IMG/VR virus record: IMGVR_UViG_3300048592_001391
Coordinates: 1,513-65,512 of that record
Direction: 5' to 3' (one strand)
Source: a virus
Lineage: Duplodnaviria; Caudoviricetes
Length of the DNA stretch: 64,000 nucleotides
The position numbers and the translations under genes were made by a program. The notes beneath the pieces were generated by a model. That model was not told where the DNA came from and did no database searches. It saw nothing but the letters and a program-made list of their open reading frames with translations. This document shows, one piece after another, positions 1 through 64,000 of this stretch (the stretch's first letter is position 1; each line of letters opens with the position of its first letter).

Positions 1-410
1 TCTGAGATTTCCCGCTTTTCCGGGCGGATGGTGGAGAGGGGGATGTAGCCATGTGTGGAACGGTGGATGCTGCTCGATGTCCGCTCAGCCTTGCGGCGGT
101 GAAACCCGTCCACAATCCGATTGATGTCCCCATCAGGGAACGCCACAATGGGCATGGTGTACCCATCTTCTTCAATCGAGCGGATCAACAGGCGCATCTC
201 AGGCGGGGCAACGGCATTGGGGTTGTACTCGTTGCCTTCCACTTCCTCAGATCGCCGCCACTGTACAAAGTCTACCGGGTGATGCTTGAGCGGACTAACT
301 TCGTGCAAGATTCCCCGCGCCCGGTTCAGGGCGTCAATCTTCTCATCTGTATCTGGCAGTGCCGCAATCAGTGCGTCCAGTTCGTTGGCTTTGGTCTCTA
401 TCTCATTCAT
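1..410 (-). CDS. ibrB: IbrB/YbdM-like ParB/Srx-domain protein (3' end outside window; absent from ORF track)
   Basis: Manual translation from ATG 410: MNEIETKANELD...HPVDFVQW...NEYNPNAVAPPEMRLLIRSIEEDGYTMPIV...IVDGFHRR; begins 1 nt after the ibrA stop. Confidence 0.85.
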   Translation of the reverse strand, partial: MNEIETKANELDALIAALPDTDEKIDALNRARGILHEVSPLKHHPVDFVQWRRSEEVEGNEYNPNAVAPPEMRLLIRSIEEDGYTMPIVAFPDGDINRIVDGFHRRKAERTSSSIHRSTHGYIPLSTIRPEKREIS

Positions 411-411
411 C

Positions 412-1740
412 CTATAAATCCTTGTATTTCTTCATGGCATCATGCCGCAATTGCTTCTCGTAGTTGGTCATCCCGTATCCCATGTACCTTGCACTGTAGT
501 CGTTCTTGAGGATGGTGATGCACATACGCTTGTATGATGGCAGGTTAACGAAGTGCTTGCTATCAATCTCATCTGGGTACTCCGCAAAGCGAACCAGAAT
601 GATGTCATCCCGGTTCTGGTAAATCTTGCCGGGCGGCTTGCCCAATACCTCGAACTCATAGCCAGATGCGGCAATGTCTGGCAGGGAATCCACATGAATG
701 GTGGCCCCCTTCTCTAACCAGACGCGGAACGTAGACTTGAACTTCTCGCGGAACATCTTACCGATGTAGGGCGGCAGGGTAGACAGCAGGAACTCGCAGT
801 AGCTTTTCCATGTGTGCCCAGGGGGAAGGGAGATGGATTTGTAGCCCATCGCCTTCGTTGCCCCGTAGATAGCTCCAAAATTCGCGCCATTGACACGGCC
901 GACAAGCCTGGCCCAGATGTCCGGTTCAATTGCCTTGTGCAGCCCCAAGCTGGCTACTCCCTCATCAATGAAGGCACTAGCAACACGCATGTCCCCCAGC
1001 TCCACACCGGCCTGATAGTACAGGTCATAGAGCTTGTTGTAGTCGTAGTCGTTCTTGGCATTGGCTATCCAGATGTCCTCGGTCGCCCAATCGTACAAGG
1101 GGTAGCCACTGTAGCGATTCTTGCCCATGACCGTGATCCACTTTCGCCCCTGGTACATATTTACCTTGCTATCACTGGCAACGGCCCGCCAACGGTTCAG
1201 GCTTTCCTGCGCCCGAATGCCCAGCAGCCCAATCGTGCGGGTGGCTCCGTAACGGCCGTGAATCCACTCGTTGAATTTGAGGTCGAAGTCCGTGTCCTCG
1301 ATCCCATGATAGTAGAAGTCAAACTCGTGGTTGTCCTTTGTAATGACTTCCAGCCCATTGCCCAACACAGGGTAATCACGTACCCATATCTCCCGCTCTT
1401 CCTCGTTCCAGGGCAACCAGTAGTTGCGGTAGATGGAGACCCCACACTTGGTCTTGTAGGTCATGCACACCCAATAGAGGTCAATCAGGTCGGCGTTGGC
1501 CTCGACCATCCGCCGAATGAAGTCCTCGGTGTACTGGTAGCTCCCTTCGTAATCCATGTAGTAGACGCCTATCCGCTTCGTGATGTTGTGCTGGCGCATG
1601 TACTGGAAGATCATGTTCAGCAGCACCCCGCTATCCTTGCCCCCGGAGAACGACACATAGATGTTGTCGAACTCCTCAAAGATAAACTCGATGCGCTCCA
1701 TTGCCGCGTCGTAGACGTTAATGTCTCTGTAGGTCTTCAT
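412..1740 (-). CDS. ibrA: IbrA/YbdN-like PAPS-reductase-family protein (DUF3440)
   Basis: VSFSGGKDSG PP-loop, GIRAQESLNR, YPLYDW, YNKLYDLYYQAGV, RVNGANFG, PSYKRMCITILKND. Confidence 0.88.
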   Translation of the reverse strand: MKTYRDINVYDAAMERIEFIFEEFDNIYVSFSGGKDSGVLLNMIFQYMRQHNITKRIGVYYMDYEGSYQYTEDFIRRMVEANADLIDLYWVCMTYKTKCGVSIYRNYWLPWNEEEREIWVRDYPVLGNGLEVITKDNHEFDFYYHGIEDTDFDLKFNEWIHGRYGATRTIGLLGIRAQESLNRWRAVASDSKVNMYQGRKWITVMGKNRYSGYPLYDWATEDIWIANAKNDYDYNKLYDLYYQAGVELGDMRVASAFIDEGVASLGLHKAIEPDIWARLVGRVNGANFGAIYGATKAMGYKSISLPPGHTWKSYCEFLLSTLPPYIGKMFREKFKSTFRVWLEKGATIHVDSLPDIAASGYEFEVLGKPPGKIYQNRDDIILVRFAEYPDEIDSKHFVNLPSYKRMCITILKNDYSARYMGYGMTNYEKQLRHDAMKKYKDL

Positions 1741-3149
1741 AGTAGTTTGGCTATCTCCTTCTTCAAGTCACTCCCCTTCTTCGCCTTCAGCGCATCCACC
1801 TTCCGCCGAAAGTCAGCCACCGCGTCCCCCTTGCTGGCCAGGCTCTTGGCTATCCGATCCTCAATCCCGCAAATGGCCCACACATCTACATAGGTCGGCC
1901 GTCGCGCTTGCCCGATCCGGTGAATCCTGTCTTCGGCCTGTAGCCGATGGGCGTACTTAAACTCGTTCTCGTAGAAGATACTGTATGCCGCTTCGGTCAA
2001 TGTCAGCCCATGCCCCCCGGTTGCCATTGAAGCAATCAGGAAACGGCCGTCACCCCGCCACCGTGCCAACTCGCTGCTCCGCTCTGCCTCACTCAAATCA
2101 CCGTAATACTGCGCCACCGACGAACTGCCGTACACCCCCGCCAATGCCTCGGTAAGCTGCTGAATCGAATAGCGGTATTTGCACCAGATAATCACCTTCT
2201 CGGCCTGGGGCAGGGACGCAACAACGCTCAGTGTTTGGTCTATACGGCCGTGCGGGAACTCCAGCATACGGCCGTTGCGGTTCCAGAAGCCGCTCACAAT
2301 CTGCTGTAACGCGCCGAATAGCTGGAAGATCACGTAGCTATCCACCTCATCCATGCAGTTAAGCAATATCTCTTCTTTGGCCTGTTCATAGGCATCCCGT
2401 TGCCGGTCAGTCAGGTGGAAGTAACGCGAATCGTATAGTTTCGGCGGCAGGTTCAGCCCTGCCTCTTCCTTCGTCACCTGATACACATAGGGCTGCATCT
2501 TCGCCGCCAACCACGCCGTATTGTGCGCCCGGATCACCATGCCGGGGTACTTCTCGCTGTACTCCAGATGGTTGGCGGCAAAGCTATAGAATGAGTTGTA
2601 TCCCAGTATTTTCGGGCTGAGGAAGCGCATTTGGGCATACAGGTCTTGGACGCCCTGGCTCATGGGTGTGCCAGTCAGCGCCAACCTATACCGGGCTTGC
2701 TCACTGTATTGGGTGATGCGGTGGGTACGCATGGCGTTATGGCCTTTGATGTAGCTGCTCTCGTCCACAATGACGGCCGTTTCGCTGGTCGTCAGTTCGT
2801 GCGCAGCCAGAGCCACCCGGTTGCTGCTGCTCATGCTCTCGATGCCCACAATGTGCCAGAAGGCCGACCGGTTCAGGTTACGGCCGTTGGTCTTATCGTC
2901 GAAGATGTTGACGGCCGTAGCTGGGCAGTCCGTATGTTTGGCAATCTCCGCCGCCCATGTCTCCTTGAGAGACACTGGGCAGTACACAATCACCCGGCGA
3001 ATCCGCCGTTGCCGCCGCGCCATTAGCTCAATGGCTACTCGCGTCTTGCCCGTTCCCATGTCCATGAACAAGCCACCCACGCGAGTAGGCAATACCTTCT
3101 CGACGGCGGGTATCTGGTGGGGAAGGAGGCTAGTCGTTGTCTGCCACAT
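1737..3149 (-). CDS. SNF2-family (SF2) helicase/ATPase
   Basis: MDMGTGKT, IVDESSYIK, LTGTP, GGHGLTL, QAEDRIHRIGQ. Confidence 0.93.
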   Translation of the reverse strand: MWQTTTSLLPHQIPAVEKVLPTRVGGLFMDMGTGKTRVAIELMARRQRRIRRVIVYCPVSLKETWAAEIAKHTDCPATAVNIFDDKTNGRNLNRSAFWHIVGIESMSSSNRVALAAHELTTSETAVIVDESSYIKGHNAMRTHRITQYSEQARYRLALTGTPMSQGVQDLYAQMRFLSPKILGYNSFYSFAANHLEYSEKYPGMVIRAHNTAWLAAKMQPYVYQVTKEEAGLNLPPKLYDSRYFHLTDRQRDAYEQAKEEILLNCMDEVDSYVIFQLFGALQQIVSGFWNRNGRMLEFPHGRIDQTLSVVASLPQAEKVIIWCKYRYSIQQLTEALAGVYGSSSVAQYYGDLSEAERSSELARWRGDGRFLIASMATGGHGLTLTEAAYSIFYENEFKYAHRLQAEDRIHRIGQARRPTYVDVWAICGIEDRIAKSLASKGDAVADFRRKVDALKAKKGSDLKKEIAKLL

Positions 3150-3154
3150 AGTTG

Positions 3155-3349
3155 TTAGTTCCCGCTGTAGAATCGCTTGTAGGCGATGTCAGCCAGCCGC
3201 ATTGATTCGGCGGCATCCACACCACAACACGTCTCGATGTCCTTGAGATAGCCGGGGTAATCGGTTCCAGTTCTCAGCTTGGTGCGCAGCAAACGATAGT
3301 CCGCGTCCTCGTTCGTTTCGTTTGGTTGCTTCTGTAATATGTTCATCAA
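3155..3349 (-). CDS. hypothetical protein
   Basis: ORF tightly packed in operon. Confidence 0.6.
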   Translation of the reverse strand: MMNILQKQPNETNEDADYRLLRTKLRTGTDYPGYLKDIETCCGVDAAESMRLADIAYKRFYSGN

Positions 3350-4111
3350 TCAATCCTCCACCGGTAATATAGATGGTTCACTCACCGCGCTTGTGTCGGA
3401 GTAGATACGCCCCGCCTCAATCCGCCCAATGCACAAGGCAAGGGGCAAGTAATCTGGTACAAGAATCTCCATGCCCAATGTTAGGGCGTTGAGCGCATCT
3501 GCCCCCGACAACCGCAATTCTGCTTGCGCCACTTGCGCCCGTTCCCGGAACATCCGTATTGCCAACTCCGCCCCCTCTACTGCCGTATCGCCACTTATCA
3601 CAGCATCACACAGGTCATGGTAGCGGCTGGTAGACGCCTGCTGGATGTACGCCGCCATACCTGGATCCTCTTCGCCCATCAGCGCCATAAACTCAGCAAT
3701 CTCGGCGTCACTGGCCTGGGGCAACGGCGGCAAGCTGGCATCCACTTCGCGTACCACCTCATCCAGAATCGTGTCATACTCCTCCATCATGTCTGGCCCC
3801 ACCAATGCGCCATGTTGCAGAATGAGCGCCATCGGGTCAAAGAGAAAGCCGTAGCACAGTGCCTCCTCACGTACCTCTCTGTAACGCGCCCCGTAAGAAA
3901 GGAACACGTAACGGCCGTCACCGGCCAATCTGTCCAGCCCGAACAGGCTCCCATCTTCCCCCGGCGCTTTCGGCTCTGGGCGTGGCAGCAAGACGCCTGA
4001 TGCTTCTATGGCATCGAAGCGACGGCGCACCGCTACGGCCGTTTTTGGGCTATCTGGTCGCGCTAATTCTGTTGCCCGTAGGCCAATGATATGCTCAGCG
4101 TACATCCTCAT
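3350..4111 (-). CDS. hypothetical protein
   Basis: 253-aa ORF overlapping neighbour, in operon orientation. Confidence 0.7.
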   Translation of the reverse strand: MRMYAEHIIGLRATELARPDSPKTAVAVRRRFDAIEASGVLLPRPEPKAPGEDGSLFGLDRLAGDGRYVFLSYGARYREVREEALCYGFLFDPMALILQHGALVGPDMMEEYDTILDEVVREVDASLPPLPQASDAEIAEFMALMGEEDPGMAAYIQQASTSRYHDLCDAVISGDTAVEGAELAIRMFRERAQVAQAELRLSGADALNALTLGMEILVPDYLPLALCIGRIEAGRIYSDTSAVSEPSILPVED

Positions 4112-4790
4112 CCTCCATATCCTCCATCAAATCTAAATCAATCTCCACGCTCTCCGGCACATCCAGCAGTTGCGGACGGCCGTTGCCACCAGCGGGCAAC
4201 TCCGGCATAGCCATCGGTGCAAGCTGCACCACAACCGCCGCATCCCGTTCGGCTCTGGCCTCCTGCGCCAACAGGATGGCATCAGGGGAAACCGCACACG
4301 CATACATCTCGGCAAAATCCAGCACCGCCTCAAACTGTTCGGGCGGAACCACTACGCTACCACCCTGCCAACGCGATCCGGGCAGGCGCTTGACAATCTC
4401 CTTCAGCAGCCCGCCCCGCTCCTTGTGCCACCAAATGGAGAACCACCCGTCATACTCGCCACCCTTGGCGCGGGAAATGATGCGGACTGGCTCAGGCGTG
4501 AAGGTCTGGGCTACGGCCGTACTCATCACATCCACCGGCCCCTTCACACAGTAGCCAGCGGCCAGCAGCGCGTAGGCCAGTTCTGCTGCCCGTTCGTGCT
4601 GCTCTGCCTGGCTGACTTCGCGGGAGAAGTAGGGGGCTTTCCAGAAGTAGCCCCACCGCCGCACAAGCTCGTTGAATCCAGCGCCTTTCTCTGGGAAGTA
4701 GACGCGCACGGCCGTATCGCTGAGAGAGATACGGGCTATGCTATCGGTGCGCGGGGTTGACGGCCGTACCAGCAGCAGCTCATCACTCAT
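4095..4790 (-). CDS. hypothetical protein with two HARP-like alpha/beta repeats
   Basis: VYFPEKGAGFNELVRRWGYFW and IVKRLPGSRWQGGSVVVPPEQFEAVLDFAE patterns; fold is inferred. Confidence 0.6.
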   Translation of the reverse strand: MSDELLLVRPSTPRTDSIARISLSDTAVRVYFPEKGAGFNELVRRWGYFWKAPYFSREVSQAEQHERAAELAYALLAAGYCVKGPVDVMSTAVAQTFTPEPVRIISRAKGGEYDGWFSIWWHKERGGLLKEIVKRLPGSRWQGGSVVVPPEQFEAVLDFAEMYACAVSPDAILLAQEARAERDAAVVVQLAPMAMPELPAGGNGRPQLLDVPESVEIDLDLMEDMEDEDVR

Positions 4791-5523
4791 CGCTGCCCTC
4801 CAGGGCTAATCTGATCAGGCCGACAAAGCGGCGCAGCTTCTTTGCAACTTCCGCCTCTTCATCAGGGACTTCCTCCGGGTAGATTTTCTCTAGCGACGCC
4901 TTCATCACGGACAGCAATCCGTCCGTGTCGTATAGTTTGATGCCGCGCCGCTTTAGCTCGGCCAGCAAGTCGGCATCTTTCAGCATGGCGGCCGTGGTCG
5001 CTTCGCGCCGCGCCAATTCTGCCGCCAGGTCATCCACTGCGTAATTCGCCAGCGGATTGGGCTTCTCCTGCTCGCCGACTGGCTCGACGCTCTTTGGCTC
5101 TGGCTTGATGATTGCGCCTTCGCGCATCTCCACGTCCAGCACCAGCGTACCAGACACATGCGGATTGGCGCGACTGCCACCGCTTTGGAGGTTTTGTTCA
5201 ACGACGCGGAAATTAACGTCACCGCGCCGGAAACTCCAGTTGTCACGATTCACATACAGCAGGTTTGCGCCGTCAATGGAGAAATTGTCATCACGATCCA
5301 GGTGGATGGTCACGCGCTGCCACGAAGTTCGAGTGAAGAACTTGTCCACCAGAGGCATGACCTCCGGCCGTAGCTCCTCATCAAAACACCACGCGCCATC
5401 AGCGCGGCGGAACTTAGCCGACGATGTGACCGCCTTCAGTTCCTCTTTGAATTGCTCGTTGTAGGGCGTGACAATCCCCACACGGCCGTCTACCGGCCCT
5501 TTGATCCACTCAACTTCGTACAT
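4783..5523 (-). CDS. hypothetical phage protein, N-terminal HARP-like domain
   Basis: IVTPYNEQFKEELKAV..AKFRRADGAWCF; SD AAGGAG upstream. Confidence 0.65.
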   Translation of the reverse strand: MYEVEWIKGPVDGRVGIVTPYNEQFKEELKAVTSSAKFRRADGAWCFDEELRPEVMPLVDKFFTRTSWQRVTIHLDRDDNFSIDGANLLYVNRDNWSFRRGDVNFRVVEQNLQSGGSRANPHVSGTLVLDVEMREGAIIKPEPKSVEPVGEQEKPNPLANYAVDDLAAELARREATTAAMLKDADLLAELKRRGIKLYDTDGLLSVMKASLEKIYPEEVPDEEAEVAKKLRRFVGLIRLALEGSDE

Positions 5524-5533
5524 GATGCACTCC

Positions 5534-5570
5534 TTTGACGGCCGTACCCACCACAGGTACGGCCGTCAAA
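5534..5570. repeat. Perfect 15-bp inverted repeat made of two ACGGCCGT units
   Basis: TTTGACGGCCGTACC-caccaca-GGTACGGCCGTCAAA, abutting the SD of 4783..5523. Confidence 0.85.
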
Positions 5571-5625
5571 ATAATCAATTACCGCGCCCTTCTAGCGCAT
5601 CCAAAACAATGGAGGGGGAAATAGA

Positions 5626-5904
5626 TTATTTCAAAATCACGCTCTGGAAACTTTTCCCCTTCATTCCCTTTGGCATGGCGACCTCCCCTTTTATGTACTC
5701 GATTTTTCCATCTGCTTTCAACTCTTCCATCGCCTGACCGACAATCCGATCAAGCGCCTGCCAATCATACTGGCGATCATAGCCCCACTGTGTCCATGTA
5801 TTCAGGACAGCTCTTTCGGGGCTGGTATGCCCTGAACTTCCGGCTGATTTCACAGACCGGATAATGATTTCTTTCGCAGATTCTAGCAACTGATTTTCGT
5901 TCAT
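5626..5904 (-). CDS. hypothetical protein (possible wHTH)
   Basis: MNENQLLESAKE start after SD AGGAG; C-terminal AMEELKADGKIEY is wing-like. Confidence 0.6.
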   Translation of the reverse strand: MNENQLLESAKEIIIRSVKSAGSSGHTSPERAVLNTWTQWGYDRQYDWQALDRIVGQAMEELKADGKIEYIKGEVAMPKGMKGKSFQSVILK

Positions 5905-6027
5905 TTCAGTCTCCTGTTTGCCGGGCATTCCGGCCTTTGTTGGTTAGTAAAATCGCTTAGGGCGATTCTGTCCCCGCCGTCTTTAACGCTATGGCGCTTC
6001 TCCCGTAGGCGCGGCGGGGTTGGGGGG

Positions 6028-6606
6028 CTAGTAGATTCCAGCAGCTTCGTAAATCCGCTCTTTTGCCGTAGTCACTTCGTCGTCCTGCGCTTCATACAGC
6101 GCAGCTTTCGCGTCGGAGTACCAGTGATAGAGCGCCATCACTTCGACTTCTCGCGCTGGCGTGGCGAATTTTATGCTGCCCATTTCTAGCCGCGATTCAA
6201 AATTATACGAGGTAATAGCGGGTAGTACCTTTGGATTCAGTTGGATTTGCTCCGCCCGTTGACGCAATTCTGCGTCAAGGGCAAAGAACTTATCCCCAAA
6301 CGCTTCGGATATTTCGGCTTCGGCCTTCCGCGCTTGAACCTGCGCACTCCACTCATCCCGACTGTAGCTATTGCCATACTTGGTCACATGCGATCCGCTG
6401 GCAAGACGGCCGTTGCTGTGCCCACTCGTTACATCGTAGGGGAATCTGCACCCGCGCCCAAAATCTTGCAAAGAAACAGGGATGCTCCATGTCTTTGTCG
6501 CCGAATCGAAGTTCCGCCCCTCAAACGATTTGACGAAATTCAGTGCGCTTTGAAAATCACCGCCGACCTCTACCATCCCATCTTTTAATTGAATCTTTAT
6601 TGCCAT
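6028..6606 (-). CDS. hypothetical protein, N-terminal HARP-like domain
   Basis: MAIKIQLK start; FVKSFEGRNFDSATKTWSIP motif. Confidence 0.65.
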   Translation of the reverse strand: MAIKIQLKDGMVEVGGDFQSALNFVKSFEGRNFDSATKTWSIPVSLQDFGRGCRFPYDVTSGHSNGRLASGSHVTKYGNSYSRDEWSAQVQARKAEAEISEAFGDKFFALDAELRQRAEQIQLNPKVLPAITSYNFESRLEMGSIKFATPAREVEVMALYHWYSDAKAALYEAQDDEVTTAKERIYEAAGIY

Positions 6607-6662
6607 CTTCGCATTCCTTTGCCCTGTCAGGCCAACCAAAATCAATAATCAAGTACAGATGA

Positions 6663-6691
6663 ATATTACCACATCACAAAAACAGTGTCAA
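6663..6691 (-). promoter_or_regulatory. Strong sigma70-type promoter for the HARP/SNF2/IbrAB operon
   Basis: Minus strand TTGACA-17 nt-TAATAT with extended TG. Confidence 0.8.
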
Positions 6692-6726
6692 GCGATTGGG
6701 CGCACATTTACCCACTATCCACCACG

Positions 6727-6762
6727 CAAAACAAAACGGCCGTACCCAAAGGCACGGCCGTT
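6727..6762 (-). terminator. Intrinsic terminator built from two ACGGCCGT palindromes
   Basis: Minus strand AACGGCCGTGCC-tttg-GGTACGGCCGTT then TTGTTTT, just after the 6798 stop. Confidence 0.7.
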
Positions 6763-6797
6763 ACATAACCAAAACTATAATAGTCTACGCAATCAAA

Positions 6798-7265
6798 TCA
6801 TGCCCACTCTAACCGGAAGGGTGGGGCGGTGGGGACGATCTCACCTTCCACACAGCTATAGCCCCAAGGCGCATCCTCCACGGCCGTATTTGCCCAACTC
6901 AGCCATTCTTCTGCTGCCCGGTCTACTCGCGCCTGCACCACAGCGGGCCACTCCGCATACCGGGCGGCAAAGCTCACCACGTCCGGTTCGGCCGTATCGT
7001 CCAGCGTATCGGCCACGTAGTCCCACACACGGCCGTCGTCCGCATCCACAAACACCCGCGCCAACTCTTCGGCTTCATCGGCATACAGCCCCAGGCGAAT
7101 CATCACCACGTACTCACCGGGCGGCACATCTTCTACACTGCCTGTCCAGCGGGTCACTGGCTGGCCGTCATCAATCACCAACCACCACTGACCATACGGC
7201 CGTACAACCATCCGGCTGACTATCTCACTCCGATCCAATAGCACCTTGCACTCTGTCTGTAACAT
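6798..7265 (-). CDS. hypothetical protein
   Basis: Likely start MLQTECKV (ATG 7265, SD GAAAGGA); the longer track ORF runs through the repeat locus. Confidence 0.6.
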   Translation of the reverse strand: MLQTECKVLLDRSEIVSRMVVRPYGQWWLVIDDGQPVTRWTGSVEDVPPGEYVVMIRLGLYADEAEELARVFVDADDGRVWDYVADTLDDTAEPDVVSFAARYAEWPAVVQARVDRAAEEWLSWANTAVEDAPWGYSCVEGEIVPTAPPFRLEWA

Positions 7266-7285
7266 GCTGCATCCTTTCTGCACCT

Positions 7286-7393
7286 TTAGGGTGTAGTCAT
7301 CCAATAGAACACACGCAGCGCCGCGTAGCTCAACACAATGCACAACACAATCTGAATGATCAATCCCTTCCGCCTGTCCCAAAACTCTCTCAT
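7286..7393 (-). CDS. small single-TM membrane protein (35 aa)
   Basis: SD GGAGG then MREFWDRRKGLIIQIVLCIVLSYAALRVFYWMTTP. Confidence 0.6.
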   Translation of the reverse strand: MREFWDRRKGLIIQIVLCIVLSYAALRVFYWMTTP

Positions 7394-7409
7394 AGCGACC
7401 TCCATCACT

Positions 7410-7616
7410 TGCGATTTGCGATTGCGATTTGACCTCAGACACACACCTATTTGACCCATTTTCGGCCGTTTTGCGATTCGCAAATCGCAATCGCAAACGC
7501 ATCGCAAAACGGCCGTCTACCTCTGGTAAATCTGCGATAATCCTGCGATTAAATCTGCGATAAGGGGGCTGTTCTGCGATTATCGCAAACATGGCCCCTT
7601 ATCGCAGCCAATCGCC
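7410..7616. repeat. TGCGAT/ATCGCA hexamer cluster (clt- or iteron-like) with 15-bp inverted repeat
   Basis: 13 exact copies counted by eye in about 200 bp; CGGCCGTTTTGCGAT (7463-7477) is the inverse of ATCGCAAAACGGCCG (7501-7515). Confidence 0.85.
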
Positions 7617-9593
7617 CTACCGACGACGCTTCAACAGCCTGTCCGCGTCGGTGTTGCCCTGCTGCGCCAACCATTCCAGCGCCGGGTACAGACGGCCGTC
7701 AAGGAACTGACCAGACGGCCGTTCACTGCTCTCATCACTCAGGAACGTTCCCGCCGCATTGACCGTGCGGAACTCCCGCAGGTAGGGCAGCAGTCTACGG
7801 CCGTCCATCTCCGCTTGGGTCATTTGCGGCTGTACGGGCTGCTGCACCACAGGCGGGGCAGGGGGAAGATTCACAACCGGCGCTCCCGCCTGCACCTGTA
7901 CCCGATCCGACATCACCCGAATGGCTGGAGTAGGCACAACCAAACCCTGCAACGAATCCGGTAGCTCATTCGGCCGTACTCGCGTCGAATCCAGCAGCGC
8001 CCCTACATCACCGCGCCCTGGGTAGAAGCCCACGGCCTCACCCGTACGGCCGTTGATGTTGTAGATGAAACGGCCGTTGGGCAAGCCCACCGAACCGGAA
8101 GCATAACCATCCTGCTTGCCCACATCCAAAAACGTCCGACTAGCGGCGGCACTGTTCATGCGGAAGCCGATGGTTGCCATTTGGCGGCGCAAGCGCATCC
8201 CGTGTTCACCCGCCGCGTCCTTTGTCGGGTCGGTCATGGAAACAGCCAGGAAGATGCCGTACTTCCGTGCCTCATTGGTAATGTTAATCAGGCGCAGCCA
8301 CATGATCGTAGCCTGGAACGTCAGGTCTTTGGCCGTGTCGTGCTCTCCGCTCAGCCGCGCCAATTCCGCCGCTTCCTTCGCCGCGCCGACAATCGTCAAG
8401 AACTCATCAATGGCAATCAGGATTTCCCCCGATTCACCCATCGCTTGCGGCAACTCCGACCAATTCCGGGCGCCAGTCCGCGCCAGCACACTGTCTCTCC
8501 GGTGCATCTCGCTTACCACAGCGTCCAGGAATTGCGCCAATGGCTCAATGAGCGCCAACGGCCGTAACGCAGGCCACACGGTCAAATTGGGCTGATTGGC
8601 GAACGGCGCGAAGTCAGAGCCACGGCCGTTGATGATGACCACATGGGTACTGTTGCGCCAGTTCCCGGCCACAAACGGGACCAACCCGGAAGCGGTCTTA
8701 CCCGCGCCCGTAGTCCCGGCCACCAGCAGGTGGGGATTCTGTGACCGATTGACAAACACAGGCATCTGGTTCTCGATGTCCACGCCAATGGGCACGGTAT
8801 CCGGGTCTGCGTGACGCATGAACATCGTCCAACTGGCGCGGGGCAGTCGCTTCGGGGCTTCAATGCCACTGGCAACAACCGGCTGTTGTGGGGCAGGGAG
8901 CGCCAATGTACTCATGCTGTTCCCGGCCAACATCGGCAAGGGCGACATCCCGCCACGGCCGTCCGGCACAATGGCAATCCGGTTGCCCATATGCTCCACA
9001 TGGTAGACGGGGTTACGGCTGCGAATCATGAGATAAGAGAATAGCCCAGCAGTGGTCATGCAGATAATCAGGAACACGCCCACCGCAAACGGGATTGCCT
9101 CGTTCCACATCTCCCGCCGCCGCTGCTCCGCCAATAACCGGTTCTGCTCCGCCTCGCGCAACATGCGCACATTCTGCATATGCTCCGCTTCGGCCGTCAT
9201 CTCCGCCATCACCATCGCCGCTTGCCGGGTAGCTGTCCCCTCGGCCACAATCGCATTTTGCGTTTGCACGGCCACCAATGCAATCTCGGTCGCCCGTACA
9301 CTCAAATCAGCGGCGGTGCTGGTAGCAGCGACGGCCGTACCGGTAGCAATGGCCTCAGATGTGCCAGTAGCGGCCACACGCGCCTGTTCGGTCGTCTGGA
9401 TAACCGCCTGGGTCGCGGCAATGGCCGCGTCATAGGTAGCGGCGGCATCCTGTGCCTGTCGGGCGGCAATCGTCGCATTGACGGCCGGATTACTCGGCGG
9501 CACAAGCGCACTCTGCGGCTGACCACCTGTCGCCGGAGGCGTGGCGCAACCGGCCAGAACCATCACCATGAGCAATCCGTAAATCCATCTCAT
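7617..9593 (-). CDS. Membrane-anchored FtsK/SpoIIIE (TraB-like) DNA translocase with lipoprotein signal
   Basis: MRWIYGLLMVMVLAGC lipobox, Ala/Thr-rich coil, TM helix, HLLVAGTTGAGKT Walker A, EMHRR, IAIDEF Walker B, EARKYGI; ATGA overlap with upstream gene. Confidence 0.85.
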   Translation of the reverse strand: MRWIYGLLMVMVLAGCATPPATGGQPQSALVPPSNPAVNATIAARQAQDAAATYDAAIAATQAVIQTTEQARVAATGTSEAIATGTAVAATSTAADLSVRATEIALVAVQTQNAIVAEGTATRQAAMVMAEMTAEAEHMQNVRMLREAEQNRLLAEQRRREMWNEAIPFAVGVFLIICMTTAGLFSYLMIRSRNPVYHVEHMGNRIAIVPDGRGGMSPLPMLAGNSMSTLALPAPQQPVVASGIEAPKRLPRASWTMFMRHADPDTVPIGVDIENQMPVFVNRSQNPHLLVAGTTGAGKTASGLVPFVAGNWRNSTHVVIINGRGSDFAPFANQPNLTVWPALRPLALIEPLAQFLDAVVSEMHRRDSVLARTGARNWSELPQAMGESGEILIAIDEFLTIVGAAKEAAELARLSGEHDTAKDLTFQATIMWLRLINITNEARKYGIFLAVSMTDPTKDAAGEHGMRLRRQMATIGFRMNSAAASRTFLDVGKQDGYASGSVGLPNGRFIYNINGRTGEAVGFYPGRGDVGALLDSTRVRPNELPDSLQGLVVPTPAIRVMSDRVQVQAGAPVVNLPPAPPVVQQPVQPQMTQAEMDGRRLLPYLREFRTVNAAGTFLSDESSERPSGQFLDGRLYPALEWLAQQGNTDADRLLKRRR

Positions 9594-10006
9594 TCCAGCC
9601 ATCCTGTTTCTTTCGGCGCTGGCAGTTGGGGCACAGTCGCCGGTTCCTCGATCCATGGTTGTTGGGGCACAACCAGCGGCTTTCCCGCATTCCCGCCGCC
9701 CTTGCGCTTCAACTCTTTCTTTAATAGCCGCGTCTCTTTCAGTATGCGGGGTAGGGGGGTTGCCAGCAGCAGCACGAACGCGGCAATCGTCACCAGCCCC
9801 AAGAACGGCAAGAGGATGGAACTGCTACGGCCGTTCCGCTCACTTTCCCGAAAGCGCACAATGTCCTCCATCGGATCGGCCTTCGTCTGCTCCTCCACCA
9901 TCATCATGGTTGCCTTGTCAATGGTAGGGGATAGGTGTCCCATCGTCACGGAACACCCGCCAACAATCACCGCCAGCAGAGCAAGGAGAAGTAATACCTT
10001 ATCCAT
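9590..10006 (-). CDS. membrane protein (signal/lipobox-like N-terminus plus TM)
   Basis: MDKVLLLLALLAVIVGGC and second hydrophobic helix; TAATG coupling. Confidence 0.7.
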   Translation of the reverse strand: MDKVLLLLALLAVIVGGCSVTMGHLSPTIDKATMMMVEEQTKADPMEDIVRFRESERNGRSSSILLPFLGLVTIAAFVLLLATPLPRILKETRLLKKELKRKGGGNAGKPLVVPQQPWIEEPATVPQLPAPKETGWLE

Positions 10007-10476
10007 TACAGCCCCCGTTCCCGCAGCCAGCGGCCAATTTGCTCCCGGCTCCAACGGCCGTCAATCTCGCGGTCTAGGATTTCTTCGCACAGGTCGTAGT
10101 ATGCCTGGCGGCTCATGCCCACAGCGCGGGCTACCATGTCCTGTGCCTTCTCTGCATCCATGCCAGCGCGGAGCTTACGGCCGTACAGCCCGGCGTAGAT
10201 GGTCGCCATCGTACTGGCTTGCACCCGTTCGCGCTCCCAAGAGAAGGTGTGGTCGCCACTGGCATAGGCGTCTGTGGTGTGTTCGGGGTAGTAAAGCCGA
10301 CCAATCCGCACGGCCGTAGATAGTCTACGGTCTCCGGTCAGTCGTGCGCTTAGTCGCCATAGGTGGGCTGCTATTGTTGTGTACATCTTGCCTCCGTTAC
10401 GGCCGTAACGGCCGTTGGTGATGTACAGCACTTCAGATACTATTGTGCAGGCTGCTGACTGGTGCTGTTCAGTCAT
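10006..10476 (-). CDS. hypothetical protein
   Basis: ORF coupled to downstream gene; start uncertain. Confidence 0.55.
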   Translation of the reverse strand: MTEQHQSAACTIVSEVLYITNGRYGRNGGKMYTTIAAHLWRLSARLTGDRRLSTAVRIGRLYYPEHTTDAYASGDHTFSWERERVQASTMATIYAGLYGRKLRAGMDAEKAQDMVARAVGMSRQAYYDLCEEILDREIDGRWSREQIGRWLRERGL

Positions 10477-10482
10477 TGGCCT

Positions 10483-10513
10483 GGCCGTATGGTGCTTGCC
10501 TCACCATACGGCC
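10483..10513. repeat. 12-bp intergenic hairpin with GGCCGT arms
   Basis: GGCCGTATGGTG-cttgcct-CACCATACGGCC. Confidence 0.7.
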
Positions 10514-10516
10514 GTT

Positions 10517-10762
10517 TTATTTGGGGTGGGAGCCACCACGAACCGGATGGATGTCTCCGCTCGACGGGTAGCCTCTGGCCTCCAGATACTCAGCCAGCGC
10601 CTCCCGGACAATGACCGCTTGGGTGGGGGGGATTCCGTGTTCCTCATAGAAGCCGCTCATGAACTGCTCCAGTGCTGCACCCAATGCAGTGGGCAGCACG
10701 ATAATGGGCAGTCGCTTTGTTTGCACCCGTGTCATTTGGTCGGTCTGGCTGGCTGTATCCAT
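10517..10762 (-). CDS. ribbon-helix-helix (CopG/Arc-like) regulator
   Basis: TKRLPIIVLPTALGAALEQF...PTQAVIVREALAEYL. Confidence 0.65.
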   Translation of the reverse strand: MDTASQTDQMTRVQTKRLPIIVLPTALGAALEQFMSGFYEEHGIPPTQAVIVREALAEYLEARGYPSSGDIHPVRGGSHPK

Positions 10763-10768
10763 AAGCGG

Positions 10769-10798
10769 ACTATATCATAATATATCGTTTGGCGTCAA
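10769..10798 (-). promoter_or_regulatory. sigma70 promoter, probably leaderless, for the RHH-FtsK operon
   Basis: TTGACG-18-TATAGT with extended TG; ATG follows 6 nt after the -10; no SD. Confidence 0.65.
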
Positions 10799-11121
10799 TC
10801 CCACTGCGCCACCAATCCAACGCAAAAAGACCAGATAAGCCCGTATCTGACGGCCGTATCTGGCTGATGCGCCTTGCGATGTAAGGTGCGATGTTAGTCG
10901 GCGTCGCCGAACTGATTAGCCTGAACGCACACAGACAGGGCGAGTATCGCAGAAACAATGAGCCAGAGAGATAGTAGCAGCAACATAGTGGGAAATTATA
11001 GCAGAACTGAGCGCCGATCCAGACTGACAAACGTCCCAATCTCGCCGATTTTCCGCCAAATTATAGATACCAATACATGTTACTTATCGGTACTTATAAA
11101 AACAGGACTGAAACAACATGG

Positions 11122-11166
11122 AACAATAAAGCCTAGCCAGTGGTGGAGGTGTCCACTGGCTAGGCT
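11122..11166 (-). terminator. Intrinsic terminator of the late/lysis operon
   Basis: 14-bp stem AGCCTAGCCAGTGG/CCACTGGCTAGGCT followed by TTATTGTT on minus, 25 nt after the endolysin stop. Confidence 0.75.
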
Positions 11167-11190
11167 GAGGAAAGGGAATCGGTAGGCTAT

Positions 11191-13707
11191 TTATGGGTGC
11201 TGACGGAACTCAATCAGCGTCCCCGGATAATGCTCGGTGTACCATTCGCGGTACTCTTGCTGCTCCATCGCAGCAATGTTCCACAACACGGCCGTCTTGC
11301 TTGCCAGCGCCCCAATGCCAGCATCATCGAACGATGGCCCAACCGTCACCTGTGCGTCACTCGCCATCGAATAAATCTTCGCCCGCACATCGGCGGCAAT
11401 GTGCCCCCCTACTACCCAATAGACACGGCCGTACTGCACACGCGGCTTGCCCTCGGGGATGTCAATGGTCGGTGGGTCTACGGGTGGCTCAACAGGCGGA
11501 TCAATGGGCGGGGTGACTGCCGTGCTACTCAGCGACCAGCCATCCACAAACACGCCACTGTTTTGCAGGGCAAAGTTGCAGCGTATTTGCAAGCCCACAG
11601 TCACCGGCCCGCCCTCACTGCTAAAGGTGTAGGCAATCTCGTTCCAGCGCCCTGGCGTCAGGGGTAGCCATTCCGTGTACGCGCCGTTCAGCCGGAACCG
11701 GTATTGCCCGTCACGCTGTTGCGGATCATTGGCCCACACCTTCCCGGCCTCGCCATACGCCTTCACCAGGTCGCCAAACACAGGAGCCTCAAACCGGTAA
11801 GAGCCTCGCGCCAAATGCACCTGCTGGCTGAGTTCCCCCCACCATGCGCCGTTGCCCTTGAAGATTTTGACGCACTGACGGCCGTCACGGATGAAGACGC
11901 CCTGTTCTGCCGGGGGCAACTGCTCACGCGGAATCACGCGCACTTCTGGGCGCACGTAGCCCGACCAGGCATTGCTGTCGTAGGGGTTGGCGGTAGGCGG
12001 GGTTGTCTCAAAGCTGAATGTCCAACCCTCGGGAATCTGCAACTCCGGTATCCCGTCCGGGTGGTACCAGCCACCCTCAAAGCTGCCGTTCACCAGCTCA
12101 GTCGGTACGGCCGTATCCTCGCCAATGTAGCGCCGCAAATCATCGGCACTGCCATTGAAGTAGTTGAGGTCAATGCCGTTTGACTGCGCCCCATACACTG
12201 GCCCCGGCCCGGTAGATGTGTACTGCCAGAATACCCACGTGTCCCACCCGGCCGGTAGCACAGGCGGTGGTGTAGCGCGGTAATTGGCAATCCACAAGTC
12301 ATACTCTTTGGCCCACGGCAAGCTGCCGAACTGGTTCCACCACCATGCGCCTGTGTAGACGATTGGCTTACGGCCGCTCAACATCTCCACTTGCAGCAGG
12401 AAGGTGCGCACTTCTTCTGCGTTCGGCGTCCCCTGCGTATCCTCGATGTCTGCCACCAGCGGCAACTCACCAAACCCGCCAGAACGCACAGTCGAAACAA
12501 AGTGCTGCGCCTGATTCTCCGGGCTGAACCCGTTGCGGAAGAAGTGGTACGCGCCTCGCGGAATGCCCGCCTTTTGCGCCTCTGCCCAATTACGGCCGTA
12601 TTGTGGGTCTACCCAGCTTTGCCCCTCTGTCGCCTTAATGAAAGCGAACTGAGCGCCAGCGGTTTTTGCCTTCTGCCAATCCATCACCCCTTGCCAGCGC
12701 GATACGTCAATGCCGCGCACGTTGCTGGCGGGTGGTTGCGGTGGTTCTGGGGGACGCGGTGCAGGGGTAGGCGTGGTACGCACGTACTCGCCCAACCGCC
12801 GCAAGATGCTCTCGTTAATCTCGAAGTAGCGCCACTGGCTTCCCCCACCAGAGGTAAACAGCACGGCGCCCAACAGCCGCCCTTCCCGCGCCGCTCGTGT
12901 GGCGGCAAGCAGTTCGTCCATGTCGGCGATGTCATCCAAGTAGGCGGTCTCGTCGCCGTTCCAGGCGGAGTTGTGCTTCCACCCGTCCAACGGCCGTGGG
13001 TTGTACCCGTCTGCCCCTGCCCCACAACATCCACTTTCACCCAACATCCAGTTTACACGGATGCCCCGCGTCACCAGGTAGTTGTCCACTTCCACCCAAC
13101 GCATATGCAAATCGCGCATATGAGGCGGGGAGTTGACGAACGATTGGCGCTGATGCACCGACCAGTAGCCATGATAGCCGAATGCGCCACCGGCAACGGC
13201 CGTTTCTCGCGCCAAATCCACCAGTGCCCCATACTCATTGTGATCCGGGTTGCCGACTGCGGCCGTAAACACCACCGGGCGCACACCGGGGCAGTGCAGT
13301 TTCAACCGCCGCACGAAGGCGCGGTCGAACTCCACAATCGCCCGCAGCTTGGTTGGGTTGCGTGTGGGGTACTCTTCGTTCAGGGATTCGACAAAGAGAC
13401 GGCCGTTGTCCACCGTGCCCATGTGCGTGTTGACGCTATCCTTAAACATGGCAATGTACTCATCTGCCGCCTGATTGCCCAACGCATGGGACTGCGCGGC
13501 CATGTCAATCCATCGCCCCTGATTGTGTTGATCCGCCCAAAAGCGGTAGATAAAGAAGATGCCCGGCGATGCGCTGTTGGCGTGGTGGTAATCCTCCGGG
13601 TGAAAGCTCTTGATTAGCCGGAACGGGGAGCCAGCAGCCTGCGCCAATCGCAACTGCTCATCCCACCCACGTACCGGGTCTTGCATGTGCAAGCCTATGT
13701 AGCTCAT
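11191..13707 (-). CDS. multidomain endolysin (central GH25 muramidase)
   Basis: GIDVSRWQG, FAFIKATEG, GAYHFF, LVADIE, FWQYTS, IDLNYF; N-terminal TIM-barrel-like region, CBM-like region, Pro-rich linkers. Confidence 0.9.
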   Translation of the reverse strand: MSYIGLHMQDPVRGWDEQLRLAQAAGSPFRLIKSFHPEDYHHANSASPGIFFIYRFWADQHNQGRWIDMAAQSHALGNQAADEYIAMFKDSVNTHMGTVDNGRLFVESLNEEYPTRNPTKLRAIVEFDRAFVRRLKLHCPGVRPVVFTAAVGNPDHNEYGALVDLARETAVAGGAFGYHGYWSVHQRQSFVNSPPHMRDLHMRWVEVDNYLVTRGIRVNWMLGESGCCGAGADGYNPRPLDGWKHNSAWNGDETAYLDDIADMDELLAATRAAREGRLLGAVLFTSGGGSQWRYFEINESILRRLGEYVRTTPTPAPRPPEPPQPPASNVRGIDVSRWQGVMDWQKAKTAGAQFAFIKATEGQSWVDPQYGRNWAEAQKAGIPRGAYHFFRNGFSPENQAQHFVSTVRSGGFGELPLVADIEDTQGTPNAEEVRTFLLQVEMLSGRKPIVYTGAWWWNQFGSLPWAKEYDLWIANYRATPPPVLPAGWDTWVFWQYTSTGPGPVYGAQSNGIDLNYFNGSADDLRRYIGEDTAVPTELVNGSFEGGWYHPDGIPELQIPEGWTFSFETTPPTANPYDSNAWSGYVRPEVRVIPREQLPPAEQGVFIRDGRQCVKIFKGNGAWWGELSQQVHLARGSYRFEAPVFGDLVKAYGEAGKVWANDPQQRDGQYRFRLNGAYTEWLPLTPGRWNEIAYTFSSEGGPVTVGLQIRCNFALQNSGVFVDGWSLSSTAVTPPIDPPVEPPVDPPTIDIPEGKPRVQYGRVYWVVGGHIAADVRAKIYSMASDAQVTVGPSFDDAGIGALASKTAVLWNIAAMEQQEYREWYTEHYPGTLIEFRQHP

Positions 13708-14099
13708 TATGCACCGTCTCCTTCCGGCTCCGATTCAGGCGCAGGCGCTACGGCCGTCTCCTTGCGTATGGCGTTCAACACGCCCTCGATTATCGTATCG
13801 GCGTCCATCGGGGTGATGGGGATGTTCATCCGCGCGGCCCACTGCACAAGCTGCTGCACTGCATCCAGCTTCACCTGCTCATTGCTATAGCCCAACGTGC
13901 GGCGGTACTGGTCGCCTGCCCGTACAATCATGACGGCCGTCTCGGTTAGCAGCGTCCAATTCTTCTGACCTAGCTCCGCCGCCGCCTTGCCCTGCAACTG
14001 CACCAGATACCCGCGCAATGCCTGGGCCACAACAGCCACAACCAGCGGGATCAACAGCAGTAGGCCATTAACCAACACTTCATTCACTTGCTCACTCAT
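13707..14099 (-). CDS. holin, LL-H family-like
   Basis: N-terminal TM, AVMIVRAGDQ, KLDAVQQL, DTIIEGVLNAI; adjacent to endolysin. Confidence 0.75.
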   Translation of the reverse strand: MSEQVNEVLVNGLLLLIPLVVAVVAQALRGYLVQLQGKAAAELGQKNWTLLTETAVMIVRAGDQYRRTLGYSNEQVKLDAVQQLVQWAARMNIPITPMDADTIIEGVLNAIRKETAVAPAPESEPEGDGA

Positions 14100-15417
14100 C
14101 GCAATCCTCCATATTCACATTGGCGCTATACTGCGCCACTAGCCCTTGTGTTCTATGCCACAGGTACGCCTCAGCGGCGCGTACCCCACCGTCATACCCG
14201 TTGTCACTGTGCCACCTGTCCGCCGCCGAAAGGCTGGGCAACACGCGCACCCGTACCCCATTGGCTTCGTCGGTCGCCAGAAAAGAGAACTCTCGCTTGC
14301 GGTGGAAGTGCCCAATGTGCCACTCCCGATACTGCGTAGCTGCCCAATCCTCCGGCCGTTCTGTTGCCATTTTTAGCGGCATGTTGCCCGGCTTCATCTG
14401 GTCTCCGTGGGCAAAGCCAATCAGGTTACGGCCGTATCGGTAATACTTGCGGCTTAGGGGACTGTTATCCACCGTCACCGTGTCGCAGTTGGCGTACCAA
14501 TCTTCCAATGCCTCGCCCAAGAAGTAGGTTGTCTGCCGGTCATGATTGCCCGGCATCACCACCACATGCACCGGCGCAACGGCCGTCAATCGGTCAATCG
14601 TCTGGCGCATCATCTGGCGCACAAGCCGGAAGTGCTGACGATGTGTGCCGTGCATGTCTTGGGGCGTACCCTTCGTGGTGGTGTGGAAGATGTTGTCGGC
14701 GTTGAACAGGTCATTGCCCATCACGAACAGGACTTGCTCCACTGCCTCATGCCTGGCTCTGCTGAGTAAGGTGTCTATGGCCCACTCATACAGCCGTCGC
14801 GCTTCGGTCATGTCGTAAAACTCGCCTGTCTCTTCGTCCCATGCCCACTTGCCAAAGTGCAGATCGGGCACATTCAGTTCCAGCAGGTGCGCGTCTTGGG
14901 TGGTTACGGCCGTCTTGGGTGGCTTTGCAATGGTGTAACGGGGGGCAAACTGGCGCATCTCATGGCGTAAATCCTCAATCAGGTTGGTGGCTCGCGCTTC
15001 GATATTGGGGATGAGGATCGCCTTCACCTGAAACAGCGGCGTCACCTGAATGTCGCCGTCTATGTTTGCCCCCTGCTCCCACACATTCACCGTGTAGCTC
15101 TTCACCTGCCACACCCGCAAATCCACCTGCGCCGCCTCTAGTAGCTGCTCCAGTGTCCGAATACGGGTAGATGTGCTGGTTGCTACGGCCGTATCCCCCT
15201 CCTCGGTAAACTCTACCTTGTGGCGGGGGGTTGGTTCTTGGTTCGGTTGCGGAGGCGCTTCGCTTCGGGCGGCGTTGGCCTCTTTCAGTCGGCGGTAGTC
15301 CGAAAGCCGCCCCCTTAACGAGGAGAACGGCACACCGGGAAACTCTGCTTGTATCTCATCCCAACTCTTGCCCTCAACCACACGAAGTTGGTAGAGCTTT
15401 TCTTTGTTGATGGCGAT
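14092..15417 (-). CDS. calcineurin-like metallophosphoesterase with N-terminal HTH
   Basis: PDLHFG, GNDLFNAD, PGNHD, FAHGD, GHFH; probable ATC start at 15417 (track start 15381). Confidence 0.85.
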   Translation of the reverse strand: MAINKEKLYQLRVVEGKSWDEIQAEFPGVPFSSLRGRLSDYRRLKEANAARSEAPPQPNQEPTPRHKVEFTEEGDTAVATSTSTRIRTLEQLLEAAQVDLRVWQVKSYTVNVWEQGANIDGDIQVTPLFQVKAILIPNIEARATNLIEDLRHEMRQFAPRYTIAKPPKTAVTTQDAHLLELNVPDLHFGKWAWDEETGEFYDMTEARRLYEWAIDTLLSRARHEAVEQVLFVMGNDLFNADNIFHTTTKGTPQDMHGTHRQHFRLVRQMMRQTIDRLTAVAPVHVVVMPGNHDRQTTYFLGEALEDWYANCDTVTVDNSPLSRKYYRYGRNLIGFAHGDQMKPGNMPLKMATERPEDWAATQYREWHIGHFHRKREFSFLATDEANGVRVRVLPSLSAADRWHSDNGYDGGVRAAEAYLWHRTQGLVAQYSANVNMEDCDE

Positions 15418-15433
15418 ACGCCACCTCCTTGCC

Positions 15434-15775
15434 TTACGGCACAGGGATACCGGCCAAATGGAACAGCAACGGCCGTGCTACAGAATCCACCGCCAAAACC
15501 AGCACCATGATGAACAGCAGGGTCGGGATGGTCTTGGGGTTGTTCTTGATCAACCACAAGACCGACGGGCTTTCGTGGCCTACCCGCTCCAGCGCCTTGA
15601 TGCGCTGATCCAACTCATTGACTGTTCGCGCCAACCCGGATGCGGTGTCATTGATCTGGCGTACCTCCTTGAGCGTTTCCGTGATTGCCGCCAATATCAG
15701 GCGGTCGGTCACGTCGCTCGGCACAGTGCCAGATTGGAGTAGTTGTTGCAGTTCGTCGTACACGCCATTGCTCAT
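15434..15775 (-). CDS. coiled-coil plus C-terminal TM protein (lysis-region)
   Basis: Heptad segment followed by TLLFIMVLVLAV. Confidence 0.65.
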   Translation of the reverse strand: MSNGVYDELQQLLQSGTVPSDVTDRLILAAITETLKEVRQINDTASGLARTVNELDQRIKALERVGHESPSVLWLIKNNPKTIPTLLFIMVLVLAVDSVARPLLFHLAGIPVP

Positions 15776-15787
15776 GCGTGGCTCCCC

Positions 15788-16159
15788 CTATTTCTCTGCG
15801 TATGGGATGAAGATGAATACGGCCGTACCCGTGGGCGGCGGTGTGCCTGTTGGCTCTTTGGTCGGCGGTGGTGTCATCGAAGGCCAGAATGTCGTCGGCG
15901 GTATGTCACTGGTCGCCGTCTCGGTCGGCTGCTTTGTGGGCGGCGGCGTCATACTCGGCCAAAAGGTTGTCGGGGGTATCTCACTCGTAGCTGTCTCGGT
16001 GGACTGCTTGGTAGGCGGCGGCGTCATCGAAGGCCAAAAGGTGGTAGGCGGAATGTCCTCCCCCGCCAGCGCATCACCCATACTGCCAAAGGTCAGCAGT
16101 ACGGCCGTAATCAGCAGCACCCCAAAGAACAAAATCCCAATGCGTATCTTGGTACTCAT
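15788..16159 (-). CDS. secreted Pro/Thr-rich repeat protein with Chloroflexota-type C-terminal motif
   Basis: Signal peptide MSTKIRIGILFFGVLLITAVLL, 3 x 25-aa repeats (75-bp period), ends IFIPYAEK. Confidence 0.7.
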   Translation of the reverse strand: MSTKIRIGILFFGVLLITAVLLTFGSMGDALAGEDIPPTTFWPSMTPPPTKQSTETATSEIPPTTFWPSMTPPPTKQPTETATSDIPPTTFWPSMTPPPTKEPTGTPPPTGTAVFIFIPYAEK

Positions 16160-16250
16160 GCCAATTCCTTCCCGTATCTTCACATATTGGAACAATACGG
16201 AACAATAACGATTCTAAAAAACAGGGCCATTGCTGACCCTGCCTCTACCA

Positions 16251-16559
16251 TTAACTCGCGGCGGCAAACTGCGATTCGCGCACCGTGAAGAATGTCTCAT
16301 CGGCTACGCTGGCTGCACCTGCATCACCCTCCCACCGATAATACCATATTCCGGCCGTATCTGGTGTAAGATCAACGTGATAGTTCCCGGCGCTGTCCCG
16401 CACTACCTCAGCATCTGTGCCGTAGGTGTAGCTGGTCTCAGCCACACTCGCCGTCTTGTATCGGAAGATCACCACGTCCGGGTCTACGGCCGTCCCATCC
16501 TCATCCGTAAATGCGTAGGCGCATCGCACGGTGTCGCCAATATCGTAGGTATTTGCCAT
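16251..16559 (-). CDS. virion structural protein, Ig-like beta sandwich
   Basis: MANTYDIGDTVR...GNYHVDLTPDTAGIWYYRWEG; TAATG coupling. Confidence 0.65.
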   Translation of the reverse strand: MANTYDIGDTVRCAYAFTDEDGTAVDPDVVIFRYKTASVAETSYTYGTDAEVVRDSAGNYHVDLTPDTAGIWYYRWEGDAGAASVADETFFTVRESQFAAAS

Positions 16560-16735
16560 TAGCAATCTCCATCGCCAGTTTCGCTGGCTGTGCCGGTTAT
16601 TACGGCCGTGTCGGTCATTGCCCCGGTCAGTACGGCCGTGTCGCTGGGGCAACCAAACAGCATGAGTGGTGTTCGCTGGTCGCGCCAAAACCGCGCCAGC
16701 CAGAACCGCGCCGAGAAGAATCCGCTCTTAAACAT
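16559..16735 (-). CDS. small 58-aa protein (not in ORF track)
   Basis: MFKSGFFSARFWLARFWRDQ...GDGDC; fills the gap with overlaps at both ends. Confidence 0.55.
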   Translation of the reverse strand: MFKSGFFSARFWLARFWRDQRTPLMLFGCPSDTAVLTGAMTDTAVITGTASETGDGDC

Positions 16736-18140
16736 TGTGCGTTACGGCCGTGCGGTTGCCGCTCCCATCTACAGTCGCCGTAATCCGGTCTGCACTGTCG
16801 TCCATGCTGCGGATGGTGTTCGTCACCGTCGCCGCCCCACTGAGCTTGCCAGCTACGGCCGCGCCAATGAGTTGCAATGTCTGTTGCAGCGTGTAGCCCG
16901 TCTCAATGGTCAGCGCCGCGACAGCATCGGCAATGTCAGCAGGTACGGCAATGTTGTCTACGGCCGTGTCTAGTGCCGCGCCGGTGGTTCCGGCCGTCAG
17001 ATGGTCGGCTAGGGCTTCGTCCCACACCGCGTCGGCAATTGGCGCGGTAATGTTCGTGGCGGCGCTCAGGGTTCGGGTGACGGCCGTCCAGATGGCATTA
17101 GCAATCTGGGCAATGGTGTCGGTGTCAACCTCACCGTCCAAGTCAATCGTAAAGCCGGTTCCTGTGGTAGAGACCTCGATACCCTTGCCCGTGGCGTGGG
17201 CATTGGTGATGGACACGGCGGGATCGCTCGAATTAACGTCAATGTCTACACGGCCGTTGATGTCAACGGCTGGCTGACTGCTAAATGCCGGGATTACCTG
17301 AATCCCCGCATTATTTCCGATTATCTGAATCCCATATCCGCCAGACAGCTTTAGCGCAGCCGCGGAATCGTCATTTAGGAGCTGAACGGCTGGGCCTCGA
17401 TAAGTCTCTACTGACAACCCTATGCCAGTTGCGGAAGGGTTCAGGATATAGGCGGCTGGTGCAAGCCCATCATTTTCGATATGCAGCGCTGCATCTGTAC
17501 CAGAATTATTATGCACCACCAGCCGCCCCAAGCTCAGCGTCCCCCCGCCTGTGCCGTCCAGCATGGTCTCCAGATTGTCGGCGGCGGCGGCATCACCAGA
17601 GACTGCCCCCACATTGGAATCAATCCTGCCACCAACCAGCGCCGCAGGTATCCGGCTCTGGATGTCCTGAGTGTCGGCTTCTATGGCACTAGCGGTGGTC
17701 TGGCTGGCTCTGGCATCAAGGATAAGGTCGAGCCGCCCCCCATCTGTCCAATCGGTTTGCAATTCGGCCGTGTCCAACACAATGGTATCCACCACCCCAT
17801 CTACCGTTGCAATATCCGCCGCTATGCTTGCGCCCGCTGGTGCCCCCAACCGTGCGAACCCATCACCAGTTTGGGGGAATGTGGTGTAAACCTGAACCGT
17901 TTGGGTAATGGCACTGGAATTTGTGAAGGTGAATGCAATGTGATCATAGTTGGTTTCGGCTTGGGTGGGTACATAGCTCCAACACCCTTGCCCTTCGTGT
18001 GTGACAGTCCCGCTTCCGCTTGCTTGCGTGCCCCCATCCCCTAGCACGTAGACTGTGGTTGTCCCTGACGTGACCGCAGTCCCGTCAGCTAGTGCGTTCA
18101 GTTGTGCGACTATCACCTGTCCTGACGTGTTCTTTTTCAT
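16728..18140 (-). CDS. tail fibre/virion structural protein
   Basis: Ala/Thr/Gly-rich, beta-repeat core, IADAVWDE motif, in tail operon. Confidence 0.7.
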   Translation of the reverse strand: MKKNTSGQVIVAQLNALADGTAVTSGTTTVYVLGDGGTQASGSGTVTHEGQGCWSYVPTQAETNYDHIAFTFTNSSAITQTVQVYTTFPQTGDGFARLGAPAGASIAADIATVDGVVDTIVLDTAELQTDWTDGGRLDLILDARASQTTASAIEADTQDIQSRIPAALVGGRIDSNVGAVSGDAAAADNLETMLDGTGGGTLSLGRLVVHNNSGTDAALHIENDGLAPAAYILNPSATGIGLSVETYRGPAVQLLNDDSAAALKLSGGYGIQIIGNNAGIQVIPAFSSQPAVDINGRVDIDVNSSDPAVSITNAHATGKGIEVSTTGTGFTIDLDGEVDTDTIAQIANAIWTAVTRTLSAATNITAPIADAVWDEALADHLTAGTTGAALDTAVDNIAVPADIADAVAALTIETGYTLQQTLQLIGAAVAGKLSGAATVTNTIRSMDDSADRITATVDGSGNRTAVTHNV

Positions 18141-18868
18141 TAGTCAACTCCTACTAAAACCGTGCTCTTGCTTGCCCAGAAAGGAGAGAACCCCCCCGTG
18201 GCAATTCCGGCCGCGTAAAGCGCCGCCACCTGCGCCGCAGACAGCGCATAATCGAATAATGCTGGCTCGTCCAGGATTCCGGGAAACTGGTTCGCGCCCC
18301 CATTGTTGTAGGCCATGAATGTGCAACGGACTGAGGAACTGCTGCCGGTGGCTGCGGGCAGAGCTATCGAGGAAATCTGCGCCCCGTCCCGGTAATAACG
18401 AAATTGGCTGGTAGCCGTGTCCCAGGTGACCACAACGAATCCGCTCGTCCATTCTGTGCCCCCAAAGTATTTGTTGACCACCCCGTTCGCATTTGCGAAT
18501 TGAATCGTCAAAAACCCCGTGCTGCTGCCCTTTCGCACATGAACGGTGTTGTCGCCCCCCGCATCTCCAAGAAACCACAGATACCGTGTGCCGGTACCGG
18601 AAAATGAAACGCTGCTTACCCAAAACGCGACACTCCCATGGTTCATGATATTGGCCGTGTCCGCCGCCGTGATTAAGGATTCGGGAGCGTAAAATGTGGC
18701 CCCGGGCGAGAGAACACTGAGTTGGTCACTGCCCTGTACCCCCCCCGAAACAAACGTCCCGCCGACATTTACCCCTGTGTGCCCGTTCCCGCTTTCGTCG
18801 TCTAAACTGCTATCAAGCCGCCAATACGCCAGGGGAGACAGCGCCAATACATCGCTTTCGTAACTCAT
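18140..18868 (-). CDS. LamG/concanavalin-A-like domain protein (putative receptor binding)
   Basis: PLAYWRLD, DESGNGHTG, VVVTWD, YRDGAQ, LDEPALFDYALSAAQVAALY. Confidence 0.8.
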   Translation of the reverse strand: MSYESDVLALSPLAYWRLDSSLDDESGNGHTGVNVGGTFVSGGVQGSDQLSVLSPGATFYAPESLITAADTANIMNHGSVAFWVSSVSFSGTGTRYLWFLGDAGGDNTVHVRKGSSTGFLTIQFANANGVVNKYFGGTEWTSGFVVVTWDTATSQFRYYRDGAQISSIALPAATGSSSSVRCTFMAYNNGGANQFPGILDEPALFDYALSAAQVAALYAAGIATGGFSPFWASKSTVLVGVD

Positions 18869-18919
18869 TGCCTCATCCTCTCTATAATTGCCACTTTCCT
18901 TGCTCCTTGCCCAATGGGC

Positions 18920-20884
18920 TTAATTCAGCAGCGCCATAAAATCAGGCGCTCCCAAACTAATCGTACAAATCTCATCCTGATACTGCGTGTGTGTCACAAC
19001 GGCCGTAAACCCATCACCCAACACATCATCCAAAAAGCTCTCCACCCGCAAGCGGTTCCCCGCCTGAATGTTGGCAGTCGGTATCTCCTGCCCTGCCCCC
19101 TTGCCCCGAATAAAGCCCATCACCCGAATGGGTGAGGTAATGGAGACCAGCGGGTCTTTGTGCGCCGCCAGATAGCTACGGCCGTAACTCACGGCCGTAG
19201 CCGAAAGCCCCTGCCCAATATCCAGTGGCGCCGCTACGTGCCGCTCCCCATACAGCGTAATACTCGTCGTGTCCTTCAGGTTCGCGTCGTCGTCGGGCGT
19301 CATCACTCGCGTACGGCCGTCCTCATCCTGGTACGTCACCACCACCCAATTGACAATCCGGTCATAGTCCACCTGAATCTCCACTGGCCCCAACAGGTTG
19401 TCATCGTCCAGGCGCAGCGCGTAGTCGTAGTCCGTCAGCGCCGGGTACTGAGCAATCTGCAACACCGGACGGCCGTTTGCCGTACTCCCGGATTCGCTGT
19501 GCAGCAGACGGCCGTACCAGGCGTTGTAGCTGCTGTCGCCATAGTCCAGCACCCGCGTCAGGACGGACGCCCAATTCTCGAAGCCATCCGTGATGAACGG
19601 CACAACTGCCAGCGTGTTGCTCCCCAAATATTGGGCATCACTACTTAGCACCCCGCTCAGGTTGTCAATCGCGTCCTGGGCTACGGCCGTAGGCGTAATG
19701 TTGCCCGTCTCGGAGTAGACCATCATGCTGCTCACCTGACCGTACACAGTGCCGTTACCGTGCCCGCGCTGTCTGGCCAGGCTCAAGAACTCCACGTAAA
19801 GCGCCTGTCTCGGCGTCACCAATGTGTGGTCTACGCTCCCCGTCCCGCTGGCCGTCACGCTCCACAATGTCGTGTTGCCCGTCCGGTCACGCAGTCGCAA
19901 GCTCCACGTCTGCAACTCGCCCACCGAAGCGCCAATGATCACCACATTGGCCGTCAACGAAGAAGAAGGTGTCATGCGTACCCAGTGCATACGCTGGCCC
20001 CCTATCGAGGTTTCCTCGTCCCAATCATCGGGAATCGTCCAGCTCATGTCGCCGTCTCGCGCCCATGTGCGCCCCGCCGAAGCCGTCCCATCTGTCACCG
20101 TCAGACTGACCCAGTTCGTGCCATCGAAATACTGCACAGTCATCGTTGCCGCTACGGAGTTCACCGTGCCGCCAAAGTCAAATCGCACAAGCGAGTACGG
20201 CCGTCGCGCCCCAATGTAGAAGTATTGCCCAGCTACCAAACTCACCGTTTGGGTGGTCGTTGTCAGCCCGTCAATGATGTTGTCCAAATCCGTCAGCGCA
20301 TTGTTCTGGCAACCAGCAGGCAACCAAACGGCCGTCTCGGCAAAGTCGTAGTTGAAGGTGATCCGCTTAATCGTCTCGCCGGTAGGCATCGTGTAGCTCA
20401 GCGCCCCTACCGTTGTCGCGTCCGGGTACTCCTCATCCGTAGGCGTGAAGCGCATCCGGTTCGTGCGGTCAATGCGGATCGAATCGAGGGTGGTCGTCGT
20501 GTCAATGCGCCACACATCGTCACTCATCCGGTTGTCCGCCCACCGCTTGTCAATCGTGCGCTTGCTTAGGATGCTGCCCCAATAGCCTACGGCCGTTAGC
20601 GTGTTGCCTTCCATGCTGTTGCTAATGGCGTAGCCCACAAATGAAATCTCGCCCTCCCACACCACATCAGAGCCATTCCACACCACAATCCGGTCGCCGC
20701 CCCGCCATACCGGGGGCAGTGTCACGTTGCGCGGAACAAACATCTGTAAACTGCCATACAGCCCACCGGGGAAGAAGGTCTCGAACCGTTCTATCTGCGC
20801 GTACTCCAACTCTCCGCTCAGGTCAGGGCGAGGGGTTGTGCTACGGCCGTTGAAAATCTGCACCGTCAGGCTGTTGTAGCGCAT
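18920..20884 (-). CDS. baseplate hub/Tal-like tail protein
   Basis: Follows Dit-like gene; VVWEGEI, IVNWVVVTY, SITLYGER motifs. Confidence 0.7.
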   Translation of the reverse strand: MRYNSLTVQIFNGRSTTPRPDLSGELEYAQIERFETFFPGGLYGSLQMFVPRNVTLPPVWRGGDRIVVWNGSDVVWEGEISFVGYAISNSMEGNTLTAVGYWGSILSKRTIDKRWADNRMSDDVWRIDTTTTLDSIRIDRTNRMRFTPTDEEYPDATTVGALSYTMPTGETIKRITFNYDFAETAVWLPAGCQNNALTDLDNIIDGLTTTTQTVSLVAGQYFYIGARRPYSLVRFDFGGTVNSVAATMTVQYFDGTNWVSLTVTDGTASAGRTWARDGDMSWTIPDDWDEETSIGGQRMHWVRMTPSSSLTANVVIIGASVGELQTWSLRLRDRTGNTTLWSVTASGTGSVDHTLVTPRQALYVEFLSLARQRGHGNGTVYGQVSSMMVYSETGNITPTAVAQDAIDNLSGVLSSDAQYLGSNTLAVVPFITDGFENWASVLTRVLDYGDSSYNAWYGRLLHSESGSTANGRPVLQIAQYPALTDYDYALRLDDDNLLGPVEIQVDYDRIVNWVVVTYQDEDGRTRVMTPDDDANLKDTTSITLYGERHVAAPLDIGQGLSATAVSYGRSYLAAHKDPLVSITSPIRVMGFIRGKGAGQEIPTANIQAGNRLRVESFLDDVLGDGFTAVVTHTQYQDEICTISLGAPDFMALLN

Positions 20885-23361
20885 TAGAGGCCTCCCCATC
20901 GTGGCGTCACGGTCACTGTCATCGTGGCCTCGTTGTCAATGTCGTCTTCTGGCCCATACAGCACCCACACATAGTTAAAGCCCGGCACAAGCTCAGCCTT
21001 GTCGCCCAACACTTGGTATGGGTCAGTTTGTATCCCGGTTGTTGGGCTTTTGGTGTAAGCACGGCCGTTCTCAATGACCACCGTGCCGCCGACAACTCCG
21101 CCAGGGGTGCGCAGTTCCATCAACTCGCCATTGGGTGTAAACACGTAGTCAATGTCCAATGACTGCCCGGGGGCCGTGTAACCGCCCAATCCCGCACCTA
21201 TAGACGCAAGATCGGCAATGTAGTTCTGGATCGAGATGCTTCCCACATAAAACAATCGCCAGCTAGTTGTAACGGACAATGCGCGTTGTGAACCGTAGAC
21301 GCTCTCTCCGCCCGTCGCTCCCATTGGTGCCGCATACAATGTGTAAGCCCCGGATGTCCCCTTGATCCGCACGAACACATGGATACGACCAACCGCCAAA
21401 TCTGGCCGATACGATCCGACGCCAGCAATCGTATCCATGCTCGTTGTTGTTACCGTTGTGATGTATTCGCCACCACTCGCATTGGCATCAGCAAAGAAAT
21501 TGTAGTCCGAATACCATTGCGGCGTTGCTCCGCCTGGTCTCACCACATTACTTGGAAATGTCAGGTGAACCCGCGCCAGATACATCCTTGTCGGGTTGCT
21601 GGTCGTCACATCCGTCTCAATCTCATACCGCGTCAGTGCATCCACATCCCCCGGTATGCTCCCGGCAATCGCCCAATTCTGGTGGGTGGTGTCGTCACAT
21701 CCCTCAATCACCCCGTCGCCACCCCGCGTCAGCAGGTACGGCGGCGGGCATAGCCCCATACGGAAATCATCAATCTCAATCGCCGCAGCCACGGCCGTAT
21801 AATCGGCCGTCACCTGCGTAGCATCCAACTCCTCGTCAAATATCGCCATGTCCAGAAAGGCGAAGTTGCCGCACGTAGTCACTGCCCCCGTGTGGTCTGT
21901 GCCAATGTACAAGTCGCCCACGTACTCAATCGGCGTGTCATTTGTGGTGATTGTCAGCGCCCCGTCTATGTACACCTTCGTTGCCGCCGCCGACCACACC
22001 ACATGGGCTACAATCACGTCGCCCACGGTAAAAGCGGCGGCGGCATTCGTATCCGCTCCCCCTACCGTCAACTGCCAGTTCCCCGCATTGAAGCGCAGGC
22101 GCAATGTCACCCCGCTACCGTCATACGATTCAAATACCACCGGCAGCGTCACCCCACCCAGGTTGTAATTCGCCTCAGTCGCCGCTACGCGGAACACGTA
22201 GCGCATAGCCCCTTCCCCCGGATTCAACACGCTCACGGGCAATTTCAGTTGCCCTGTTGTACGGGCAGATGAGCTATCGTTGTAGCCACTGCTCCACGCC
22301 GAATCAATCATGTCTCCGTAGCACAGGGAAGACGGGAAGTAGCCCAACTCCAACTGCACCCCGTCAATATGCACCCGCACAGCAGGCGGAACCAGCACCC
22401 CGAAGTTGCTCCCCACACTTAACCCGGTAGCAAATGCCGCCCACACCCGATACCAGCCATTGCCCACCGATTCATACACGGCCGCCAACACGGTCGGGTT
22501 GCCCACGTTGTCCTCAACAAATGGCTCCACTATCAAACTCGTCACCGCCCCACCATCCGGCAGCTTGGCATAGAAGGAGATCACATAGTCCGTGCCCAAC
22601 AGCGTAGGCGACTGGTAAAACCAATGGTCTGTCGTGTCCACATTCGTCAGCGACACGGCCGTATCGCCAAACAGCACATAGTCCGGGTTGCGGGTGCTGG
22701 ACGCAACCAGCTTGGAACTGGATGCTGTCCAGTCGTTGTCAAAGTCGGTCGCATGCCCAAATACCGGGTTGGTAATCAGGTTGGTCGTCCCCCGCGCCAC
22801 AATCACCCCCCGGCTTGCCGCGTCTGTTGTGCCTACCGTGTCTTCCAGAATCCCGTAACGGCCGTCAGCCAACCGCTGTGGCTGGCCCAACGCAAACGGC
22901 CGTAGGGTGCAAGAAATCATCACCAGTTCCAGTCGGTTGCGTATCGTGCCAATACCCCATTGGGCATCCGCCTGAAACGGTTGGGCATGAACAATCTCAA
23001 AGCGGCGCGTCGCCCCTGTCTGTCCCCAGGTTGGCTCTACCGTCAACGGCGAATCTGCATACTCGAAGTACAGCGGCGTGTTCCCCTGCCCCGCCAGCAG
23101 CAGGAAGCGTTGTAGCCGGTTCTTTGCCGACTGCATCTCTGCCCGTGATACCCCCCGTACCTGAATGGGCAGGGCATAGCCTGCATTGCTGCTGCGCTGG
23201 TCGAACTTGCGCCCACCACTATACCGGTCACGCATCCCCCCACTGGTCATCAATGGCTCCAGTACGGCCGTAGGTGGCACAAAGCTCTCATCCAGCCGGT
23301 AATTGCCTGTTGTCAGGTCAAGGTACTTATCTGCGTAGCTAAATCTCGCAATAACAGTCAT
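20884..23361 (-). CDS. distal tail (Dit-like) protein with carbohydrate-binding/LamG insertions
   Basis: Directly after tape measure; TNLITNPVF, GNGWYRVW, DGVQLELG, C-terminal ELVPGFN...VTVTPRW. Confidence 0.7.
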   Translation of the reverse strand: MTVIARFSYADKYLDLTTGNYRLDESFVPPTAVLEPLMTSGGMRDRYSGGRKFDQRSSNAGYALPIQVRGVSRAEMQSAKNRLQRFLLLAGQGNTPLYFEYADSPLTVEPTWGQTGATRRFEIVHAQPFQADAQWGIGTIRNRLELVMISCTLRPFALGQPQRLADGRYGILEDTVGTTDAASRGVIVARGTTNLITNPVFGHATDFDNDWTASSSKLVASSTRNPDYVLFGDTAVSLTNVDTTDHWFYQSPTLLGTDYVISFYAKLPDGGAVTSLIVEPFVEDNVGNPTVLAAVYESVGNGWYRVWAAFATGLSVGSNFGVLVPPAVRVHIDGVQLELGYFPSSLCYGDMIDSAWSSGYNDSSSARTTGQLKLPVSVLNPGEGAMRYVFRVAATEANYNLGGVTLPVVFESYDGSGVTLRLRFNAGNWQLTVGGADTNAAAAFTVGDVIVAHVVWSAAATKVYIDGALTITTNDTPIEYVGDLYIGTDHTGAVTTCGNFAFLDMAIFDEELDATQVTADYTAVAAAIEIDDFRMGLCPPPYLLTRGGDGVIEGCDDTTHQNWAIAGSIPGDVDALTRYEIETDVTTSNPTRMYLARVHLTFPSNVVRPGGATPQWYSDYNFFADANASGGEYITTVTTTSMDTIAGVGSYRPDLAVGRIHVFVRIKGTSGAYTLYAAPMGATGGESVYGSQRALSVTTSWRLFYVGSISIQNYIADLASIGAGLGGYTAPGQSLDIDYVFTPNGELMELRTPGGVVGGTVVIENGRAYTKSPTTGIQTDPYQVLGDKAELVPGFNYVWVLYGPEDDIDNEATMTVTVTPRWGGL

Positions 23362-23362
23362 C

Positions 23363-26152
23363 TTATCTCCCGGCCATCCCTGCGCCCGAAGCGGCCGTCA
23401 CGCGGCGCATGTTGCCCAACCGCCAGGCCACCCGGTCGCCCAACGCCGCCTCATTCATTCCCGGCGCCGCATTGACCGTAATCGGTGCATTGATGCTCGT
23501 GCCGCTGCCTACCATGCCGCTTTGGGCAGACTGGTGCAGCGATTCCAAATAATCCAGCCCCAACGCCGCTACGGCCGGGGCGCTGAATACATATTCCTGC
23601 CCATGCACATACCCTACAATGTCGTCAGCCCGTCCGCCTGTGAACCCACCAGAAGCAAAGGCCACACCACCATCGGTAATATTCACGTCCTCGGGGCTGA
23701 CACCGGGCGGCAGGGTAAAGCCGCTCATGTCGGTCTTGAACGTGTAGGTGAAGTTCTTGGACTCTGGCAGGTTGTTGATGCCCTCAGCCAGCGCCAATGC
23801 CGCCTCCTTGCCTTCCAGCATCCGAATGTTGGCCGCGTCCACATTCTGCGCCAGGTAGATCGCCTTGTCTGCTGCGTCCGCCTCGCCCGACTGCAAGAAG
23901 CCCAACGCCTGTACTGCGTCGTCAGCCGTCAGCGAACCCTCAGCCACCGCTTCCGCCAATAGCTGGATGTTGTTCTGCATGACGGCCGCTTGAAACGCCG
24001 CCTCGATCTCTGCATCCGTAAAGTCACCGGTCGCGGCGGCAAGGATAGCCAATGCTTCTGGCCCCGCTCCCGCCGCTGTTGCCGATTCATACAGGGATTG
24101 GGTCAGGGCGTCCGTGTTCCACACCGCCTCATTGGTAACAGCGATAACCTCGCCGGTCACATCGGTCAGTGGTTGCATCGCGCCTTCCAGTTGCGCCATG
24201 CGGTCTATCTGTTCCTGAATCTTCTCGGCTCGTTCTTCTTCCGTCAGGCCAAGCCCGGCCACGCCAATCTGGTAGTCGGTCAGGCTTTCCTGTGCCTTTG
24301 CATACTCATCCCGCAAATCGGAAAGCACACGCTCTTGGTCAGATGTACGGCCGTTGGTCGTGTAGTAGCTCGTGCCCAGGTCGGATATAGCTTTTGTGTA
24401 TAGACCGACCTCATCCTTTGCATCCAGCGTGGAGGAGAACAAGCCGCCCATTGCCGCCTGATGCTCTCGCGCCGCTTCCGCCGCCAGCCGGTCAGCTTCC
24501 GCCTTTGCTTCGGTGTCAGCCTTGAGCTGGGCAATCACCGCGTCCAGATGTTCCTGATGCCCGGCCAATTCGCCCGAGGCATAGGCCATCTCTTCCATCT
24601 CGCGGGTATCCATCTCCGTGTAATGGCCGTAATCTCCCATCACGACATTCAAATCGCGCAAGGTTTCTTCGTAGCTCTTTGTCTCTACAGCTAGAGGCTC
24701 CAGGGCGTTGGTCGCCATGTTGAAGTAATGGTCAGGTGCGCCGCCAAGAACTTCCTGTTGTGCCTGCCCAAACTTCGCCATCGCAATGGCAGCAGCGGCC
24801 AACTCCTCCGATGTCCCCTTGAACCCTGCTTGCAGCAGCAATACGGCCGCATCTGTGCGGCGGGCCAGCTCGTCGGCTCTCACCATCGAATCGCGCCAGA
24901 ACCCGTTACCTTCGCCTAGCGCATTAACGGTACGCAGAGCGCCTTGTGCGGAGTACCCGTAATCATCCAGAGCCTCTGCCGATGTGTTGATCTGATTACG
25001 CAGAGCTATATCGGACGCAAGGTAATCCGTTACGGCCGTCCTCAGCTTTAGCCAACCCTGTTGGGCGGGTTCTAAAGTTTTCCCGGTTTCAATGCGCAAC
25101 GCCTCGGCACTAGCAGCGGCCTTGTCCTCCATGTGCTGCATACTATCGGCCATTTCCGCAGCGGCTTTGGCCGTCGCGCCCATCGTGTCGGCCGTCGTGC
25201 CAAAGGTCTCAATGATATTCAAGCCGGTCTGGTTGGTGATACCCAACACAGCGTTCGATGCTTCCACCGACCCAAACAGGTCACGGAACTCTTGCTCTGG
25301 CATGGAATCCCGAAGCTCGGAGAACACCTGCACGCTGCTCTTGCCGCTCTTCATCAAATTGGCAAACGTATCACCGTGTAGCTGGCGGATTGCCCGATCC
25401 AGCTTTGTACCACTCTGCGAAGCCTCAATAAACGCTTGCCGTAGCTGGGTTGTGGCTACACTCGTCGGTGTGCCTTGCGCGGTTAGCGCCGCCAGTGATG
25501 CGGCCACATCATCGAAGCCCACACCCAACGAAGCGGCCGTCGGAATCACATTGAATAGCGAAGCCGATAGCTGCTCAAAGTCGGTCTTGCCCAGCTTGAC
25601 GGCCGTAAACATCACGTCCGACGCCTGTTGCACCGAGATGACCTCAGTGCCGTAGGCATTGACAACGCTGGTCAGGCCATCTACGGCCGTCTCCAAGTCT
25701 GTCACACCGCCAAGCGCGGCGTCACTGGCAACCTGCATAAACTCAAATACGTTCTCAGACGGCACACCCGCAGAGATAGACTGGTACAGCGCCGGTATCG
25801 TCTCGTCCGTCACACGGCCGACACTGCGCGAGAACTCCATGATGTCGGCTTCCATCTGCTTGGACGCAGACGCCGACATATCCGGCATGAGGGTGAATAC
25901 CTCACGCATCCCCCGGTCAAACGCCTTGAACTCCTCCAAACTCTGACGGCCGAACTCGGCCATCGCCATAGCCGCTGCACCAGCAGCAGCCACAGCCACC
26001 CCACCCATGACGCCCTTGACCACACCGCCGAAGTCCGTTACAGACTTCTTGGTGTCATCCGTATTCTTTTTGATCTTCTCAGTCTCTTTGCGGTACTGAT
26101 CCGTCTCTGCTTTCAGGATGACGCGCAGTGTCGCCAGGGTTAATGTTTGCAT
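23363..26152 (-). CDS. tail tape measure protein (TP901-like)
   Basis: 929 aa, Ala-rich helical; ALYQSISAG, AVKLGKTDFEQL, FASGGFTGG...VHGQEYV. Confidence 0.93.
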   Translation of the reverse strand: MQTLTLATLRVILKAETDQYRKETEKIKKNTDDTKKSVTDFGGVVKGVMGGVAVAAAGAAAMAMAEFGRQSLEEFKAFDRGMREVFTLMPDMSASASKQMEADIMEFSRSVGRVTDETIPALYQSISAGVPSENVFEFMQVASDAALGGVTDLETAVDGLTSVVNAYGTEVISVQQASDVMFTAVKLGKTDFEQLSASLFNVIPTAASLGVGFDDVAASLAALTAQGTPTSVATTQLRQAFIEASQSGTKLDRAIRQLHGDTFANLMKSGKSSVQVFSELRDSMPEQEFRDLFGSVEASNAVLGITNQTGLNIIETFGTTADTMGATAKAAAEMADSMQHMEDKAAASAEALRIETGKTLEPAQQGWLKLRTAVTDYLASDIALRNQINTSAEALDDYGYSAQGALRTVNALGEGNGFWRDSMVRADELARRTDAAVLLLQAGFKGTSEELAAAAIAMAKFGQAQQEVLGGAPDHYFNMATNALEPLAVETKSYEETLRDLNVVMGDYGHYTEMDTREMEEMAYASGELAGHQEHLDAVIAQLKADTEAKAEADRLAAEAAREHQAAMGGLFSSTLDAKDEVGLYTKAISDLGTSYYTTNGRTSDQERVLSDLRDEYAKAQESLTDYQIGVAGLGLTEEERAEKIQEQIDRMAQLEGAMQPLTDVTGEVIAVTNEAVWNTDALTQSLYESATAAGAGPEALAILAAATGDFTDAEIEAAFQAAVMQNNIQLLAEAVAEGSLTADDAVQALGFLQSGEADAADKAIYLAQNVDAANIRMLEGKEAALALAEGINNLPESKNFTYTFKTDMSGFTLPPGVSPEDVNITDGGVAFASGGFTGGRADDIVGYVHGQEYVFSAPAVAALGLDYLESLHQSAQSGMVGSGTSINAPITVNAAPGMNEAALGDRVAWRLGNMRRVTAASGAGMAGR

Positions 26153-26516
26153 TTAGTTCCCCACAATGGCGTGTCCAATGACCGCCGCTTTCAGCATCTT
26201 GTACAACTCACTTGGGGTCTTCTGCCGTCCCGGTGTCGAATCCGGGTACATCAGCTTTTCCATCTTCAGCCAGCGCGGATGACGTACATGGGTAGCCAGC
26301 ATCGTGTTGCCTATCGTGGTCGCTACCATCGCCGCGTTCCAGTCGGCGCGGTTCTGCCGGTAACGCGCTGAGAAGAGCAGTGGTTCCAGGTTGGCAAAGG
26401 CAATCCACTCATACAGCAGGCTCATGGGCATCTCGTCTTCCAGCCGGTCTATATCCCACTCCCCGCACATTGATCCCAACTGGAAGAGGAAGCGGCGGTA
26501 CGGGGAGTTGGCTAGT
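26153..26516 (-). CDS. tail assembly chaperone, frameshifted (gpT-like) part
   Basis: Open -1 frame KLANSPYRRFLFQLGSMCGEW...LLYEWIAF immediately before tape measure. Confidence 0.8.
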
Positions 26517-26955
26517 TTTTTTCCGCGTTGCTCACCGCGCCTGTACCATTGAGCGCGTCCGCCTTGCCAGAAAGCCGTATAGCCGCCAGCGCAATCCGGT
26601 TAATCGCTTCCCGGTAGGCAATCGGCAAGTTGCTCACGGTTTCAATGGCTTCAACGGCCGTCTCACCGAATACCATATTGCCCTCATCGTCTTGGGCGCA
26701 GACGGCCGTAAAGTAGAACGCGGCATCTGCCCCCGGTCGCCGCGATTCTTGGTAGCCCTTCCCGTTCGCGTTCGGGCGCAGGTCAAACAGGTACAGATTC
26801 ATGGCGTGTTGCTCTTTGACTGTCAGCCCACGCACATGCACCACCAGCGGTTCTCCCTGCTCATCAACGCCAAACTCAGGCACTTCCACGACCTCCGTCT
26901 TGTGGGTAGGCAATTGGCGAATTGCAGCAAGGTTCAGTATGGTTTTTTTACTCAT
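26512..26955 (-). CDS. tail assembly chaperone (gpG-like)
   Basis: EVVEVPEFG...VHVRGLT; ends AEKN-stop. Confidence 0.85.
   Translation of the reverse strand: MSKKTILNLAAIRQLPTHKTEVVEVPEFGVDEQGEPLVVHVRGLTVKEQHAMNLYLFDLRPNANGKGYQESRRPGADAAFYFTAVCAQDDEGNMVFGETAVEAIETVSNLPIAYREAINRIALAAIRLSGKADALNGTGAVSNAEKN
26515..26524 (-). other. programmed -1 frameshift slippery site
   Basis: G GAA AAA AAC TAG at the end of gpG; -1 frame continues into 26153. Confidence 0.85.
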
Positions 26956-27003
26956 GTCCCTTTCCTTATATAGAAGGGGCGGGTATTACCCCGCCCTCAC
27001 TCA

Positions 27004-27414
27004 CTAGCTGATGGTCGGTGCGCCGGTCGGGTGCAGCGTCACCGTTGCCTTGTAGATGTCCTCTTGGGCAAAGATGCGGCTGATCCGCTCGATATGCACT
27101 TCCATCGAAATGGTCTCGTCGCCGTCCGGGTCGGTCACCGTGAAGGTAACGGGGGTCTCCGAATTGAACGCGGTCACGATAGCCCCATGGGTCGTCTCGC
27201 TCGTGTCCCAGGCCAGCGTCACGGTAATCGGGTCAATGCGCCGTTTCCCGGTGTCTGTCGCTTCGTAGAAGCCATCCGTGCTGTCATGCGCGGTAGATTC
27301 CGCGATGTACTTCATCAGCGAAACCTCAGGTAAGTCCAGCACAGAAGCCAGCGCGGTCGGGGTGGAAGATACATCAATCTGTACAGCAATTCCAAAAGAG
27401 CCTTGTGCGGCCAT
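27004..27414 (-). CDS. major tail (tube) protein
   Basis: ESTAHDSTDGFYE..TGKR, ATVTLHPTGAPTI; position before chaperones. Confidence 0.85.
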   Translation of the reverse strand: MAAQGSFGIAVQIDVSSTPTALASVLDLPEVSLMKYIAESTAHDSTDGFYEATDTGKRRIDPITVTLAWDTSETTHGAIVTAFNSETPVTFTVTDPDGDETISMEVHIERISRIFAQEDIYKATVTLHPTGAPTIS

Positions 27415-27650
27415 TAGCTATTCTCCTTAGCCCGCTGGCGTTTCCCGCTGGCAGGGCGTTGATTGTTTAATCTTGCTACGTGGTTGAGCATGTAGCGCAG
27501 GTGTGGCGTCTTGAATCCTGTTTGGGTAGCCACATAGTAGGTACGGCCGTTCTCGGTGACGGCCGTGTAATCAGCAGGTACGGCCGTAGGCGTCTCGGCT
27601 GGTGGTGTTACGGCCGTTGGTTCGACGGCGGGTTGTTCGGGTTCGCTCAT
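27414..27650 (-). CDS. hypothetical protein
   Basis: Coupled ORF with repeated PTAV. Confidence 0.5.
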   Translation of the reverse strand: MSEPEQPAVEPTAVTPPAETPTAVPADYTAVTENGRTYYVATQTGFKTPHLRYMLNHVARLNNQRPASGKRQRAKENS

Positions 27651-27973
27651 CTCGGTTTCTCCTGCACAAATCGCAGCATGATGCTGTTCGCCGCGTCCTT
27701 GCCGACAAGCTCTTTCAAGCCGCGCATCGTGCGCGGAATCTGCGCTATGCTCGTAATCCCGGCCTCGTGTAATGCGTCACGCGCCGGGAAGTCGGATGGC
27801 AGTCCTTGAGCATAGCCACCCGCCTGCGCCGCCTGTTCCATCGCCTCACGGTAATAAACCGTTACCGGCATTAGCTCCAATCGCAGGGAGTACAGGTGGT
27901 CCCGAATCTCCGCCAGCATCGAGAGCATCAAGGCGCTTGTGTCCACTTCCGTTACAGTCTCGTTATCTACCAT
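27647..27973 (-). CDS. hypothetical protein (HhH-like C-terminus)
   Basis: LPSDFPARDALHEAGITSIAQI. Confidence 0.55.
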   Translation of the reverse strand: MVDNETVTEVDTSALMLSMLAEIRDHLYSLRLELMPVTVYYREAMEQAAQAGGYAQGLPSDFPARDALHEAGITSIAQIPRTMRGLKELVGKDAANSIMLRFVQEKPR

Positions 27974-27975
27974 TG

Positions 27976-28371
27976 CTACACACTCACATACTTGGACACA
28001 CGCACATTAAAGCCAAACTCCGCCCGTTCATTGGCGTCTCGCCGCAAGTAGTACGGCGCTTGATACGGCCGTACCAGCAGGTAGCGCGTACCCGACAGGT
28101 CGGTATTGGAAAGGTGCATGGATGTGTAAATCGCCTCAATCAGATTGCGCCCGGTGGCATAGTCCGCCGCCCGTACATTCACCTGCACATTCGGGTACTC
28201 CACCATTGGCGTTGCTTCGTCATGCGCGTAGGTTCCCGGCAATCCTGTGTACTCATACAGCGCCACGGCCGTATTTGGTGCTTCTGGCATACGGCCGATG
28301 AAGATGGATGTACCCACCACACCGTGCCCCTCAGTCTCCAGATAAGCCGCCAGTTCCGTTAGGACTGTCAT
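27976..28371 (-). CDS. tail terminator (minor capsid family)
   Basis: IFIGRMPEAP, YPNVQVNVRA, RDANERAEFGFN. Confidence 0.8.
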   Translation of the reverse strand: MTVLTELAAYLETEGHGVVGTSIFIGRMPEAPNTAVALYEYTGLPGTYAHDEATPMVEYPNVQVNVRAADYATGRNLIEAIYTSMHLSNTDLSGTRYLLVRPYQAPYYLRRDANERAEFGFNVRVSKYVSV

Positions 28372-28745
28372 GGTCTCACCGAAATCCTGTCTGCCATACG
28401 GCCAGCCATGCCATTGGCTCGTTCCATCACCGGGGTAATCAGGTACTTGGCCTGACCGGTCGTGTGCTGGTAGTTCATGTTCTCGTGCTGAATCAGCGCA
28501 TAAGCCGCCGCTGGCCCACCGAAGCCCATAAGGACGCTTGCCGTACTGCCCTGAATATCGGGCTGCTGCACAAACCCACTGCTGCGCAAGATGCCCTGAT
28601 CCACCGGCACGTACTTCTCTTTGGAGAGGGTCATCATCTCCTCGGCCTCACGGTAAAGCTCCTGCGCCAGTCGGTCAGGCATGACGGCATTCAGCCGGTC
28701 AATGGCTGCGTACAGCTTTTCTTCGCCCACAAACTCTACGCTCAT
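28368..28745 (-). CDS. HK97 gp10-like neck/tail completion protein
   Basis: VPVDQGILRSSG, YALIQHE, GQAKYL. Confidence 0.8.
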   Translation of the reverse strand: MSVEFVGEEKLYAAIDRLNAVMPDRLAQELYREAEEMMTLSKEKYVPVDQGILRSSGFVQQPDIQGSTASVLMGFGGPAAAYALIQHENMNYQHTTGQAKYLITPVMERANGMAGRMADRISVRP

Positions 28746-29059
28746 GTGTAGACCACCTCGTGATGGTCGCCGTTCTCGTCCGGGTATCGCTCCACCCGGA
28801 GAATTTGCGGCGTTGTGCCGTCTGGCATGGTGATCTGTGCCTGCGTGGAGATGTCGGGAGCGCCGTAGATGTACACCTGCTGGGAGCTAATCACCTCGCG
28901 CCCTTCCGCATTCAGCACCCGGCGAATCTTTCCCACCACCCGCGCCCGATGCGACACGGCCGTACCATAGGCAGGTTCGGCAAAGTCGTTGTGCCCGGTC
29001 AGTGGCGCAATCGTCACCGTTTGGGTCATTAGCTCGAGGAAGTCGCTCTCAATCGTCAT
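28742..29059 (-). CDS. head closure (stopper) protein
   Basis: MTQTVTI...ARVVGKIRRV...ITMPDG; position. Confidence 0.75.
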   Translation of the reverse strand: MTIESDFLELMTQTVTIAPLTGHNDFAEPAYGTAVSHRARVVGKIRRVLNAEGREVISSQQVYIYGAPDISTQAQITMPDGTTPQILRVERYPDENGDHHEVVYT

Positions 29060-29064
29060 GGGCG

Positions 29065-29496
29065 TTACAAGGCCGGGTTGTCGTCGTCGGCGCTAACCAT
29101 CTCATCCACACTATCTAGATCACGGGTAAAGGCCGGGGGTACACGGTCGTCGTCCTGCTCTCGTGCCAGTTTGTCACTCAGGCTAATCCCACCCGCAAAC
29201 GGCACGGCCGTAATTGCCACCTTCCGCTTCAGGGTTGCAACCAGCTTGGCGTAATGCTCCACGCGCTGACTGTAGGAGATACGCAAATCCCCTACAGCTT
29301 TGTCCACCTTACGCGCATACTTCGCCATCACAGCCTCAGCCGCCGCAATCGCCGCGCCATTCACGCTGCCGTGTGCCGATAGCAAGTAATTGATCTCGGC
29401 ATCCTGCAACTGTTGGTCATCGGCGTCCGTGTCCCCAATGAGGAAACGAACGGCGTCCAGGTCGCGGCTTTGCGGGTTTCCGGTGTAAGTCCACAT
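29065..29496 (-). CDS. head-tail adaptor
   Basis: AVRFLIGDTD...LQDAEINYLL, VGDLRISYSQ. Confidence 0.8.
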   Translation of the reverse strand: MWTYTGNPQSRDLDAVRFLIGDTDADDQQLQDAEINYLLSAHGSVNGAAIAAAEAVMAKYARKVDKAVGDLRISYSQRVEHYAKLVATLKRKVAITAVPFAGGISLSDKLAREQDDDRVPPAFTRDLDSVDEMVSADDDNPAL

Positions 29497-29499
29497 GGG

Positions 29500-29739
29500 T
29501 TAGCTCTTTCTCTTGGGCTGTGCTTTGCGCGGGGGTGTTTCCACCACACGCACTACGCTATCTGGCACGGCCGTAGACTGAGCGGATTGCTCCTCCTCAG
29601 TCAACGGCCGTATCCAGCCAGCATTGAGCATAAATCTGGCACGGTCACGGCGCGGAATATGCACCACCTGACCCGCCGTAACCGTTCGGTCATTGCGGGC
29701 ATAGCGGCTCAGTGCGATATATCCAGTGCCGTTAGACAT
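29500..29739 (-). CDS. small post-capsid hypothetical protein
   Basis: TAATG-coupled to capsid gene. Confidence 0.55.
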   Translation of the reverse strand: MSNGTGYIALSRYARNDRTVTAGQVVHIPRRDRARFMLNAGWIRPLTEEEQSAQSTAVPDSVVRVVETPPRKAQPKRKS

Positions 29740-30701
29740 TAGGCCACCGCCGAAGCGAAAAAGTAACCCAGGTCAGAGCCAATCAGCTTGTAGTCAAAGG
29801 CAACTTCACCCTCGACCCGATCCACACCCAGGTGGGACAGCGGGAACCGCTTGATCCCAATGGTCGCGCCCATGCCATCGGACACACCGCGCCACAGGAA
29901 GGTGTAGCCAGCAGACACAGAGAGCAGAGACGGCCGGGGGGCGGAGTAGCACAGCAAGGCGTTCTTGCCATGCACGAAGCTGTACGCGCCCGTCGCGCCT
30001 TCTACGTTGGTGGCATAGACGCTCTTGGCAACCAGCACCCGTTCCACATCCAGAATGCCAGCCATCATGTCGGCCGTCACGCTGTCGGAACTGGTGTACT
30101 TGAACCGATCCACGAAGTCGGGGTGGTTCTTCAGGCTCTTGAACACGTCATAGCCCAAGACCAGCGTGTTGGGCAGATAGCCGGTCGAGGCCAGTACGGC
30201 CGCTTTCCCGGTCTCCACATCGGCAATAGGGGTGCTGGTGGCGTAGGTACTCCACAGGGTGAAGTCGGTGCCGCCCGTTACGTCCGTGCCCCAAATGCTG
30301 GTCGTGAAGTAGTTGGTAGCCCAGGCGCGTTCTTTGCGGACCAACAGGCGTTGGGTCACGAACTCCGTGGCTTCGCTGTCCAGGTTGATCCCGTCATCGG
30401 CATTGGCGCGTGTGTACTTGTCAATGTCTTTGTGGATCGCGTTGGGGATACAGGCATAGGTGGTCGTACTGGTGATGTTGTACCCGGAGCCAGCGGATTC
30501 GGTGCCGGAAGCGCGGGGCTTGGCCTCATCGCGGAACCAGTCGTTTTTGGTGTAGGTGCGGATGATGTCGGTCTGTTTGTCCACCGGAATGGCGGGAAAC
30601 ACCTTGTCCGCAATGAAATTGTCATGATTTTGGATGTACGCAATCGAGAGGTTGGTTAACGGCCGATTGACATGCACATCACTCGAAGTAGGTTGAGCCA
30701 T
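29739..30701 (-). CDS. major capsid protein (HK97 fold, phage_cap_E-like)
   Basis: LTNLSIAYIQ..FIADKVFPAIPV, PNTLVLG, SAGYTF; strong SD. Confidence 0.9.
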   Translation of the reverse strand: MAQPTSSDVHVNRPLTNLSIAYIQNHDNFIADKVFPAIPVDKQTDIIRTYTKNDWFRDEAKPRASGTESAGSGYNITSTTTYACIPNAIHKDIDKYTRANADDGINLDSEATEFVTQRLLVRKERAWATNYFTTSIWGTDVTGGTDFTLWSTYATSTPIADVETGKAAVLASTGYLPNTLVLGYDVFKSLKNHPDFVDRFKYTSSDSVTADMMAGILDVERVLVAKSVYATNVEGATGAYSFVHGKNALLCYSAPRPSLLSVSAGYTFLWRGVSDGMGATIGIKRFPLSHLGVDRVEGEVAFDYKLIGSDLGYFFASAVA

Positions 30702-30766
30702 GTTCTAGTCTCCTTACAGGAACGATACGGAACGGTCACTTCTCAAAAAGAGACCGTCACGCCTCA

Positions 30767-31156
30767 TTAGGCGGCACGGTGAGGTGCAGCGCAGTTGATA
30801 AGTACGGTCGCCAGTTCAGCGGCGTTGCTTGTGCCTTCCAGCACCCGACCCACCACATACTCGGTGGTATCCGTGCCAACCGTTTTGGCGTCAGCCTGAC
30901 CGTCAGCAGACGTACCAATCAGAGCGCCTACGCTCAAACCGGCGTCGCCCTGAACTTTGGTCATGCCAATCACCATCACCTCGGCGGGCATCCCGCTGGT
31001 GGGTTTGTTTTGCAGCACACCAATCGGAATGTCGGTCGCGCCGTTGCAAACCGTGCAAGTCAGGGCAGCGCCTAACTCCACGAATTTGTACTGACTGCCG
31101 CTCAAATCAGCGCCAGCAGTCAGAGTAATGCAGTATTGTCCTTGTTCAATTGCCAT
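30767..31156 (-). CDS. capsid cement/decoration protein (DUF2190-like)
   Basis: AGADLSGSQYKFV, IGVLQNKP, VVGRVLE. Confidence 0.8.
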   Translation of the reverse strand: MAIEQGQYCITLTAGADLSGSQYKFVELGAALTCTVCNGATDIPIGVLQNKPTSGMPAEVMVIGMTKVQGDAGLSVGALIGTSADGQADAKTVGTDTTEYVVGRVLEGTSNAAELATVLINCAAPHRAA

Positions 31157-31183
31157 CGTTTGTCTCCTTAATGCTCACGGCCG

Positions 31184-31753
31184 TTACGCCTGAGCGACAT
31201 ACTCCACATACAATTCAGGGTTTTGTTTCAGCACTTCGGCGTAGGCTTGTTCGTAGGTACGGCCGCCCGCTTTCATCAATTCCCGTGCTTTTGCCGCGAT
31301 CTTGTCATCGGCCGGAACATCGTTGCTGGCGCTTGTGCCTTGCTCAGCAAACAGTTTGCTTTGTGCCAACGCAGCAGCAATCTGCCCTTGTTGGTTCACG
31401 TAGGTGGCAAACGGTTCGCTGTCCTCACCGAACTGATTAGCCAGATGGCCCAGCATGGTGTGGTGTTGTGTTTCCTCACCGAACCACTGAGCGCCACCAT
31501 TGGCAATCAAATCGGCAAAGCGCCGTTCACGCGATGCGCCTTCCAGCGACGCAATGCGGGTGGATAATGCGCCCACCTGCTCGGACATCTGTTGATTGAC
31601 GCCGGTCAGTTGAGCAATCTGGGCTTCGGCAGCTTGAGCTTTTTGCTCAGCGGCCTGGCGGGCTTCTTCACTGGCTGTCAAGAGGGCTTGCACCTCATTG
31701 AATTTCACTTCCAGTTCAGCGAATGCCTGCGCGCTTTGTGTTTCTTCGCTCAT
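31184..31753 (-). CDS. nested in-frame scaffold protein
   Basis: Internal SD AAGGAG 6 nt before in-frame ATG 31753 (MSEETQSAQ), analogous to Mu gpZ and lambda Nu3. Confidence 0.65.
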   Translation of the reverse strand: MSEETQSAQAFAELEVKFNEVQALLTASEEARQAAEQKAQAAEAQIAQLTGVNQQMSEQVGALSTRIASLEGASRERRFADLIANGGAQWFGEETQHHTMLGHLANQFGEDSEPFATYVNQQGQIAAALAQSKLFAEQGTSASNDVPADDKIAAKARELMKAGGRTYEQAYAEVLKQNPELYVEYVAQA

Positions 31754-32992
31754 AACTTTCTCCTTGTGAGTATTAGCCGCGCCAGGCGCAGCCGGGATAA
31801 CAGTCTCATCAGCAACGGCCGTACGGCCGTCACCTTCTGCGTTATCGTCTTGGGCTGTGCCCTCGACATCTGCATTTACATCATGGTCGGGGGCTGCCCC
31901 CTCGACATCTGCATTGACAATCACGCCCTCACTGGCAACCAACGGCCGTAGATAGGGCGGCTTGAAGAACGGCCGTGTGGTAATCGCTCCACCCACCGCA
32001 ATGTCCTGGTGGGTTGTGCCTGTGGACGGGTCAAGCCAAACGTTGTACCACTCGGGGGAGAAGAACTTGTACTGGTCAGTCGCCAGCAAGGTGCGCCCTC
32101 GTTCCGTCCATTCGACAATGGCATCCACCGATCCATCTTCGTTGACGACCATCTCATTGATCCAGCCCGCCGCGCCGCTTAGTTTGGTCTGGTGTTCGGC
32201 GTCAATGGGGATCGGCTTCTGGTAAATACCGGCGTTGAAGTTGGACGCGAACCGCTCATTGCGTTCGCGGGTAATTACCACCTTGCCATAAGCCGGGTGC
32301 ATGTACTCGTTGGGGATGGGCATGTAGGGGATGATGGGCGGCGCTTCGGCAAAGGCCACCTCGTTGAAGAAGGCCGTCGCACGGCCGTTCTCCTCACCGG
32401 GTTGGGTGGCGCAAATGTCTGCCAGTTCCCGGTACTCCTCGAAGCCCATGCCGGATAACGGCCGTTTCACCGTGCGTCCCCCAATGGAGAAGGTCAACTC
32501 GTCAATGACCAGTGGCATGGTTGGCACTTCGGGCAAGGAGACGGCCGTACCCGCTTCCATGTAGGCCAGTGTGATGTGGGGCGTAAAGCTGTGGTTGTCG
32601 GCAAAGGGGATGTCCTGCCAGCGCAAGCGCTTCACCAGCTCCCCGCGTAGCTCAGACAGGCCAGGCACATCTACATTGGCGTAGATCACGTCACGGCCGT
32701 CAGAGGAGCGCGAGGCGTTGAACAGCCCCACCCCACCGATACGGCCGTTGAGCGGGCGAAACGATTGGGCAATCCCAGAGAAGGCCAGCAGCGCCGCAGC
32801 AGCTTGCTCGTCACTCAGGTCGTCTGCATCGGGAATGTAGGCCAGCGTAATGTGCATCTGCTCGGCAGGTACACCGCCTTCCATCGCCAGTGCCCCGGCC
32901 ACATACTCAGGCACAACGGCCGCAATCAGCAGACCGTCAAACTCGGCTTCGTCGGGAATCTCAAACAGTTCGGTCGTCGCTTGGGTAGTCAT
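31184..32992 (-). CDS. 2H phosphoesterase (Acb1/LigT-like) + Mu gpI-like prohead protease + scaffold fusion
   Basis: Two HITLAY motifs in the N-terminal ~180 aa; IPIDAEH...AAGWI...VEWT...YKFFSPEW protease; coiled-coil C-terminus. Confidence 0.85.
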   Translation of the reverse strand: MTTQATTELFEIPDEAEFDGLLIAAVVPEYVAGALAMEGGVPAEQMHITLAYIPDADDLSDEQAAAALLAFSGIAQSFRPLNGRIGGVGLFNASRSSDGRDVIYANVDVPGLSELRGELVKRLRWQDIPFADNHSFTPHITLAYMEAGTAVSLPEVPTMPLVIDELTFSIGGRTVKRPLSGMGFEEYRELADICATQPGEENGRATAFFNEVAFAEAPPIIPYMPIPNEYMHPAYGKVVITRERNERFASNFNAGIYQKPIPIDAEHQTKLSGAAGWINEMVVNEDGSVDAIVEWTERGRTLLATDQYKFFSPEWYNVWLDPSTGTTHQDIAVGGAITTRPFFKPPYLRPLVASEGVIVNADVEGAAPDHDVNADVEGTAQDDNAEGDGRTAVADETVIPAAPGAANTHKEKVMSEETQSAQAFAELEVKFNEVQALLTASEEARQAAEQKAQAAEAQIAQLTGVNQQMSEQVGALSTRIASLEGASRERRFADLIANGGAQWFGEETQHHTMLGHLANQFGEDSEPFATYVNQQGQIAAALAQSKLFAEQGTSASNDVPADDKIAAKARELMKAGGRTYEQAYAEVLKQNPELYVEYVAQA

Positions 32993-32998
32993 AGGCAG

Positions 32999-33046
32999 AA
33001 AATAAAAATGGCCTCATTCGCAAGCAGGGCTTGGGAATGAGGCCAT
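32999..33046 (-). terminator. terminator-like hairpin directly before the protease start
   Basis: ATGGCCTCATTC...GAATGAGGCCAT followed by TTTTATTTT, 6 nt before ATG 32992. Confidence 0.6.
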
Positions 33047-33241
33047 CACAGATCGCAACAGCGTATACAATTGAACGTGCCCCATCTCGGATACCATTAC
33101 AGCGTCCCCAATGGGGCTAACTATGATGTCAGCTTATAGAGTTGATTGACGGGCGGGGGTCATGTCGTTCCCCCGCCCTTGTCAGGAGAGCCACCATGTA
33201 ACACAGGTTGGCTTGCACACCATTGTAATAGCACGGCCGTT

Positions 33242-33436
33242 CTATGTCAATAACTCCGTGACGCCTTCACGCTGCGCTAACAAGGTCAGCGCTTCGTGTG
33301 CCCGGCGCAAACGGCCGTTTGCTTCTTCCATCAATACATCCACCTGCGCGTGAAGCTCCCGCACCCGCCGCCCCTCGTTGCGGATATGGGCCAGAAGCTC
33401 GGCGCTGTTCATCGAATCGTAGTCTGTGGTGTCCAT
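33242..33436 (-). CDS. hypothetical protein
   Basis: Short coiled-coil ORF with SD. Confidence 0.55.
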   Translation of the reverse strand: MDTTDYDSMNSAELLAHIRNEGRRVRELHAQVDVLMEEANGRLRRAHEALTLLAQREGVTELLT

Positions 33437-33437
33437 G

Positions 33438-33647
33438 CTATCTCCAGTTGTGGGGTTGGGGGATACAGGCGCAGTTCAACGGTACATCAACGATCATGCT
33501 CGACACAAACTGCAATGGAGCTACGGCCGTATCATCGCCGCGTTCTGCCCCATTGTGTGGCTGTTCGGGTTGTGGCCATACGGCCGTCGGGCTGTCCTTG
33601 CCCATCATCTCTTCTTGCCCAGCGGCAAGTGCGTTTAGTAAGCTCAT
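33438..33647 (-). CDS. hypothetical protein
   Basis: MSLLNALAAG start, ATGA overlap. Confidence 0.4.
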   Translation of the reverse strand: MSLLNALAAGQEEMMGKDSPTAVWPQPEQPHNGAERGDDTAVAPLQFVSSMIVDVPLNCACIPQPHNWR

Positions 33648-33823
33648 CGCAACATCCTCTTTAACGGCCGTACCGGCTTCGATACCGGGCGACCAATTGC
33701 CTCTAAGGTACGCTCCACCGCGTACACTGCCTGTAATGCTTGCTCCCGTTGGGCCAACAGAATCTGCTCGAATATCTCCACAGAAACAACGGCCGTGTCG
33801 CACGTAGGCTTTAGATCACTCAT
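33644..33823 (-). CDS. hypothetical protein
   Basis: MSDLKPT start after GAGGA. Confidence 0.5.
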   Translation of the reverse strand: MSDLKPTCDTAVVSVEIFEQILLAQREQALQAVYAVERTLEAIGRPVSKPVRPLKRMLR

Positions 33824-33824
33824 G

Positions 33825-34754
33825 CTAATCCTCAAACACCAACCCAACCGCGCAGCGGCAGTTGGGGCCAGAGGGCGGCGTTAACACCCGCTTGCCCTCA
33901 CCTGTCAGGAACGGTTCCTTCATCCGGCGCATCTGCCCGGTCATCGGCTTGCACCGCTTCTGGCTCAAGCGGTCATCGTGCGTCACCAGCCATTTGCGCC
34001 AGATGGTAGACTCCAACACATAGCCGTTGTCAATCGCATCTTCCCAAATCAACTGCTGCCCCATGCTGCTGGCACGAATGGTCTCCGTGCGGGCAATCGT
34101 CTCACCCCGATACAGCAGCAGCCGTTTGGCGTACTCCTTCGCCATGTCCTCGGCCAAATCCTTCTGTGTCCCTTTGGCAATCAGGCGGGCGCGGTAGTTC
34201 TGCACGGCAATGGCATGGCGCGGCAACAGCCCTACCGCTTCGGCCATGTACTTGGCCGCATCAGCGGGGGGAATCCCGTCCATGAACATCCGGTAGAGCG
34301 TGAAGCGCAGGGCTTCGACGGTTTGGGCGTTAACGGCCGTCACCAGTTCGGCGCTGTTGGTAGCCAGCCATGTCACGGCGCGGGGGTTGAGCAGATCGAA
34401 GGAGAGAGAGCCAGCCGCTTGCGGAATGAACTGCACCTGGCTGTTACCCGCCGCAGCCATCGCCTCGCGTAGCAGGTCAAATGAGGCGTTGGTTATTTTC
34501 TCGTCAAGGATATTCAGGTTCAGGGCATCGGCCACCAGTCGCATGTTCCGTTCCCGCACTGCCCGCGCCAGTTGGGTCAGGCTGGCTTCGCTCCCCAACT
34601 CCCCCATGACATTGGCAAACGAGGCGGCAAGTTGCGGCACGATCTCTTCCTGTACCTGCCGCAGCGCCGCCCACTGCTCATTCACCGGCGCGGCAAACTG
34701 CAACGGCCGTACCACAGGCACACGGGGAATGGGTCGGCGCGTCACCACAAACAT
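33825..34754 (-). CDS. Mu gpF/SPP1 gp7-like minor head protein
   Basis: ETIARTETIRA, KWLVTHDDR, PPSGPNCRC. Confidence 0.88.
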   Translation of the reverse strand: MFVVTRRPIPRVPVVRPLQFAAPVNEQWAALRQVQEEIVPQLAASFANVMGELGSEASLTQLARAVRERNMRLVADALNLNILDEKITNASFDLLREAMAAAGNSQVQFIPQAAGSLSFDLLNPRAVTWLATNSAELVTAVNAQTVEALRFTLYRMFMDGIPPADAAKYMAEAVGLLPRHAIAVQNYRARLIAKGTQKDLAEDMAKEYAKRLLLYRGETIARTETIRASSMGQQLIWEDAIDNGYVLESTIWRKWLVTHDDRLSQKRCKPMTGQMRRMKEPFLTGEGKRVLTPPSGPNCRCAVGLVFED

Positions 34755-36070
34755 TAGTCTCTCTCCGTCACAGGCAAGCCAGCACGTTGCAGAAAGTACG
34801 CTTCGAGGTCGTCGTTCGGGAAGAGCATCGCCCCGGCTCCCGCCAACTGCCCAATCAGTGCGCCCAACTGCCCCAAGTCCACCTGGTCAATGTCGTCATG
34901 CACCAGCATGGGCGCTGACTTCACCGACAGGTTGTTGGCCTTGAGCAAGCTGGGGATTGCGTGTTGGTTCATCACCCCCAACGGCCGTCCATCGTCACTC
35001 ACGCCGCCAATGATGTCCATCCACGCGCCCAACGCCGTTGTAAAAAGCTCGGTCTTGTTGGACGACAGGGCATAGCTCCCTACCCCGTCATGCCCCAATG
35101 TCAGGAAGTCCGCCAACATCGCCATGGCGATCCGCTGGTCGTAGTAGCGCAGGGTTTCCAGAATATCGAACTGGCGACTTCCCCCGCTGCTGAGCAGCTT
35201 CAGGTCATACAACGGCCGTCCGCTCTCATCGTAGACCATCGGGAAGACAATCCCTTCCTGCTCATCGCGCCGAATGGATGTCACGATGTCCTTGACGGCC
35301 GTCAGCACCGCCTGTTCGGCGGGGCCAGCGTTGGCGTCAAGTATCTCCGCTGGCACAAAGGCCACTGGTAGCCCGGCCAAGTCTCGCTCCACGCCAATCC
35401 CCATGATGTTCTCGAAGTTCGTCTTGAAGTACCATGGGCGATACGCCGACCGTAACAGGCTGCGTCCTTCCGGGTTGCCCTTGTTGCTCGTTGTGCGGAA
35501 GAGTATGCACTTGTTGATCCCGCTGCTGTCGGTCAGGTACAACGGCCGTCTCGGGCCACCATTCGGGTCACTCTGCCACATCCCCTGCACATTGCCGTGT
35601 TCGTCAAATATCCACTCGTCGAGCGTGTTCTGTCCCCGTAAGGCGAACTTGCGCCACCCGATACGGCCGTCGGAGTATTTGCTTCGACGGCTGGTGTCCT
35701 TCTGGGTCGGGCCATTGCGCGTCTTGTAGACAATCTCCAAGTACGCCCAGCCCCACGGGATCATGGTCAGGATTTCGCTAATGATGGTTGTGAAGTCTCG
35801 GCTCATGTCGTGCAAGCACTCGCCTACAAACTCCGCCGCCGCCACGTCCTGGGCATCGTCGGATCCAGCCACCACCCGCCATCCCACCTGCCCAATCAGC
35901 AGATTGATTGCCAACAGCACAGCGCCAACCACCGGATCATTCTCGGTCATCTGCGCCACAACCTTGCTCCACCGCGTCCCCTTCAGGTTGCGGTTGAACT
36001 CTTCCTCGATTGTCCCCCCGGAGCGTTGCAAGCCGCTCACGCCCATCTCCACCATCGGTACTTTTGCCAT
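34754..36070 (-). CDS. portal protein (Mu gp29/DUF935-like)
   Basis: GNPEGRSLLRSAYRPWYFK, GIGVERDLAGLPV, GSYALS; follows terminase. Confidence 0.9.
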   Translation of the reverse strand: MAKVPMVEMGVSGLQRSGGTIEEEFNRNLKGTRWSKVVAQMTENDPVVGAVLLAINLLIGQVGWRVVAGSDDAQDVAAAEFVGECLHDMSRDFTTIISEILTMIPWGWAYLEIVYKTRNGPTQKDTSRRSKYSDGRIGWRKFALRGQNTLDEWIFDEHGNVQGMWQSDPNGGPRRPLYLTDSSGINKCILFRTTSNKGNPEGRSLLRSAYRPWYFKTNFENIMGIGVERDLAGLPVAFVPAEILDANAGPAEQAVLTAVKDIVTSIRRDEQEGIVFPMVYDESGRPLYDLKLLSSGGSRQFDILETLRYYDQRIAMAMLADFLTLGHDGVGSYALSSNKTELFTTALGAWMDIIGGVSDDGRPLGVMNQHAIPSLLKANNLSVKSAPMLVHDDIDQVDLGQLGALIGQLAGAGAMLFPNDDLEAYFLQRAGLPVTERD

Positions 36071-36071
36071 C

Positions 36072-37421
36072 TTAATTACCCCACTTGCTTATTTTGCCCA
36101 AACCAGTGGGCGCAATATGCGGAACCTCGGGTTTGGTATCAACCATTAACTCTGTGAATCCCCACACCATGGCGTCCAACCGGTTCGGGGATTCTTCGCC
36201 CGGAACCCAGGTGCAAAGCTCGTCTTCCAGCTTCGCCAATGACCCAACCATATGCGCCCGTCCCTGCTCATACAGAGCGCCCACCGGTTCGGCGCGGGTG
36301 TATTTGCCCCGTGTTGCCCGTACCAACTTCACCGGCAGCTTGCTGCTATCGGGCATGGTGTGGATGGTATGGCGCACCATCTCGCCCCCTTGGTTGGCCT
36401 CGGCCACAATCAGGTTAGCCCGCCATTTGCTGTAAGCGGCTACGGCCGTAGCTGCCCATGTTGCCGGTGAAGCACCTGCCTCTGGTGTCACATCGTCCAG
36501 CACATAGCCATTGAGTACCCCGCCCACCTTCGCTACGCCCACGACCACAATGCCCGTTGTGCCGGTCGTCGCTGCCGGGTCAATCGCCACGACAATCTTT
36601 TCCAGCGCCGGTACATGCAGGACACGGGTCTCATCCAACATGGCGCGGTTCCACAAGGCTCCCGGCGTGTCGTCGAGGATGTGCGCCAATAGCTCTTGCC
36701 GCCCAAGGCGTGTGCCTTCGTACTTGCGGATAATCTGCTCGAAGAAGCTGGCCGCAAGATTGGCGCGGTTCTCGTAGGTGGTTCCGTGTGTCACGACACA
36801 GTGCGGATCAGATACCAGACCACGAATGACGGGGGTCGGGCGGGGGGTGGTGGCAATGGCGCATTGGGGGTTCTCACCCAGCCGCAAGCCGAACTGCAAC
36901 ATTGACCACGCATCTTCGTAGCGCCATGCCGCCAGCTCATCTACGGCCGCCCAATGGAACTGAGGGCCGCGCATACTGTCGGGCTTCTCGGCGGAGAAGA
37001 GGGTAGCCACTGTGCCATTAGGCCATGTCAGGCGACGCTTGGAGGCTACATAGTCGGGCATGAAGTCGGGCGGAGAACAGGCCAATATGCCGCTCTCCCC
37101 TTCAATCAGCACATCGCGCACATCACCGGCCGTCTGCCCCACAATTGCGCCCCGGCTCCCCGGCATCTCCCGCGCCTTGCGGATCACCCACTCGGAAATA
37201 CTGCGCGTCTTGCCGAATCCGCGCCCGGCCAGCAGCAGCCAGTATGTCCAGTTACCGGGCGGCGCAATCTGTTTCGGCCGTGCCCAGAAATCCCACCAGT
37301 AAGGCAGGTGTTCCAACTCCCGTTTGCTCAGGGCACGAAAGAAGTCATCGGCCAAGCCGGATACTTCCAGTCTCAGCGCCTGGCTCATCTCGGTTTCGGT
37401 GTCTACGGCCGTATCTACCAT
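36072..37421 (-). CDS. terminase large subunit
   Basis: AGRGFGKTR, RGPQFHWAAVDELAAW, TTPRP, VAIDPA, EANQGG, SPNRLDA. Confidence 0.96.
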   Translation of the reverse strand: MVDTAVDTETEMSQALRLEVSGLADDFFRALSKRELEHLPYWWDFWARPKQIAPPGNWTYWLLLAGRGFGKTRSISEWVIRKAREMPGSRGAIVGQTAGDVRDVLIEGESGILACSPPDFMPDYVASKRRLTWPNGTVATLFSAEKPDSMRGPQFHWAAVDELAAWRYEDAWSMLQFGLRLGENPQCAIATTPRPTPVIRGLVSDPHCVVTHGTTYENRANLAASFFEQIIRKYEGTRLGRQELLAHILDDTPGALWNRAMLDETRVLHVPALEKIVVAIDPAATTGTTGIVVVGVAKVGGVLNGYVLDDVTPEAGASPATWAATAVAAYSKWRANLIVAEANQGGEMVRHTIHTMPDSSKLPVKLVRATRGKYTRAEPVGALYEQGRAHMVGSLAKLEDELCTWVPGEESPNRLDAMVWGFTELMVDTKPEVPHIAPTGLGKISKWGN

Positions 37422-37451
37422 AACGGAACAAAGCGGAACAGTAAGAAGGCG

Positions 37452-37649
37452 TTACGGTTCCGGTATCTCCACACTGTCTAGCACATCTTCCAACTCATAC
37501 AGCCGTTCCAGTTCTTCAATCAGCCATGTGGCGAATTGGCGGGTGATGACCGCATACCCGGCAGGCGTTGGCAATCCCGCCGCCTGTCGCAGCATGTCTA
37601 TGGCATCGAACTGTTTACGGCCGTTACTCGGCTTGTTCATCTGGCTCAT
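37452..37649 (-). CDS. hypothetical protein
   Basis: MSQMNKPS start with SD AGAGGA. Confidence 0.45.
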   Translation of the reverse strand: MSQMNKPSNGRKQFDAIDMLRQAAGLPTPAGYAVITRQFATWLIEELERLYELEDVLDSVEIPEP

Positions 37650-38427
37650 CGGTTTCCTCTGCTTCTTCTGGTTGGGGCGCGTGGTTAAACGCCGCCCCCA
37701 ATGCCGCCAATCGGCGGCGCATCGTTTGCTCAAGTTCGCTGTGGTTCACTTCGCTCACTTCGGCCGTCACCGCAACGGCCGTCTGCTCCGTGTCCATGCC
37801 CAAAGCCAACCGCGCCAGCTTGTCAGCATCCAGCGACGTGCGACTGACGGCCGCAATCAGTTGGCTGATATTCGTCCAGGTAATGTCGGCGGGGTTCAGG
37901 TGGGAAAGCATCCCGTCCAGCAGCATGATCCGGGTTGTGTCGCCTACTTCCAGCAGGTCATTGGCGCGTTTGTAGGTCTTCTCGCGCCACTCTGCCTGGC
38001 GCTGCATCATCTCGCGGGCTTCCCGCGCCGCGTCCCATCGCTGGTACAGACCACACAGCACTTCCAGCGCCAACCGATACTCAGGGTGGTGTATCCAGTC
38101 CTTGTCTCGGTTGTAGAACGTCGTGCGGCTCACTACGTCCGGCCGTTTGAAGATGTCGTTGCGGCTCATGGCGGGAACGATGGAGGATTCAGCAATTGCC
38201 AACGCCGTTGCCCGCCTCCGGCTCCCCCCACTCCCAACCGCCGCCGCACGAGCCAGCCACTCGTTGACGGCCGTTGTGAATTGCCGGTCACTCTCCAGCG
38301 GGGTGCTGTCGAGAATGTCACGAACACGGGCGGTTAGTAGTGCCCGTTCGTCGGCAGTCTCTGTGTCTAGCTGAAAGTACAGGCTAGACATGGTGTAATA
38401 GGTTAGCGGCGGTGAAGCTTGAATCAA
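37624..38427 (-). CDS. putative terminase small subunit
   Basis: Position upstream of terL; HTH-like VSRTTFYN..W and helical C-terminus; start uncertain. Confidence 0.6.
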   Translation of the reverse strand: MIQASPPLTYYTMSSLYFQLDTETADERALLTARVRDILDSTPLESDRQFTTAVNEWLARAAAVGSGGSRRRATALAIAESSIVPAMSRNDIFKRPDVVSRTTFYNRDKDWIHHPEYRLALEVLCGLYQRWDAAREAREMMQRQAEWREKTYKRANDLLEVGDTTRIMLLDGMLSHLNPADITWTNISQLIAAVSRTSLDADKLARLALGMDTEQTAVAVTAEVSEVNHSELEQTMRRRLAALGAAFNHAPQPEEAEETDEPDEQAE

Positions 38428-38474
38428 ACTCGGTGGTCATACTGATCATACTCTCCCCGTGTGAATATGCGAAT

Positions 38475-38496
38475 AGAACGGATGTACACCCGTTCG
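38475..38496. promoter_or_regulatory. Tandem overlapping SOS-box-like palindrome in the divergent promoter region
   Basis: GAAC-GGAT-GTAC-ACCC-GTTC; extended -10 TGTGCTAAAAT (minus) at 38503-38513. Confidence 0.5.
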
Positions 38497-38570
38497 GACA
38501 CCATTTTAGCACATCTCGGAACAATGTGGAACGGTGTGGATAAAGTAGAGTATCATACTCTCACTACACT

Positions 38571-39281
38571 TTGGAGGTGACTGAACACATGGCAAAGCCA
38601 AAAGACAAGTATCGCAATCGGATTCAGGAGGTACGCATACTCAGGGCGGGGGAACTGCTTGACCACGAGGGCAACTGGCGGATTCATCCACAGTTTCAGC
38701 TTGAGGCGACGGAAGGCAGTCTGACCGATGTCGGCAAGGTGGATGTGCTCAAAGCGTACTACTCGGAGCGCAACGGCGGGGCGTTGACGCTGCTGGATGG
38801 ACACGGCCGTAAGAGCATCAACCCGGATGAGGAATGGACAGTCGCCATTCTCGACCTCACCGACGCCGAAGCAGACATGCAGCTTGCCCTGCACGATTCC
38901 ATTGGCGCATGGGCGCAAACCGATGCCATGAAGCTTAATGCGCTCATTGAGCAAGCGCGAGAGCGGCATAACAGCGAGAAGGCGCAGGAAGCGTTGTCAC
39001 GTCTGGCGAACAGTATTTCGGCGCAGGTGGAGTTAGCCAGGCGCATGGCCGGTGATGAGGAGGTACGCAAGCCTGCCCGTCTGGTGGAGGATTTCGAGGA
39101 AGGGATGAAACGCAAGGTGCGGGTGGTCATCCCGATTGAGGAAGGGCTGGAGCTGGTGGAAGGCGCAATCAGGATGACCGGCATTCGCAATCGCGGTGAC
39201 GCCATGATTGCCATTTGCCGTTACTTTTTGGACCACGCTGACCCTGATGGTGACTACACAGTGAGGGGCGGCGATGAATAA
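38571..39281 (+). CDS. ParB/Srx-like N-terminal domain protein
   Basis: HEGNWRIHP..Q, LLDGHGR, LDLTDAEAD; likely start MAKPKDKY after GGAGG. Confidence 0.7.
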   Translation: MEVTEHMAKPKDKYRNRIQEVRILRAGELLDHEGNWRIHPQFQLEATEGSLTDVGKVDVLKAYYSERNGGALTLLDGHGRKSINPDEEWTVAILDLTDAEADMQLALHDSIGAWAQTDAMKLNALIEQARERHNSEKAQEALSRLANSISAQVELARRMAGDEEVRKPARLVEDFEEGMKRKVRVVIPIEEGLELVEGAIRMTGIRNRGDAMIAICRYFLDHADPDGDYTVRGGDE

Positions 39282-39900
39282 CCCACAGGTTGACAACAAT
39301 ACATTCGAGCAGAAGATCATGCTCCGCAAGACGGCGCTCAATCAACTGGCGGCCTGGGGCGACACGGCCGTCGTCATGGAGACACATGGCGGCATTGGCG
39401 ATGTCTGGAGCGCCTTGTACCACGATATTGCCGATGGTGTGGTCATGGAGAAGAAAGGCGACCGCGCCATCCATCTGGCGCATCAACGGCCGTCATGGGC
39501 AGTCTATGAGTGCGATAGTGTTCACGCGCTCACCTACGGGGCGGGGAAACATCTGGCCGTCAACCTGTTGGATGTTGACCCATACGGCTCCTGCTGGGAT
39601 ACAGTCCGCGCCTTCTTCACCAGCGAACGGCCGTTTGCCCGGCGCATGGTGCTGGTCGTCAATGACGGGATGCGGCAAAAGGTACGGGTTGGTGGCGCCT
39701 TCGACACGGAGATACTTCAGCCCGTTGTCCAGAAGTGGGGCAATGACCTGTGGGACATCTATCTGGATGTGTGCCGCTATCTGGTGGGGAGCTTTACGGC
39801 CGTGCCTGGCTACCGGGTAACGTTCTTCGACGGCTATTACTGCGGGGTGGAACTGAAGATGACCCACTTTGTGGCGGTGCTGGAACAACCATCTGCGTGA
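39274..39900 (+). CDS. SAM-dependent methyltransferase-like protein
   Basis: METHGGIG (motif I-like), YECDS, LLDVDPYGS. Confidence 0.6.
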   Translation: MNNPQVDNNTFEQKIMLRKTALNQLAAWGDTAVVMETHGGIGDVWSALYHDIADGVVMEKKGDRAIHLAHQRPSWAVYECDSVHALTYGAGKHLAVNLLDVDPYGSCWDTVRAFFTSERPFARRMVLVVNDGMRQKVRVGGAFDTEILQPVVQKWGNDLWDIYLDVCRYLVGSFTAVPGYRVTFFDGYYCGVELKMTHFVAVLEQPSA

Positions 39901-39915
39901 CGCCACGAAAATGGT

Positions 39916-39952
39916 AACAAAAAAGCCGGGGCTATCCCGGCTTTTGCTTTTT
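39916..39952. terminator. bidirectional intrinsic terminator
   Basis: AAAAGCCGGG-gctat-CCCGGCTTTT with A/T tracts, between convergent genes. Confidence 0.85.
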
Positions 39953-39968
39953 GGTGGTACGGCCGTAC

Positions 39969-40328
39969 TCAGGCAAAGAATCCGCCGCGTCCCTGCCCAC
40001 ATGAGGCGCAGGTCTGGCTGATCATCCGACGGCCGTCGAACTCATCCTCATCATCCTCCCAGTTGTGGCCACGCACAACACAGCGCGAATACACCAGCCA
40101 GTACCAGAGGATGAAGCGGGTCGCGGCCAGCAGCGCCAGTACACGGCCTGATAACGGCCGTAAGCCAAGCGTATGGCGCTCCTCTGCATCGCAATCCACC
40201 ATCAGCGGCAAATCGCGCCGCAACTGCCACCACTGGGACATGGTGAAGTCATGCACCATCGCTCCCAACTTCCACAAGCCTACGGCCGTCTCTGGCCGCT
40301 GCTGACATTTCTCTTGCCAAGTCTTCAT
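39969..40328 (-). CDS. hypothetical protein
   Basis: SD AAGGAG; C-terminal C..GHNW...CASCG. Confidence 0.55.
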   Translation of the reverse strand: MKTWQEKCQQRPETAVGLWKLGAMVHDFTMSQWWQLRRDLPLMVDCDAEERHTLGLRPLSGRVLALLAATRFILWYWLVYSRCVVRGHNWEDDEDEFDGRRMISQTCASCGQGRGGFFA

Positions 40329-40471
40329 GTCACTCTCCTTGCCCCCCTACCCCTTGCCTGTGGGCGAAACCCCTAACGCCCACAGGCTGAGGAGGAGGAA
40401 AACCCGAACCCGGTTGGTTCAGTCGTTGTACGGCCGTTCCGCATTGGAACAATACGGAACGGCCAATTGAT

Positions 40472-40502
40472 AAAGCTAACAGTATACGTAATATTGTGTC
40501 AA
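40472..40502 (-). promoter_or_regulatory. sigma70-type promoter
   Basis: TTGACA-18-TAGCTT with TG, in an AT-rich intergenic stretch. Confidence 0.5.
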
Positions 40503-40696
40503 ATGATTGACGCAGGAAAATGGGTGATTCACTCGACTGAGCTAACCGCTTCTGCCACCCACAGCCAGCGCCAACGGCCATGTCAAGGCCACCAGAACCC
40601 GCGTCGATAGGCGGAACCAGAACGGCCCATCTACCGCCGTACACAGTCCGCCTATCAGCGCCCCAATCAACAGGTAGTAGGCAATGATAGCCAGCA

Positions 40697-41074
40697 TCAC
40701 GCCATTGGCTCCGGGATTGCCGCATAGTAGAGTACGGCCGTACCCGCAGGTTGGCCGAACGTGAACTGCCACCCATCCGGCGTGTACCGGGCAATGGTGT
40801 AGTAGCTCGGCTTCGCGCCGTCTGTGAAGGCCACATGCACCAGCAGGTAAGCGCCATGATGCTCCTGACCGGGTGGGCTTTCCATATCACACCAGCGAAA
40901 CGGTCGTGCATACTGGTCATTGGAGAGAAAGAAGCTCCTGCTCTCATCTGCCTCATGCCGCGCCTGGAGCGCCAAATAGTATGTGCCTTTCAGCCCACTG
41001 GCGGCTATCTCATCCTCTATTTCTAGCAAGTAACCGGCAATTCGATCCTGAAAATCTTGCATCACTTTACTCAC
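40697..41074 (-). CDS. hypothetical protein
   Basis: SD AGGAGG, GTGA overlap. Confidence 0.55.
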   Translation of the reverse strand: MSKVMQDFQDRIAGYLLEIEDEIAASGLKGTYYLALQARHEADESRSFFLSNDQYARPFRWCDMESPPGQEHHGAYLLVHVAFTDGAKPSYYTIARYTPDGWQFTFGQPAGTAVLYYAAIPEPMA

Positions 41075-41310
41075 GCTGCTACCTCCTTCTGACTAACTGG
41101 TTGGCGTACGGCCGTAATCGTCCACCGCCCATCACCCACCCGAACAACCGGTATACGGATTGCCCCATTTTTGAGGAATATCCACGCCGCCTTGACAGTC
41201 TCATCATCGCCATACACCACATGCACCCGCTTGCGCCACGAACGGCCGTTCACGCTGACCACCTGTCCCCGATAGGACACATGCTTGCCTTCAATGCGTT
41301 CGCCATTCAT
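41071..41310 (-). CDS. hypothetical protein
   Basis: Coupled small ORF. Confidence 0.5.
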   Translation of the reverse strand: MNGERIEGKHVSYRGQVVSVNGRSWRKRVHVVYGDDETVKAAWIFLKNGAIRIPVVRVGDGRWTITAVRQPVSQKEVAA

Positions 41311-41732
41311 CGTACCCCCCGGTAGTAGTTGATGACTGCCCGAGAGCCGCCCATGGGGCTGGTATAGCCGGGCATGTCGTCATAGCTAACACGGCCGTTA
41401 GCGTGTTTGCACACATCGCACAGCGTTTCCTCGTTGGGCTGGAGAATGATCGTGCATCGCCCACAGCGCGGCATACTGGCATAGTCCACCGGGATAATCT
41501 CCGGCACTTCTTCCGGCGCGGCGGCTTCTTCCGGGTCTATCCCCGCTTCGGCGAACCCATGCAACAGGCGCGGCCGTAGTGCGTGAAGGCTGAACCCGTA
41601 GTAGTTCTCTTCCAGAAAGCGGGTGATACTCAGCCCCCGCCCCACTTCCAGATAACGGGCAACCATCTCGGCCGGCAGCGGGGCAGTAGAACACATGCGC
41701 TTATGCAAGCCACTGATACGGCCGAACTCCAT
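41307..41732 (-). CDS. hypothetical protein with CxxC..CxxC zinc ribbon
   Basis: RCGRC...LCDVC. Confidence 0.55.
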   Translation of the reverse strand: MEFGRISGLHKRMCSTAPLPAEMVARYLEVGRGLSITRFLEENYYGFSLHALRPRLLHGFAEAGIDPEEAAAPEEVPEIIPVDYASMPRCGRCTIILQPNEETLCDVCKHANGRVSYDDMPGYTSPMGGSRAVINYYRGVR

Positions 41733-41759
41733 CCCGCAACGGCTACAAAGTATCGGCCA

Positions 41760-42329
41760 TCATTGCACCTCCCGCGCTGCTGTTGGCCCACTCTGCCCCT
41801 GATAACGGCCGTTGCCATCGCCATACGGCCGTACGGGAGCCTCGGACATTTGCGCGAATACCAACTGCATCAGCGGCTTACCGGCCGTCAGCACCACCGG
41901 CCAGGGCGCTACGTTAATCAGTTCCCATGTCCACTGCCCCTGAAAGCCCGGATCGCCCCACCCCGCATGAAGATGCTCCAGCCCCACCCGCCCTGTGGAT
42001 GATTTGGACATAAGAATGGCGCTCATATTGGGCGGTACGGCCGTAAACTCCAGACTGCTGCACAACACAAACTCACCCGGCCAAAGCGTGAAGGTGTCAA
42101 ACACCTGCTCCGGTTCCCAAAAGGCGTCCGGGTTGGCCTTTGGGTCGCGGTTGTACTTGGGCAACAGTGCCCACGCCACCCGCCGCGCCAATGGGTTACG
42201 CCACCGCCACCGAGGGCGGCGCAGCTTGTACCCCAGGCACAGGTCATAGCTGGCAGGGTTCACCTGCCTGTCACTGAATGGGTGAATGGAACTACGCAGT
42301 TCTCGTATTTGCTTATCACTCAGAATCAT
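41760..42329 (-). CDS. dcd: dCTP deaminase
   Basis: MILSDKQI, VNPASYDL, SKSSTGRVGL, AGWGDPGFQG, RYQGQSG. Confidence 0.92.
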   Translation of the reverse strand: MILSDKQIRELRSSIHPFSDRQVNPASYDLCLGYKLRRPRWRWRNPLARRVAWALLPKYNRDPKANPDAFWEPEQVFDTFTLWPGEFVLCSSLEFTAVPPNMSAILMSKSSTGRVGLEHLHAGWGDPGFQGQWTWELINVAPWPVVLTAGKPLMQLVFAQMSEAPVRPYGDGNGRYQGQSGPTAAREVQ

Positions 42330-42789
42330 TTGTTCCTCCGAAGACAATACGCGCTATCTCGTCGGCGCTCTTCTCTCCATGCAAGCTCCACACCACACGG
42401 CGCGGAGTTTGCTTAATTGGGCTATTCAACCGGTAGTAGTTTCCATCAATAATCTCGACCTCTTCGATGGTCTCCCACTCCACCACCTCCACCGACATGG
42501 CATTCGGGTCTCCCAAATCGTAATCCAGGCAAAACCGCTCTGCCTGTTCAATCGTCACCGGGAGAGAGCTATACACAGAGAAGGTGATCGGTAGCTCCTT
42601 CATCTTGTACAAGGCGCGGCAGGTGAAGTAAATAGAGTGAATCAGCCCAAAAGTGCGTGATGATGTGTCAATCACCTTCACACTCGGGTTTGCTCCCTCA
42701 GTCGTATGGCTTACCCGCTCCGTGCGCACGACCTCAGTCCAGATTCCGTCTATCCACTCCTCTGGATGTAGTATTCTTTTGCTCATCAT
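42316..42789 (-). CDS. hypothetical protein
   Basis: Coupled ORF MMSKRILHPEEW. Confidence 0.55.
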   Translation of the reverse strand: MMSKRILHPEEWIDGIWTEVVRTERVSHTTEGANPSVKVIDTSSRTFGLIHSIYFTCRALYKMKELPITFSVYSSLPVTIEQAERFCLDYDLGDPNAMSVEVVEWETIEEVEIIDGNYYRLNSPIKQTPRRVVWSLHGEKSADEIARIVFGGTNDSE

Positions 42790-43103
42790 ACCGCCGTCTC
42801 CATGTGGGCACTCGCCCATGCTGGATGCCGATACAACCAATCATGGTTGTCCGACATCACATCAAATACCTCATGCACATAAGGCGGAGTTAGCCCGCCT
42901 TCTTCCCGGCGCTTCTCCAAGTACCAGGGGATGAATGATTGCGGCCCCTCGCGGAACTTCTCCGCGTACTCCGCATAGAACTGCTGCACCCATAGCAGGG
43001 GTTGGTTGTGCAACACGGCCGTCAGCGCAATGTCGGCGTCTGTCACCAGCAAACGGGCTGTCTTCCAAGGCGGCTCTTTCTTCATCATGTCCACCCATCC
43101 CAT
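42786..43103 (-). CDS. hypothetical protein
   Basis: Coupled ORF. Confidence 0.5.
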   Translation of the reverse strand: MGWVDMMKKEPPWKTARLLVTDADIALTAVLHNQPLLWVQQFYAEYAEKFREGPQSFIPWYLEKRREEGGLTPPYVHEVFDVMSDNHDWLYRHPAWASAHMETAV

Positions 43104-43510
43104 TCGTGATTGAAAGCGTCAATTGCCGTAATGCTTTTGCGCGGCCCAAACCCCGCAATCGGCCAGCGCATCACCACGTAGTTGATGTCACTCACCATCA
43201 CCAGCAGCGACACGCCGCCCAACTTGTGGTTTTCATCCAGCGCCTCAACCTGATGCGGTTCAAGGCGACTGTAGACCAGCCGATCCGTACACGTCTTCAC
43301 CTCGGCCAAGACGCGGCGACCACCCGGCATAATGCCGCGAAAGTCCCCGCTCACCTTTTGCTTGTAGGTGTACTGCACCCATACCCCCTGTCGCGCCGTG
43401 ATGGTGATAGGCGTCGCAATCTGCTCCACCATCTGCACCCCTTTGGTACGCAGGGCAATCATGGCAATGTCCTCACCCGTTCGGCCAATGGCCTGGCTCT
43501 TTCTTCCCAT
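43085..43510 (-). CDS. RecU-like Holliday junction resolvase (PD-(D/E)xK)
   Basis: GRTGE, IATP, GDFRG, LAEVKT, LEPHQVEAL. Confidence 0.8.
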   Translation of the reverse strand: MGRKSQAIGRTGEDIAMIALRTKGVQMVEQIATPITITARQGVWVQYTYKQKVSGDFRGIMPGGRRVLAEVKTCTDRLVYSRLEPHQVEALDENHKLGGVSLLVMVSDINYVVMRWPIAGFGPRKSITAIDAFNHEWDGWT

Positions 43511-43562
43511 GCTCTACACTCCTTCCCGGAACAGCCCGGAACAGCATACGGCCGTAGCGAAT

Positions 43563-43922
43563 TTACGGCCGTAACAGTGACCACAACCACAACAAAAAGC
43601 TGGCAATCCCCGCCAGTAACATGGCGAACAGCCAAACCAGCAAGGCAAAGTCCGACACATAGCGACCGGCCTCGTTCGGCGGTTCGCTGCCCGTGTCCCA
43701 TAACTCGGCATGGTTCAGGTTATCCAGCCGGGGGTACACGTACAGATGCCCCATGTTTGGCTCACTCGGGTCTACAACCATCGTCTCGATGAAGCGTTCC
43801 CCGTCCATGCGGAGCTGGACAAGCCCAATGTCTACAGTTGGAACCATGATGTCGGTTCCCGGCATCAGGAAGCGGCGGATCAATGGCCCGTCGCCGCTGT
43901 CGGTGGCAATATCATCGCTCAT
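43563..43922 (-). CDS. hypothetical membrane protein
   Basis: C-terminal hydrophobic helix. Confidence 0.5.
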   Translation of the reverse strand: MSDDIATDSGDGPLIRRFLMPGTDIMVPTVDIGLVQLRMDGERFIETMVVDPSEPNMGHLYVYPRLDNLNHAELWDTGSEPPNEAGRYVSDFALLVWLFAMLLAGIASFLLWLWSLLRP

Positions 43923-44317
43923 TGGTCGGCCTCCCGCTCAGCAACGGCCGTCAAATGCCCGGCGCGGATTGTCTTCTTGTTGGTCCACAAGTTGAACAGG
44001 AACCCATCGGCATAATCCAGCCGCCACCCATGCCGCCGCAACTGCCAGATGAGGTCAGTCACGTTGCCTACGGTCATCGTTGCCCAATCCCACTCTTGGT
44101 TTTGGGCATGGCGCGTGTATGATTCCGTGCCAATCACCATATCCTCGAACTGAAGATATAGTTGCTTGTCGTCAACTGTGGCGTTGACGGCCGTTGGCTT
44201 CTCCCCTGCCGATAGCATCAGGATCGTATCGTTCATCCCGGCGCCGATCTCGACGGCCGTCAGGTCGCCCGTGAAACGGCCGTGTGCGTCATTGACGCGC
44301 AGTCCTACATACCACAT
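43919..44317 (-). CDS. hypothetical protein
   Basis: Coupled ORF. Confidence 0.55.
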   Translation of the reverse strand: MWYVGLRVNDAHGRFTGDLTAVEIGAGMNDTILMLSAGEKPTAVNATVDDKQLYLQFEDMVIGTESYTRHAQNQEWDWATMTVGNVTDLIWQLRRHGWRLDYADGFLFNLWTNKKTIRAGHLTAVAEREADQ

Positions 44318-45000
44318 GGATAATCTCCGGGGTGTCCGATGTGCTCAAATCGAATCGCCCATACCAGCGGGTTACTGTCCCAATCAAACCCGCGCTGCTT
44401 GTTGATACTGTCCCATAGGTTGGCGAACGCAGTACGGTAAATCCCGTCATACATCGTCACCGTTCGTTCGGGCAAAGCGACCCCCTCAGCCTGTGCATCT
44501 TCTTCCGTAATCTCCTGCAACCACTCGGCGCGCACTGCCTTCGCCTGAATCAAGGCGCGGCTCAGCGAACCGTACATGAAGCGGGCAGGCGTTGGGGCAT
44601 ACGGCCGTTTCCGCTCACAAAACAGGTTCCACTCCGGCGCGGCAAGTACCACATCAAACGCCTTGTTGTCGGCCAAGTAACGGCCGGTAACACGACTGCG
44701 CCAGGCGTACTCAATCTGGTAGCCTTCCAGCATCAGCAGGCGTTGGTCAGGGGTATAAGGCGCTTTGGCTCCCCACTCGCCGTACACATCATACGCGCCG
44801 AATATCTCGTCACCGGGGTAAATCTCGCCGTCCTTGTCCACCTTCTCCGGGTGGTACAAGCCGGTGACAATCTCACCCACACCGAACGGTGGCTGATTGC
44901 GGACAATGCGACGGGTGGCCGTCTTGGATGTGTCCAGGACGCGGGGAACTAAGGGGGCTGAGAAGGCGATACGGCCGTAGGGTTTGGTTGGCTTGCTCAT
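44305..45000 (-). CDS. ASCH/PUA-like phage protein
   Basis: KTATRR, VRAEWLQEITEEDAQAEG, FANLWDSIN...WDSNPLVWAIRF. Confidence 0.75.
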   Translation of the reverse strand: MSKPTKPYGRIAFSAPLVPRVLDTSKTATRRIVRNQPPFGVGEIVTGLYHPEKVDKDGEIYPGDEIFGAYDVYGEWGAKAPYTPDQRLLMLEGYQIEYAWRSRVTGRYLADNKAFDVVLAAPEWNLFCERKRPYAPTPARFMYGSLSRALIQAKAVRAEWLQEITEEDAQAEGVALPERTVTMYDGIYRTAFANLWDSINKQRGFDWDSNPLVWAIRFEHIGHPGDYPCGM

Positions 45001-45308
45001 TCCTCGATCTCCACCAGAAAGACCAATCGTCCTAACCAGTCGGCGGCTTGCTCCAGCCGCGCACGGCGGAAACCCTCGCTTTCATCCCACATCTGTGCGC
45101 CCATGTAATTAAACGCGCCCTGATTCAAGCGATACCGTATCCCGTTCACATTGGCGGTGACAATGATTTCGATACAGCCATTGTCGGGCAACACCTTGGC
45201 CTCAACCGTGCAGTTCTTCAACCGCTCAGTGTAGTAGCGCTGGATGCGCACGGCCGTTTCTTCCATGTAATCGTATCGGCGTGCCAAGTCTCGAATGGTC
45301 ATGTTCAT
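44997..45308 (-). CDS. hypothetical protein
   Basis: ATGA overlaps at both ends. Confidence 0.55.
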   Translation of the reverse strand: MNMTIRDLARRYDYMEETAVRIQRYYTERLKNCTVEAKVLPDNGCIEIIVTANVNGIRYRLNQGAFNYMGAQMWDESEGFRRARLEQAADWLGRLVFLVEIEE

Positions 45309-45967
45309 TGCTCACCTCTCAGCTTCTTGAGCGCCACCCGCATTCCCTCTTGCAAGTTGCCGCTCCCCATTGATGCCATGACCTCCAGAAGGTTCAGGAA
45401 CATGTCATGATCCCGATAAGCCTCCAGTTCCATTCCCATCCCGGCTGTCCAATGCGGATCGGCCTCAATGTCATACCGCCCCTGCTCCTCATCCCACTTG
45501 CCCAACATAAGGGGATCCGCTATTTCGCCCAAGATGTTAATGGGCGTACTCCGAACAAATACAGGGCGAAGCAGGTCTCTCAACGCCGCCTCGCAAGCAT
45601 CCTCGACAAGAGTGACGATTCTTTCCTCCTCAACAAGCGCCGCACCCATCTTGTCCACTAACCACTCTTCTGTTATCAGGCCAGGTATAGACGCCTTGTC
45701 CCGCCAGCACTCGGCTAACTTGTTTCCCAGTTTGTCAGTCAGTCCCACCCCAAACCATGCGTTCTTAGCGGTCACACTGACCGCAACGAAAACGTCAATT
45801 TCGCCGGTAGGTAGGTAGTAGTTGCATACCTCCTTGTCCGGGTCTCCTCCCCACCCGGTATACCCAAAGCGGCGAATCAGGTAAATCAGCGCCGGGCCTG
45901 CTGGCACAAATGGCAAGGAGCCATTTATGCCAAAAACCTTGATGACAATATCGTTTATGCTTATCAC
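45305..45967 (-). CDS. hypothetical protein
   Basis: 220-aa coupled ORF. Confidence 0.6.
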   Translation of the reverse strand: MISINDIVIKVFGINGSLPFVPAGPALIYLIRRFGYTGWGGDPDKEVCNYYLPTGEIDVFVAVSVTAKNAWFGVGLTDKLGNKLAECWRDKASIPGLITEEWLVDKMGAALVEEERIVTLVEDACEAALRDLLRPVFVRSTPINILGEIADPLMLGKWDEEQGRYDIEADPHWTAGMGMELEAYRDHDMFLNLLEVMASMGSGNLQEGMRVALKKLRGEQ

Positions 45968-46161
45968 ACTGCCTCTCCCAAGGTCTCCCCCATATCGGCA
46001 GACCGCTCGACCAACGCGGCAAAAACGCCTTGGCCGTATTCCAATTCACACTGAGCGCAGGAACAGGGCAATGCGCTTCTGTCGGTCTCGAACATCATGT
46101 CGTCGTAGCCCATCTGCCACGCATCCATGCCATCCTCGTACAAATCCTCGTTGTGTTGCAT
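45964..46161 (-). CDS. hypothetical protein
   Basis: Small coupled ORF. Confidence 0.5.
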   Translation of the reverse strand: MQHNEDLYEDGMDAWQMGYDDMMFETDRSALPCSCAQCELEYGQGVFAALVERSADMGETLGEAV

Positions 46162-46237
46162 ATCTCACCTATGGTCTTTGCCGGGACGGGGGCTGCCCGT
46201 TGCGGCGCATACTCGCCCGGCCTTTGCGGTTTCCCGC

Positions 46238-46489
46238 CTATGTGAATCGCGGCACTCCGCCGCAATCCAAAATCGCGCCAATAATTGCATTGCCCACATG
46301 AGCCTTGCCAAAATCACAACCACGCCACGGCTCTGTGTCGCGGATGTGGGCTGAAAGAATATCTTGCAAGACCGCAGCATCTTCCGCCCTTGCCTCGCGT
46401 CGCGCATTACACCGAAAGCATTGTCCGTTCTCATCCAGCGTATACCCACGCATCCCGCAAGATGGGCACTGTGAAATTGCTCCTAGCAT
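46238..46489 (-). CDS. hypothetical Cys-rich protein
   Basis: CPSCG...CFRC. Confidence 0.45.
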   Translation of the reverse strand: MLGAISQCPSCGMRGYTLDENGQCFRCNARREARAEDAAVLQDILSAHIRDTEPWRGCDFGKAHVGNAIIGAILDCGGVPRFT

Positions 46490-47139
46490 TAGTACATCCT
46501 CTGATACACCGGCCCGAACCGGCCAAACACCCGGCTGAACCGATGAACATTCGCCCCCAGATAAACCACCACACTGCCCTTCGTTGCCCCACGCACTGGC
46601 TCCAGCGTATCAGGCGACAGGTAGTTCACCCGCTTCCGCATCAGGCAGATCGGGTATGAGGCTATCCAGTGAAACCAACTCTCTGACGGGCTGGCAAAGG
46701 TGATCGCCATTGCCTGCGCCATGTCGCCGCGCTGGTAGCTCATGTCCAGCTTCTGCAACCATTCGCCAATGCCGGGCAGGTCTACGGCCGTATGCCACCC
46801 CCGCTCCACACAAATCTTCTTCTTGCACCCCGGCTTGCATCCCTGCTCAGTACGGCCGAACGGCGCATTCAACCAGATACGGCCGTTCACCTTCGCCCAC
46901 GATTCATCCAGCCCCCCGCCGCCCTGGGTCATGAAGGGCAAGCCGTCAAACTCACCACACGGAACCAACTCCGGGCGCGTGAAGTACCGCGCCGCCTTGA
47001 CAATGCTGTTGGCCTTCTCGCTGCTGGCCGGGTCAAGGTCAATGCCGCCCATGACCTCATGCACTGCTTCCATGATCTCATGCGGCGTGTACCACTCGGT
47101 CGAACCGCTGGTCTGGTTGATCAGTTGGTGGTTATTCAT
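46489..47139 (-). CDS. phage DNA N6-adenine methyltransferase (lambda/T1 Dam-like)
   Basis: EWYTP, IDLDPAS, WLNAPFG (NPPY variant), VVYLG. Confidence 0.8.
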   Translation of the reverse strand: MNNHQLINQTSGSTEWYTPHEIMEAVHEVMGGIDLDPASSEKANSIVKAARYFTRPELVPCGEFDGLPFMTQGGGGLDESWAKVNGRIWLNAPFGRTEQGCKPGCKKKICVERGWHTAVDLPGIGEWLQKLDMSYQRGDMAQAMAITFASPSESWFHWIASYPICLMRKRVNYLSPDTLEPVRGATKGSVVVYLGANVHRFSRVFGRFGPVYQRMY

Positions 47140-47383
47140 AGTTCACCTCGATTGGGGGCAATCCGTGTTCCAGATGCACCCGGTCAATGGCGACAATCGC
47201 AAACTTCAAGCCGCGTCCGGGGCGCGGGTAGGTGGCAGGTGTACGGCCGTACTGTGGATGCACGGCCGTTACCCACCCTAAGCTATCCCATTCCAGTTCC
47301 CAACCAGCAGCCGCCAGCGCAGCGGCCTGGGCGCGGAATTGTGGGGTTTGCAAGGCGTCTTTCATGCTCATTGCAGCACCCAC
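47132..47383 (-). CDS. hypothetical protein
   Basis: Coupled small ORF. Confidence 0.45.
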   Translation of the reverse strand: MGAAMSMKDALQTPQFRAQAAALAAAGWELEWDSLGWVTAVHPQYGRTPATYPRPGRGLKFAIVAIDRVHLEHGLPPIEVNYE

Positions 47384-47613
47384 TTCTCACCCGGAATGCG
47401 GATGGTGCGCGGCTGGCCGGGAATGAAGTCAATACGGCCGTTGCGCTTGAGGCTATCCAGCATGCGGGTCAGGCTGGATGTGCTGTTGATGTCCATAGCG
47501 GCGCACAATTCCCGCACGGTAGGCGAGATGCCCCCGGCGCACTCCTTGTAGGCCACAATGTGCTGATACAGTTCATTCAGCTTTTCCGGCTTCTCATACT
47601 CTCTTCGCTTCAC
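47368..47613 (-). CDS. LexA-like N-terminal DNA-binding (wHTH) protein lacking the peptidase domain
   Basis: ISPTVRELCAAMDINSTSSLTRMLDSLKRNGRI...PGQPRTIRI. Confidence 0.85.
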   Translation of the reverse strand: MKRREYEKPEKLNELYQHIVAYKECAGGISPTVRELCAAMDINSTSSLTRMLDSLKRNGRIDFIPGQPRTIRIPGEKWVLQ

Positions 47614-48092
47614 TCAACACCTCCTAGCTGCCATGTCAGCAGCGCATACGCCCACGGCGGCGCTTCCTCGTGGGTCTCGGCGTCAACCAGAAAGTCCACC
47701 GTCAGGAACCAGCTATACACAAACCCGCTGGGCGTGTACACACGGCCGTATCGCGGCACCACGGCCGTGCCACTGTCGCGGCACTCCCACACGCCTGCCC
47801 AATCCACCACCAATACCTGGCCGTACATGCCGGGCGGACAAGCCGCGTAACGGCCGTAGCCCTCATCTACCGGCGTCCCGTCGCCCAGATAGTCGGCGGT
47901 TCCAGCCAGACAATTGATCGGCGACACATCGCACAGCGCCGGGTTGTACCAACTGGCGCGAATGGGCAGATCGTCCGGGGCAATCACGCACTCGACGCCC
48001 GAACTGCTGTAGACACAGTGGCCCACAGGGGTAGCTTCGGCGTAGCACCACTGCCCCACCACCCCGATGATGAACAGGCAAACATGAATCAT
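47610..48092 (-). CDS. secreted 3D/RlpA-like double-psi barrel protein
   Basis: Hydrophobic N-terminus, ASWYNP, YAACPP, WECRDSG. Confidence 0.5.
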   Translation of the reverse strand: MIHVCLFIIGVVGQWCYAEATPVGHCVYSSSGVECVIAPDDLPIRASWYNPALCDVSPINCLAGTADYLGDGTPVDEGYGRYAACPPGMYGQVLVVDWAGVWECRDSGTAVVPRYGRVYTPSGFVYSWFLTVDFLVDAETHEEAPPWAYALLTWQLGGVE

Positions 48093-48961
48093 GCGAACAG
48101 GCTCCTCTGGGCGATACGGCCGTTGGCCGCTACCGTGCGCGGGGAAAGCCACAACGATTCCGTTGCCATCCGCTTGCCGCCATTCACCCGCGCTTCCCGG
48201 TCTACCCGCTGCCACCCATGCGCCTCGTACAATGCTTCGTACAGGTCGCTTGGGTAGCCAGAGAGCAGCACATACCCTTCCAGCCCGCGCAGCACTTCCG
48301 CCAGCTTGATGTGCGCCAATACGTCCGCATCCCCTTCCCGCTTGGCAAACTCGACAGGGTAAGCGGAGCGGGTGTTTGCCTTGCGGGTGGAGTACAGATA
48401 CGGCGGGTCAACGTAATGCACGGCCGTATCGGCGTCATAGCGGGGCAAAAACTCCAGCGCGTCCATGTTCTCAATGGCGACACCGCGCAAGCGTTCGGTG
48501 ATCTCAGGCAGATGGTCTACTCGGGCAAAGAGTTTGGCGGCAGATGTCATGGGCGCGGAGTTGTTACGGCCGGTGCTGATGAACGTCTGGCGACGGAAGG
48601 CAGGGAGTGTGTCGAACGGCCGTATCGCCGCCCAACAGCGGAAGTAAAAGCGACGGGCGGCTTCGATTGGGTCATCGGTAGGCTGGGTGCATAAGGCGAA
48701 CTCATCCGCCGCCCAGGGGGTCAGGCGAATGCGCTCGGCCAGTTCGGCGCCGTTATCCCGCTGCACCCGGAACAGGTTGACCACATCGCCGCTGGCGTCG
48801 TTGATCGTCTCCATGCGAAAGCGAGACGGATTGGAGAGCAAGACGGCCGCACTGCCCATGAATGCCTCTGTGTAGGAGTGCACCCCCTCACGCGGAATGT
48901 GGGACAGAATCCACGATGCCAGTGACCACTTGCCGCCCACATAGTCAATGTACTTGGTCAT
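48089..48961 (-). CDS. DNA adenine methyltransferase (D12/Dam class)
   Basis: YVGGKW, EAFMGSAAV, ETINDA, HYVDPPY, LSGY. Confidence 0.92.
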   Translation of the reverse strand: MTKYIDYVGGKWSLASWILSHIPREGVHSYTEAFMGSAAVLLSNPSRFRMETINDASGDVVNLFRVQRDNGAELAERIRLTPWAADEFALCTQPTDDPIEAARRFYFRCWAAIRPFDTLPAFRRQTFISTGRNNSAPMTSAAKLFARVDHLPEITERLRGVAIENMDALEFLPRYDADTAVHYVDPPYLYSTRKANTRSAYPVEFAKREGDADVLAHIKLAEVLRGLEGYVLLSGYPSDLYEALYEAHGWQRVDREARVNGGKRMATESLWLSPRTVAANGRIAQRSLFA

Positions 48962-49191
48962 GACGCCTGCTGCCCCTCATGCCAGCACAGCAGGTAGGAG
49001 CCTTTGGGCATGGTAGACGACGGCCGTACCTGGACGCCCTGAACCGTCACCGCATCCTGAATCTCTGTCGCTGGCGCCAACACAAACAGCAGCTTCTTCT
49101 GCTGACGGCCGTTGTAGTGGCTCATTGCCACACGCATCTTGGCCTCAATCGGTTCGCTTGACGGATCACTCCACATCATTCCTGTTGCCAT
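48958..49191 (-). CDS. hypothetical protein
   Basis: Coupled small ORF. Confidence 0.5.
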   Translation of the reverse strand: MATGMMWSDPSSEPIEAKMRVAMSHYNGRQQKKLLFVLAPATEIQDAVTVQGVQVRPSSTMPKGSYLLCWHEGQQAS

Positions 49192-49448
49192 GTCACATCT
49201 CCGCCGTCGAACGCCACATGGTCAATGACCATGTTTGCCAATTGCAACGGCCGTAGCAGCACCTCAACGGCCGTATGGGGCGGGAACTCCTCCATAACGC
49301 CGCTGGTAGCTTGTGGTTGACGAAAGATGACCGGCACTTTCCGGTCGAATAGTTGCAGGGTTGTCACCCCGATACGGCCGTCGGTCAGCCGAACAATCGA
49401 GTTGGGCTGGGCCTGGCCTATCGTGGTGTACTCGGTAATCAGTTGCAT
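49176..49448 (-). CDS. hypothetical protein
   Basis: SD GAGGAGG. Confidence 0.55.
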   Translation of the reverse strand: MQLITEYTTIGQAQPNSIVRLTDGRIGVTTLQLFDRKVPVIFRQPQATSGVMEEFPPHTAVEVLLRPLQLANMVIDHVAFDGGDVTWQQE

Positions 49449-49498
49449 AGTTGCCTCCTCGGAACACTGTGGAACAGTGTACTGGTAAAAAGAAACGG

Positions 49499-49882
49499 CT
49501 ACTCGTACCGCGAACGAATGGCGGCAATATGATCCTCGATTGTGGGGATGCGCTCCATCATACTGCCTGTGCGAGTATGCCGCTGGTGGAAAGTCAATCG
49601 CAGATAACGGGGCGCGGCTGGCTCGACCGTCATGCGCAACATCCGGTCATGCGACAGCACGACCAAGGCTGTCAGGTGGTCGCTATCAAAGGTGGACAGC
49701 GACCCGCGCAGGGTAATATCAATAAAGAACGGGTGATGCCAGTCCACACGCTTCAGAGCGCCAGAATCCAAATGATAGATGCCCGCCCACACGTCACCCA
49801 GCAGGTCTGCTACGGCCGTGCCTAATGGCGACATCCCGACTGAAAACTCTTTCTTGATCCACTCGGAGCCTGAGTATTTCAT
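49499..49882 (-). CDS. conserved phage hypothetical protein
   Basis: GIYHL...LSTFDSDHLTALVVLSHDRMLR. Confidence 0.65.
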   Translation of the reverse strand: MKYSGSEWIKKEFSVGMSPLGTAVADLLGDVWAGIYHLDSGALKRVDWHHPFFIDITLRGSLSTFDSDHLTALVVLSHDRMLRMTVEPAAPRYLRLTFHQRHTRTGSMMERIPTIEDHIAAIRSRYE

Positions 49883-49895
49883 GATTCCCCCTGCC

Positions 49896-50135
49896 CTACT
49901 CGCTCATACGAATACACCACGCGCTTTGCCTGCTTACTCTTGTCTGGAAATGAACGGCGACTGGCTCAGAGCCAAACCCGGCCACCGTCTCGGCCCCACA
50001 TCCGGGTCACTGCCATAAGTCTGCATCCCAAATCTTGTATGGTTCGGGCGGATTGCTGAACATCTCTACCACACAAACGCCACTCGTCTCGATCTTCAAC
50101 TCGACCTGGCACTTCACACAAATCATCTTTGGCAC
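49896..50135 (-). pseudogene. Zn-ribbon protein gene with in-frame TGA at a Cys position (pseudogene or recoded)
   Basis: SD AGGAGG, GTG 50135: MPKMICVKCQ...DADLWQ-TGA(50007-50009)-PGCGAETVAGFG...TAG 49896. Confidence 0.6.
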
Positions 50136-50146
50136 AATCGCCTCCT

Positions 50147-50196
50147 ACAAACAAAACGGCGGGGATTGTTGCCGTCTAAGCAACAGTCCCCGCCGT
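50147..50196 (-). terminator. intrinsic terminator
   Basis: 17-bp near-perfect stem ACGGCGGGGACTGTTGC/GCAACAATCCCCGCCGT then TTTGTTT. Confidence 0.7.
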
Positions 50197-50200
50197 ACAC

Positions 50201-50416
50201 TCAACCAACGCCAGCAAAAGCTACTTCACGCGACACGGCCGTAAGCTCACCCTTCACGAACCGATCCATTACCATCTGCCCCGGTCGCCACGGGTAGCCA
50301 TCGGCATCCCGCGCCAACTCCAGGCACTCGTCGCAGCCAAGCCGAACGGCTACCACCCCGTTGACGCCTGGCTCAAACCCTTTCCCGCACTGCGGACAAA
50401 CCACCATACGCTTCAT
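50201..50416 (-). CDS. small Zn-finger-like protein
   Basis: SD AAGGAG; MKRMVVCPQCG...CDEC. Confidence 0.55.
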   Translation of the reverse strand: MKRMVVCPQCGKGFEPGVNGVVAVRLGCDECLELARDADGYPWRPGQMVMDRFVKGELTAVSREVAFAGVG

Positions 50417-50581
50417 CTCACACTCCTTGTTGCGTAACGGAACATCATGGAACGGCCGTAACGCAAAAATAACACGAATGCGGAAAGAGAACAAACGTTT
50501 GGTCTTGTGAATTTTTAGCTTAGTTGGGTTCATCATGCCGCATTCCTTTGATAAAATCGGTGGAACCACCACCAGAACAAT

Positions 50582-50610
50582 AGTTTACCACATGCGTAAT
50601 ACCATTGCAA
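50582..50610 (-). promoter_or_regulatory. sigma70 promoter overlapped by an SOS-box-like site
   Basis: TTGCAA-17-TAAACT with extended TG; GAAC-AATA-GTTT at 50575-50586; second box AGAACAAACGTTTG at 50488-50501. Confidence 0.7.
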
Positions 50611-50637
50611 ACTATTGCCTCGATTAAATCAGGCAGG

Positions 50638-50856
50638 TTACGCAGGTCTTTTGGCCTTCTTACTCATGTAAACCCGCCGTACTTTTTTTTTGAACTTGTC
50701 TCGCTGCTGTTTGGTGTAGCCTACGTGGTATGCACCGCACGTCGGGCACATATACACATTCGGCCGTACTCCGCCATTCCGATCTGCCAATGAAGCGGCA
50801 TGGAAATCGGCGCTGCCCATTGTCGCGTGTCTCACCTTCCCTTTGCACTCACTCAT
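50638..50856 (-). CDS. small basic Zn-binding phage protein
   Basis: MSECKGKVRH...YMCPTCGAYHVG. Confidence 0.6.
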   Translation of the reverse strand: MSECKGKVRHATMGSADFHAASLADRNGGVRPNVYMCPTCGAYHVGYTKQQRDKFKKKVRRVYMSKKAKRPA

Positions 50857-52045
50857 CGTTCTTCTCCAATGGGTCACGGCCGACAGCGGCCACAACCTCC
50901 TGCCAGAACTGAACCAAATTATCTCGCCCCGATACGGCCGTCCGCTTTGCCAGCAGGTCCGCCCGTTCCGGCGCATACCATTCCACCCACCCGCACAGCA
51001 CCGACCGAATCATCCAGCGGTCAACGGCCGTCTCCCGCCCCGCATGGAACCGGGCAATGCCCCGCACCAGGCCGGGGAAGCGGTCGGCGTGTTCTTGCCA
51101 GTTGGCAAAGATACGGCCGTCTGCCGCGTCATACACCACAGCGGAAAGCTCCGGGCGCTGTTGTAGCAGTGGGGTAATCTCATCCCGCTTGTGCAAGAAC
51201 TGGTAACGGTAAGCGCAGCGGCGGCGTTCTTCGTTCCGCAGCTTGTCCACATGCCACATGGGGATGCCAACCGCCCGCGCCAGAACAAGGAACGCATCCC
51301 CGTCTACGCTCCAATCCAGCGGCGTGTACCCGCCCTTACCGGAGAAGACACGGAAGGCCATCGCGTCAGAGCGCAGCACCCGCCAATTGTTCCAGCGCAC
51401 GGCCGGTAAGCGTCCCCGGTAGATGTTCATGGTCACGGTACGGCCGTCCACCCCATGCCAGCGGGCCACCTGCCCCACCGACCACCACGCATCATCCCAC
51501 TGCGCCATGCGCACGGAGATCATGCGGCGCAGAGATTCGTTCTGGATGCTCTGGAGATTTAGCACGAACACAAAGTTCTCCGGTCGCAGAATCCAGCGGT
51601 AAAAGATGGGCACATCCACCATGTGAATCCCGGCCACCGTCTCCCGTGCCGGCAGTCCGTATTCGTGGATCAGGCGCTTCACCTTCTTGCCACACCAGCC
51701 CATCATGTCGCCCACTGCCCGCGCCGATAGTTCCCGATGCGGCGCCACTTTGGTGGGAGCAGGTACGCCAAAGCGCATACGGCGAATCTTCACCGCATCT
51801 TTCGAGCGCCCCAACCGCTGCCCCAACTCATCATTGGACAGGTGGGCGTTTTGCCGGAGATAGGACATCTCGGCGGGCGTCCAGGGCGTGTTGCGCCCCG
51901 TCTGCTGGTAGGCAGTCTGATGCCGCTCCACCAGCGCCTTGCTTCCTCGCGCTGCCACCAGTGCCGGGGCTATGCCAGACTCCAACTGGCCGATGGTAAT
52001 GGCCTCTTCCAAGAACGAATCATCCAACACGCTCCACGCACTCAT
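50849..52045 (-). CDS. multi-HTH DNA-binding protein
   Basis: WTPAEMSYL..ELGQRLGRSKDAVK, SARAVGDMMG, SVGQVARWHGV. Confidence 0.65.
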   Translation of the reverse strand: MSAWSVLDDSFLEEAITIGQLESGIAPALVAARGSKALVERHQTAYQQTGRNTPWTPAEMSYLRQNAHLSNDELGQRLGRSKDAVKIRRMRFGVPAPTKVAPHRELSARAVGDMMGWCGKKVKRLIHEYGLPARETVAGIHMVDVPIFYRWILRPENFVFVLNLQSIQNESLRRMISVRMAQWDDAWWSVGQVARWHGVDGRTVTMNIYRGRLPAVRWNNWRVLRSDAMAFRVFSGKGGYTPLDWSVDGDAFLVLARAVGIPMWHVDKLRNEERRRCAYRYQFLHKRDEITPLLQQRPELSAVVYDAADGRIFANWQEHADRFPGLVRGIARFHAGRETAVDRWMIRSVLCGWVEWYAPERADLLAKRTAVSGRDNLVQFWQEVVAAVGRDPLEKNDE

Positions 52046-53004
52046 CCCGGAACCTCCATCATGAAGTGCAACTTGCGCAGCATTTGCGGCAATGGGCATT
52101 GGCGGCAAGTGACGGCCGAACGACGGCCGTCCTGATCCTGAATACACCGCTTGCATGTCTGGCCAACAGACTCCATGAACACATGCCAACCCGGCTCCGC
52201 CACCCCCACCGGCGCTACCTGACAAGCCGAGCACGTCCGGTTCGCGGCGAAACGAATCGAGCTATCCCATCCCAAGGGAACATCATGCGCCGGGGGAGCG
52301 CCCAACCCAAAGGCCAGCGCCACAGCCGGTACGGCCGTCTCGCCATCATCAATCTGCTGGTCAAGCACCCGGTCTATGGCCGCTTCCACTGTCTGCACAA
52401 TCGTCTTGATGGTCGCGCCTTTCTCGGCAAACTTGGTGGCAAACTTGATCTGCAACTCCGCAGTAGGTAGACGGTTCAACGCTTGCGGAACCGAATGGGT
52501 GAGAGGCAAGCGGCGCATCGCGGCAAGCTGCTGCACTTCCTCGGGCAGTTCCAGCCAGGCCAGCGCCCCATTGACATATTGATTGTGCTTGCCGGTCAGG
52601 GCACACAGCTTTACCCTGCTCATCGGCTTCCCGTCATGCTCCATCTGAAGCATCGCGGCAAAGGCGCGGGCTTCTTCGATGACCGTCAGGTTTTGCCGTT
52701 TGTCGTTCTCCTCGTACTGCACAAGGAACGTTTCCAGCGGCGTCCGCTCTATCTCGCCGCCATTGCGTACCACCGCCTGTACCGTAGGCAACCCGGCCAA
52801 CTGGCAAGCCCGCCAGCGCCGCTCACCGTGTACCAACTGGTAACGGCCGTCATCGGTCGGCACAACTTCCACCGGCTGGAGCTGGCCGTACTGCTTAATG
52901 GAATCGGCTAACGCTTGCAGGGCATCGCCGTCAAAGTGTTGGCGCGGCTGATTGGGATCGGGGTCAATCAGGGCCACATGGATTTGTTTCAATAAGTCGT
53001 TCAC
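52042..53004 (-). CDS. ParB/RepB/Spo0J family protein
   Basis: PDPNQPRQHF, LADSIKQYGQLQP, GERRWRA, ENDKRQNL..IEEA; Cys-rich C-terminus. Confidence 0.9.
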   Translation of the reverse strand: MNDLLKQIHVALIDPDPNQPRQHFDGDALQALADSIKQYGQLQPVEVVPTDDGRYQLVHGERRWRACQLAGLPTVQAVVRNGGEIERTPLETFLVQYEENDKRQNLTVIEEARAFAAMLQMEHDGKPMSRVKLCALTGKHNQYVNGALAWLELPEEVQQLAAMRRLPLTHSVPQALNRLPTAELQIKFATKFAEKGATIKTIVQTVEAAIDRVLDQQIDDGETAVPAVALAFGLGAPPAHDVPLGWDSSIRFAANRTCSACQVAPVGVAEPGWHVFMESVGQTCKRCIQDQDGRRSAVTCRQCPLPQMLRKLHFMMEVPG

Positions 53005-53366
53005 AGTAGTTCCTCCAATAGTTCGCTGGCCCACTCCACATTGGCATGGGCCGCAAGGTGACGTTGATAATTACTGCCGGTCACGGCAATCTCCTTGCCG
53101 CACTCAGGGCAGGAAGCAATCCGGCTAATGCGTTGATACGGCCGTCCGGTGCGCTCATTGCACAGGGCAGAGGTACGCAGGGCATCCTCCCGCCGCTGCT
53201 GCACCAGGCGTTCCAAATCCACTCGGGCAACAGCCTTGTAGCCAAATAGCTCATGGATGGTCACGCCGTAAGCCGCCACCGTACTCCACACAGCATTGGC
53301 GGAGACACCCAAGGCGCGGGCTACTTCTCCACTTGTTGCATAATCTGCAATAGTTGAGCTAGGCAT
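53001..53366 (-). CDS. HTH plus C2H2-like zinc finger protein
   Basis: SGEVARALGVS, CPECGK...HLAAH. Confidence 0.6.
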   Translation of the reverse strand: MPSSTIADYATSGEVARALGVSANAVWSTVAAYGVTIHELFGYKAVARVDLERLVQQRREDALRTSALCNERTGRPYQRISRIASCPECGKEIAVTGSNYQRHLAAHANVEWASELLEELL

Positions 53367-54399
53367 AAGCAACCTCCGCTTTGTAGACGGGCGCAGGTTC
53401 GCCGAACAATCCCAACTGCTTGCCAGCGGCCGGGCCGTCAAAGCTGTAACGCGGCGCTTGCTTGATTGCTTCGGTTAGCTGCTCGACAACGGCCGTATCG
53501 CCGTTCTTGTGCGCTTCCCGGACTGGCTCGTATACCGGCTTCCAGTTGTCGGGCACACGGGCGGCAAAGTCGGCGTCGTTCATCATCAGGATGCAATCAA
53601 CCCAGGCTCCATTTAGCCCGTACAGCATCAGGTTCACCTGCGCCATACGCACACAGGTAAAATCAATGTCTTGCCCAAAGAACTGGATAAGGCCGGAGTG
53701 AATCGCCCATGAGGGATAGCAAGCGGCCGTCGCCAAAAGCATCGCGCCGCTGCCCACTGCCGGGTCGTAGACGGCAATTGGATCAATCGCGCCTGATTCC
53801 ATCAGGGGAGCCAGCAGGGTCATCATGGCAATGTACTGCGCTTGCGGGTCGGTCTGGCCTAGCGCCCTACCCAACCGCGCATAGAGCATCATCTGATCCA
53901 ATGGCTCCATGCGGCGGGCTACCCGGTAGATGCGCTCCAGGGCGTCAGCACGGCCGTCTAGCACCGTCATCTCGGCCATCATGCGGCAAATGTGCATGGG
54001 CGTGAAGAACTGCCCGGCGCGGCTGTTGGCGTAGGCGAAGTCCATGTAGACTGCGCCCAACACATCCTCGTAGCCGGTAGACGCCGCTTCCATCAGGATT
54101 GCCGCCGCCCGAAAGAACACTTGCAGGGTGTCGCTGCTGTTACGGCCGTTCCACCCATAAGTCGTGTCCAGCCGCGTCAGGTTCGCCACATCCTCGGGGT
54201 CAGGGGTGAACTCCTGCCCCACCAACTCACACGCCGTCTTCCGCTCGGTCTCCTTGAGCAAGAAGTAGGTGAAGGACAGCCAGTCCTCAAAGAGCGTATG
54301 CGGCTGTTGGGCATAGCACAGTGGTTCCAGCAGCCGGATGATCCGCTCGGCGTAGAATCGGGCTGGCTGCTTGCCATTGATGGTTACAATTTCGTCCAT
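53359..54399 (-). CDS. N-6 DNA methylase (HsdM-like), lacking the catalytic NPPF motif
   Basis: AGQFFTP, YDPAVGSGAML, GQDIDFTCVRMAQVNL. Confidence 0.75.
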   Translation of the reverse strand: MDEIVTINGKQPARFYAERIIRLLEPLCYAQQPHTLFEDWLSFTYFLLKETERKTACELVGQEFTPDPEDVANLTRLDTTYGWNGRNSSDTLQVFFRAAAILMEAASTGYEDVLGAVYMDFAYANSRAGQFFTPMHICRMMAEMTVLDGRADALERIYRVARRMEPLDQMMLYARLGRALGQTDPQAQYIAMMTLLAPLMESGAIDPIAVYDPAVGSGAMLLATAACYPSWAIHSGLIQFFGQDIDFTCVRMAQVNLMLYGLNGAWVDCILMMNDADFAARVPDNWKPVYEPVREAHKNGDTAVVEQLTEAIKQAPRYSFDGPAAGKQLGLFGEPAPVYKAEVAYA

Positions 54400-54457
54400 A
54401 AGTACCTCCTTGGTTGGCTTGCGGAACGACCCGGAACGGCCGTTCCGCAACAAAAAA

Positions 54458-55042
54458 TCAGACCTCGATTACATTGAACTTCACATGGGGCGCAGTCATC
54501 ACCCGGCTATGGGGGCAAAGATGCGTTTGCAACCCGCCCTCCGTGAGAACATTTAAGTACACCGCGCCGGTTGCACCACACCCAATACAGGTGTACCCGT
54601 CCATGTCCATTAACCGCTCTGGCTCCACACGTAAGGCGGAACGGCCGTGCCACAGGAATATCTCGCCCTGGGGAATGACGGCAAAGGGAGCCTCTATCAC
54701 CACATCCCGCTGGACTATTTTCGGCACTAGCTGCTCACAGCGGGTAATGGCGGCGTAGACGGCTTCGGGCGCGGTGTTGTAGTGGTACTCCAGGCCGCGC
54801 AGAATGCTGAACGCAGTGGCCTTCTGGTTGTTGTGCCGCATGGTCACATCTTCGACGAGCGCCATGTACCAACGGCCGTTGCCCTCGGGGTGGTTGCAGA
54901 ATGCACCCGGCTTCTTCTTGTTGTAGACGGGGCCATTGTCGGCCGTTGCCAGCATCCCGAAGGTGAACAGAGTTGGTAAGTTACCGTCAGTGGTCAGGCG
55001 CGTCGGGCTGTTGGGTGTTGGTGTGGGTTTCAGGTAGATCAT
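54458..55042 (-). CDS. hypothetical protein
   Basis: MIYLKPTP start; CIGC..CPH. Confidence 0.55.
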   Translation of the reverse strand: MIYLKPTPTPNSPTRLTTDGNLPTLFTFGMLATADNGPVYNKKKPGAFCNHPEGNGRWYMALVEDVTMRHNNQKATAFSILRGLEYHYNTAPEAVYAAITRCEQLVPKIVQRDVVIEAPFAVIPQGEIFLWHGRSALRVEPERLMDMDGYTCIGCGATGAVYLNVLTEGGLQTHLCPHSRVMTAPHVKFNVIEV

Positions 55043-55284
55043 GATACACCGCCAAAGAGAGATGGTTGAGGCGCAGCCTCGACCGGCTTGGGGCAGGTGC
55101 AGCCCCACTTCATCGTGCGTACCTGCTCATTGGGCACGGTGCGAATGGTCAGGCCAGCAACCGCACACTCCACAATCTCGCGCTTGGCATCCCGGTCAAT
55201 GACGGCCGTGATGAACTGCATCCCGTCGCAGGTTGGGCATGTGGCGACTATTGCTGTTTTGTCCAAGTGGGTAGGCTTACTCAT
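55039..55284 (-). CDS. hypothetical Cys-containing protein
   Basis: ATGA overlaps; ends QPSLFGGVS. Confidence 0.5.
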   Translation of the reverse strand: MSKPTHLDKTAIVATCPTCDGMQFITAVIDRDAKREIVECAVAGLTIRTVPNEQVRTMKWGCTCPKPVEAAPQPSLFGGVS

Positions 55285-55763
55285 TGTCCCGCTCCCGTCG
55301 CACAGAACGACGACCGCACAGCGTACCATTGGTACTGCTGGGCATATCCCTGATACTCCGAATGAGGCACTTCAATCTCGGTCGCAGATGTCAGGTACGG
55401 CATGATGCCTTCCCGATACAGTTTGCCCGCCATGAGATGTACCTTCCCCAACTTCTTATCACCCATGATCCACAAGGCGTCTTCCAGACTGTTCCACACC
55501 CGCCGCCCCCATGCTGGCAGGTCTCGCTTCTTTAGCTCCTGCTCATAGGGCGCCACTGTGTCAATGCTGGTCAGCAGGCCATGTTTGGCCGACAGGACAA
55601 AGATTTGGCGGTCTGGCAGCTTGAGGCAGTGCCGCGCATAGCGCAACTGAGCGGTAAACAATGGGCCGGTGTATAGTTCCAGCGCCGGGATACGCTCGTA
55701 CAAGTCCGGTGGGCTTTTCTTGCTCTTGCTACAGGCAATGAGCGCAATGTCTACTTGGTTCAT
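55281..55763 (-). CDS. DUF6884-like protein
   Basis: LIACSKSK, PALELYTGPLF, VLSAKHGL, APYEQ, AGKLY. Confidence 0.75.
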   Translation of the reverse strand: MNQVDIALIACSKSKKSPPDLYERIPALELYTGPLFTAQLRYARHCLKLPDRQIFVLSAKHGLLTSIDTVAPYEQELKKRDLPAWGRRVWNSLEDALWIMGDKKLGKVHLMAGKLYREGIMPYLTSATEIEVPHSEYQGYAQQYQWYAVRSSFCATGAGQ

Positions 55764-57055
55764 AGTCCCAACTCCAACTGCGCCGCTTGATAACGGCCGC
55801 GTAATGCGGCAACCTGTGCCGCGTCTGATAAATTAACCGGCAACGGTTCCGGTGGAGGCCAGACCCACAACCCTTCATACGCCGCCAGAATGGAGCGCAG
55901 GTTTGCGGCCATCATCTCGGTCAGGGTGAAGAACGTGTGCGAACGGCGGCGGCGCTTGCCGTCCTTCTCTCTCGGAGCCTCGAAGCTGTGCATGGTAATC
56001 AGGCCGTCTTCGACGTAGGCGAACCGCTCAGAGACGGCATCACTCAGCCACCATGTACCATCTGTCCACACCCGATCCAGCAGCCCCAACCGCCCCAGCC
56101 CGTTGACCACTGCGAAGTTGGCCTGACCCAACAGCCAGAACTGCACGTCCGGGAATAGCTCACAAAGTACGGCCGTAAAAATATGCCGCGCCATCCGATT
56201 GCACTTGCACCCGACCATGCCGCCCAACATCACCTTGCCGTACCGCTCCACCATCATGCGGAAATCCTTGTCCGCCGCCATGACCAGCGCATTGGCAATC
56301 GCTTGCCGTACCATCCGCTCCCGTGCCTCCTCGCCCACAAACCGCTGTGTGCCGTTGAGTGGAATCATGTCGGCGAAGCGCATGGACGCCCAACCGGGCA
56401 ACTGAGCAAACGACAGGTGCGCGTTGTCGTCCCATGTCCAGCGAATGGAGAAGACGGGCCAAAGACGGCCGTCATCGGGGAAGATGTGGCTCATGGCGTC
56501 GAGGGCTTTCAGGGTAGCTTGTCGGTCTGTTGGGTAGTCCCATGCCGCATACCCATCCGGGTCAATGGCCTCAATCGCGGCGGGGTACACATCGAACTCC
56601 ATCGCCCATTGCGGCGCGGTGCGGGTCATCTCGCGGCGATAGCCACAGGAATCGAGGAACAGGGGGAGAGAACGGGTGGCGCGGGAGAAGGTGGATGCAC
56701 GGCCGTTGCGCCATTGGATAGCGCCGGTGTGGGCATAGCCGCCGTTGTCGGTTGGCGCGTAGGGGGTGGTGATGTAGGTGAAGTCGGCGAACCACACCCC
56801 CCGCCGCCAGGCACGACGCGCCGCCATGTCGCCAATGCGTTCGGAGCCATCGGCCAGCGATTCCAAACGGCCGTCGCGCTGGCGCAGGGCATCGGCGGTG
56901 TCCAGGCCACGGCCGTGGGTGTTGGTCGCGTCTGTGTCCGCCGCCATCTGTGCATGGCTCACGCGGTCCAACCCGGCCACCCCCACCGACCCAATCTGGT
57001 GGGCGGTGCGGATGTTATTACGGGTAGACAGGCCGCTAATACCGAATGCACTCAT
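55760..57055 (-). CDS. divergent tRNA-guanine transglycosylase/DpdA-like TIM-barrel protein
   Basis: LFLDSCGY, AAWDYP, WPVF, MLGGMVG, FWLLG, WTDGTWW align with TGT-like motifs; adjacent to DUF6884. Confidence 0.55.
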   Translation of the reverse strand: MSAFGISGLSTRNNIRTAHQIGSVGVAGLDRVSHAQMAADTDATNTHGRGLDTADALRQRDGRLESLADGSERIGDMAARRAWRRGVWFADFTYITTPYAPTDNGGYAHTGAIQWRNGRASTFSRATRSLPLFLDSCGYRREMTRTAPQWAMEFDVYPAAIEAIDPDGYAAWDYPTDRQATLKALDAMSHIFPDDGRLWPVFSIRWTWDDNAHLSFAQLPGWASMRFADMIPLNGTQRFVGEEARERMVRQAIANALVMAADKDFRMMVERYGKVMLGGMVGCKCNRMARHIFTAVLCELFPDVQFWLLGQANFAVVNGLGRLGLLDRVWTDGTWWLSDAVSERFAYVEDGLITMHSFEAPREKDGKRRRRSHTFFTLTEMMAANLRSILAAYEGLWVWPPPEPLPVNLSDAAQVAALRGRYQAAQLELGL

Positions 57056-57456
57056 GCCGCCTCCAACAGAAAGACACGAACGGGATGATTCTGCCGAAAC
57101 ATATCCTCGATCTGCTCGTACTCAATCCAACTAAAATCCTCACCCGCATACTCGGTTGCCAGCAGGTTCGCCCACCACGCATCCACCCGCGCCTTGTGCG
57201 CTTCGGTGGTGATGTAGTGCAACTCCGCCCCGTCCAGATTGCGGTTGAGCGTGATGAGATTCGCGTCACCCGGATCAACGGCCGCAAAGAAAATCCCGCT
57301 CACCCACTCACCCGTCCACGCCAGACCGTACAACGGCCGTGTCGTGTTGAAGATGAGCCAGTCGGCGGGGATAGGCTCACCGGCATGGGTCAAGCTATCA
57401 TGGGGCACGACTGACGGCCGTTGCCCGACTACCTCGATAATCCGGTGATTGCTCAT
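57052..57456 (-). CDS. hypothetical protein
   Basis: Coupled ORF. Confidence 0.55.
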   Translation of the reverse strand: MSNHRIIEVVGQRPSVVPHDSLTHAGEPIPADWLIFNTTRPLYGLAWTGEWVSGIFFAAVDPGDANLITLNRNLDGAELHYITTEAHKARVDAWWANLLATEYAGEDFSWIEYEQIEDMFRQNHPVRVFLLEAA

Positions 57457-57656
57457 TGGTCGAACAGCCCCTTTTGCCCATTGGCGCGAAGCTGCGCGTC
57501 AATCGGAATCTCTTGCGTGTGGGTGCAGTCCGGCCAATTGGGGCAGCCCAGGAACTGCGCCCCGGTGCGTTGGGTAGTCCGCACAATGAGCAAGGTATCA
57601 TGCCCACAGTTGGGGCAACTGATCCCTAGCTCTTTCCCGTTTGCCAATTGTTTCAT
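57453..57656 (-). CDS. topoisomerase-type C4 zinc-ribbon protein
   Basis: CPNCG...FLGCPNWPDCTHT. Confidence 0.8.
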   Translation of the reverse strand: MKQLANGKELGISCPNCGHDTLLIVRTTQRTGAQFLGCPNWPDCTHTQEIPIDAQLRANGQKGLFDQ

Positions 57657-57672
57657 GGGGTCTCCTTGACAG

Positions 57673-57701
57673 GCACGGCCGTTACTCGGGAACGGCCGTG
57701 C
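57673..57701. repeat. intergenic hairpin of two ACGGCCGT units
   Basis: GCACGGCCGTT-actcggg-AACGGCCGTGC. Confidence 0.75.
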
Positions 57702-57711
57702 AATATGCAGA

Positions 57712-58398
57712 TTATGCAATTTCGTAATTCAGGACTGTGGGCAGTGGCAGGCGGCAAGCCTCGAACGCGGCAATCTCTTGGCTCATGTCTTCCGTGTCAA
57801 TGAACTCGCCGTAGATGTAGACCGTGTAGGTGATGCCGTCTACCTCGCCCGTACAGGCATACCGATTGGTACGGGTACGAGCTACCAGATCAACCAGCAA
57901 GGAGCCAACCCGCTCGTCATAGAACAGGGCATAGCGGTTGTCGTCTTGCAAGCGGTAGGGCGATTCTCCCAGCTCCCGCTCGATGTAGGCGATTGCTTCC
58001 TCGCAAGCGGCGAAGTGGATGTAGTCCCCCACCCCGCCCACGATCTGGAGACCATGAAACGGCCGTGTGGTCAACTCGTCACACTCAGAACATTTGGCGG
58101 CAAAGGTGCGACCGCCGCAGAACTGGCAGCGCATGGGGTTCAGGGCCAGGCCGCGCATGGCGGTTTGGTAGTGGTAGTTCCGTAGGTTGCTATGGGCTGT
58201 GTCCAGAGAAGCCGGATCAGCGGCCATCAGCCGCCGCAGGGCAACGGTGGTCACACTGCCGTTCGGCCAGCGCACCATAGCCGCTTCACCGCGTACGGCC
58301 GTCACGTGCCCGATATGGTGCATCTTCGTGGGGAAGTCGGCGCGGCGCATGACGGCCGTGCCGGGGACTGCTGCTGCTTCTGGTAAGTGTAGGGTCAT
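57712..58398 (-). CDS. hypothetical protein with zinc ribbon
   Basis: MTLHLPEA after SD AAGGAG; CQFC..CSEC. Confidence 0.6.
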   Translation of the reverse strand: MTLHLPEAAAVPGTAVMRRADFPTKMHHIGHVTAVRGEAAMVRWPNGSVTTVALRRLMAADPASLDTAHSNLRNYHYQTAMRGLALNPMRCQFCGGRTFAAKCSECDELTTRPFHGLQIVGGVGDYIHFAACEEAIAYIERELGESPYRLQDDNRYALFYDERVGSLLVDLVARTRTNRYACTGEVDGITYTVYIYGEFIDTEDMSQEIAAFEACRLPLPTVLNYEIA

Positions 58399-58484
58399 GG
58401 GTATCACTCCTTTGTGTACGGCCGTTCGGAACACTATGGAACGGCTGAAACCTAAATAAAAACGGCGTAACCAACGCCAAGAGG

Positions 58485-58513
58485 ATTTTACCACAGGTGC
58501 AATACCATTGCAA
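58485..58513 (-). promoter_or_regulatory. sigma70 promoter, near-copy of the 50582 promoter
   Basis: TTGCAA-17-TAAAAT with extended TG; shares GTTTGCAATGGTATT. Confidence 0.75.
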
Positions 58514-58542
58514 ACAATTGGCGCGAATTGGCCGGAAAGGGG

Positions 58543-58596
58543 AATAAAAAGACCCGCCAGTTTGAGGATGCCTTGGGGCATAGCCTGGGCGGGTTC
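58543..58596 (-). terminator. intrinsic terminator
   Basis: ACCCGCC...GGCGGGT stem followed by CTTTTTATT on minus. Confidence 0.6.
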
Positions 58597-58657
58597 TGTC
58601 ACTCAATGGTACTACTTATGGTACTACTTTACGACCGCATCGTAAACAATATACGCC

Positions 58658-59146
58658 TTATACGCCATCCGGTATAAAACGGCCGTACAACTCCCGCGCC
58701 GCCTGCTGGCTGACCGGATCGAGATAGATGTAGTCCGACACCTTGTTGTCCGGGCGCGGCTCGTTCCACTTCATCCAGATGTGCAGCGTCCCCCATGCTC
58801 TTGGCTCCTGTGCCGCACTCAGCCAAACTTCCACGTCACGGCCGTCCAGGTAGATGTTGTGCCAGATGACATCCGTGTTGTCTTTGGTCTCGGCGGTGCG
58901 AATGCTCTCGCACACGGCCGTATACCGGTTGGTCACGAACTCCTCTGTGCCGTAGATGTGGGTAGGGATGACGGCCGTCACGCGGTAACGGCCGTCTTTC
59001 ATCTGCTCCAGCGTCACAGAAGCCGGAATGTACACCTGCTCTTTCAGGCGCACGGCGCTGCGCTTTGGATCGCGCTCGATAATCGCAATGGGCGTTGGCT
59101 CAAAGACCAACACCGGGCACTGGCCGATAAGGGTTACGTTTAGCAT
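58658..59146 (-). CDS. hypothetical protein
   Basis: MLNVTLIG after SD AGGAGG. Confidence 0.55.
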   Translation of the reverse strand: MLNVTLIGQCPVLVFEPTPIAIIERDPKRSAVRLKEQVYIPASVTLEQMKDGRYRVTAVIPTHIYGTEEFVTNRYTAVCESIRTAETKDNTDVIWHNIYLDGRDVEVWLSAAQEPRAWGTLHIWMKWNEPRPDNKVSDYIYLDPVSQQAARELYGRFIPDGV

Positions 59147-59382
59147 CGTTCCACCTCCTGAAAGAACACCACCTTGGGCGCGTCGTGCTTTACTCTGTGT
59201 CCCGCTGCCACCCGCTCGGCCAAACTGGCCTCGGGGATGGTGACAATCGGCACTCGCTGCCGCTTGACCGAAAAGCCAAGGCTCACGGTTGCCCCGCACT
59301 TGCACTGTGCCTCACACCCCTTGCCGGTGCGCAGAATCACCCGTCTGCCACAAATACACCGTACCACTGCTTGCCATTTCAT
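59140..59382 (-). CDS. small Cys-rich protein
   Basis: MKWQAVVRCICG...CKCG. Confidence 0.45.
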   Translation of the reverse strand: MKWQAVVRCICGRRVILRTGKGCEAQCKCGATVSLGFSVKRQRVPIVTIPEASLAERVAAGHRVKHDAPKVVFFQEVERC

Positions 59383-60008
59383 GATTGCGCATCCTGCTTT
59401 TTGCGCCACCATTCCCGCCGCTCTGCGGCCGTAGCGGGAATGCGATGGAGATTCTTTACCCAAAACGCACACGCTTCTTCCGCAGTCTCCCACCGGAAAT
59501 CTTCGTAGTAGTCATCATCCCGGCTAGACGGCGGACACTCCACGAAGAAAAGACAGTCGTTCTTGCTCAGAACGAAGCCATCATGAGTATAAATTCCCCA
59601 CCGAACTCCGCCTGGATAAGGAATTGAGTTGAGTGTCACAACCCGCACACCATCCTCGTTCCTCTCTAGCACGTACTCGCTTACTTCCAGCGGCAAGGCT
59701 CCGTTACGGCCGTCTTCGGGCAGTTGCTCCATCTTCGTCACGGCCGTACGCAGCACAACCCACGGATCAAACTGCTCCAACAGAATGTCATCACCGGCCA
59801 AGCCCCAATCGGCCTCATCCAACCCCATCACGTCAGACAGTTGGGCAACTGCCTTGAGCATTGCCAGCCAATCGGCGTTATGCTGTGCCAGCGTCTCACG
59901 CAGCTTGTCATAGGTGGCACGGGTCATCCGCATGGGCGGAGAACCGTCGCCTATGTACGTCTCGGTTGTGGTGGCCCCGTTCGATCCCTGAAACTTCTTA
60001 ATCGTCAT
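59379..60008 (-). CDS. hypothetical protein
   Basis: PSSRDDDYYEDFRW motif; coupled. Confidence 0.6.
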   Translation of the reverse strand: MTIKKFQGSNGATTTETYIGDGSPPMRMTRATYDKLRETLAQHNADWLAMLKAVAQLSDVMGLDEADWGLAGDDILLEQFDPWVVLRTAVTKMEQLPEDGRNGALPLEVSEYVLERNEDGVRVVTLNSIPYPGGVRWGIYTHDGFVLSKNDCLFFVECPPSSRDDDYYEDFRWETAEEACAFWVKNLHRIPATAAERREWWRKKQDAQS

Positions 60009-60216
60009 CGTCGTCCTCCCATACGGCGGTCACCGACTGCACCATGGCGTCCTTGTCACCGTAATAAAACTCACCCGCCTCGTTGTATGCCTTGCCGCCG
60101 TCATACTCGCTTTTCAGGCCCACAGACTGGAACGTCATGTCCACAAACAGTCCCGGTCTGCATTCTTCAATCCTGCAAGGCCACCCGTCTGGCTTTAGTA
60201 CCAACCGCTTTGTCAT
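59998..60216 (-). CDS. hypothetical protein
   Basis: Coupled small ORF. Confidence 0.55.
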   Translation of the reverse strand: MTKRLVLKPDGWPCRIEECRPGLFVDMTFQSVGLKSEYDGGKAYNEAGEFYYGDKDAMVQSVTAVWEDDDDD

Positions 60217-60620
60217 CAGGCCAGCCCTCCCAGCGCAATAGCAATCTGCTCCAGCAGTTCAATCTGCCGCTCCAGCAGCGCATGGGTCTTGGCAGTATTC
60301 TCGGCGCTGATTACTTTTGCTTCCTCTGCCCGTCTCTCCGATTCTGCGTGCCATGTAGCGTACATCTGAAAGGCTTTCGCATCAGACTCTTGGGCGGCCT
60401 GAGCTTCGGCCTGGCGATCTGCCTCAAGTCTGGTTAACTGATCCTGCAAAAAAGATTGAAAGTCGAACCCTGCTGTATCTGCCATCTCATCACTCCATTG
60501 GCCCTTACGGCCGATTTTCATCACGTCTGCCGCTGCCCCATCCGTTATCTCTTCTTCTACCACCGTTCGGGGAACTGCCGGGCCATTTCCCGAATTTCTG
60601 ACATACTGACTATTTCTCAT
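60216..60620 (-). CDS. hypothetical coiled-coil protein
   Basis: Coupled ORF. Confidence 0.55.
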   Translation of the reverse strand: MRNSQYVRNSGNGPAVPRTVVEEEITDGAAADVMKIGRKGQWSDEMADTAGFDFQSFLQDQLTRLEADRQAEAQAAQESDAKAFQMYATWHAESERRAEEAKVISAENTAKTHALLERQIELLEQIAIALGGLA

Positions 60621-60626
60621 GGCTAC

Positions 60627-61259
60627 TCACTCCTTTGGCCCTACGGCCGTACTCTCCACCACATCCACATGGGCAAACACATTAAGCAAACGCAGCATAT
60701 AGTTTGTCGTTGCCTGAATCCCGACATTCCATCGTTCAGGCGTGAGGTTCGCGCAAATCTGGCACAACGCCGTTCCGCCTGGGGCCAAAGCAACGGGGAC
60801 TTCAACCCCACACACCTTGCACGAATCATAGCGCCCCGCAACCTTGTCCGGATCGGGGCTGTAAAACCGCCATTTGTAACCGGCGCTTACCTGCCCCAAG
60901 TCCTTGTAGTGCATTGGCTCTCCGCTGTTGGTCGCGGTCACGGCCGTACCATCATGCGCCCACACCACAGCCACATCGTCAAACACACTGAGCAAGCGCA
61001 AAGCAATGTTAGCCGTTGCCTGAACTCCAGCATTCCGGTGTTCGGGTATAAGTTTCGCGCAAATCTGGCACACCATCGTTCCATCCGGGCATGGAGCAAC
61101 GGGAACTTCAACCTCACACGCCTTGCACCAATCATAACGACCCAGACCACTTCCCTCCCCAGCGACATCGAGAAGCCGCCATGTGTACTCAACTACCTGA
61201 TTCAAATCTTTGTATTGCATCTCATACTCCCATGGCTCTACGGCCGTCTCACGCATCAT
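60627..61259 (-). CDS. protein with internally duplicated CxxC..CxxC domain
   Basis: Two ~100-aa copies: YKDL..GRYD.CK.C.VEVPVA..CQICA..QAT.N..LRLL.VF. Confidence 0.7.
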   Translation of the reverse strand: MMRETAVEPWEYEMQYKDLNQVVEYTWRLLDVAGEGSGLGRYDWCKACEVEVPVAPCPDGTMVCQICAKLIPEHRNAGVQATANIALRLLSVFDDVAVVWAHDGTAVTATNSGEPMHYKDLGQVSAGYKWRFYSPDPDKVAGRYDSCKVCGVEVPVALAPGGTALCQICANLTPERWNVGIQATTNYMLRLLNVFAHVDVVESTAVGPKE

Positions 61260-61434
61260 CTTTACCGAACAAACTTGCAAACATCTTCGCAAACTCTGGC
61301 CCCACCACGTACAGCGCCGCCACCCCAATGAGCAGGAAGCCCAGCGTCTCGTTGGTTGGCATTGCCAGAAAGTGCGCCAACAACACAATGATCAACCCCA
61401 AGAAACATCGGTCTGCATACCCTGTTTTAATCAC
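61249..61434 (-). CDS. small two-TM membrane protein
   Basis: Two hydrophobic helices. Confidence 0.55.
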   Translation of the reverse strand: MIKTGYADRCFLGLIIVLLAHFLAMPTNETLGFLLIGVAALYVVGPEFAKMFASLFGKDDA

Positions 61435-61715
61435 CAGTTTGCCCCCTCGCGCACCTTGCGCAACTCCTCCAGTCTCGTCCGCGCCTCCAGCACATCAAGG
61501 CTGGCGGCTTCAATGTCGGCGGGGTCTGCGTCCTCCAGCTTCAGGTCGCGCAGATGGCCTTCCTCTGCCTCGACATCCTCCTCCGCCGATTGCACAGCAT
61601 GAAGAAAATCCGCCTGACTGCCATACTGGGCAATCAGATAGTCTCGCGTCTCCATCACAATCTTCATCTTTGCGAGTAGCGCACTCGCTGCTGGACTACC
61701 AAATTTAATCGTCAT
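61431..61715 (-). CDS. hypothetical protein
   Basis: SD AAGGAG; acidic coil. Confidence 0.55.
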   Translation of the reverse strand: MTIKFGSPAASALLAKMKIVMETRDYLIAQYGSQADFLHAVQSAEEDVEAEEGHLRDLKLEDADPADIEAASLDVLEARTRLEELRKVREGANW

Positions 61716-61746
61716 CTCGTTGCTCCTTACGGCCGTATGCCGCCCA

Positions 61747-62481
61747 CTAAAACAACCTCATCGTTCTTGGCTGCAAAATCTCAATCTCGCGCCAGTTCCA
61801 TTCCGGTTCGGGCATTCGCCATACCCAACCCACCTTCCCTGCTGGCCCCGGCACTGGCTCACCGTCCGCACCGACATACATCGGCTCTGCACCGGCCAAC
61901 CGGTAGATTGCGCCTTTGTGGAGCGCTGGATCGTGGTAGCTCACGGCCAACCGGATGTGGTACGGCTGATTGGGGTAAACAGGTGGCCACATCGCCACCC
62001 GGTCAACCTGAACCCGGCGCAGCACACTCTCAATAAGCCACGTCGCCACTGTGGGGCGGAAGTTGCCTTTTCGGTCCACAAATCCCGGAACCATCTCCGG
62101 TTGACACCATGCCCCGCCTTGCTGGATAGCCGGATCAAGCCAGATGCGGCTCAAGTCCACCACCTGCCACTGCGTAGGCTGGTCATCATATCCCCACCAG
62201 CGCCGGTTCCGTGTCGCATGGGGAATGCCCACAATGCACAATCCCAATCGCAGTGCATTACCGCCACATGCCCGCCGCCCCCACAACACATAAACCATCG
62301 GCCGTGCCTGTGGGTGAACGGGCTGGCGCAGATAGTGGAAGTAGGTCACTGTCTGCTGTGCCCACATCAAGTCATTGGCGTTGCCAAGTGTGATCTCAAG
62401 TATCAGGTCACGGCCGTCATACACTCGGGAATCATGCTGAGCAACGGCCGTCGTGTTCATCACGCTCTCTGTGACTGTCAT
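61747..62481 (-). CDS. Mom-like (GNAT-fold) DNA modification enzyme
   Basis: FHYLRQP, VDLSRIWLDP, VSYHDPALHKGAIYRLAG (Mom-family SYxD..HxGxIY signature). Confidence 0.65.
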   Translation of the reverse strand: MTVTESVMNTTAVAQHDSRVYDGRDLILEITLGNANDLMWAQQTVTYFHYLRQPVHPQARPMVYVLWGRRACGGNALRLGLCIVGIPHATRNRRWWGYDDQPTQWQVVDLSRIWLDPAIQQGGAWCQPEMVPGFVDRKGNFRPTVATWLIESVLRRVQVDRVAMWPPVYPNQPYHIRLAVSYHDPALHKGAIYRLAGAEPMYVGADGEPVPGPAGKVGWVWRMPEPEWNWREIEILQPRTMRLF

Positions 62482-62801
62482 TCCGCACCGTTCCCTTTCC
62501 ACCACCCATACAAGAAATTCCCACCACACAGCCCACACAGCAGAAGAAACGGCCACAGATTCACCGCCGAGGCAAACTCATCATGCACCGCCACCAGCGC
62601 GGCAAAGAACAGGCCGATGTACAGCATCCCTATCCCACCAAACAAAAGAATCTCATCAGCCGTCTCCGCCAATCTCGCCCACATCCACAGACTGAACAAC
62701 ACCATCAGCACGGCCGTAAACACCCACACGGCCGTACCAGCCAGCAGCGCCACCCCGCTCCACACAAACAACGAAATCAAAGCCAACACAGTAGGTCTCA
62801 T
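62478..62801 (-). CDS. multi-TM membrane protein
   Basis: About four hydrophobic helices. Confidence 0.6.
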   Translation of the reverse strand: MRPTVLALISLFVWSGVALLAGTAVWVFTAVLMVLFSLWMWARLAETADEILLFGGIGMLYIGLFFAALVAVHDEFASAVNLWPFLLLCGLCGGNFLYGWWKGNGAE

Positions 62802-62836
62802 CTCACACTCCTTAACCAACAACTATCAACCAACAA

Positions 62837-64000
62837 CTATCTCACCAACAAAGGTTGCACCACCACGGCCGTACCGCCATGAATCGGAATCACCCGGTCA
62901 ATGGGCGTATTGGCGGCAATCTCCGTCCCGTCCCACTTCTGCGGCCACATATTCAGCGCCCACATCTCCCGAATCCGCGCCTCTTCCTCGGCATTGATCA
63001 AGTCCACTCGGGCGCGGCGCTGGATGTCCTGCACCCGCGCCAACCCCCACGCCCTGGCCTCCATCGTCAACGGCCCCATGCGCTGGCCGTTCGATGCGTA
63101 ACGGCCGTCAGACTGCATCTCGATCTCCGCCTTGCGTACCCGGTTGTGCGGCTTCTGCAACTCGCGGAAGATGGCCTTCAGTTCCAGCAACGGCCGTAGG
63201 TGCTCCCACTCAGGAATCTGCACCACGTTCTCCAGTGCCGGATCGCGGTCTACCAGATTACACCCGATACATCCTGTGCGAACCTCACCATCCCCATACA
63301 CGGCCGCAATCCCGGTCACTTCCGGGTAGCCATGACGCTTGTTCTCGAAGTAGAGCCAGTCATACACATGGCACACTCGCCAATGGAGCAGTGGCGCCAA
63401 TGTATCACCGGCGCTGGCCGGGGGTTTGGCCTCGAACCACCCTTGCCCACACTCGCCCGAATCCTTCGAGCAGGACAGGGCAATCCGCTGGTCACGCACC
63501 ACACTCTCGCCGAGGCGCACCCCGTTGATGAGCAAATACTTCTCCCCGTTCTGCTGGCGGATTTCGTTCAACCGGCTTTCCATGGGCACAATCTTCAAGT
63601 TGCCTGTGCACCAGCGGAACTGATTGTGTGGCGGGGGCACACCGTAGCCCAGCATGTACACGTAAAACCGCTTGTCCAGTTCTGGCAGAACCACCTGCAC
63701 ATTGAACCCGTCCGCCCGGAACCGATCCAGCAGCTTGACGGCCGTCGCATGGAGCGGCGGGTACTCTTGCCGGGTATCGGCATAGAGAATGGTCAGGGTT
63801 TCCGGCGCGGCAACCTGGCCCGTCTTGATAGCCCAGGCCACAAATGTGGCCGTCGCGCTGCTGTCCTTGCCACCAGAGTACGTCACCGCCCAATGGCGAT
63901 AGCGGTCGCCGTAGGCGCGAAGGCTGTCCAGGCTCATCTCAATTGCGCCTTTCAGGTTCAGGCGCTGGTCATCGAATAGGGATAATTGTTGTCTGCTCAT
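62837..64000 (-). CDS. DndC-like PAPS-reductase-family protein
   Basis: YSGGKDSS, YADTRQE, GYGVPPP...FRWCTGNLK, GVRLGES, RTGCIGC. Confidence 0.85.
   Translation of the reverse strand: MSRQQLSLFDDQRLNLKGAIEMSLDSLRAYGDRYRHWAVTYSGGKDSSATATFVAWAIKTGQVAAPETLTILYADTRQEYPPLHATAVKLLDRFRADGFNVQVVLPELDKRFYVYMLGYGVPPPHNQFRWCTGNLKIVPMESRLNEIRQQNGEKYLLINGVRLGESVVRDQRIALSCSKDSGECGQGWFEAKPPASAGDTLAPLLHWRVCHVYDWLYFENKRHGYPEVTGIAAVYGDGEVRTGCIGCNLVDRDPALENVVQIPEWEHLRPLLELKAIFRELQKPHNRVRKAEIEMQSDGRYASNGQRMGPLTMEARAWGLARVQDIQRRARVDLINAEEEARIREMWALNMWPQKWDGTEIAANTPIDRVIPIHGGTAVVVQPLLVR

What the first reader, a model, noticed from the sequence alone, without database searches (positions are those of the whole stretch)
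1..64000. Genome-wide highly iterated palindrome ACGGCCGT (HIP1-like) that rewrites protein sequences
Seen: ACGGCCGT recurs at a few copies per kb (7 in 1-3000 and 8 in 7617-9000 by eye), versus about 2 expected in the whole window from base composition. It occurs in all three frames, giving TAV, [NYDH]GR and RP[YLFS] peptides in capsid, portal, tape measure, MTases and others, and it also occurs between genes. The pressure is therefore on DNA, not protein. Many one-off variants (TCGGCCGT, TGGCCGT) are present. Established: cyanobacterial HIP1 (GCGATCGC) behaves this way and is associated with cognate methyltransferases. Phages normally avoid palindromes. Inference: a methylation/repair-driven or protein-binding HIP system with a CGGCCG core, probably shared with the host, implying long residence as a temperate phage.
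Basis: partly seen in the sequence, partly recalled or inferred. Interest (0 to 1): 0.85.

Follow-up and report, generated by a model that had tools for sequence, protein, structure and literature searches.

The report
Host-shared iterated palindrome saturating a phage
This 65-kb phage carries the 8-letter DNA palindrome ACGGCCGT about every 290 bases, the same word that fills the genomes of its likely hosts (filamentous Chloroflexota), while it has purged almost every other palindrome, so it is a phage-borne counterpart of the unexplained cyanobacterial HIP1 repeat.

Summary
Observation confirmed. ACGGCCGT occurs 218 times in the window (227 in the 65,512-bp virus record) against about 2 expected. 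It lies in all three frames and between genes. A synonymous-codon null keeps only 22 of 209 genic copies.

The word is shared with the hosts. 94 of 166 genomes of one Chloroflexota order (Promineifilales) hold at least 1,000 copies, with a maximum of 2.2 per kb. The phage (3.5 per kb) exceeds them all. Six sister genomes use TGCCGGCA instead.

Copies arise by substitution, often changing amino acids. They are kept at orthologous positions in related phages (7 of 11, against a 10% background). The phage otherwise avoids palindromes strongly (median observed/expected 0.11 for hexamers).

No methyltransferase or Vsr family tracks the word.

Each copy sits at a strand-symmetric GC-skew flip. The flip is strong in hosts and five-fold weaker in phages. 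It is also present at TGCCGGCA and at cyanobacterial HIP1. It fits a nick or cut followed by 5'-3' excision at the word.

The scan had already noted this word on other DNA: 36 findings in at least 35 genomes.

The parts
1..64000 (.). Genome-wide set of 218 ACGGCCGT copies (227 in the whole record). Spacing is Poisson-like and no module is free of copies.
   Evidence: index of dispersion 0.83 in 1-kb bins. The largest gap is 1,749 nt against a mean of 1,719 under random placement. Pairs 30 nt or less apart number 22 against 22.4 expected.
1737..3149 (-). SNF2 helicase gene with 6 copies. It is the best-documented case of the word being written at amino-acid cost.
   Evidence: Pfam. Against 119 homologues, word-encoded residues equal the consensus in 8 of 18 positions, against 348 of 452 elsewhere. 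The orthologue in the HIP-rich 100-kb phage G316 has 7 copies. Three are shared at the same codons, and all 7 lineage-specific sites differ in amino acids.
36072..37421 (-). Large terminase gene with 2 copies (at 36442 and 37405).
   Evidence: Pfam. At the 36442 copy the Thr of Thr-Ala-Val is found in 0 of 79 relatives. 79 of 80 related viral loci have 2 copies or fewer. Only L186 (74% aa identity) is rich in the word. A gapless 758-nt alignment with L186 shows that the sites differ by substitution only.
34754..36070 (-). Mu-type portal gene with 5 copies. Some sit on pre-existing conserved peptides and some on novel residues.
   Evidence: Pfam. With 119 homologues, word-encoded residues equal the consensus in 5 of 9 positions, against 253 of 413 elsewhere.
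29739..30701 (-). It has no copy in 963 nt, one of the few depleted genes.
   Evidence: 0 copies, Poisson P=0.036. The tape-measure gene 23363-26152 has 4 copies in 2,790 nt (P=0.036). One search gave no Pfam hit for this ORF.
5538..5566 (.). Example of an intergenic pair of copies. Other pairs are at 6736/6754 and 62710/62728.
   Evidence: Positions. Close pairs are not commoner than random placement gives.
48089..48961 (-). Phage D12-class N6-adenine methyltransferase. No link to the word is shown.
   Evidence: PF02086, E 2e-20. D12-class enzymes occur in 35 of 40 HIP-rich and 28 of 40 HIP-poor order genomes.
46489..47139 (-). Phage Dam-type adenine methyltransferase. No link to the word is shown.
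   Evidence: PF05869, E 4e-8.
53359..54453 (-). Phage protein with a partial N6_Mtase match. No link to the word is shown.
   Evidence: PF02384, E 1e-13; 58 residues matched.
62837..64000 (-). PAPS-reductase-like gene with 4 copies.
   Evidence: Pfam. Its 78%-identical orthologue on metagenome contig L431 (1.8 copies per kb) shares 2 of 3 aligned sites. The 13 other relatives (71% identity or less) have 0-1 copy.

Best explanation
ACGGCCGT is a highly iterated palindrome of the host lineage, written into this phage as into any DNA that replicates in those cells.

Shown:
- The word is genome-wide in about half of the order Promineifilales and in several unrelated phages of that niche.
- It is absent from this phage's relatives elsewhere.
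- It arises by point substitution without insertions or deletions, partly on peptides that were already compatible and partly by changing residues at tolerant positions.
- Once present it is kept at orthologous positions.
- It is the only palindrome this phage does not avoid.

Inferred mechanism: a symmetric (dimeric) host factor reads the full octamer and nicks or cuts there. 5'-3' excision and resynthesis then run outward on each strand. Repair biased towards the full word creates and maintains copies. The same process leaves the G-rich 5' flank on each strand. Phage DNA meets this machinery in every infection. Because the word is not restricted and phage proteins tolerate change, the phage settles at an even higher density than the host.
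For: - DNA-level enrichment.
- Host sharing: all 32 word-rich loci of the genome scan are Chloroflexota. Five host genomes hold 10,077-15,492 copies against 53-209 of the reversed word. 94 of 166 order genomes hold at least 1,000 copies, against 2 of 151 in the class sample.
- Hosts and phage rank the frames alike: 307/180/89 and 105/68/29 in hosts, 89/81/39 in the phage.
- Not inherited with the phage lineage: 79 of 80 terminase relatives and 13 of 14 PAPS-reductase relatives lack the word.
- Substitution and amino-acid cost.
- Maintenance: 7 of 11 window sites are shared in 3.6 kb of orthologous alignment, where 10.2% of all 8-nt windows are identical (P=3e-5).
- Symmetric reader: the G at -3 mirrors the C at +3 even though all phage genes lie on one strand.
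- Polar scar: the GC-skew flip is D=0.56 (z 29) and 0.52 (z 18) in hosts. It decays over about 40 nt. It is equal in both gene orientations, in all frames and outside ORFs. It is absent at ten control palindromes, at one-letter variants and at the bare core.
- The flip has the same sign in the phage (D=0.117, 0 of 2000 random sets reach it) and in five other viral loci (0.114).
- The flip has the same sign at TGCCGGCA (0.24) and at HIP1, both in viral loci (0.15, n=949) and in a cyanobacterial MAG (0.19, controls flat).
Against: - No nuclease, methylase or binding protein is identified.
- Vsr occurs in 5 of 40 word-rich genomes and 6 of 40 word-poor ones. C5 methylase occurs in 17 of 40 and 14 of 40.
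- Non-ORF DNA of the hosts is poorer in the word than ORF DNA (1.10 against 1.70 per kb and 1.58 against 2.00). A pure mutational drive checked only by protein constraint would predict the opposite.
- The phage has more copies but a five-fold weaker scar than the hosts. Word gain and scar are therefore not in a fixed ratio.
- The matching AT skew is weak and is seen in only one of two hosts.
- The flank skew could be part of an extended binding preference rather than a mutational scar.
- For HIP1, Xu et al. 2018 (PMC5861425; abstract and passages read) argue from the same kind of site conservation for selection rather than biased repair.
- A density above all 166 host genomes fits positive selection in the phage at least as well.
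Confidence: 0.5

Rival explanations
1. Selected mimicry. The word is a binding or recognition site for a host factor. Candidates are a nucleoid or condensin-type protein, or a Chi-like signal that stops a nuclease and promotes recombination. Replicons without it fare badly. The phage is under positive selection to carry it densely. The flank skew is then part of the extended site.
For: - The phage density (3.47 per kb) exceeds all 166 host genomes, whose maximum is 2.18. Four of five other word-rich viral records also exceed that maximum: 2.25-3.74 per kb, with one at 1.71.
- Sites are conserved far above background.
- The word is denser in host ORFs than outside them.
- Spacing is even (dispersion 0.83).
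- Abstracts listed (bioRxiv 10.1101/2024.09.10.611283; PMC13756078, passages read) report that HIP1 raises transformation in a homology- and methylation-dependent way.
Against: - No reader is known.
- A skew footprint of about 40 nt on each side is long for a binding site.
- The footprint is five-fold weaker in phages, although their sites would need to be equally functional.
- One-letter variants carry no footprint at all.
- Two to three sites per kb is far more than Chi-type signals need. That comparison is from my own knowledge.
Confidence: 0.3
2. Methyltransferase-linked ratchet, as proposed for HIP1 by Elhai in 2015. A CGGCCG- or GGCC-specific methylase marks the site, and a methyl-directed or Vsr-type mismatch repair converts near-matches into the word.
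For: - The bias of one-letter variants to the outer letters matches Elhai's HIP1 pattern. Source: PMC4390886, abstract and passages read.
- Alternate words occur in sister lineages, as in cyanobacteria.
- The polarity of the flank skew fits nick-directed 5'-3' patch repair.
- There are weak trends for N4/N6 methylases (33 of 40 against 25 of 40, P=0.08) and D12 methylases (35 of 40 against 28 of 40, P=0.10).
- Two earlier scan notes claim a candidate methylase. I could not see their details.
Against: - C5 methylase is absent from 23 of 40 word-rich genomes, including several of the richest (G003, G197, G217).
- Vsr is absent from 35 of 40.
- The complete chromosome G001 has a single N4/N6 methylase, and it sits beside a HindIII-type endonuclease.
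- A C5 methylase of G001 (the one tested of its two, L397) and the C5 methylase of the TGCCGGCA genome G169 match M.HhaI over their whole length, so they probably read GCGC.
- Four top genomes share no orthologous N4/N6 methylase. Only G003 and G217 pair, at 80% identity; the others are at 25-30%.
- The phage has no cytosine methylase.
- Many of these genomes are incomplete MAGs, so absences are soft.
Confidence: 0.12
3. Amelioration of a temperate phage. The record is a provirus that sat in a word-rich chromosome long enough to take on its composition.
For: - The word covers every module evenly.
- The phage encodes a ParB-type protein.
- The window's own SNF2 and portal proteins are on record on 6 contigs. 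The longest is 84,775 bp, longer than this record. It might be a parent contig with host flanks.
Against: - None of the 27 ORFs of 250 aa or more has an integrase or recombinase domain.
- 1 of 167 order genomes has a terminase relative, at 56% identity.
- There is no DNA match in the three genomes with the closest flank signature.
- Passive amelioration should approach the host density, not exceed it by 1.6-fold.
- A complete 100-kb phage with direct terminal repeats also carries the word at 2.25 per kb.
Confidence: 0.15
4. DNA-uptake signal. The word is a transformation uptake sequence, as recently proposed for HIP1, and spreads by uptake bias.
For: PMC13756078 (abstract and passages read) proposes this for HIP1. 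Its placement in tolerant codons resembles what is known of uptake sequences; that comparison is from my own knowledge.
Against: - Uptake bias gives no reason for phages, including a complete phage with terminal repeats, to exceed their hosts in density.
- It does not predict the polar flank skew.
- Competence in these bacteria was not examined here.
Confidence: 0.04

Closest known systems
HIP1 (GCGATCGC) and the alternate highly iterated palindromes of cyanobacteria (Elhai 2015, PMC4390886; Xu et al. 2018, PMC5861425)
   Same: - It is a GC-rich palindromic octamer, tens of times over expectation (observed/expected about 79 here; 15-300 reported for HIP1).
- It lies in all frames and in non-coding DNA.
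- It spreads by substitution.
- One-letter variants are biased to the outer letters.
- It has palindromic extensions.
- Related lineages have replacement words.
- Sites are conserved above background.
- The GC-skew flip has the same sign at both words.
   Different: - The word and the phylum differ.
- The density of 3,466 per Mb is above the 300-2,700 per Mb quoted for HIP1.
- The carrier here is a phage.
- No GATC lies inside the word.
- No cognate methylase was found.
- The flank skew is about three times stronger in Promineifilales than at HIP1.
- 'Phage' occurs 0 times in the three HIP papers I searched. 'Skew' occurs 0 times in two of them.
Very-short-patch repair with Dcm (CCWGG in E. 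coli; from my own knowledge)
   Same: It is a site-specific nick followed by a short 5'-3' patch that restores a palindromic word. This is the polarity inferred from the flank skew.
   Different: - The Vsr family is missing from 35 of 40 word-rich genomes.
- The enrichment is orders of magnitude larger than VSP repair is known to cause.
Restriction-site (palindrome) avoidance in phages
   Same: The phage shows it strongly. Among 48 hexamer palindromes with at least 5 expected copies, the median observed/expected is 0.11 and 15 have no copy.
   Different: ACGGCCGT behaves in the opposite way. Its CGGCCG core is the least avoided hexamer palindrome (65 observed against 53.7 expected outside full copies).
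DNA uptake sequences (Neisseria, Pasteurellaceae) and Chi sites (from my own knowledge)
   Same: They are short words kept genome-wide at the DNA level and tolerated inside genes.
   Different: - Those words are not palindromic and are orientation-dependent.
- They are several-fold rarer.
- Nothing here links the word to uptake or to RecBCD-type enzymes.

Membership tests
Highly iterated palindromes (HIP, sensu Elhai 2015 / Xu 2018) | Palindromic GC-rich octamer far above a Markov expectation | tested here: met
   227 copies against 2.9 by second-order Markov. The next palindromic 8-mer has 3 copies.
Highly iterated palindromes (HIP, sensu Elhai 2015 / Xu 2018) | Present in all three reading frames and in non-coding DNA | tested here: met
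   Phage: 89/81/39 by frame plus 18 outside ORFs. Hosts: 307/180/89 plus 67, and 105/68/29 plus 30.
Highly iterated palindromes (HIP, sensu Elhai 2015 / Xu 2018) | Spreads by nucleotide substitution, not insertion | tested here: met
   A gapless 758-nt alignment and a codon alignment of SNF2 orthologues. Only 5 orthologous blocks were examined.
Highly iterated palindromes (HIP, sensu Elhai 2015 / Xu 2018) | One-letter deviations biased to the first and last letters | tested here: met
   59 of 74 in the phage. 219 of 330 in the G001 sample and 67 of 84 in G003.
Highly iterated palindromes (HIP, sensu Elhai 2015 / Xu 2018) | Sites conserved between related genomes above background | tested here: met
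   7 of 11 sites shared against a 10.2% background, P=3e-5.
Highly iterated palindromes (HIP, sensu Elhai 2015 / Xu 2018) | Replacement by an alternate palindrome in some related lineages | tested here: met
   TGCCGGCA is at 0.5 per kb or more in 6 of 166 order genomes and never occurs together with ACGGCCGT.
Highly iterated palindromes (HIP, sensu Elhai 2015 / Xu 2018) | A methyltransferase specific for the word or its core is present whenever the word is frequent | tested here: inconclusive
   No family-level association: C5 17/40 against 14/40, N4/N6 33/40 against 25/40, D12 35/40 against 28/40. The C5 enzymes I examined are HhaI-like. Specificities cannot be read from sequence, and many genomes are incomplete.
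Highly iterated palindromes (HIP, sensu Elhai 2015 / Xu 2018) | Quasi-periodic spacing at 10-90 kb | not tested
   A 65-kb genome is too short for this. Host chromosomes were only sampled.
HIP1 proper | The word GCGATCGC in a cyanobacterial genome | tested here: not met
   The word differs. The hosts are Chloroflexota.
Dcm/Vsr-type very-short-patch repair | Vsr endonuclease with a C5 methylase in genomes that carry the word | tested here: not met
   Vsr is in 5 of 40 word-rich genomes. None was found among the phage ORFs scanned.
DNA uptake sequences | Preferential uptake of DNA carrying the word by a competence system | not testable with these tools
Competence genes were not examined.

The most novel reading that the evidence does not exclude
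All highly iterated palindromes mark sites where a symmetric, still unknown enzyme repeatedly nicks or cuts the chromosome and 5'-3' excision and resynthesis follow. Three words in two phyla were tested here. On this reading a genome-wide, word-directed repair or recombination system writes its own recognition site into every resident replicon. Phages of such hosts must carry the word as a password, at densities above the host's own, while purging all other palindromes.
Probability: 0.3. Interest if true: 0.9.

Novelty: new variant of a known kind. Interest (0 to 1): 0.8.

Why it matters
HIP1 has gone unexplained for three decades and has been treated as a cyanobacterial peculiarity. This finding adds several things.

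- A second word in a second phylum behaves the same way.
- A sister word has replaced it in some lineages.
- Phages carry the word more densely than any sampled host, while avoiding every other palindrome. Uptake-bias models do not predict this, and it limits passive-amelioration models.
- The strand-symmetric GC-skew flip is shared by ACGGCCGT, TGCCGGCA and HIP1. It gives a concrete, testable hint that DNA is nicked or cut and resected at these words.
- The switch between the two words within one order offers a natural experiment for finding the responsible gene by phylogenetic profiling.
- The word and its 10-letter extension also serve as a sharp host-assignment marker for uncultured phages of wastewater Chloroflexota.

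Tried and rejected
Checks that led nowhere or argued against a reading:

- **Protein or codon artefact:** rejected.
- **Inheritance within the phage lineage:** rejected.
- **Close pairs of copies forming hairpins more often than chance:** not seen. 22 pairs lie 30 nt or less apart, against 22.4 expected.
- **Word-free islands that would mark recent acquisitions:** none beyond chance.
- **C5 methylase, Vsr, N4/N6 and D12 families as correlates:** none significant.
- **A shared N4/N6 methylase orthologue among four top genomes:** not found.
- **G001's N4/N6 methylase:** it belongs to a HindIII-type pair.
- **C5 methylases of G001 and G169:** they are HhaI-like.
- **Prophage search with the terminase in all 167 order genomes:** one distant hit.
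- **DNA search of window 26001-46000 in G270-G272:** nothing. Only 20 kb of the 64 kb was searched, and only 3 genomes.
- **Metagenome scan for the parent contig:** no identical record was returned.
- **Pooled test of amino-acid cost over three proteins:** a trend only (15 of 30 against 834 of 1,284, P=0.12). It is clear in SNF2 alone.

Literature:
- Searches for the word itself or for HIPs with Chloroflexi, Ardenticatenia or Promineofilum gave primers or nothing relevant.
- One search was wasted because the truncated term matched 'prominent'.
- Supplements of the HIP papers were closed. They may hold flank or phage data that I could not see.

Not done: periodicity, competence genes, and the remaining small ORFs of the phage.

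Full report
**What the window is.** The window is bases 1513-65512 of a single-contig virus record of 65,512 bp. A crude longest-ORF call puts 95 ORFs on the minus strand, covering 93.6%. Pfam identifies:
- a T4-type large terminase, a Mu-type portal, Mu F, a protease/scaffold with a 2H phosphoesterase domain, a tape-measure protein and a GH25 tail lysin
- an SNF2 helicase, an FtsK-like ATPase, two PAPS-reductase-like proteins, DUF6884, dCTP deaminase, a RecU-like resolvase and ParB
- three adenine-type methyltransferases

None of the 27 ORFs of 250 aa or more has an integrase or recombinase domain.

**The observation.** ACGGCCGT occurs 218 times in the window. 100 dinucleotide shuffles gave a mean of 1.81 and a maximum of 5. 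The record holds 227 copies.
- The copies lie in frames 0/1/2 as 89/81/39, and 18 lie outside ORFs.
- Shuffling synonymous codons within genes leaves 22.5 of the 209 genic copies (maximum 38). Shuffling codon order leaves 2.45 (maximum 7). The second-order Markov expectation is 2.9.
- So the word is imposed on DNA. The nine-fold gap between the two codon nulls shows that the protein sequences themselves have become rich in compatible peptides.
- Copies are spread like a Poisson process, slightly more evenly (dispersion 0.83). The largest gap is no bigger than chance gives, and close pairs are not in excess.
- Of 292 CGGCCG cores, 227 carry both outer letters, 59 carry one and 6 carry none. 59 of 74 one-letter variants differ at an outer letter.

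**The contrast with other palindromes.** With the word masked, 48 hexamer palindromes have at least 5 expected copies.
- Their median observed/expected is 0.11.
- 15 have no copy.
- 37 lie below 0.5, against 3.1% of non-palindromic hexamers.
- CGGCCG is the least avoided, with 65 observed against 53.7 expected.

Host samples show milder avoidance, with medians of 0.60 and 0.63. The phage therefore follows the usual rule of avoiding palindromes very strictly and makes one exception.

**Whose word it is.**
- A triple-word scan of viral contigs found four further word-rich contigs.
- The same scan of one genome per species was cut at 120 loci. It gave 32 loci with at least 1.4 copies per kb, and all 32 are titled Chloroflexota: Ardenticatenaceae, Ca. 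Leptovillus, Ca. Leptofilum, Anaerolineae and others.
- Five such genomes hold 10,077-15,492 copies, against 53-209 of the reversed word.
- In a class-wide sample, 2 of 151 genomes exceed 1,000 copies.
- In the order of Ca. Leptofilum (Promineifilales by NCBI), 94 of 166 genomes do. 66 reach 1 per kb and the maximum is 2.18 per kb (G183 left out).
- Six genomes of the order instead carry TGCCGGCA at 0.5-1.8 per kb, and no genome carries both.
- The hosts rank the frames as the phage does.

The phage's 3.47 per kb exceeds every host genome. Other word-rich viral records have 2.53, 2.25 (complete, with terminal repeats), 1.71, 2.29 and 3.74 per kb.

The phage prefers the extension TACGGCCGTA (31 of 227, 13.7%). 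Among hosts only G270, G271 and G272 come near, at 10.9%, 11.1% and 9.3%. By my reading, the others are at about 5% or less. G271 is an Ardenticatenaceae MAG. This is a soft pointer to the host clade. A DNA search there found nothing.

**How copies arise and persist.**
- 79 of 80 viral loci with a terminase relative (42-55% identity) have 2 copies or fewer. Only the closest, L186 (74%), is rich in the word.
- 13 of 14 relatives of the terminal PAPS-reductase-like gene lack the word. The closest (78%) has it.
- Orthologous alignments are free of insertions or deletions at the sites.
- In 3.6 kb of alignment with other word-rich contigs, 7 of the window's 11 sites are shared, while 10.2% of all 8-nt windows are identical (P=3e-5). 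4 window sites and 4 sites in the other contigs are lineage-specific.
- In the SNF2 pair, all seven lineage-specific sites involve amino-acid differences.
- Against 119 homologues, SNF2 residues encoded by the word equal the consensus in 8 of 18 positions, against 348 of 452 elsewhere. Typically a variable residue between two conserved anchors has been changed.
- Some portal sites sit on conserved peptides and others are novel: 5 of 9 against 253 of 413.
- Pooled with the terminase the figures are 15 of 30 against 834 of 1,284, P=0.12.
- In the terminase, one Thr occurs in 0 of 79 relatives.

So copies are gained both for free and at amino-acid cost, and they are then kept.

**Methylation and repair genes.** In 80 order genomes (40 rich in the word, 40 poor):

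| Family | Word-rich | Word-poor |
|---|---|---|
| C5 methylase | 17 | 14 |
| Vsr | 5 | 6 |
| N4/N6 methylase | 33 | 25 |
| D12 methylase | 35 | 28 |

None of these differences is significant.
- The complete chromosome G001 has one N4/N6 methylase, next to a HindIII-type endonuclease.
- The one of its two C5 methylases that I tested, and the orphan methylase-Vsr pair of the TGCCGGCA genome G169, match M.HhaI end to end.
- Four top genomes share no N4/N6 orthologue.

MAG incompleteness softens the absences. Even so, the expected cognate methylase is not in evidence.

**A footprint.** The lead came from earlier scan notes that mention a strand-polar footprint, and I measured the flanks.
- In the hosts, the 5' flank of every copy is G-rich and the 3' flank is C-rich on the same strand. 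At 3-20 nt the skews are +0.29 and -0.26 (D=0.555, z 29, n=643) in G001, and D=0.521 (z 18) in G003. The skew fades by 40-60 nt.
- It is the same for genes on either strand, for each frame, and outside ORFs.
- It is absent at ten control palindromes, at one-letter variants and at the bare core.
- The phage shows the same sign at one fifth of the size (D=0.117; 0 of 2,000 random sets reach it). Five other viral loci give 0.114.
- The same sign appears at TGCCGGCA in G169 (0.242), at HIP1 in 41 HIP1-rich viral loci (0.150, n=949), and at HIP1 in a cyanobacterial MAG (0.189, z 5.5, five controls flat).
- 'Skew' does not occur in Elhai 2015 or Xu 2018.

The polarity is what repeated single-stranded exposure of the strand whose 3' end points at the site would give. 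That is a nick or break at the word followed by 5'-3' excision. This is inference. An extended binding preference is the alternative.

**Reading.** I take the following as shown:
- The word is a host-lineage HIP.
- It acts on DNA.
- It is shared by unrelated phages of that niche.
- It is gained by substitution and then maintained.

I take as most likely, but unproven, that a symmetric host enzyme processes DNA at the word and that biased repair there writes and keeps it. Selected mimicry by the phage is the main rival and may act together with such a drive. The phage's excess over its hosts favours mimicry. The weak phage footprint fits young or rapidly turning-over sites.

The methylase ratchet, a temperate lifestyle and uptake signals have little support here.

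**Context.** Viral contigs with HIP1 at 2-5 per kb also exist: 23 loci at 2 per kb or more. Phages sharing their hosts' HIP therefore seems general. I found no statement of this in the HIP papers I could search.

The scan had already reported this word in Chloroflexota and their phages on other DNA: 36 findings in at least 35 genomes.

Noticed in passing
Order genomes G169, G268, G186, G269, G167, G223 (and weakly G229); loci L240-L246: A sister palindrome, TGCCGGCA, replaces ACGGCCGT in 6 of 166 Promineifilales genomes at 0.9-1.8 per kb (observed/expected 58 in G169). The two are mutually exclusive. A few viral contigs also carry it (L270 at 2.2 per kb).
   Followed up: partly
Host loci L138-L157 and L247-L252; window-wide in the phage: Every full copy sits at a strand-symmetric GC-skew flip (G-rich 5' flank on each strand, about 40 nt). 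It is independent of gene strand and frame and absent at controls. It is five-fold weaker in phages. It is also present at TGCCGGCA and at HIP1.
   Followed up: yes
Whole window: Extreme avoidance of other palindromes. 15 of 48 hexamer palindromes with at least 5 expected copies are absent, and the median observed/expected is 0.11. GATC (0.54) and CTAG (0.43) are also low.
   Followed up: partly
Loci L295-L392 (IMG/VR contigs): Many viral contigs carry cyanobacterial HIP1 at 2-5 copies per kb: 23 loci at 2 per kb or more and 41 at 1 per kb or more. Some may be host fragments or proviruses misfiled as viral.
   Followed up: partly
G316 (100-kb viral record), L400/L401; protein P0010: The SNF2 orthologue of a related word-rich phage is interrupted by an insert of about 350 aa with a LAGLIDADG-type Pfam domain (PF14528). 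This is presumably an intein, and it is absent from the window's gene.
   Followed up: no
Proteins P0001 and P0121 (window 1737-3149 and 34754-36070): The window's own SNF2 and portal proteins are on record on 6 contigs. The longest is 84,775 bp, longer than this 65,512-bp record. It is possibly a parent contig with flanks.
   Followed up: no
L399 (G169:C2:3158001-3164000): An orphan HhaI-like C5 methylase sits directly followed by a Vsr endonuclease among housekeeping genes. No endonuclease gene is nearby.
   Followed up: partly
Window 412-1740, 55281-57055, 41760-42347, 46489-54453, 62837-64000: A dense set of DNA-modification-type genes: two PAPS-reductase-like proteins (one with DUF3440), DUF6884 next to a 431-aa ORF without a Pfam hit, dCTP deaminase, and three adenine methylases. 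This fits a phage under heavy restriction pressure.
   Followed up: partly
Host flanks, loci L138-L157 and L247-L252: In G001 and G003 the word extends to a wider palindromic consensus: about 50% G at -4/-3 and 40-59% A at -2/-1, mirrored on the other side. Some genomes fix the 10-letter form almost completely (L040 and L055, 96-97% A at -1).
   Followed up: partly

Follow-up and report, generated by a model that had tools for sequence, protein, structure and literature searches.

The 64-kb window of phage DNA analysed here carries on its minus strand a module that we regard, with slightly better than even confidence, as a membrane-borne DNA pump that acts sequence-specifically and loads at a site of its own. 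Such a module suggests that virus particles are not needed for a phage to pump its DNA across a membrane. Its central component is an FtsK/SpoIIIE-type ATPase whose gene is followed directly by an array of short repeats. What appears to be new here is that this ATPase is one of a large family of Chloroflexota whose members are mostly viral, and that the core of the array tracks the C-terminal domain of the ATPase. The first-pass annotation had likened the module to the TraB/clt transfer systems of Streptomyces plasmids, and had named co-variation of adjacent repeats with the C-terminus in homologues as the test beforehand; such repeats were found in 15 of 23 loci, and four domain types went with four different cores. 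Because this test was positive and the best motor matches are FtsK translocases, the notion that the module works like TraB/clt is supported, whereas kinship with the TraB family is not.

The window belongs to a 65.5-kb IMG/VR provirus record that is 77% complete. Genes for a tape measure, a major head protein, a terminase, a portal and a GH25 endolysin were found in it, which bears out the placement of the module inside a tailed phage. A ParB protein with ParB_N and HTH_ParB domains is also encoded (52042-53034). A temperate lifestyle is indicated by the status of the record as a provirus and by the tyrosine integrases of both complete relatives, G003 and G004. The hosts, Chloroflexota, are assumed to be filamentous because two MAG records give the class as Anaerolineae. 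The module occupies 55.3-56.9 of 73.6 kb in G003 and 20.7-22.4 of 56.2 kb in G004, in both cases at least 17 kb from the ends of the records, which may be artefacts of assembling circularly permuted DNA. The features of the module, which runs from a promoter-like site to a terminator-like hairpin (10798-6735), are listed in Table 1.

Table 1. Features of the module, in the order of its minus strand (positions in the 64-kb window)
Feature	Position	Strand	Basis and remarks
Sigma-70-like promoter	10769-10798	-	TTGACG-18-TATAGT, TG-extended, 10/12 matches; consensus match only
81-aa protein, possible regulator (RHH resemblance in pattern only)	10517-10762	-	ORF list
156-aa hypothetical protein	10006-10476	-	ORF list; true start may be internal
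138-aa bitopic membrane protein	9590-10006	-	ORF 9590-10054, best start 10006
658-aa FtsK/SpoIIIE-type ATPase	7617-9593	-	ORF 7617-9656, best start 9593
Lipobox Cys16, outer domain (aa 17-169), TM helix (~aa 170-192)	9018-9548	-	Alignment and model
Motor domain (aa 250-555)	7929-8846	-	Foldseek and profile search
Exchangeable four-helix C-terminal domain (aa 590-658), proposed array reader	7620-7826	-	Model, pLDDT 87
Cis array, 13 copies of yTGCGATw	7410-7606	both orientations	Hexamer count, window ranking
35-aa TM peptide	7286-7393	-	ORF list; GGAGG ribosome-binding site 7 nt upstream
155-aa acidic protein	6798-7265	-	ORF list; final gene before terminator
Terminator-like hairpin	6735-6762	-	12 pairs and T run; consensus match only

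The ATPase matches Pfam PF01580 (FtsK_SpoIIIE) with an E-value of 5.5e-7 and 29.7 bits against a cut-off of 24. Its Walker A (G293-T300) and Walker B (D396-E397) motifs are invariant in all 17 aligned homologues; they form the only such pair in the protein, and the structure model contains one motor domain. In Foldseek, the motor was closest to that of E. coli FtsK (2ius, E = 2.9e-11), followed by TcpA (3.3e-10) and EssC (2.8e-8), and a profile search against the PDB gave FtsK (3e-11) and EccC (8e-10) with scores that barely set the two apart. FtsK nevertheless ranked first in every search, ahead of TcpA, EssC and EccC. The family comprises 790 clusters at 50% identity with E-values up to 0.001, 50 of which are below 1e-30. 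No match to the ATPase was found by tblastn in 50,697 phage records, and the only NCBIfam matches of the module products were to P-loops, far under the cut-offs.

The lipoprotein and TM anchoring claimed for this ATPase was upheld as well. The LAGC lipobox and its Cys16 are conserved without exception in the 17 aligned homologues, and a lipobox-like Cys occurs in 126 of 151 full-length family members, so that the ATPase is predicted to be held at the membrane by an N-terminal lipid anchor and one TM helix. The outer domain between these is rich in Ala, Thr and Gln and helical, with helices modelled at 36-89 and 95-191, although the confidence of this part of the model is low up to about aa 130 (pLDDT 34-56) and higher over aa 131-190 (64-80).

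The array begins 11 nt past the ATPase stop, spans about 200 bp and contains exactly the 13 copies of TGCGAT/ATCGCA that had been reported, arranged as blocks of both orientations around ACCAGAGGT (7519-7527). The last of these, a three-copy ATCGCA block, ends about 17 nt ahead of the start codon of the 35-aa gene. The hexamer is not enriched in the window as a whole (41 copies, 44 expected), yet 13 of the 41 fall within the 200 bp of the array, and the 250-nt interval containing it ranks first of 2,551 for any hexamer, the next-ranked intervals all being due to ACGGCC. The 28 copies outside the array show a strand skew of 21:7, which is ordinary for the window since 26.5% of comparable hexamers are equally skewed. 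The array also contains an inverted repeat, reported previously as 15 bp, that is in fact 17 nt long and 100% complementary (7415-7431 / 7481-7497), and a second one of 18 nt and 94%.

As judged by comparison of the loci, the core of the array changes whenever the C-terminal domain of about 70 aa changes. All seven loci with a type A domain have 5-13 copies of RTCGCA, all four with type B have 7-11 copies of GTCGT (core GTCGTA), all three with type C have GTAC-core sites (core RGTACY), and the single type D locus has eight copies of GTAGC (core GTAGCA), while counts for the core of another type were 0-2; each count was made in the very regions from which the motif had been derived. The type B domain is homologous to type A (hhalign 96.9%, E = 1.7e-10), type D is not (1.1%), and type C is unrelated to either A or B. 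The correspondence extends across motors that are only 34-61% identical. In six of six sources the densest TGCGAY interval lies downstream of the homologue, and the weak relative L003 has none. The remaining eight of the 23 loci have no array within 500 nt of the ATPase gene, and L007 has none within 6 kb. The cores of types A, B and D are one base apart although the D domain is unrelated, which would be odd if the domain alone set the specificity.

The most informative pair is L093 (type D) and L006 (type A). Their motors are 87% identical over 453 aa and pair on the motor tree at 100/100 support, whereas their C-termini are unrelated and their arrays different; the array therefore follows the domain and not the motor. 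One genome (G504) carries three copies of the module ATPase, one of type D and two of type B, and this presence of two types side by side makes it less likely that the array is read by a host factor. The independent events are few because loci within one group are related. Moreover, the similarity of L006 and L093 ends before the C-terminal domain and is not resumed in the 700 nt available, so plain linkage to the downstream gene could give the same pattern. We infer that the C-terminal domain may bind the array, and its co-variation with the array speaks for such recognition. No Pfam match was found in six C-terminal sequences, and Foldseek gave none at E-values up to 0.001; the nearest folds among the matches listed are mostly winged-helix domains with weak Z-scores (3.6-4.6), a faint hint of such a fold in the model. 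The gamma domain of FtsK (PF09397) was recognized by Pfam neither in the whole ATPase nor in the six C-terminal sequences, and hhalign of the domain to P0032, which carries PF09397, gave 0.3%.

In the pump that we propose, binding of the C-terminal domain to the array would load a hexameric motor at the membrane onto double-stranded DNA of the phage itself, and this DNA would then be driven through the membrane by the motor. By the logic of Streptomyces TraB/clt, the destination would most likely be the septum, leading into the neighbouring cell of the filamentous Chloroflexota host, or else a closing septum at division. Because the module has its own candidate promoter and terminator and its complete relatives are temperate, it could act from the prophage or from an excised genome. 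Speculatively, the wall might be crossed by a passage lined by the lipid-anchored helical hairpin that lies outside the membrane. Transfer from cell to cell by the module is purely conjectural. A fuller picture, in which temperate tailed phages with filamentous Chloroflexota hosts can spread by a second route that needs no virions, is tentative and clearly falls short of an even chance; a lipoprotein-anchored FtsK-type hexamer would load on a private array and move the double-stranded genome through the septum into neighbouring cells, with six helical hairpins as the wall passage and swappable readers preventing cross-mobilisation of co-resident phages.

SpoIIIE and FtsK clear trapped DNA at division septa, and the module might instead be a segregation or anchoring device, in which a centromere-like array and the motor keep or clear an excised or episomal genome at septa for vertical inheritance only. 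The evidence for a motor and a cis site is shared by this explanation and the pump, and the ParB of the window, together with ParA near the module in L004 and L113 (and in L001, by N-terminal sequence only), fits a plasmid-like stage. We nevertheless consider it unlikely: partition would already be supplied by ParA/ParB, segregation inside one cell would not call for an outer domain of some 150 aa with a lipid anchor, and the record's status as a provirus and the integrases of the complete relatives leave an episomal stage conjectural. The array itself could also be regulatory, that is, a set of operators or a promoter region for the downstream small genes, or an iteron-type origin, with a different protein as its reader (a downstream product, the RHH-like protein of 81 aa or the DUF2637-wHTH protein that relatives have); linkage alone would then keep it with the 3' end of the ATPase gene. 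In having short repeats in both orientations beside a gene start, the array resembles operator-centromeres of the ParR/omega type, its last block lying just before the 35-aa gene; the replacement in L006/L093 extending past the array and the one-base spacing of cores despite unrelated domains point the same way. However, a consensus scan found no sigma-70-like promoter within 7400-7620; the module's own promoter is without a copy, the nearest TGCGAT lying 77-150 nt upstream of its -35; L001 has one TGCGAY copy near the RHH-like gene; and the genes downstream encode tiny TM peptides with no relatives in the compared loci. With the array type also tracking the C-terminal domain across divergent motors, we hold this explanation to be distinctly unlikely.

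A membrane motor with a site on phage DNA would likewise be explained if the module were expressed from the first-entering DNA and the motor then bound the array and pulled in the remaining genome, as two-step entry is known from T5 and phi29, and the outer domain could meet the tail tip. This is quite improbable in our view: no link between the module and virion proteins is seen, and the distance from the record ends in the complete relatives also speaks against it, though weakly because those ends may be artefacts. Least probable of all, to the point of being hardly credible, is a protein-export ATPase of the type VII (EccC/EssC) kind with repeats unrelated to it. EccC and EssC are among the matches, and the terminal invariant Trp of the 138-aa partner could be a docking signal, but the ATPase has one P-loop domain where those proteins have three or four in tandem, it finds FtsK first, and a conserved, co-varying DNA array beside the gene would be left unexplained.

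The proposed pump can be compared with several known systems. As in the TraB/clt systems of pSVH1, pIJ101 and pSAM2 type, in the passages of PMC4447253 that describe them, a single FtsK-like membrane ATPase has short repeats clustered at the 3' end of its gene or beyond it, its C-terminus is the proposed reader, and its operon starts with a small putative regulator gene and includes small membrane proteins whose genes are translationally coupled. Streptomyces clt consists of direct 8-bp repeats read by the TraB C-terminus (same passages of PMC4447253), whereas the units here measure 6-7 bp and form blocks of either orientation. The carrier also differs, being a temperate tailed phage of Chloroflexota and not an actinomycete plasmid, and the N-terminus consists of a lipoprotein signal followed by a helical outer domain and a single TM helix. 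There is no sequence kinship beyond the P-loop fold; tblastn against 72,556 PLSDB plasmids found no TraB, only one Bacillus match (25% identity, E = 4e-4). Membership of the TraB family was rejected on this result, the absence of a match to the gamma domain and the differing lipoprotein topology.

With FtsK/SpoIIIE translocases the ATPase shares its best motor match, by sequence and by fold, and a small C-terminal domain after a flexible linker; it differs from them in having one TM helix and a lipid anchor instead of the polytopic N-domain of FtsK, in giving no Pfam match to FtsK_alpha or FtsK_gamma, and in having its motif clustered at one place, unlike the dispersed, polar KOPS/SRS. The FtsK-like proteins of Cluster J mycobacteriophages and Bacillus phages are also phage-borne motors with a divergent DNA-binding C-terminus and no assigned role, which their authors presumed to act on phage DNA, but in the passages of PMC3706429 concerned they are without a membrane domain and no cognate site is reported. 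TcpA of the Clostridium plasmid pCW3 has the same FtsK-family fold as EccC/EssC, which export proteins, and as the ATPase, but its partners are a relaxase, oriT and a multi-protein channel, none of which was seen here.

To our knowledge, single-protein conjugation of double-stranded DNA has so far been a speciality of mycelial actinomycetes. If the proposed pump is real, TraB/clt logic is present in tailed phages of another filamentous phylum, and septal DNA movement by one motor would have evolved or been taken up repeatedly, wherever cells remain connected. A virus able to spread through a filament with neither lysis nor particles would make the boundary between phages and conjugative elements less sharp, and a large unannotated protein family would gain a function. 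The exchangeable readers with their matching arrays would also provide a natural series in which the loading of FtsK-type motors on specific DNA could be studied.

The ORF list confirmed the reported operon content (the 81-, 156-, 138-aa, ATPase and 35-aa genes) on the minus strand, and additionally contains the 155-aa ORF, absent from the earlier gene list, for which no database matches and no relatives in the compared loci were found. The promoter and terminator ascribed to the module are both present, but as consensus matches in a scan that gave 6 promoter-like sites (3.3 expected) and 7 terminator-like sites (5.7 expected); the hairpin arms (6762-6735) are two copies of a genome-wide palindrome, ACGGCCGT. 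The proposed RHH/Kor regulator and Spd-like membrane proteins gained no homology support: neither a GntR-type TraR/KorA nor a recognisable Spd was found by Pfam, PHROGs or NCBIfam among the 81-, 156-, 138-, 35- and 155-aa products. The 81-aa protein had no matches in these three databases and nothing meaningful in the PDB, and is 46% identical over 48 aa to the product of a correspondingly placed L001 gene. The 156-aa protein likewise had no matches in the databases searched and no relative in the compared loci; its stop overlaps the start of the 138-aa gene (TAATG, 10004-10008). The ATPase is translationally coupled to the conserved 138-aa membrane protein, the stop of which overlaps the ATPase start (ATGA, 9590-9593) and relatives of which immediately precede the ATPase in groups A and B (eight sequences aligned). 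This protein, without a family match in Pfam, PHROGs or NCBIfam, has an N-terminal signal or anchor with an invariant Cys18, an outer segment of about 45 aa (PT[IV]D, TDP), one TM helix and a basic Pro-rich tail ending in the invariant Trp. The 35-aa peptide is without sequence relatives in the compared loci and without a match in the same three family databases, but a small TM or lipoprotein ORF also comes after the array in L006, L093 and L095.

The window covers nearly all of its source record, a single contig of 65.5 kb that IMG/VR classes as a provirus and rates as 77% complete. Tailed-phage genes encode a tape measure, a major head protein, a large terminase, a Mu-type portal and a GH25 endolysin, and the minus strand carries nearly all genes. 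The module lies downstream of the endolysin, and the genes, repeat array, promoter-like match and terminator-like hairpin that the first-pass annotation had described were found there, together with a gene for a 155-aa protein (see the table of features). Because the genes for the 156-aa, 138-aa and 658-aa proteins are joined by the overlaps TAATG and ATGA, they are probably translated as one unit. An Rfam search of 6500-11300 (E up to 1) gave no RNA family match, and a phage collection contained no match to the ATPase protein or to 10 kb of the DNA. A search of sequencing runs matched one DNA run (0.07 share of words) and no RNA run.

Features of the module, its surroundings and the compared loci (L and G numbers denote loci with ATPase homologues and genomes, respectively)
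Sequence	Feature	Position	Strand	Remark
Window	GH25 endolysin	11191-13707		module lies downstream
Window	gap between endolysin and module promoter	10763-11190		430 bp; terminator-like hairpin after endolysin; three TGCGAT copies (10875, 10887, 10946)
Window	30-aa hydrophobic ORF in this gap	10894-10986
Window	module promoter	10798-10769	-	sigma-70-like consensus match
Window	genes after promoter		-	81-aa, 156-aa, 138-aa membrane protein, 658-aa FtsK/SpoIIIE ATPase
Window	hairpin	10482-10514		pair of palindrome ACGGCCGT
Window	non-coding stretch after ATPase gene			200 bp, full of TGCGAT/ATCGCA
Window	ACC-AGA-GGT centre	7519-7527		same place in L001, L002, L006, L094, L095, L110
Window	AAA(A/T)GGGTGTGTG	about 7430-7445		same place in the same six loci
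Window	genes beyond array		-	35-aa TM peptide, then 155-aa protein
Window	terminator-like hairpin closing module	6762-6735	-	pair of palindrome ACGGCCGT
Window	second strong promoter match	6691-6663	-	start of next operon
Window	ParB	52042-53034		ParB_N and HTH_ParB domains
L001	ParA-type ATPase	12586-13482		few kb from module; called from N-terminal sequence only
L004	ParA-type ATPase	16094-17008		few kb from module
L113	ParA-type ATPase	16760-17512		few kb from module
L004	DUF2637-winged helix-turn-helix gene	8090-9049		just upstream of partner/ATPase pair
L113	DUF2637-winged helix-turn-helix gene	8741-9586		just upstream of partner/ATPase pair
G001:C43	DUF2637-winged helix-turn-helix gene	15450-15805		just upstream of partner/ATPase pair
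L002	small Cys-rich (zinc-ribbon-like) ORF and terminator-like hairpin	9525-9780		between ATPase stop and array

The 658-aa ATPase matches Pfam FtsK_SpoIIIE above the cut-off and the FtsK/SpoIIIE-like family of PHROGs (6e-18), and its closest solved relatives by sequence are FtsK motors. The Walker A and Walker B motifs, one of each, are invariant among the homologues. At the N-terminus is a lipoprotein signal, LAGC, with Cys16 invariant in 17 of 17 sequences; it is followed by an Ala/Thr/Gln-rich helix of about 150 residues (modelled at low confidence as a hairpin, for which AcrA and MacA offer a comparison). Next come one TM helix and a linker that leads into the motor; a second, disordered linker connects the motor to a compact C-terminal domain of four helices and about 70 residues. 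The AlphaFold model has a mean pLDDT of 67, and 75-92 in the motor part. This C-terminal domain matched no family in domain searches; among solved structures, the folds closest to it are with few exceptions winged-helix DNA-binding domains, at Z-scores (3.6-4.6) that may reflect a common arrangement. A predicted complex with the 138-aa membrane protein encoded directly upstream (the partner) scored 0.30 against a mark of 0.32.

TGCGAT shows no enrichment across the entire window (41 copies where 44 are expected), and 13 copies of TGCGAT/ATCGCA are concentrated in 7410-7606. When 2,551 overlapping 250-nt segments were ranked by their most repeated hexamer, the array segment came first with these 13 copies, and the runners-up had 7-9 copies, all from the genome-wide palindrome ACGGCCGT; the repeat locus proposed next to the ATPase gene is thus real. 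The extended unit yTGCGATw has 22 matches in the 64 kb, 12 of them inside the array, which consists of oppositely oriented blocks around ACCAGAGGT and three further copies just ahead of the 35-aa gene. For the TGCGAT copies outside the array, a KOPS-like polarity was rejected because their strand skew is ordinary for the window.

The compared loci were drawn from viral contigs, species genomes and one metagenome. In the window and the first five loci, the densest TGCGAY cluster was just downstream of the homologue in all six cases. In an extended set of 23 loci, the 500 nt downstream were scored for four repeat cores; two fragments (L096, L104) and two genes with a disrupted C-terminus (L097, L109), none of which had a cluster, were excluded. 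Seven type A loci, with a C-terminal domain like that of the window, have 5-13 RTCGCA and 0-1 of the other cores. Four type B loci, with a variant domain homologous to that of type A (hhalign 96.9%, E 1.7e-10), have 7-11 GTCGT. Three type C loci have an unrelated HTH-like C-terminus and GTAC-core sites (8 in about 190 nt of L091, by eye), this palindromic core being scored on both strands, and the single type D locus has 8 GTAGC and a C-terminus unrelated to that of type A (1.1% hhalign). The remaining eight loci, with further C-terminal types or no C-terminal domain, showed no array in the downstream 500 nt. So, in 15 of the 23 loci an adjacent cluster co-varies with the C-terminal domain, each type having its own core, as counted with motifs defined from these same regions and in loci that are kin within each type and hence represent few independent events.

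Types A and B share a common plan: a site block, the centre ACC-AGA-GGT in either orientation and an inverted site block, beyond which come about 40 nt, often with GGGTGTGTG, three more sites and a small membrane-protein gene. Two elements are conserved inside arrays of differing repeat type: ACC-AGA-GGT, and AAA(A/T)GGGTGTGTG some 40-50 nt beyond it. In type B genes the stop codon is also followed at once by tandem copies of a G-rich 8-mer (GGGAGACA-like), about 20 units in L110 and about 6 in its paralogue L105 of the same genome; other G-rich tandem units occupy this spot in L094 and L103.

Between L093 (type D) and L006 (type A), the motors share 87% identity over 453 residues and the DNA 90.5% over 1,323 nt, the similarity ending at the linker before the C-terminal domain. 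In the motor-core tree the two pair with 100/100 support beside type B, and other type A motors are placed elsewhere. Because these motors pair and yet their domains and arrays differ, the comparison indicates that the array follows the C-terminal domain, not the motor. The 6.8-Mb Chloroflexota genome G504 carries three module copies, L093 of type D and two of type B (L105, L110), which suggests several co-resident elements with separate specificities.

In types A and B a conserved partner is encoded immediately before the ATPase, and in the partner family both an N-terminal Cys and a C-terminal Trp are invariant; type C genes are also preceded by a similar membrane protein. The 81-aa protein has its sole relative among the loci in L001; as the searches gave it no family match, its earlier label as an RHH regulator stays a guess. 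The 156-aa, 35-aa and 155-aa products have no relatives among the compared loci. Two MAGs have, ahead of the partner gene, a gene for a DUF2637 membrane domain joined to a winged helix, and DUF2637 also precedes a type C copy; the window lacks such a gene. Such a protein, another membrane-tethered DNA binder, could act on the array. DUF2637 is linked to actinomycete conjugative elements.

A word-indexed search found 32 relatives of the ATPase; two of the records carry names, and these are MAGs of Anaerolineae and Chloroflexi. Among 1.84 billion cluster representatives, searched exhaustively, 790 clusters matched at E up to 0.001, with 157 of them below 1e-10 and 50 below 1e-30. In 126 of 151 full-length family proteins, a hydrophobic stretch is followed by a lipobox-like Cys. 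In the ESM Atlas, the ATPase cluster is 58% viral and adjoins Chloroflexota clusters. When 401 genomes from the whole phylum of one carrier were sampled, that carrier alone had a family member, and its order gave 14 positive genomes among 167; this patchy distribution fits prophage cargo. Both complete viral relatives have tyrosine integrases. Viral contigs with distant family members yielded mainly ATPase-only relatives, the only full-length protein (L007) having no array, and a search of viral contigs with query protein P0022 found nothing. The surroundings of the homologues in two MAGs were inspected for an AICE-like carrier devoid of virion genes; since they contain a P22-type antirepressor and ParA and resemble the viral contig L001, none was demonstrated.

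Judged from sequence, the module combines a membrane-anchored FtsK-type ATPase with a conserved partner protein, also in the membrane, and with a private array whose repeats change as the C-terminal domain does. In Streptomyces, TraB recognises 8-bp repeats adjacent to traB through its C-terminus, and the motor moves the plasmid into the recipient and then onward through septal cross walls (PMC4447253). The phage module would work like TraB/clt, the closest known system in logic: the array co-varying with the C-terminus upholds that part of the first-pass proposal, but kinship with TraB fell away, as a search of 72,556 plasmids with the ATPase gave no TraB match. The module also differs from TraB/clt in ATPase topology, in repeat length and orientation and in its tailed-phage carrier, and from canonical FtsK in having no gamma domain, polytopic N-domain or dispersed polar motif. 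Phage FtsK-like genes are described as accessory genes of unknown role (PMC3706429, PMC8597652); unlike the present ATPase, those of Cluster J phages have no membrane domain, and the accessible part of that account reports no cognate site (PMC3706429). A full-text literature search, consisting mostly of titles and abstracts, returned no phage FtsK-like protein that has a lipoprotein anchor and a co-varying array beside its gene.

We slightly favor a DNA pump with its own loading site. The C-terminal domain would bind the array, a hexamer would form on phage dsDNA at the membrane, and ATP hydrolysis would drive this DNA through the membrane; by analogy with TraB/clt, the genome of a temperate phage in a filamentous host would travel along the filament or across closing septa. 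True cell-to-cell spread takes up about half of the probability given to the pump. A pure segregation device has a lesser but real chance. Somewhat less probable is a regulatory array read by another protein, for which omega and ParR operators offer a comparison: the L006/L093 replacement runs past the array to the end of a short contig, so linkage to something downstream may account for the pattern, and in one frame only a single base separates the cores of types A, B and D, even though the domain of type D is unrelated. The three copies with two specificities in G504 argue against a host protein as the reader.

A motor for genome entry, as in T5 or phi29, appears improbable, and protein export hardly credible. 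Fold matches of the ATPase model are stronger to FtsK motor domains (E 2.9e-11) and to TcpA, a conjugation coupling protein (3.3e-10), than to EssC/EccC (2.8e-8 and weaker); however, the profile gap between FtsK (3e-11) and EccC (8e-10) is small, so that fold alone cannot settle DNA versus protein transport. A defense role was set aside because it would need no site on the phage's own DNA; PADLOC matches to SspH/mad8 were local to the P-loop.

The palindrome ACGGCCGT occurs 218 times in the 64 kb, where 1.8 would be expected, a count reached in 0 of 100 shuffles. In the related loci L001, L002 and L004, ACGGCC likewise ranks first among hexamers, which it does not in L007; this abundance therefore looks like a host-lineage signature common to these phages. 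The ParB gene of the window and the ParA genes of relatives hint that phages of this group may have a plasmid-like stage.
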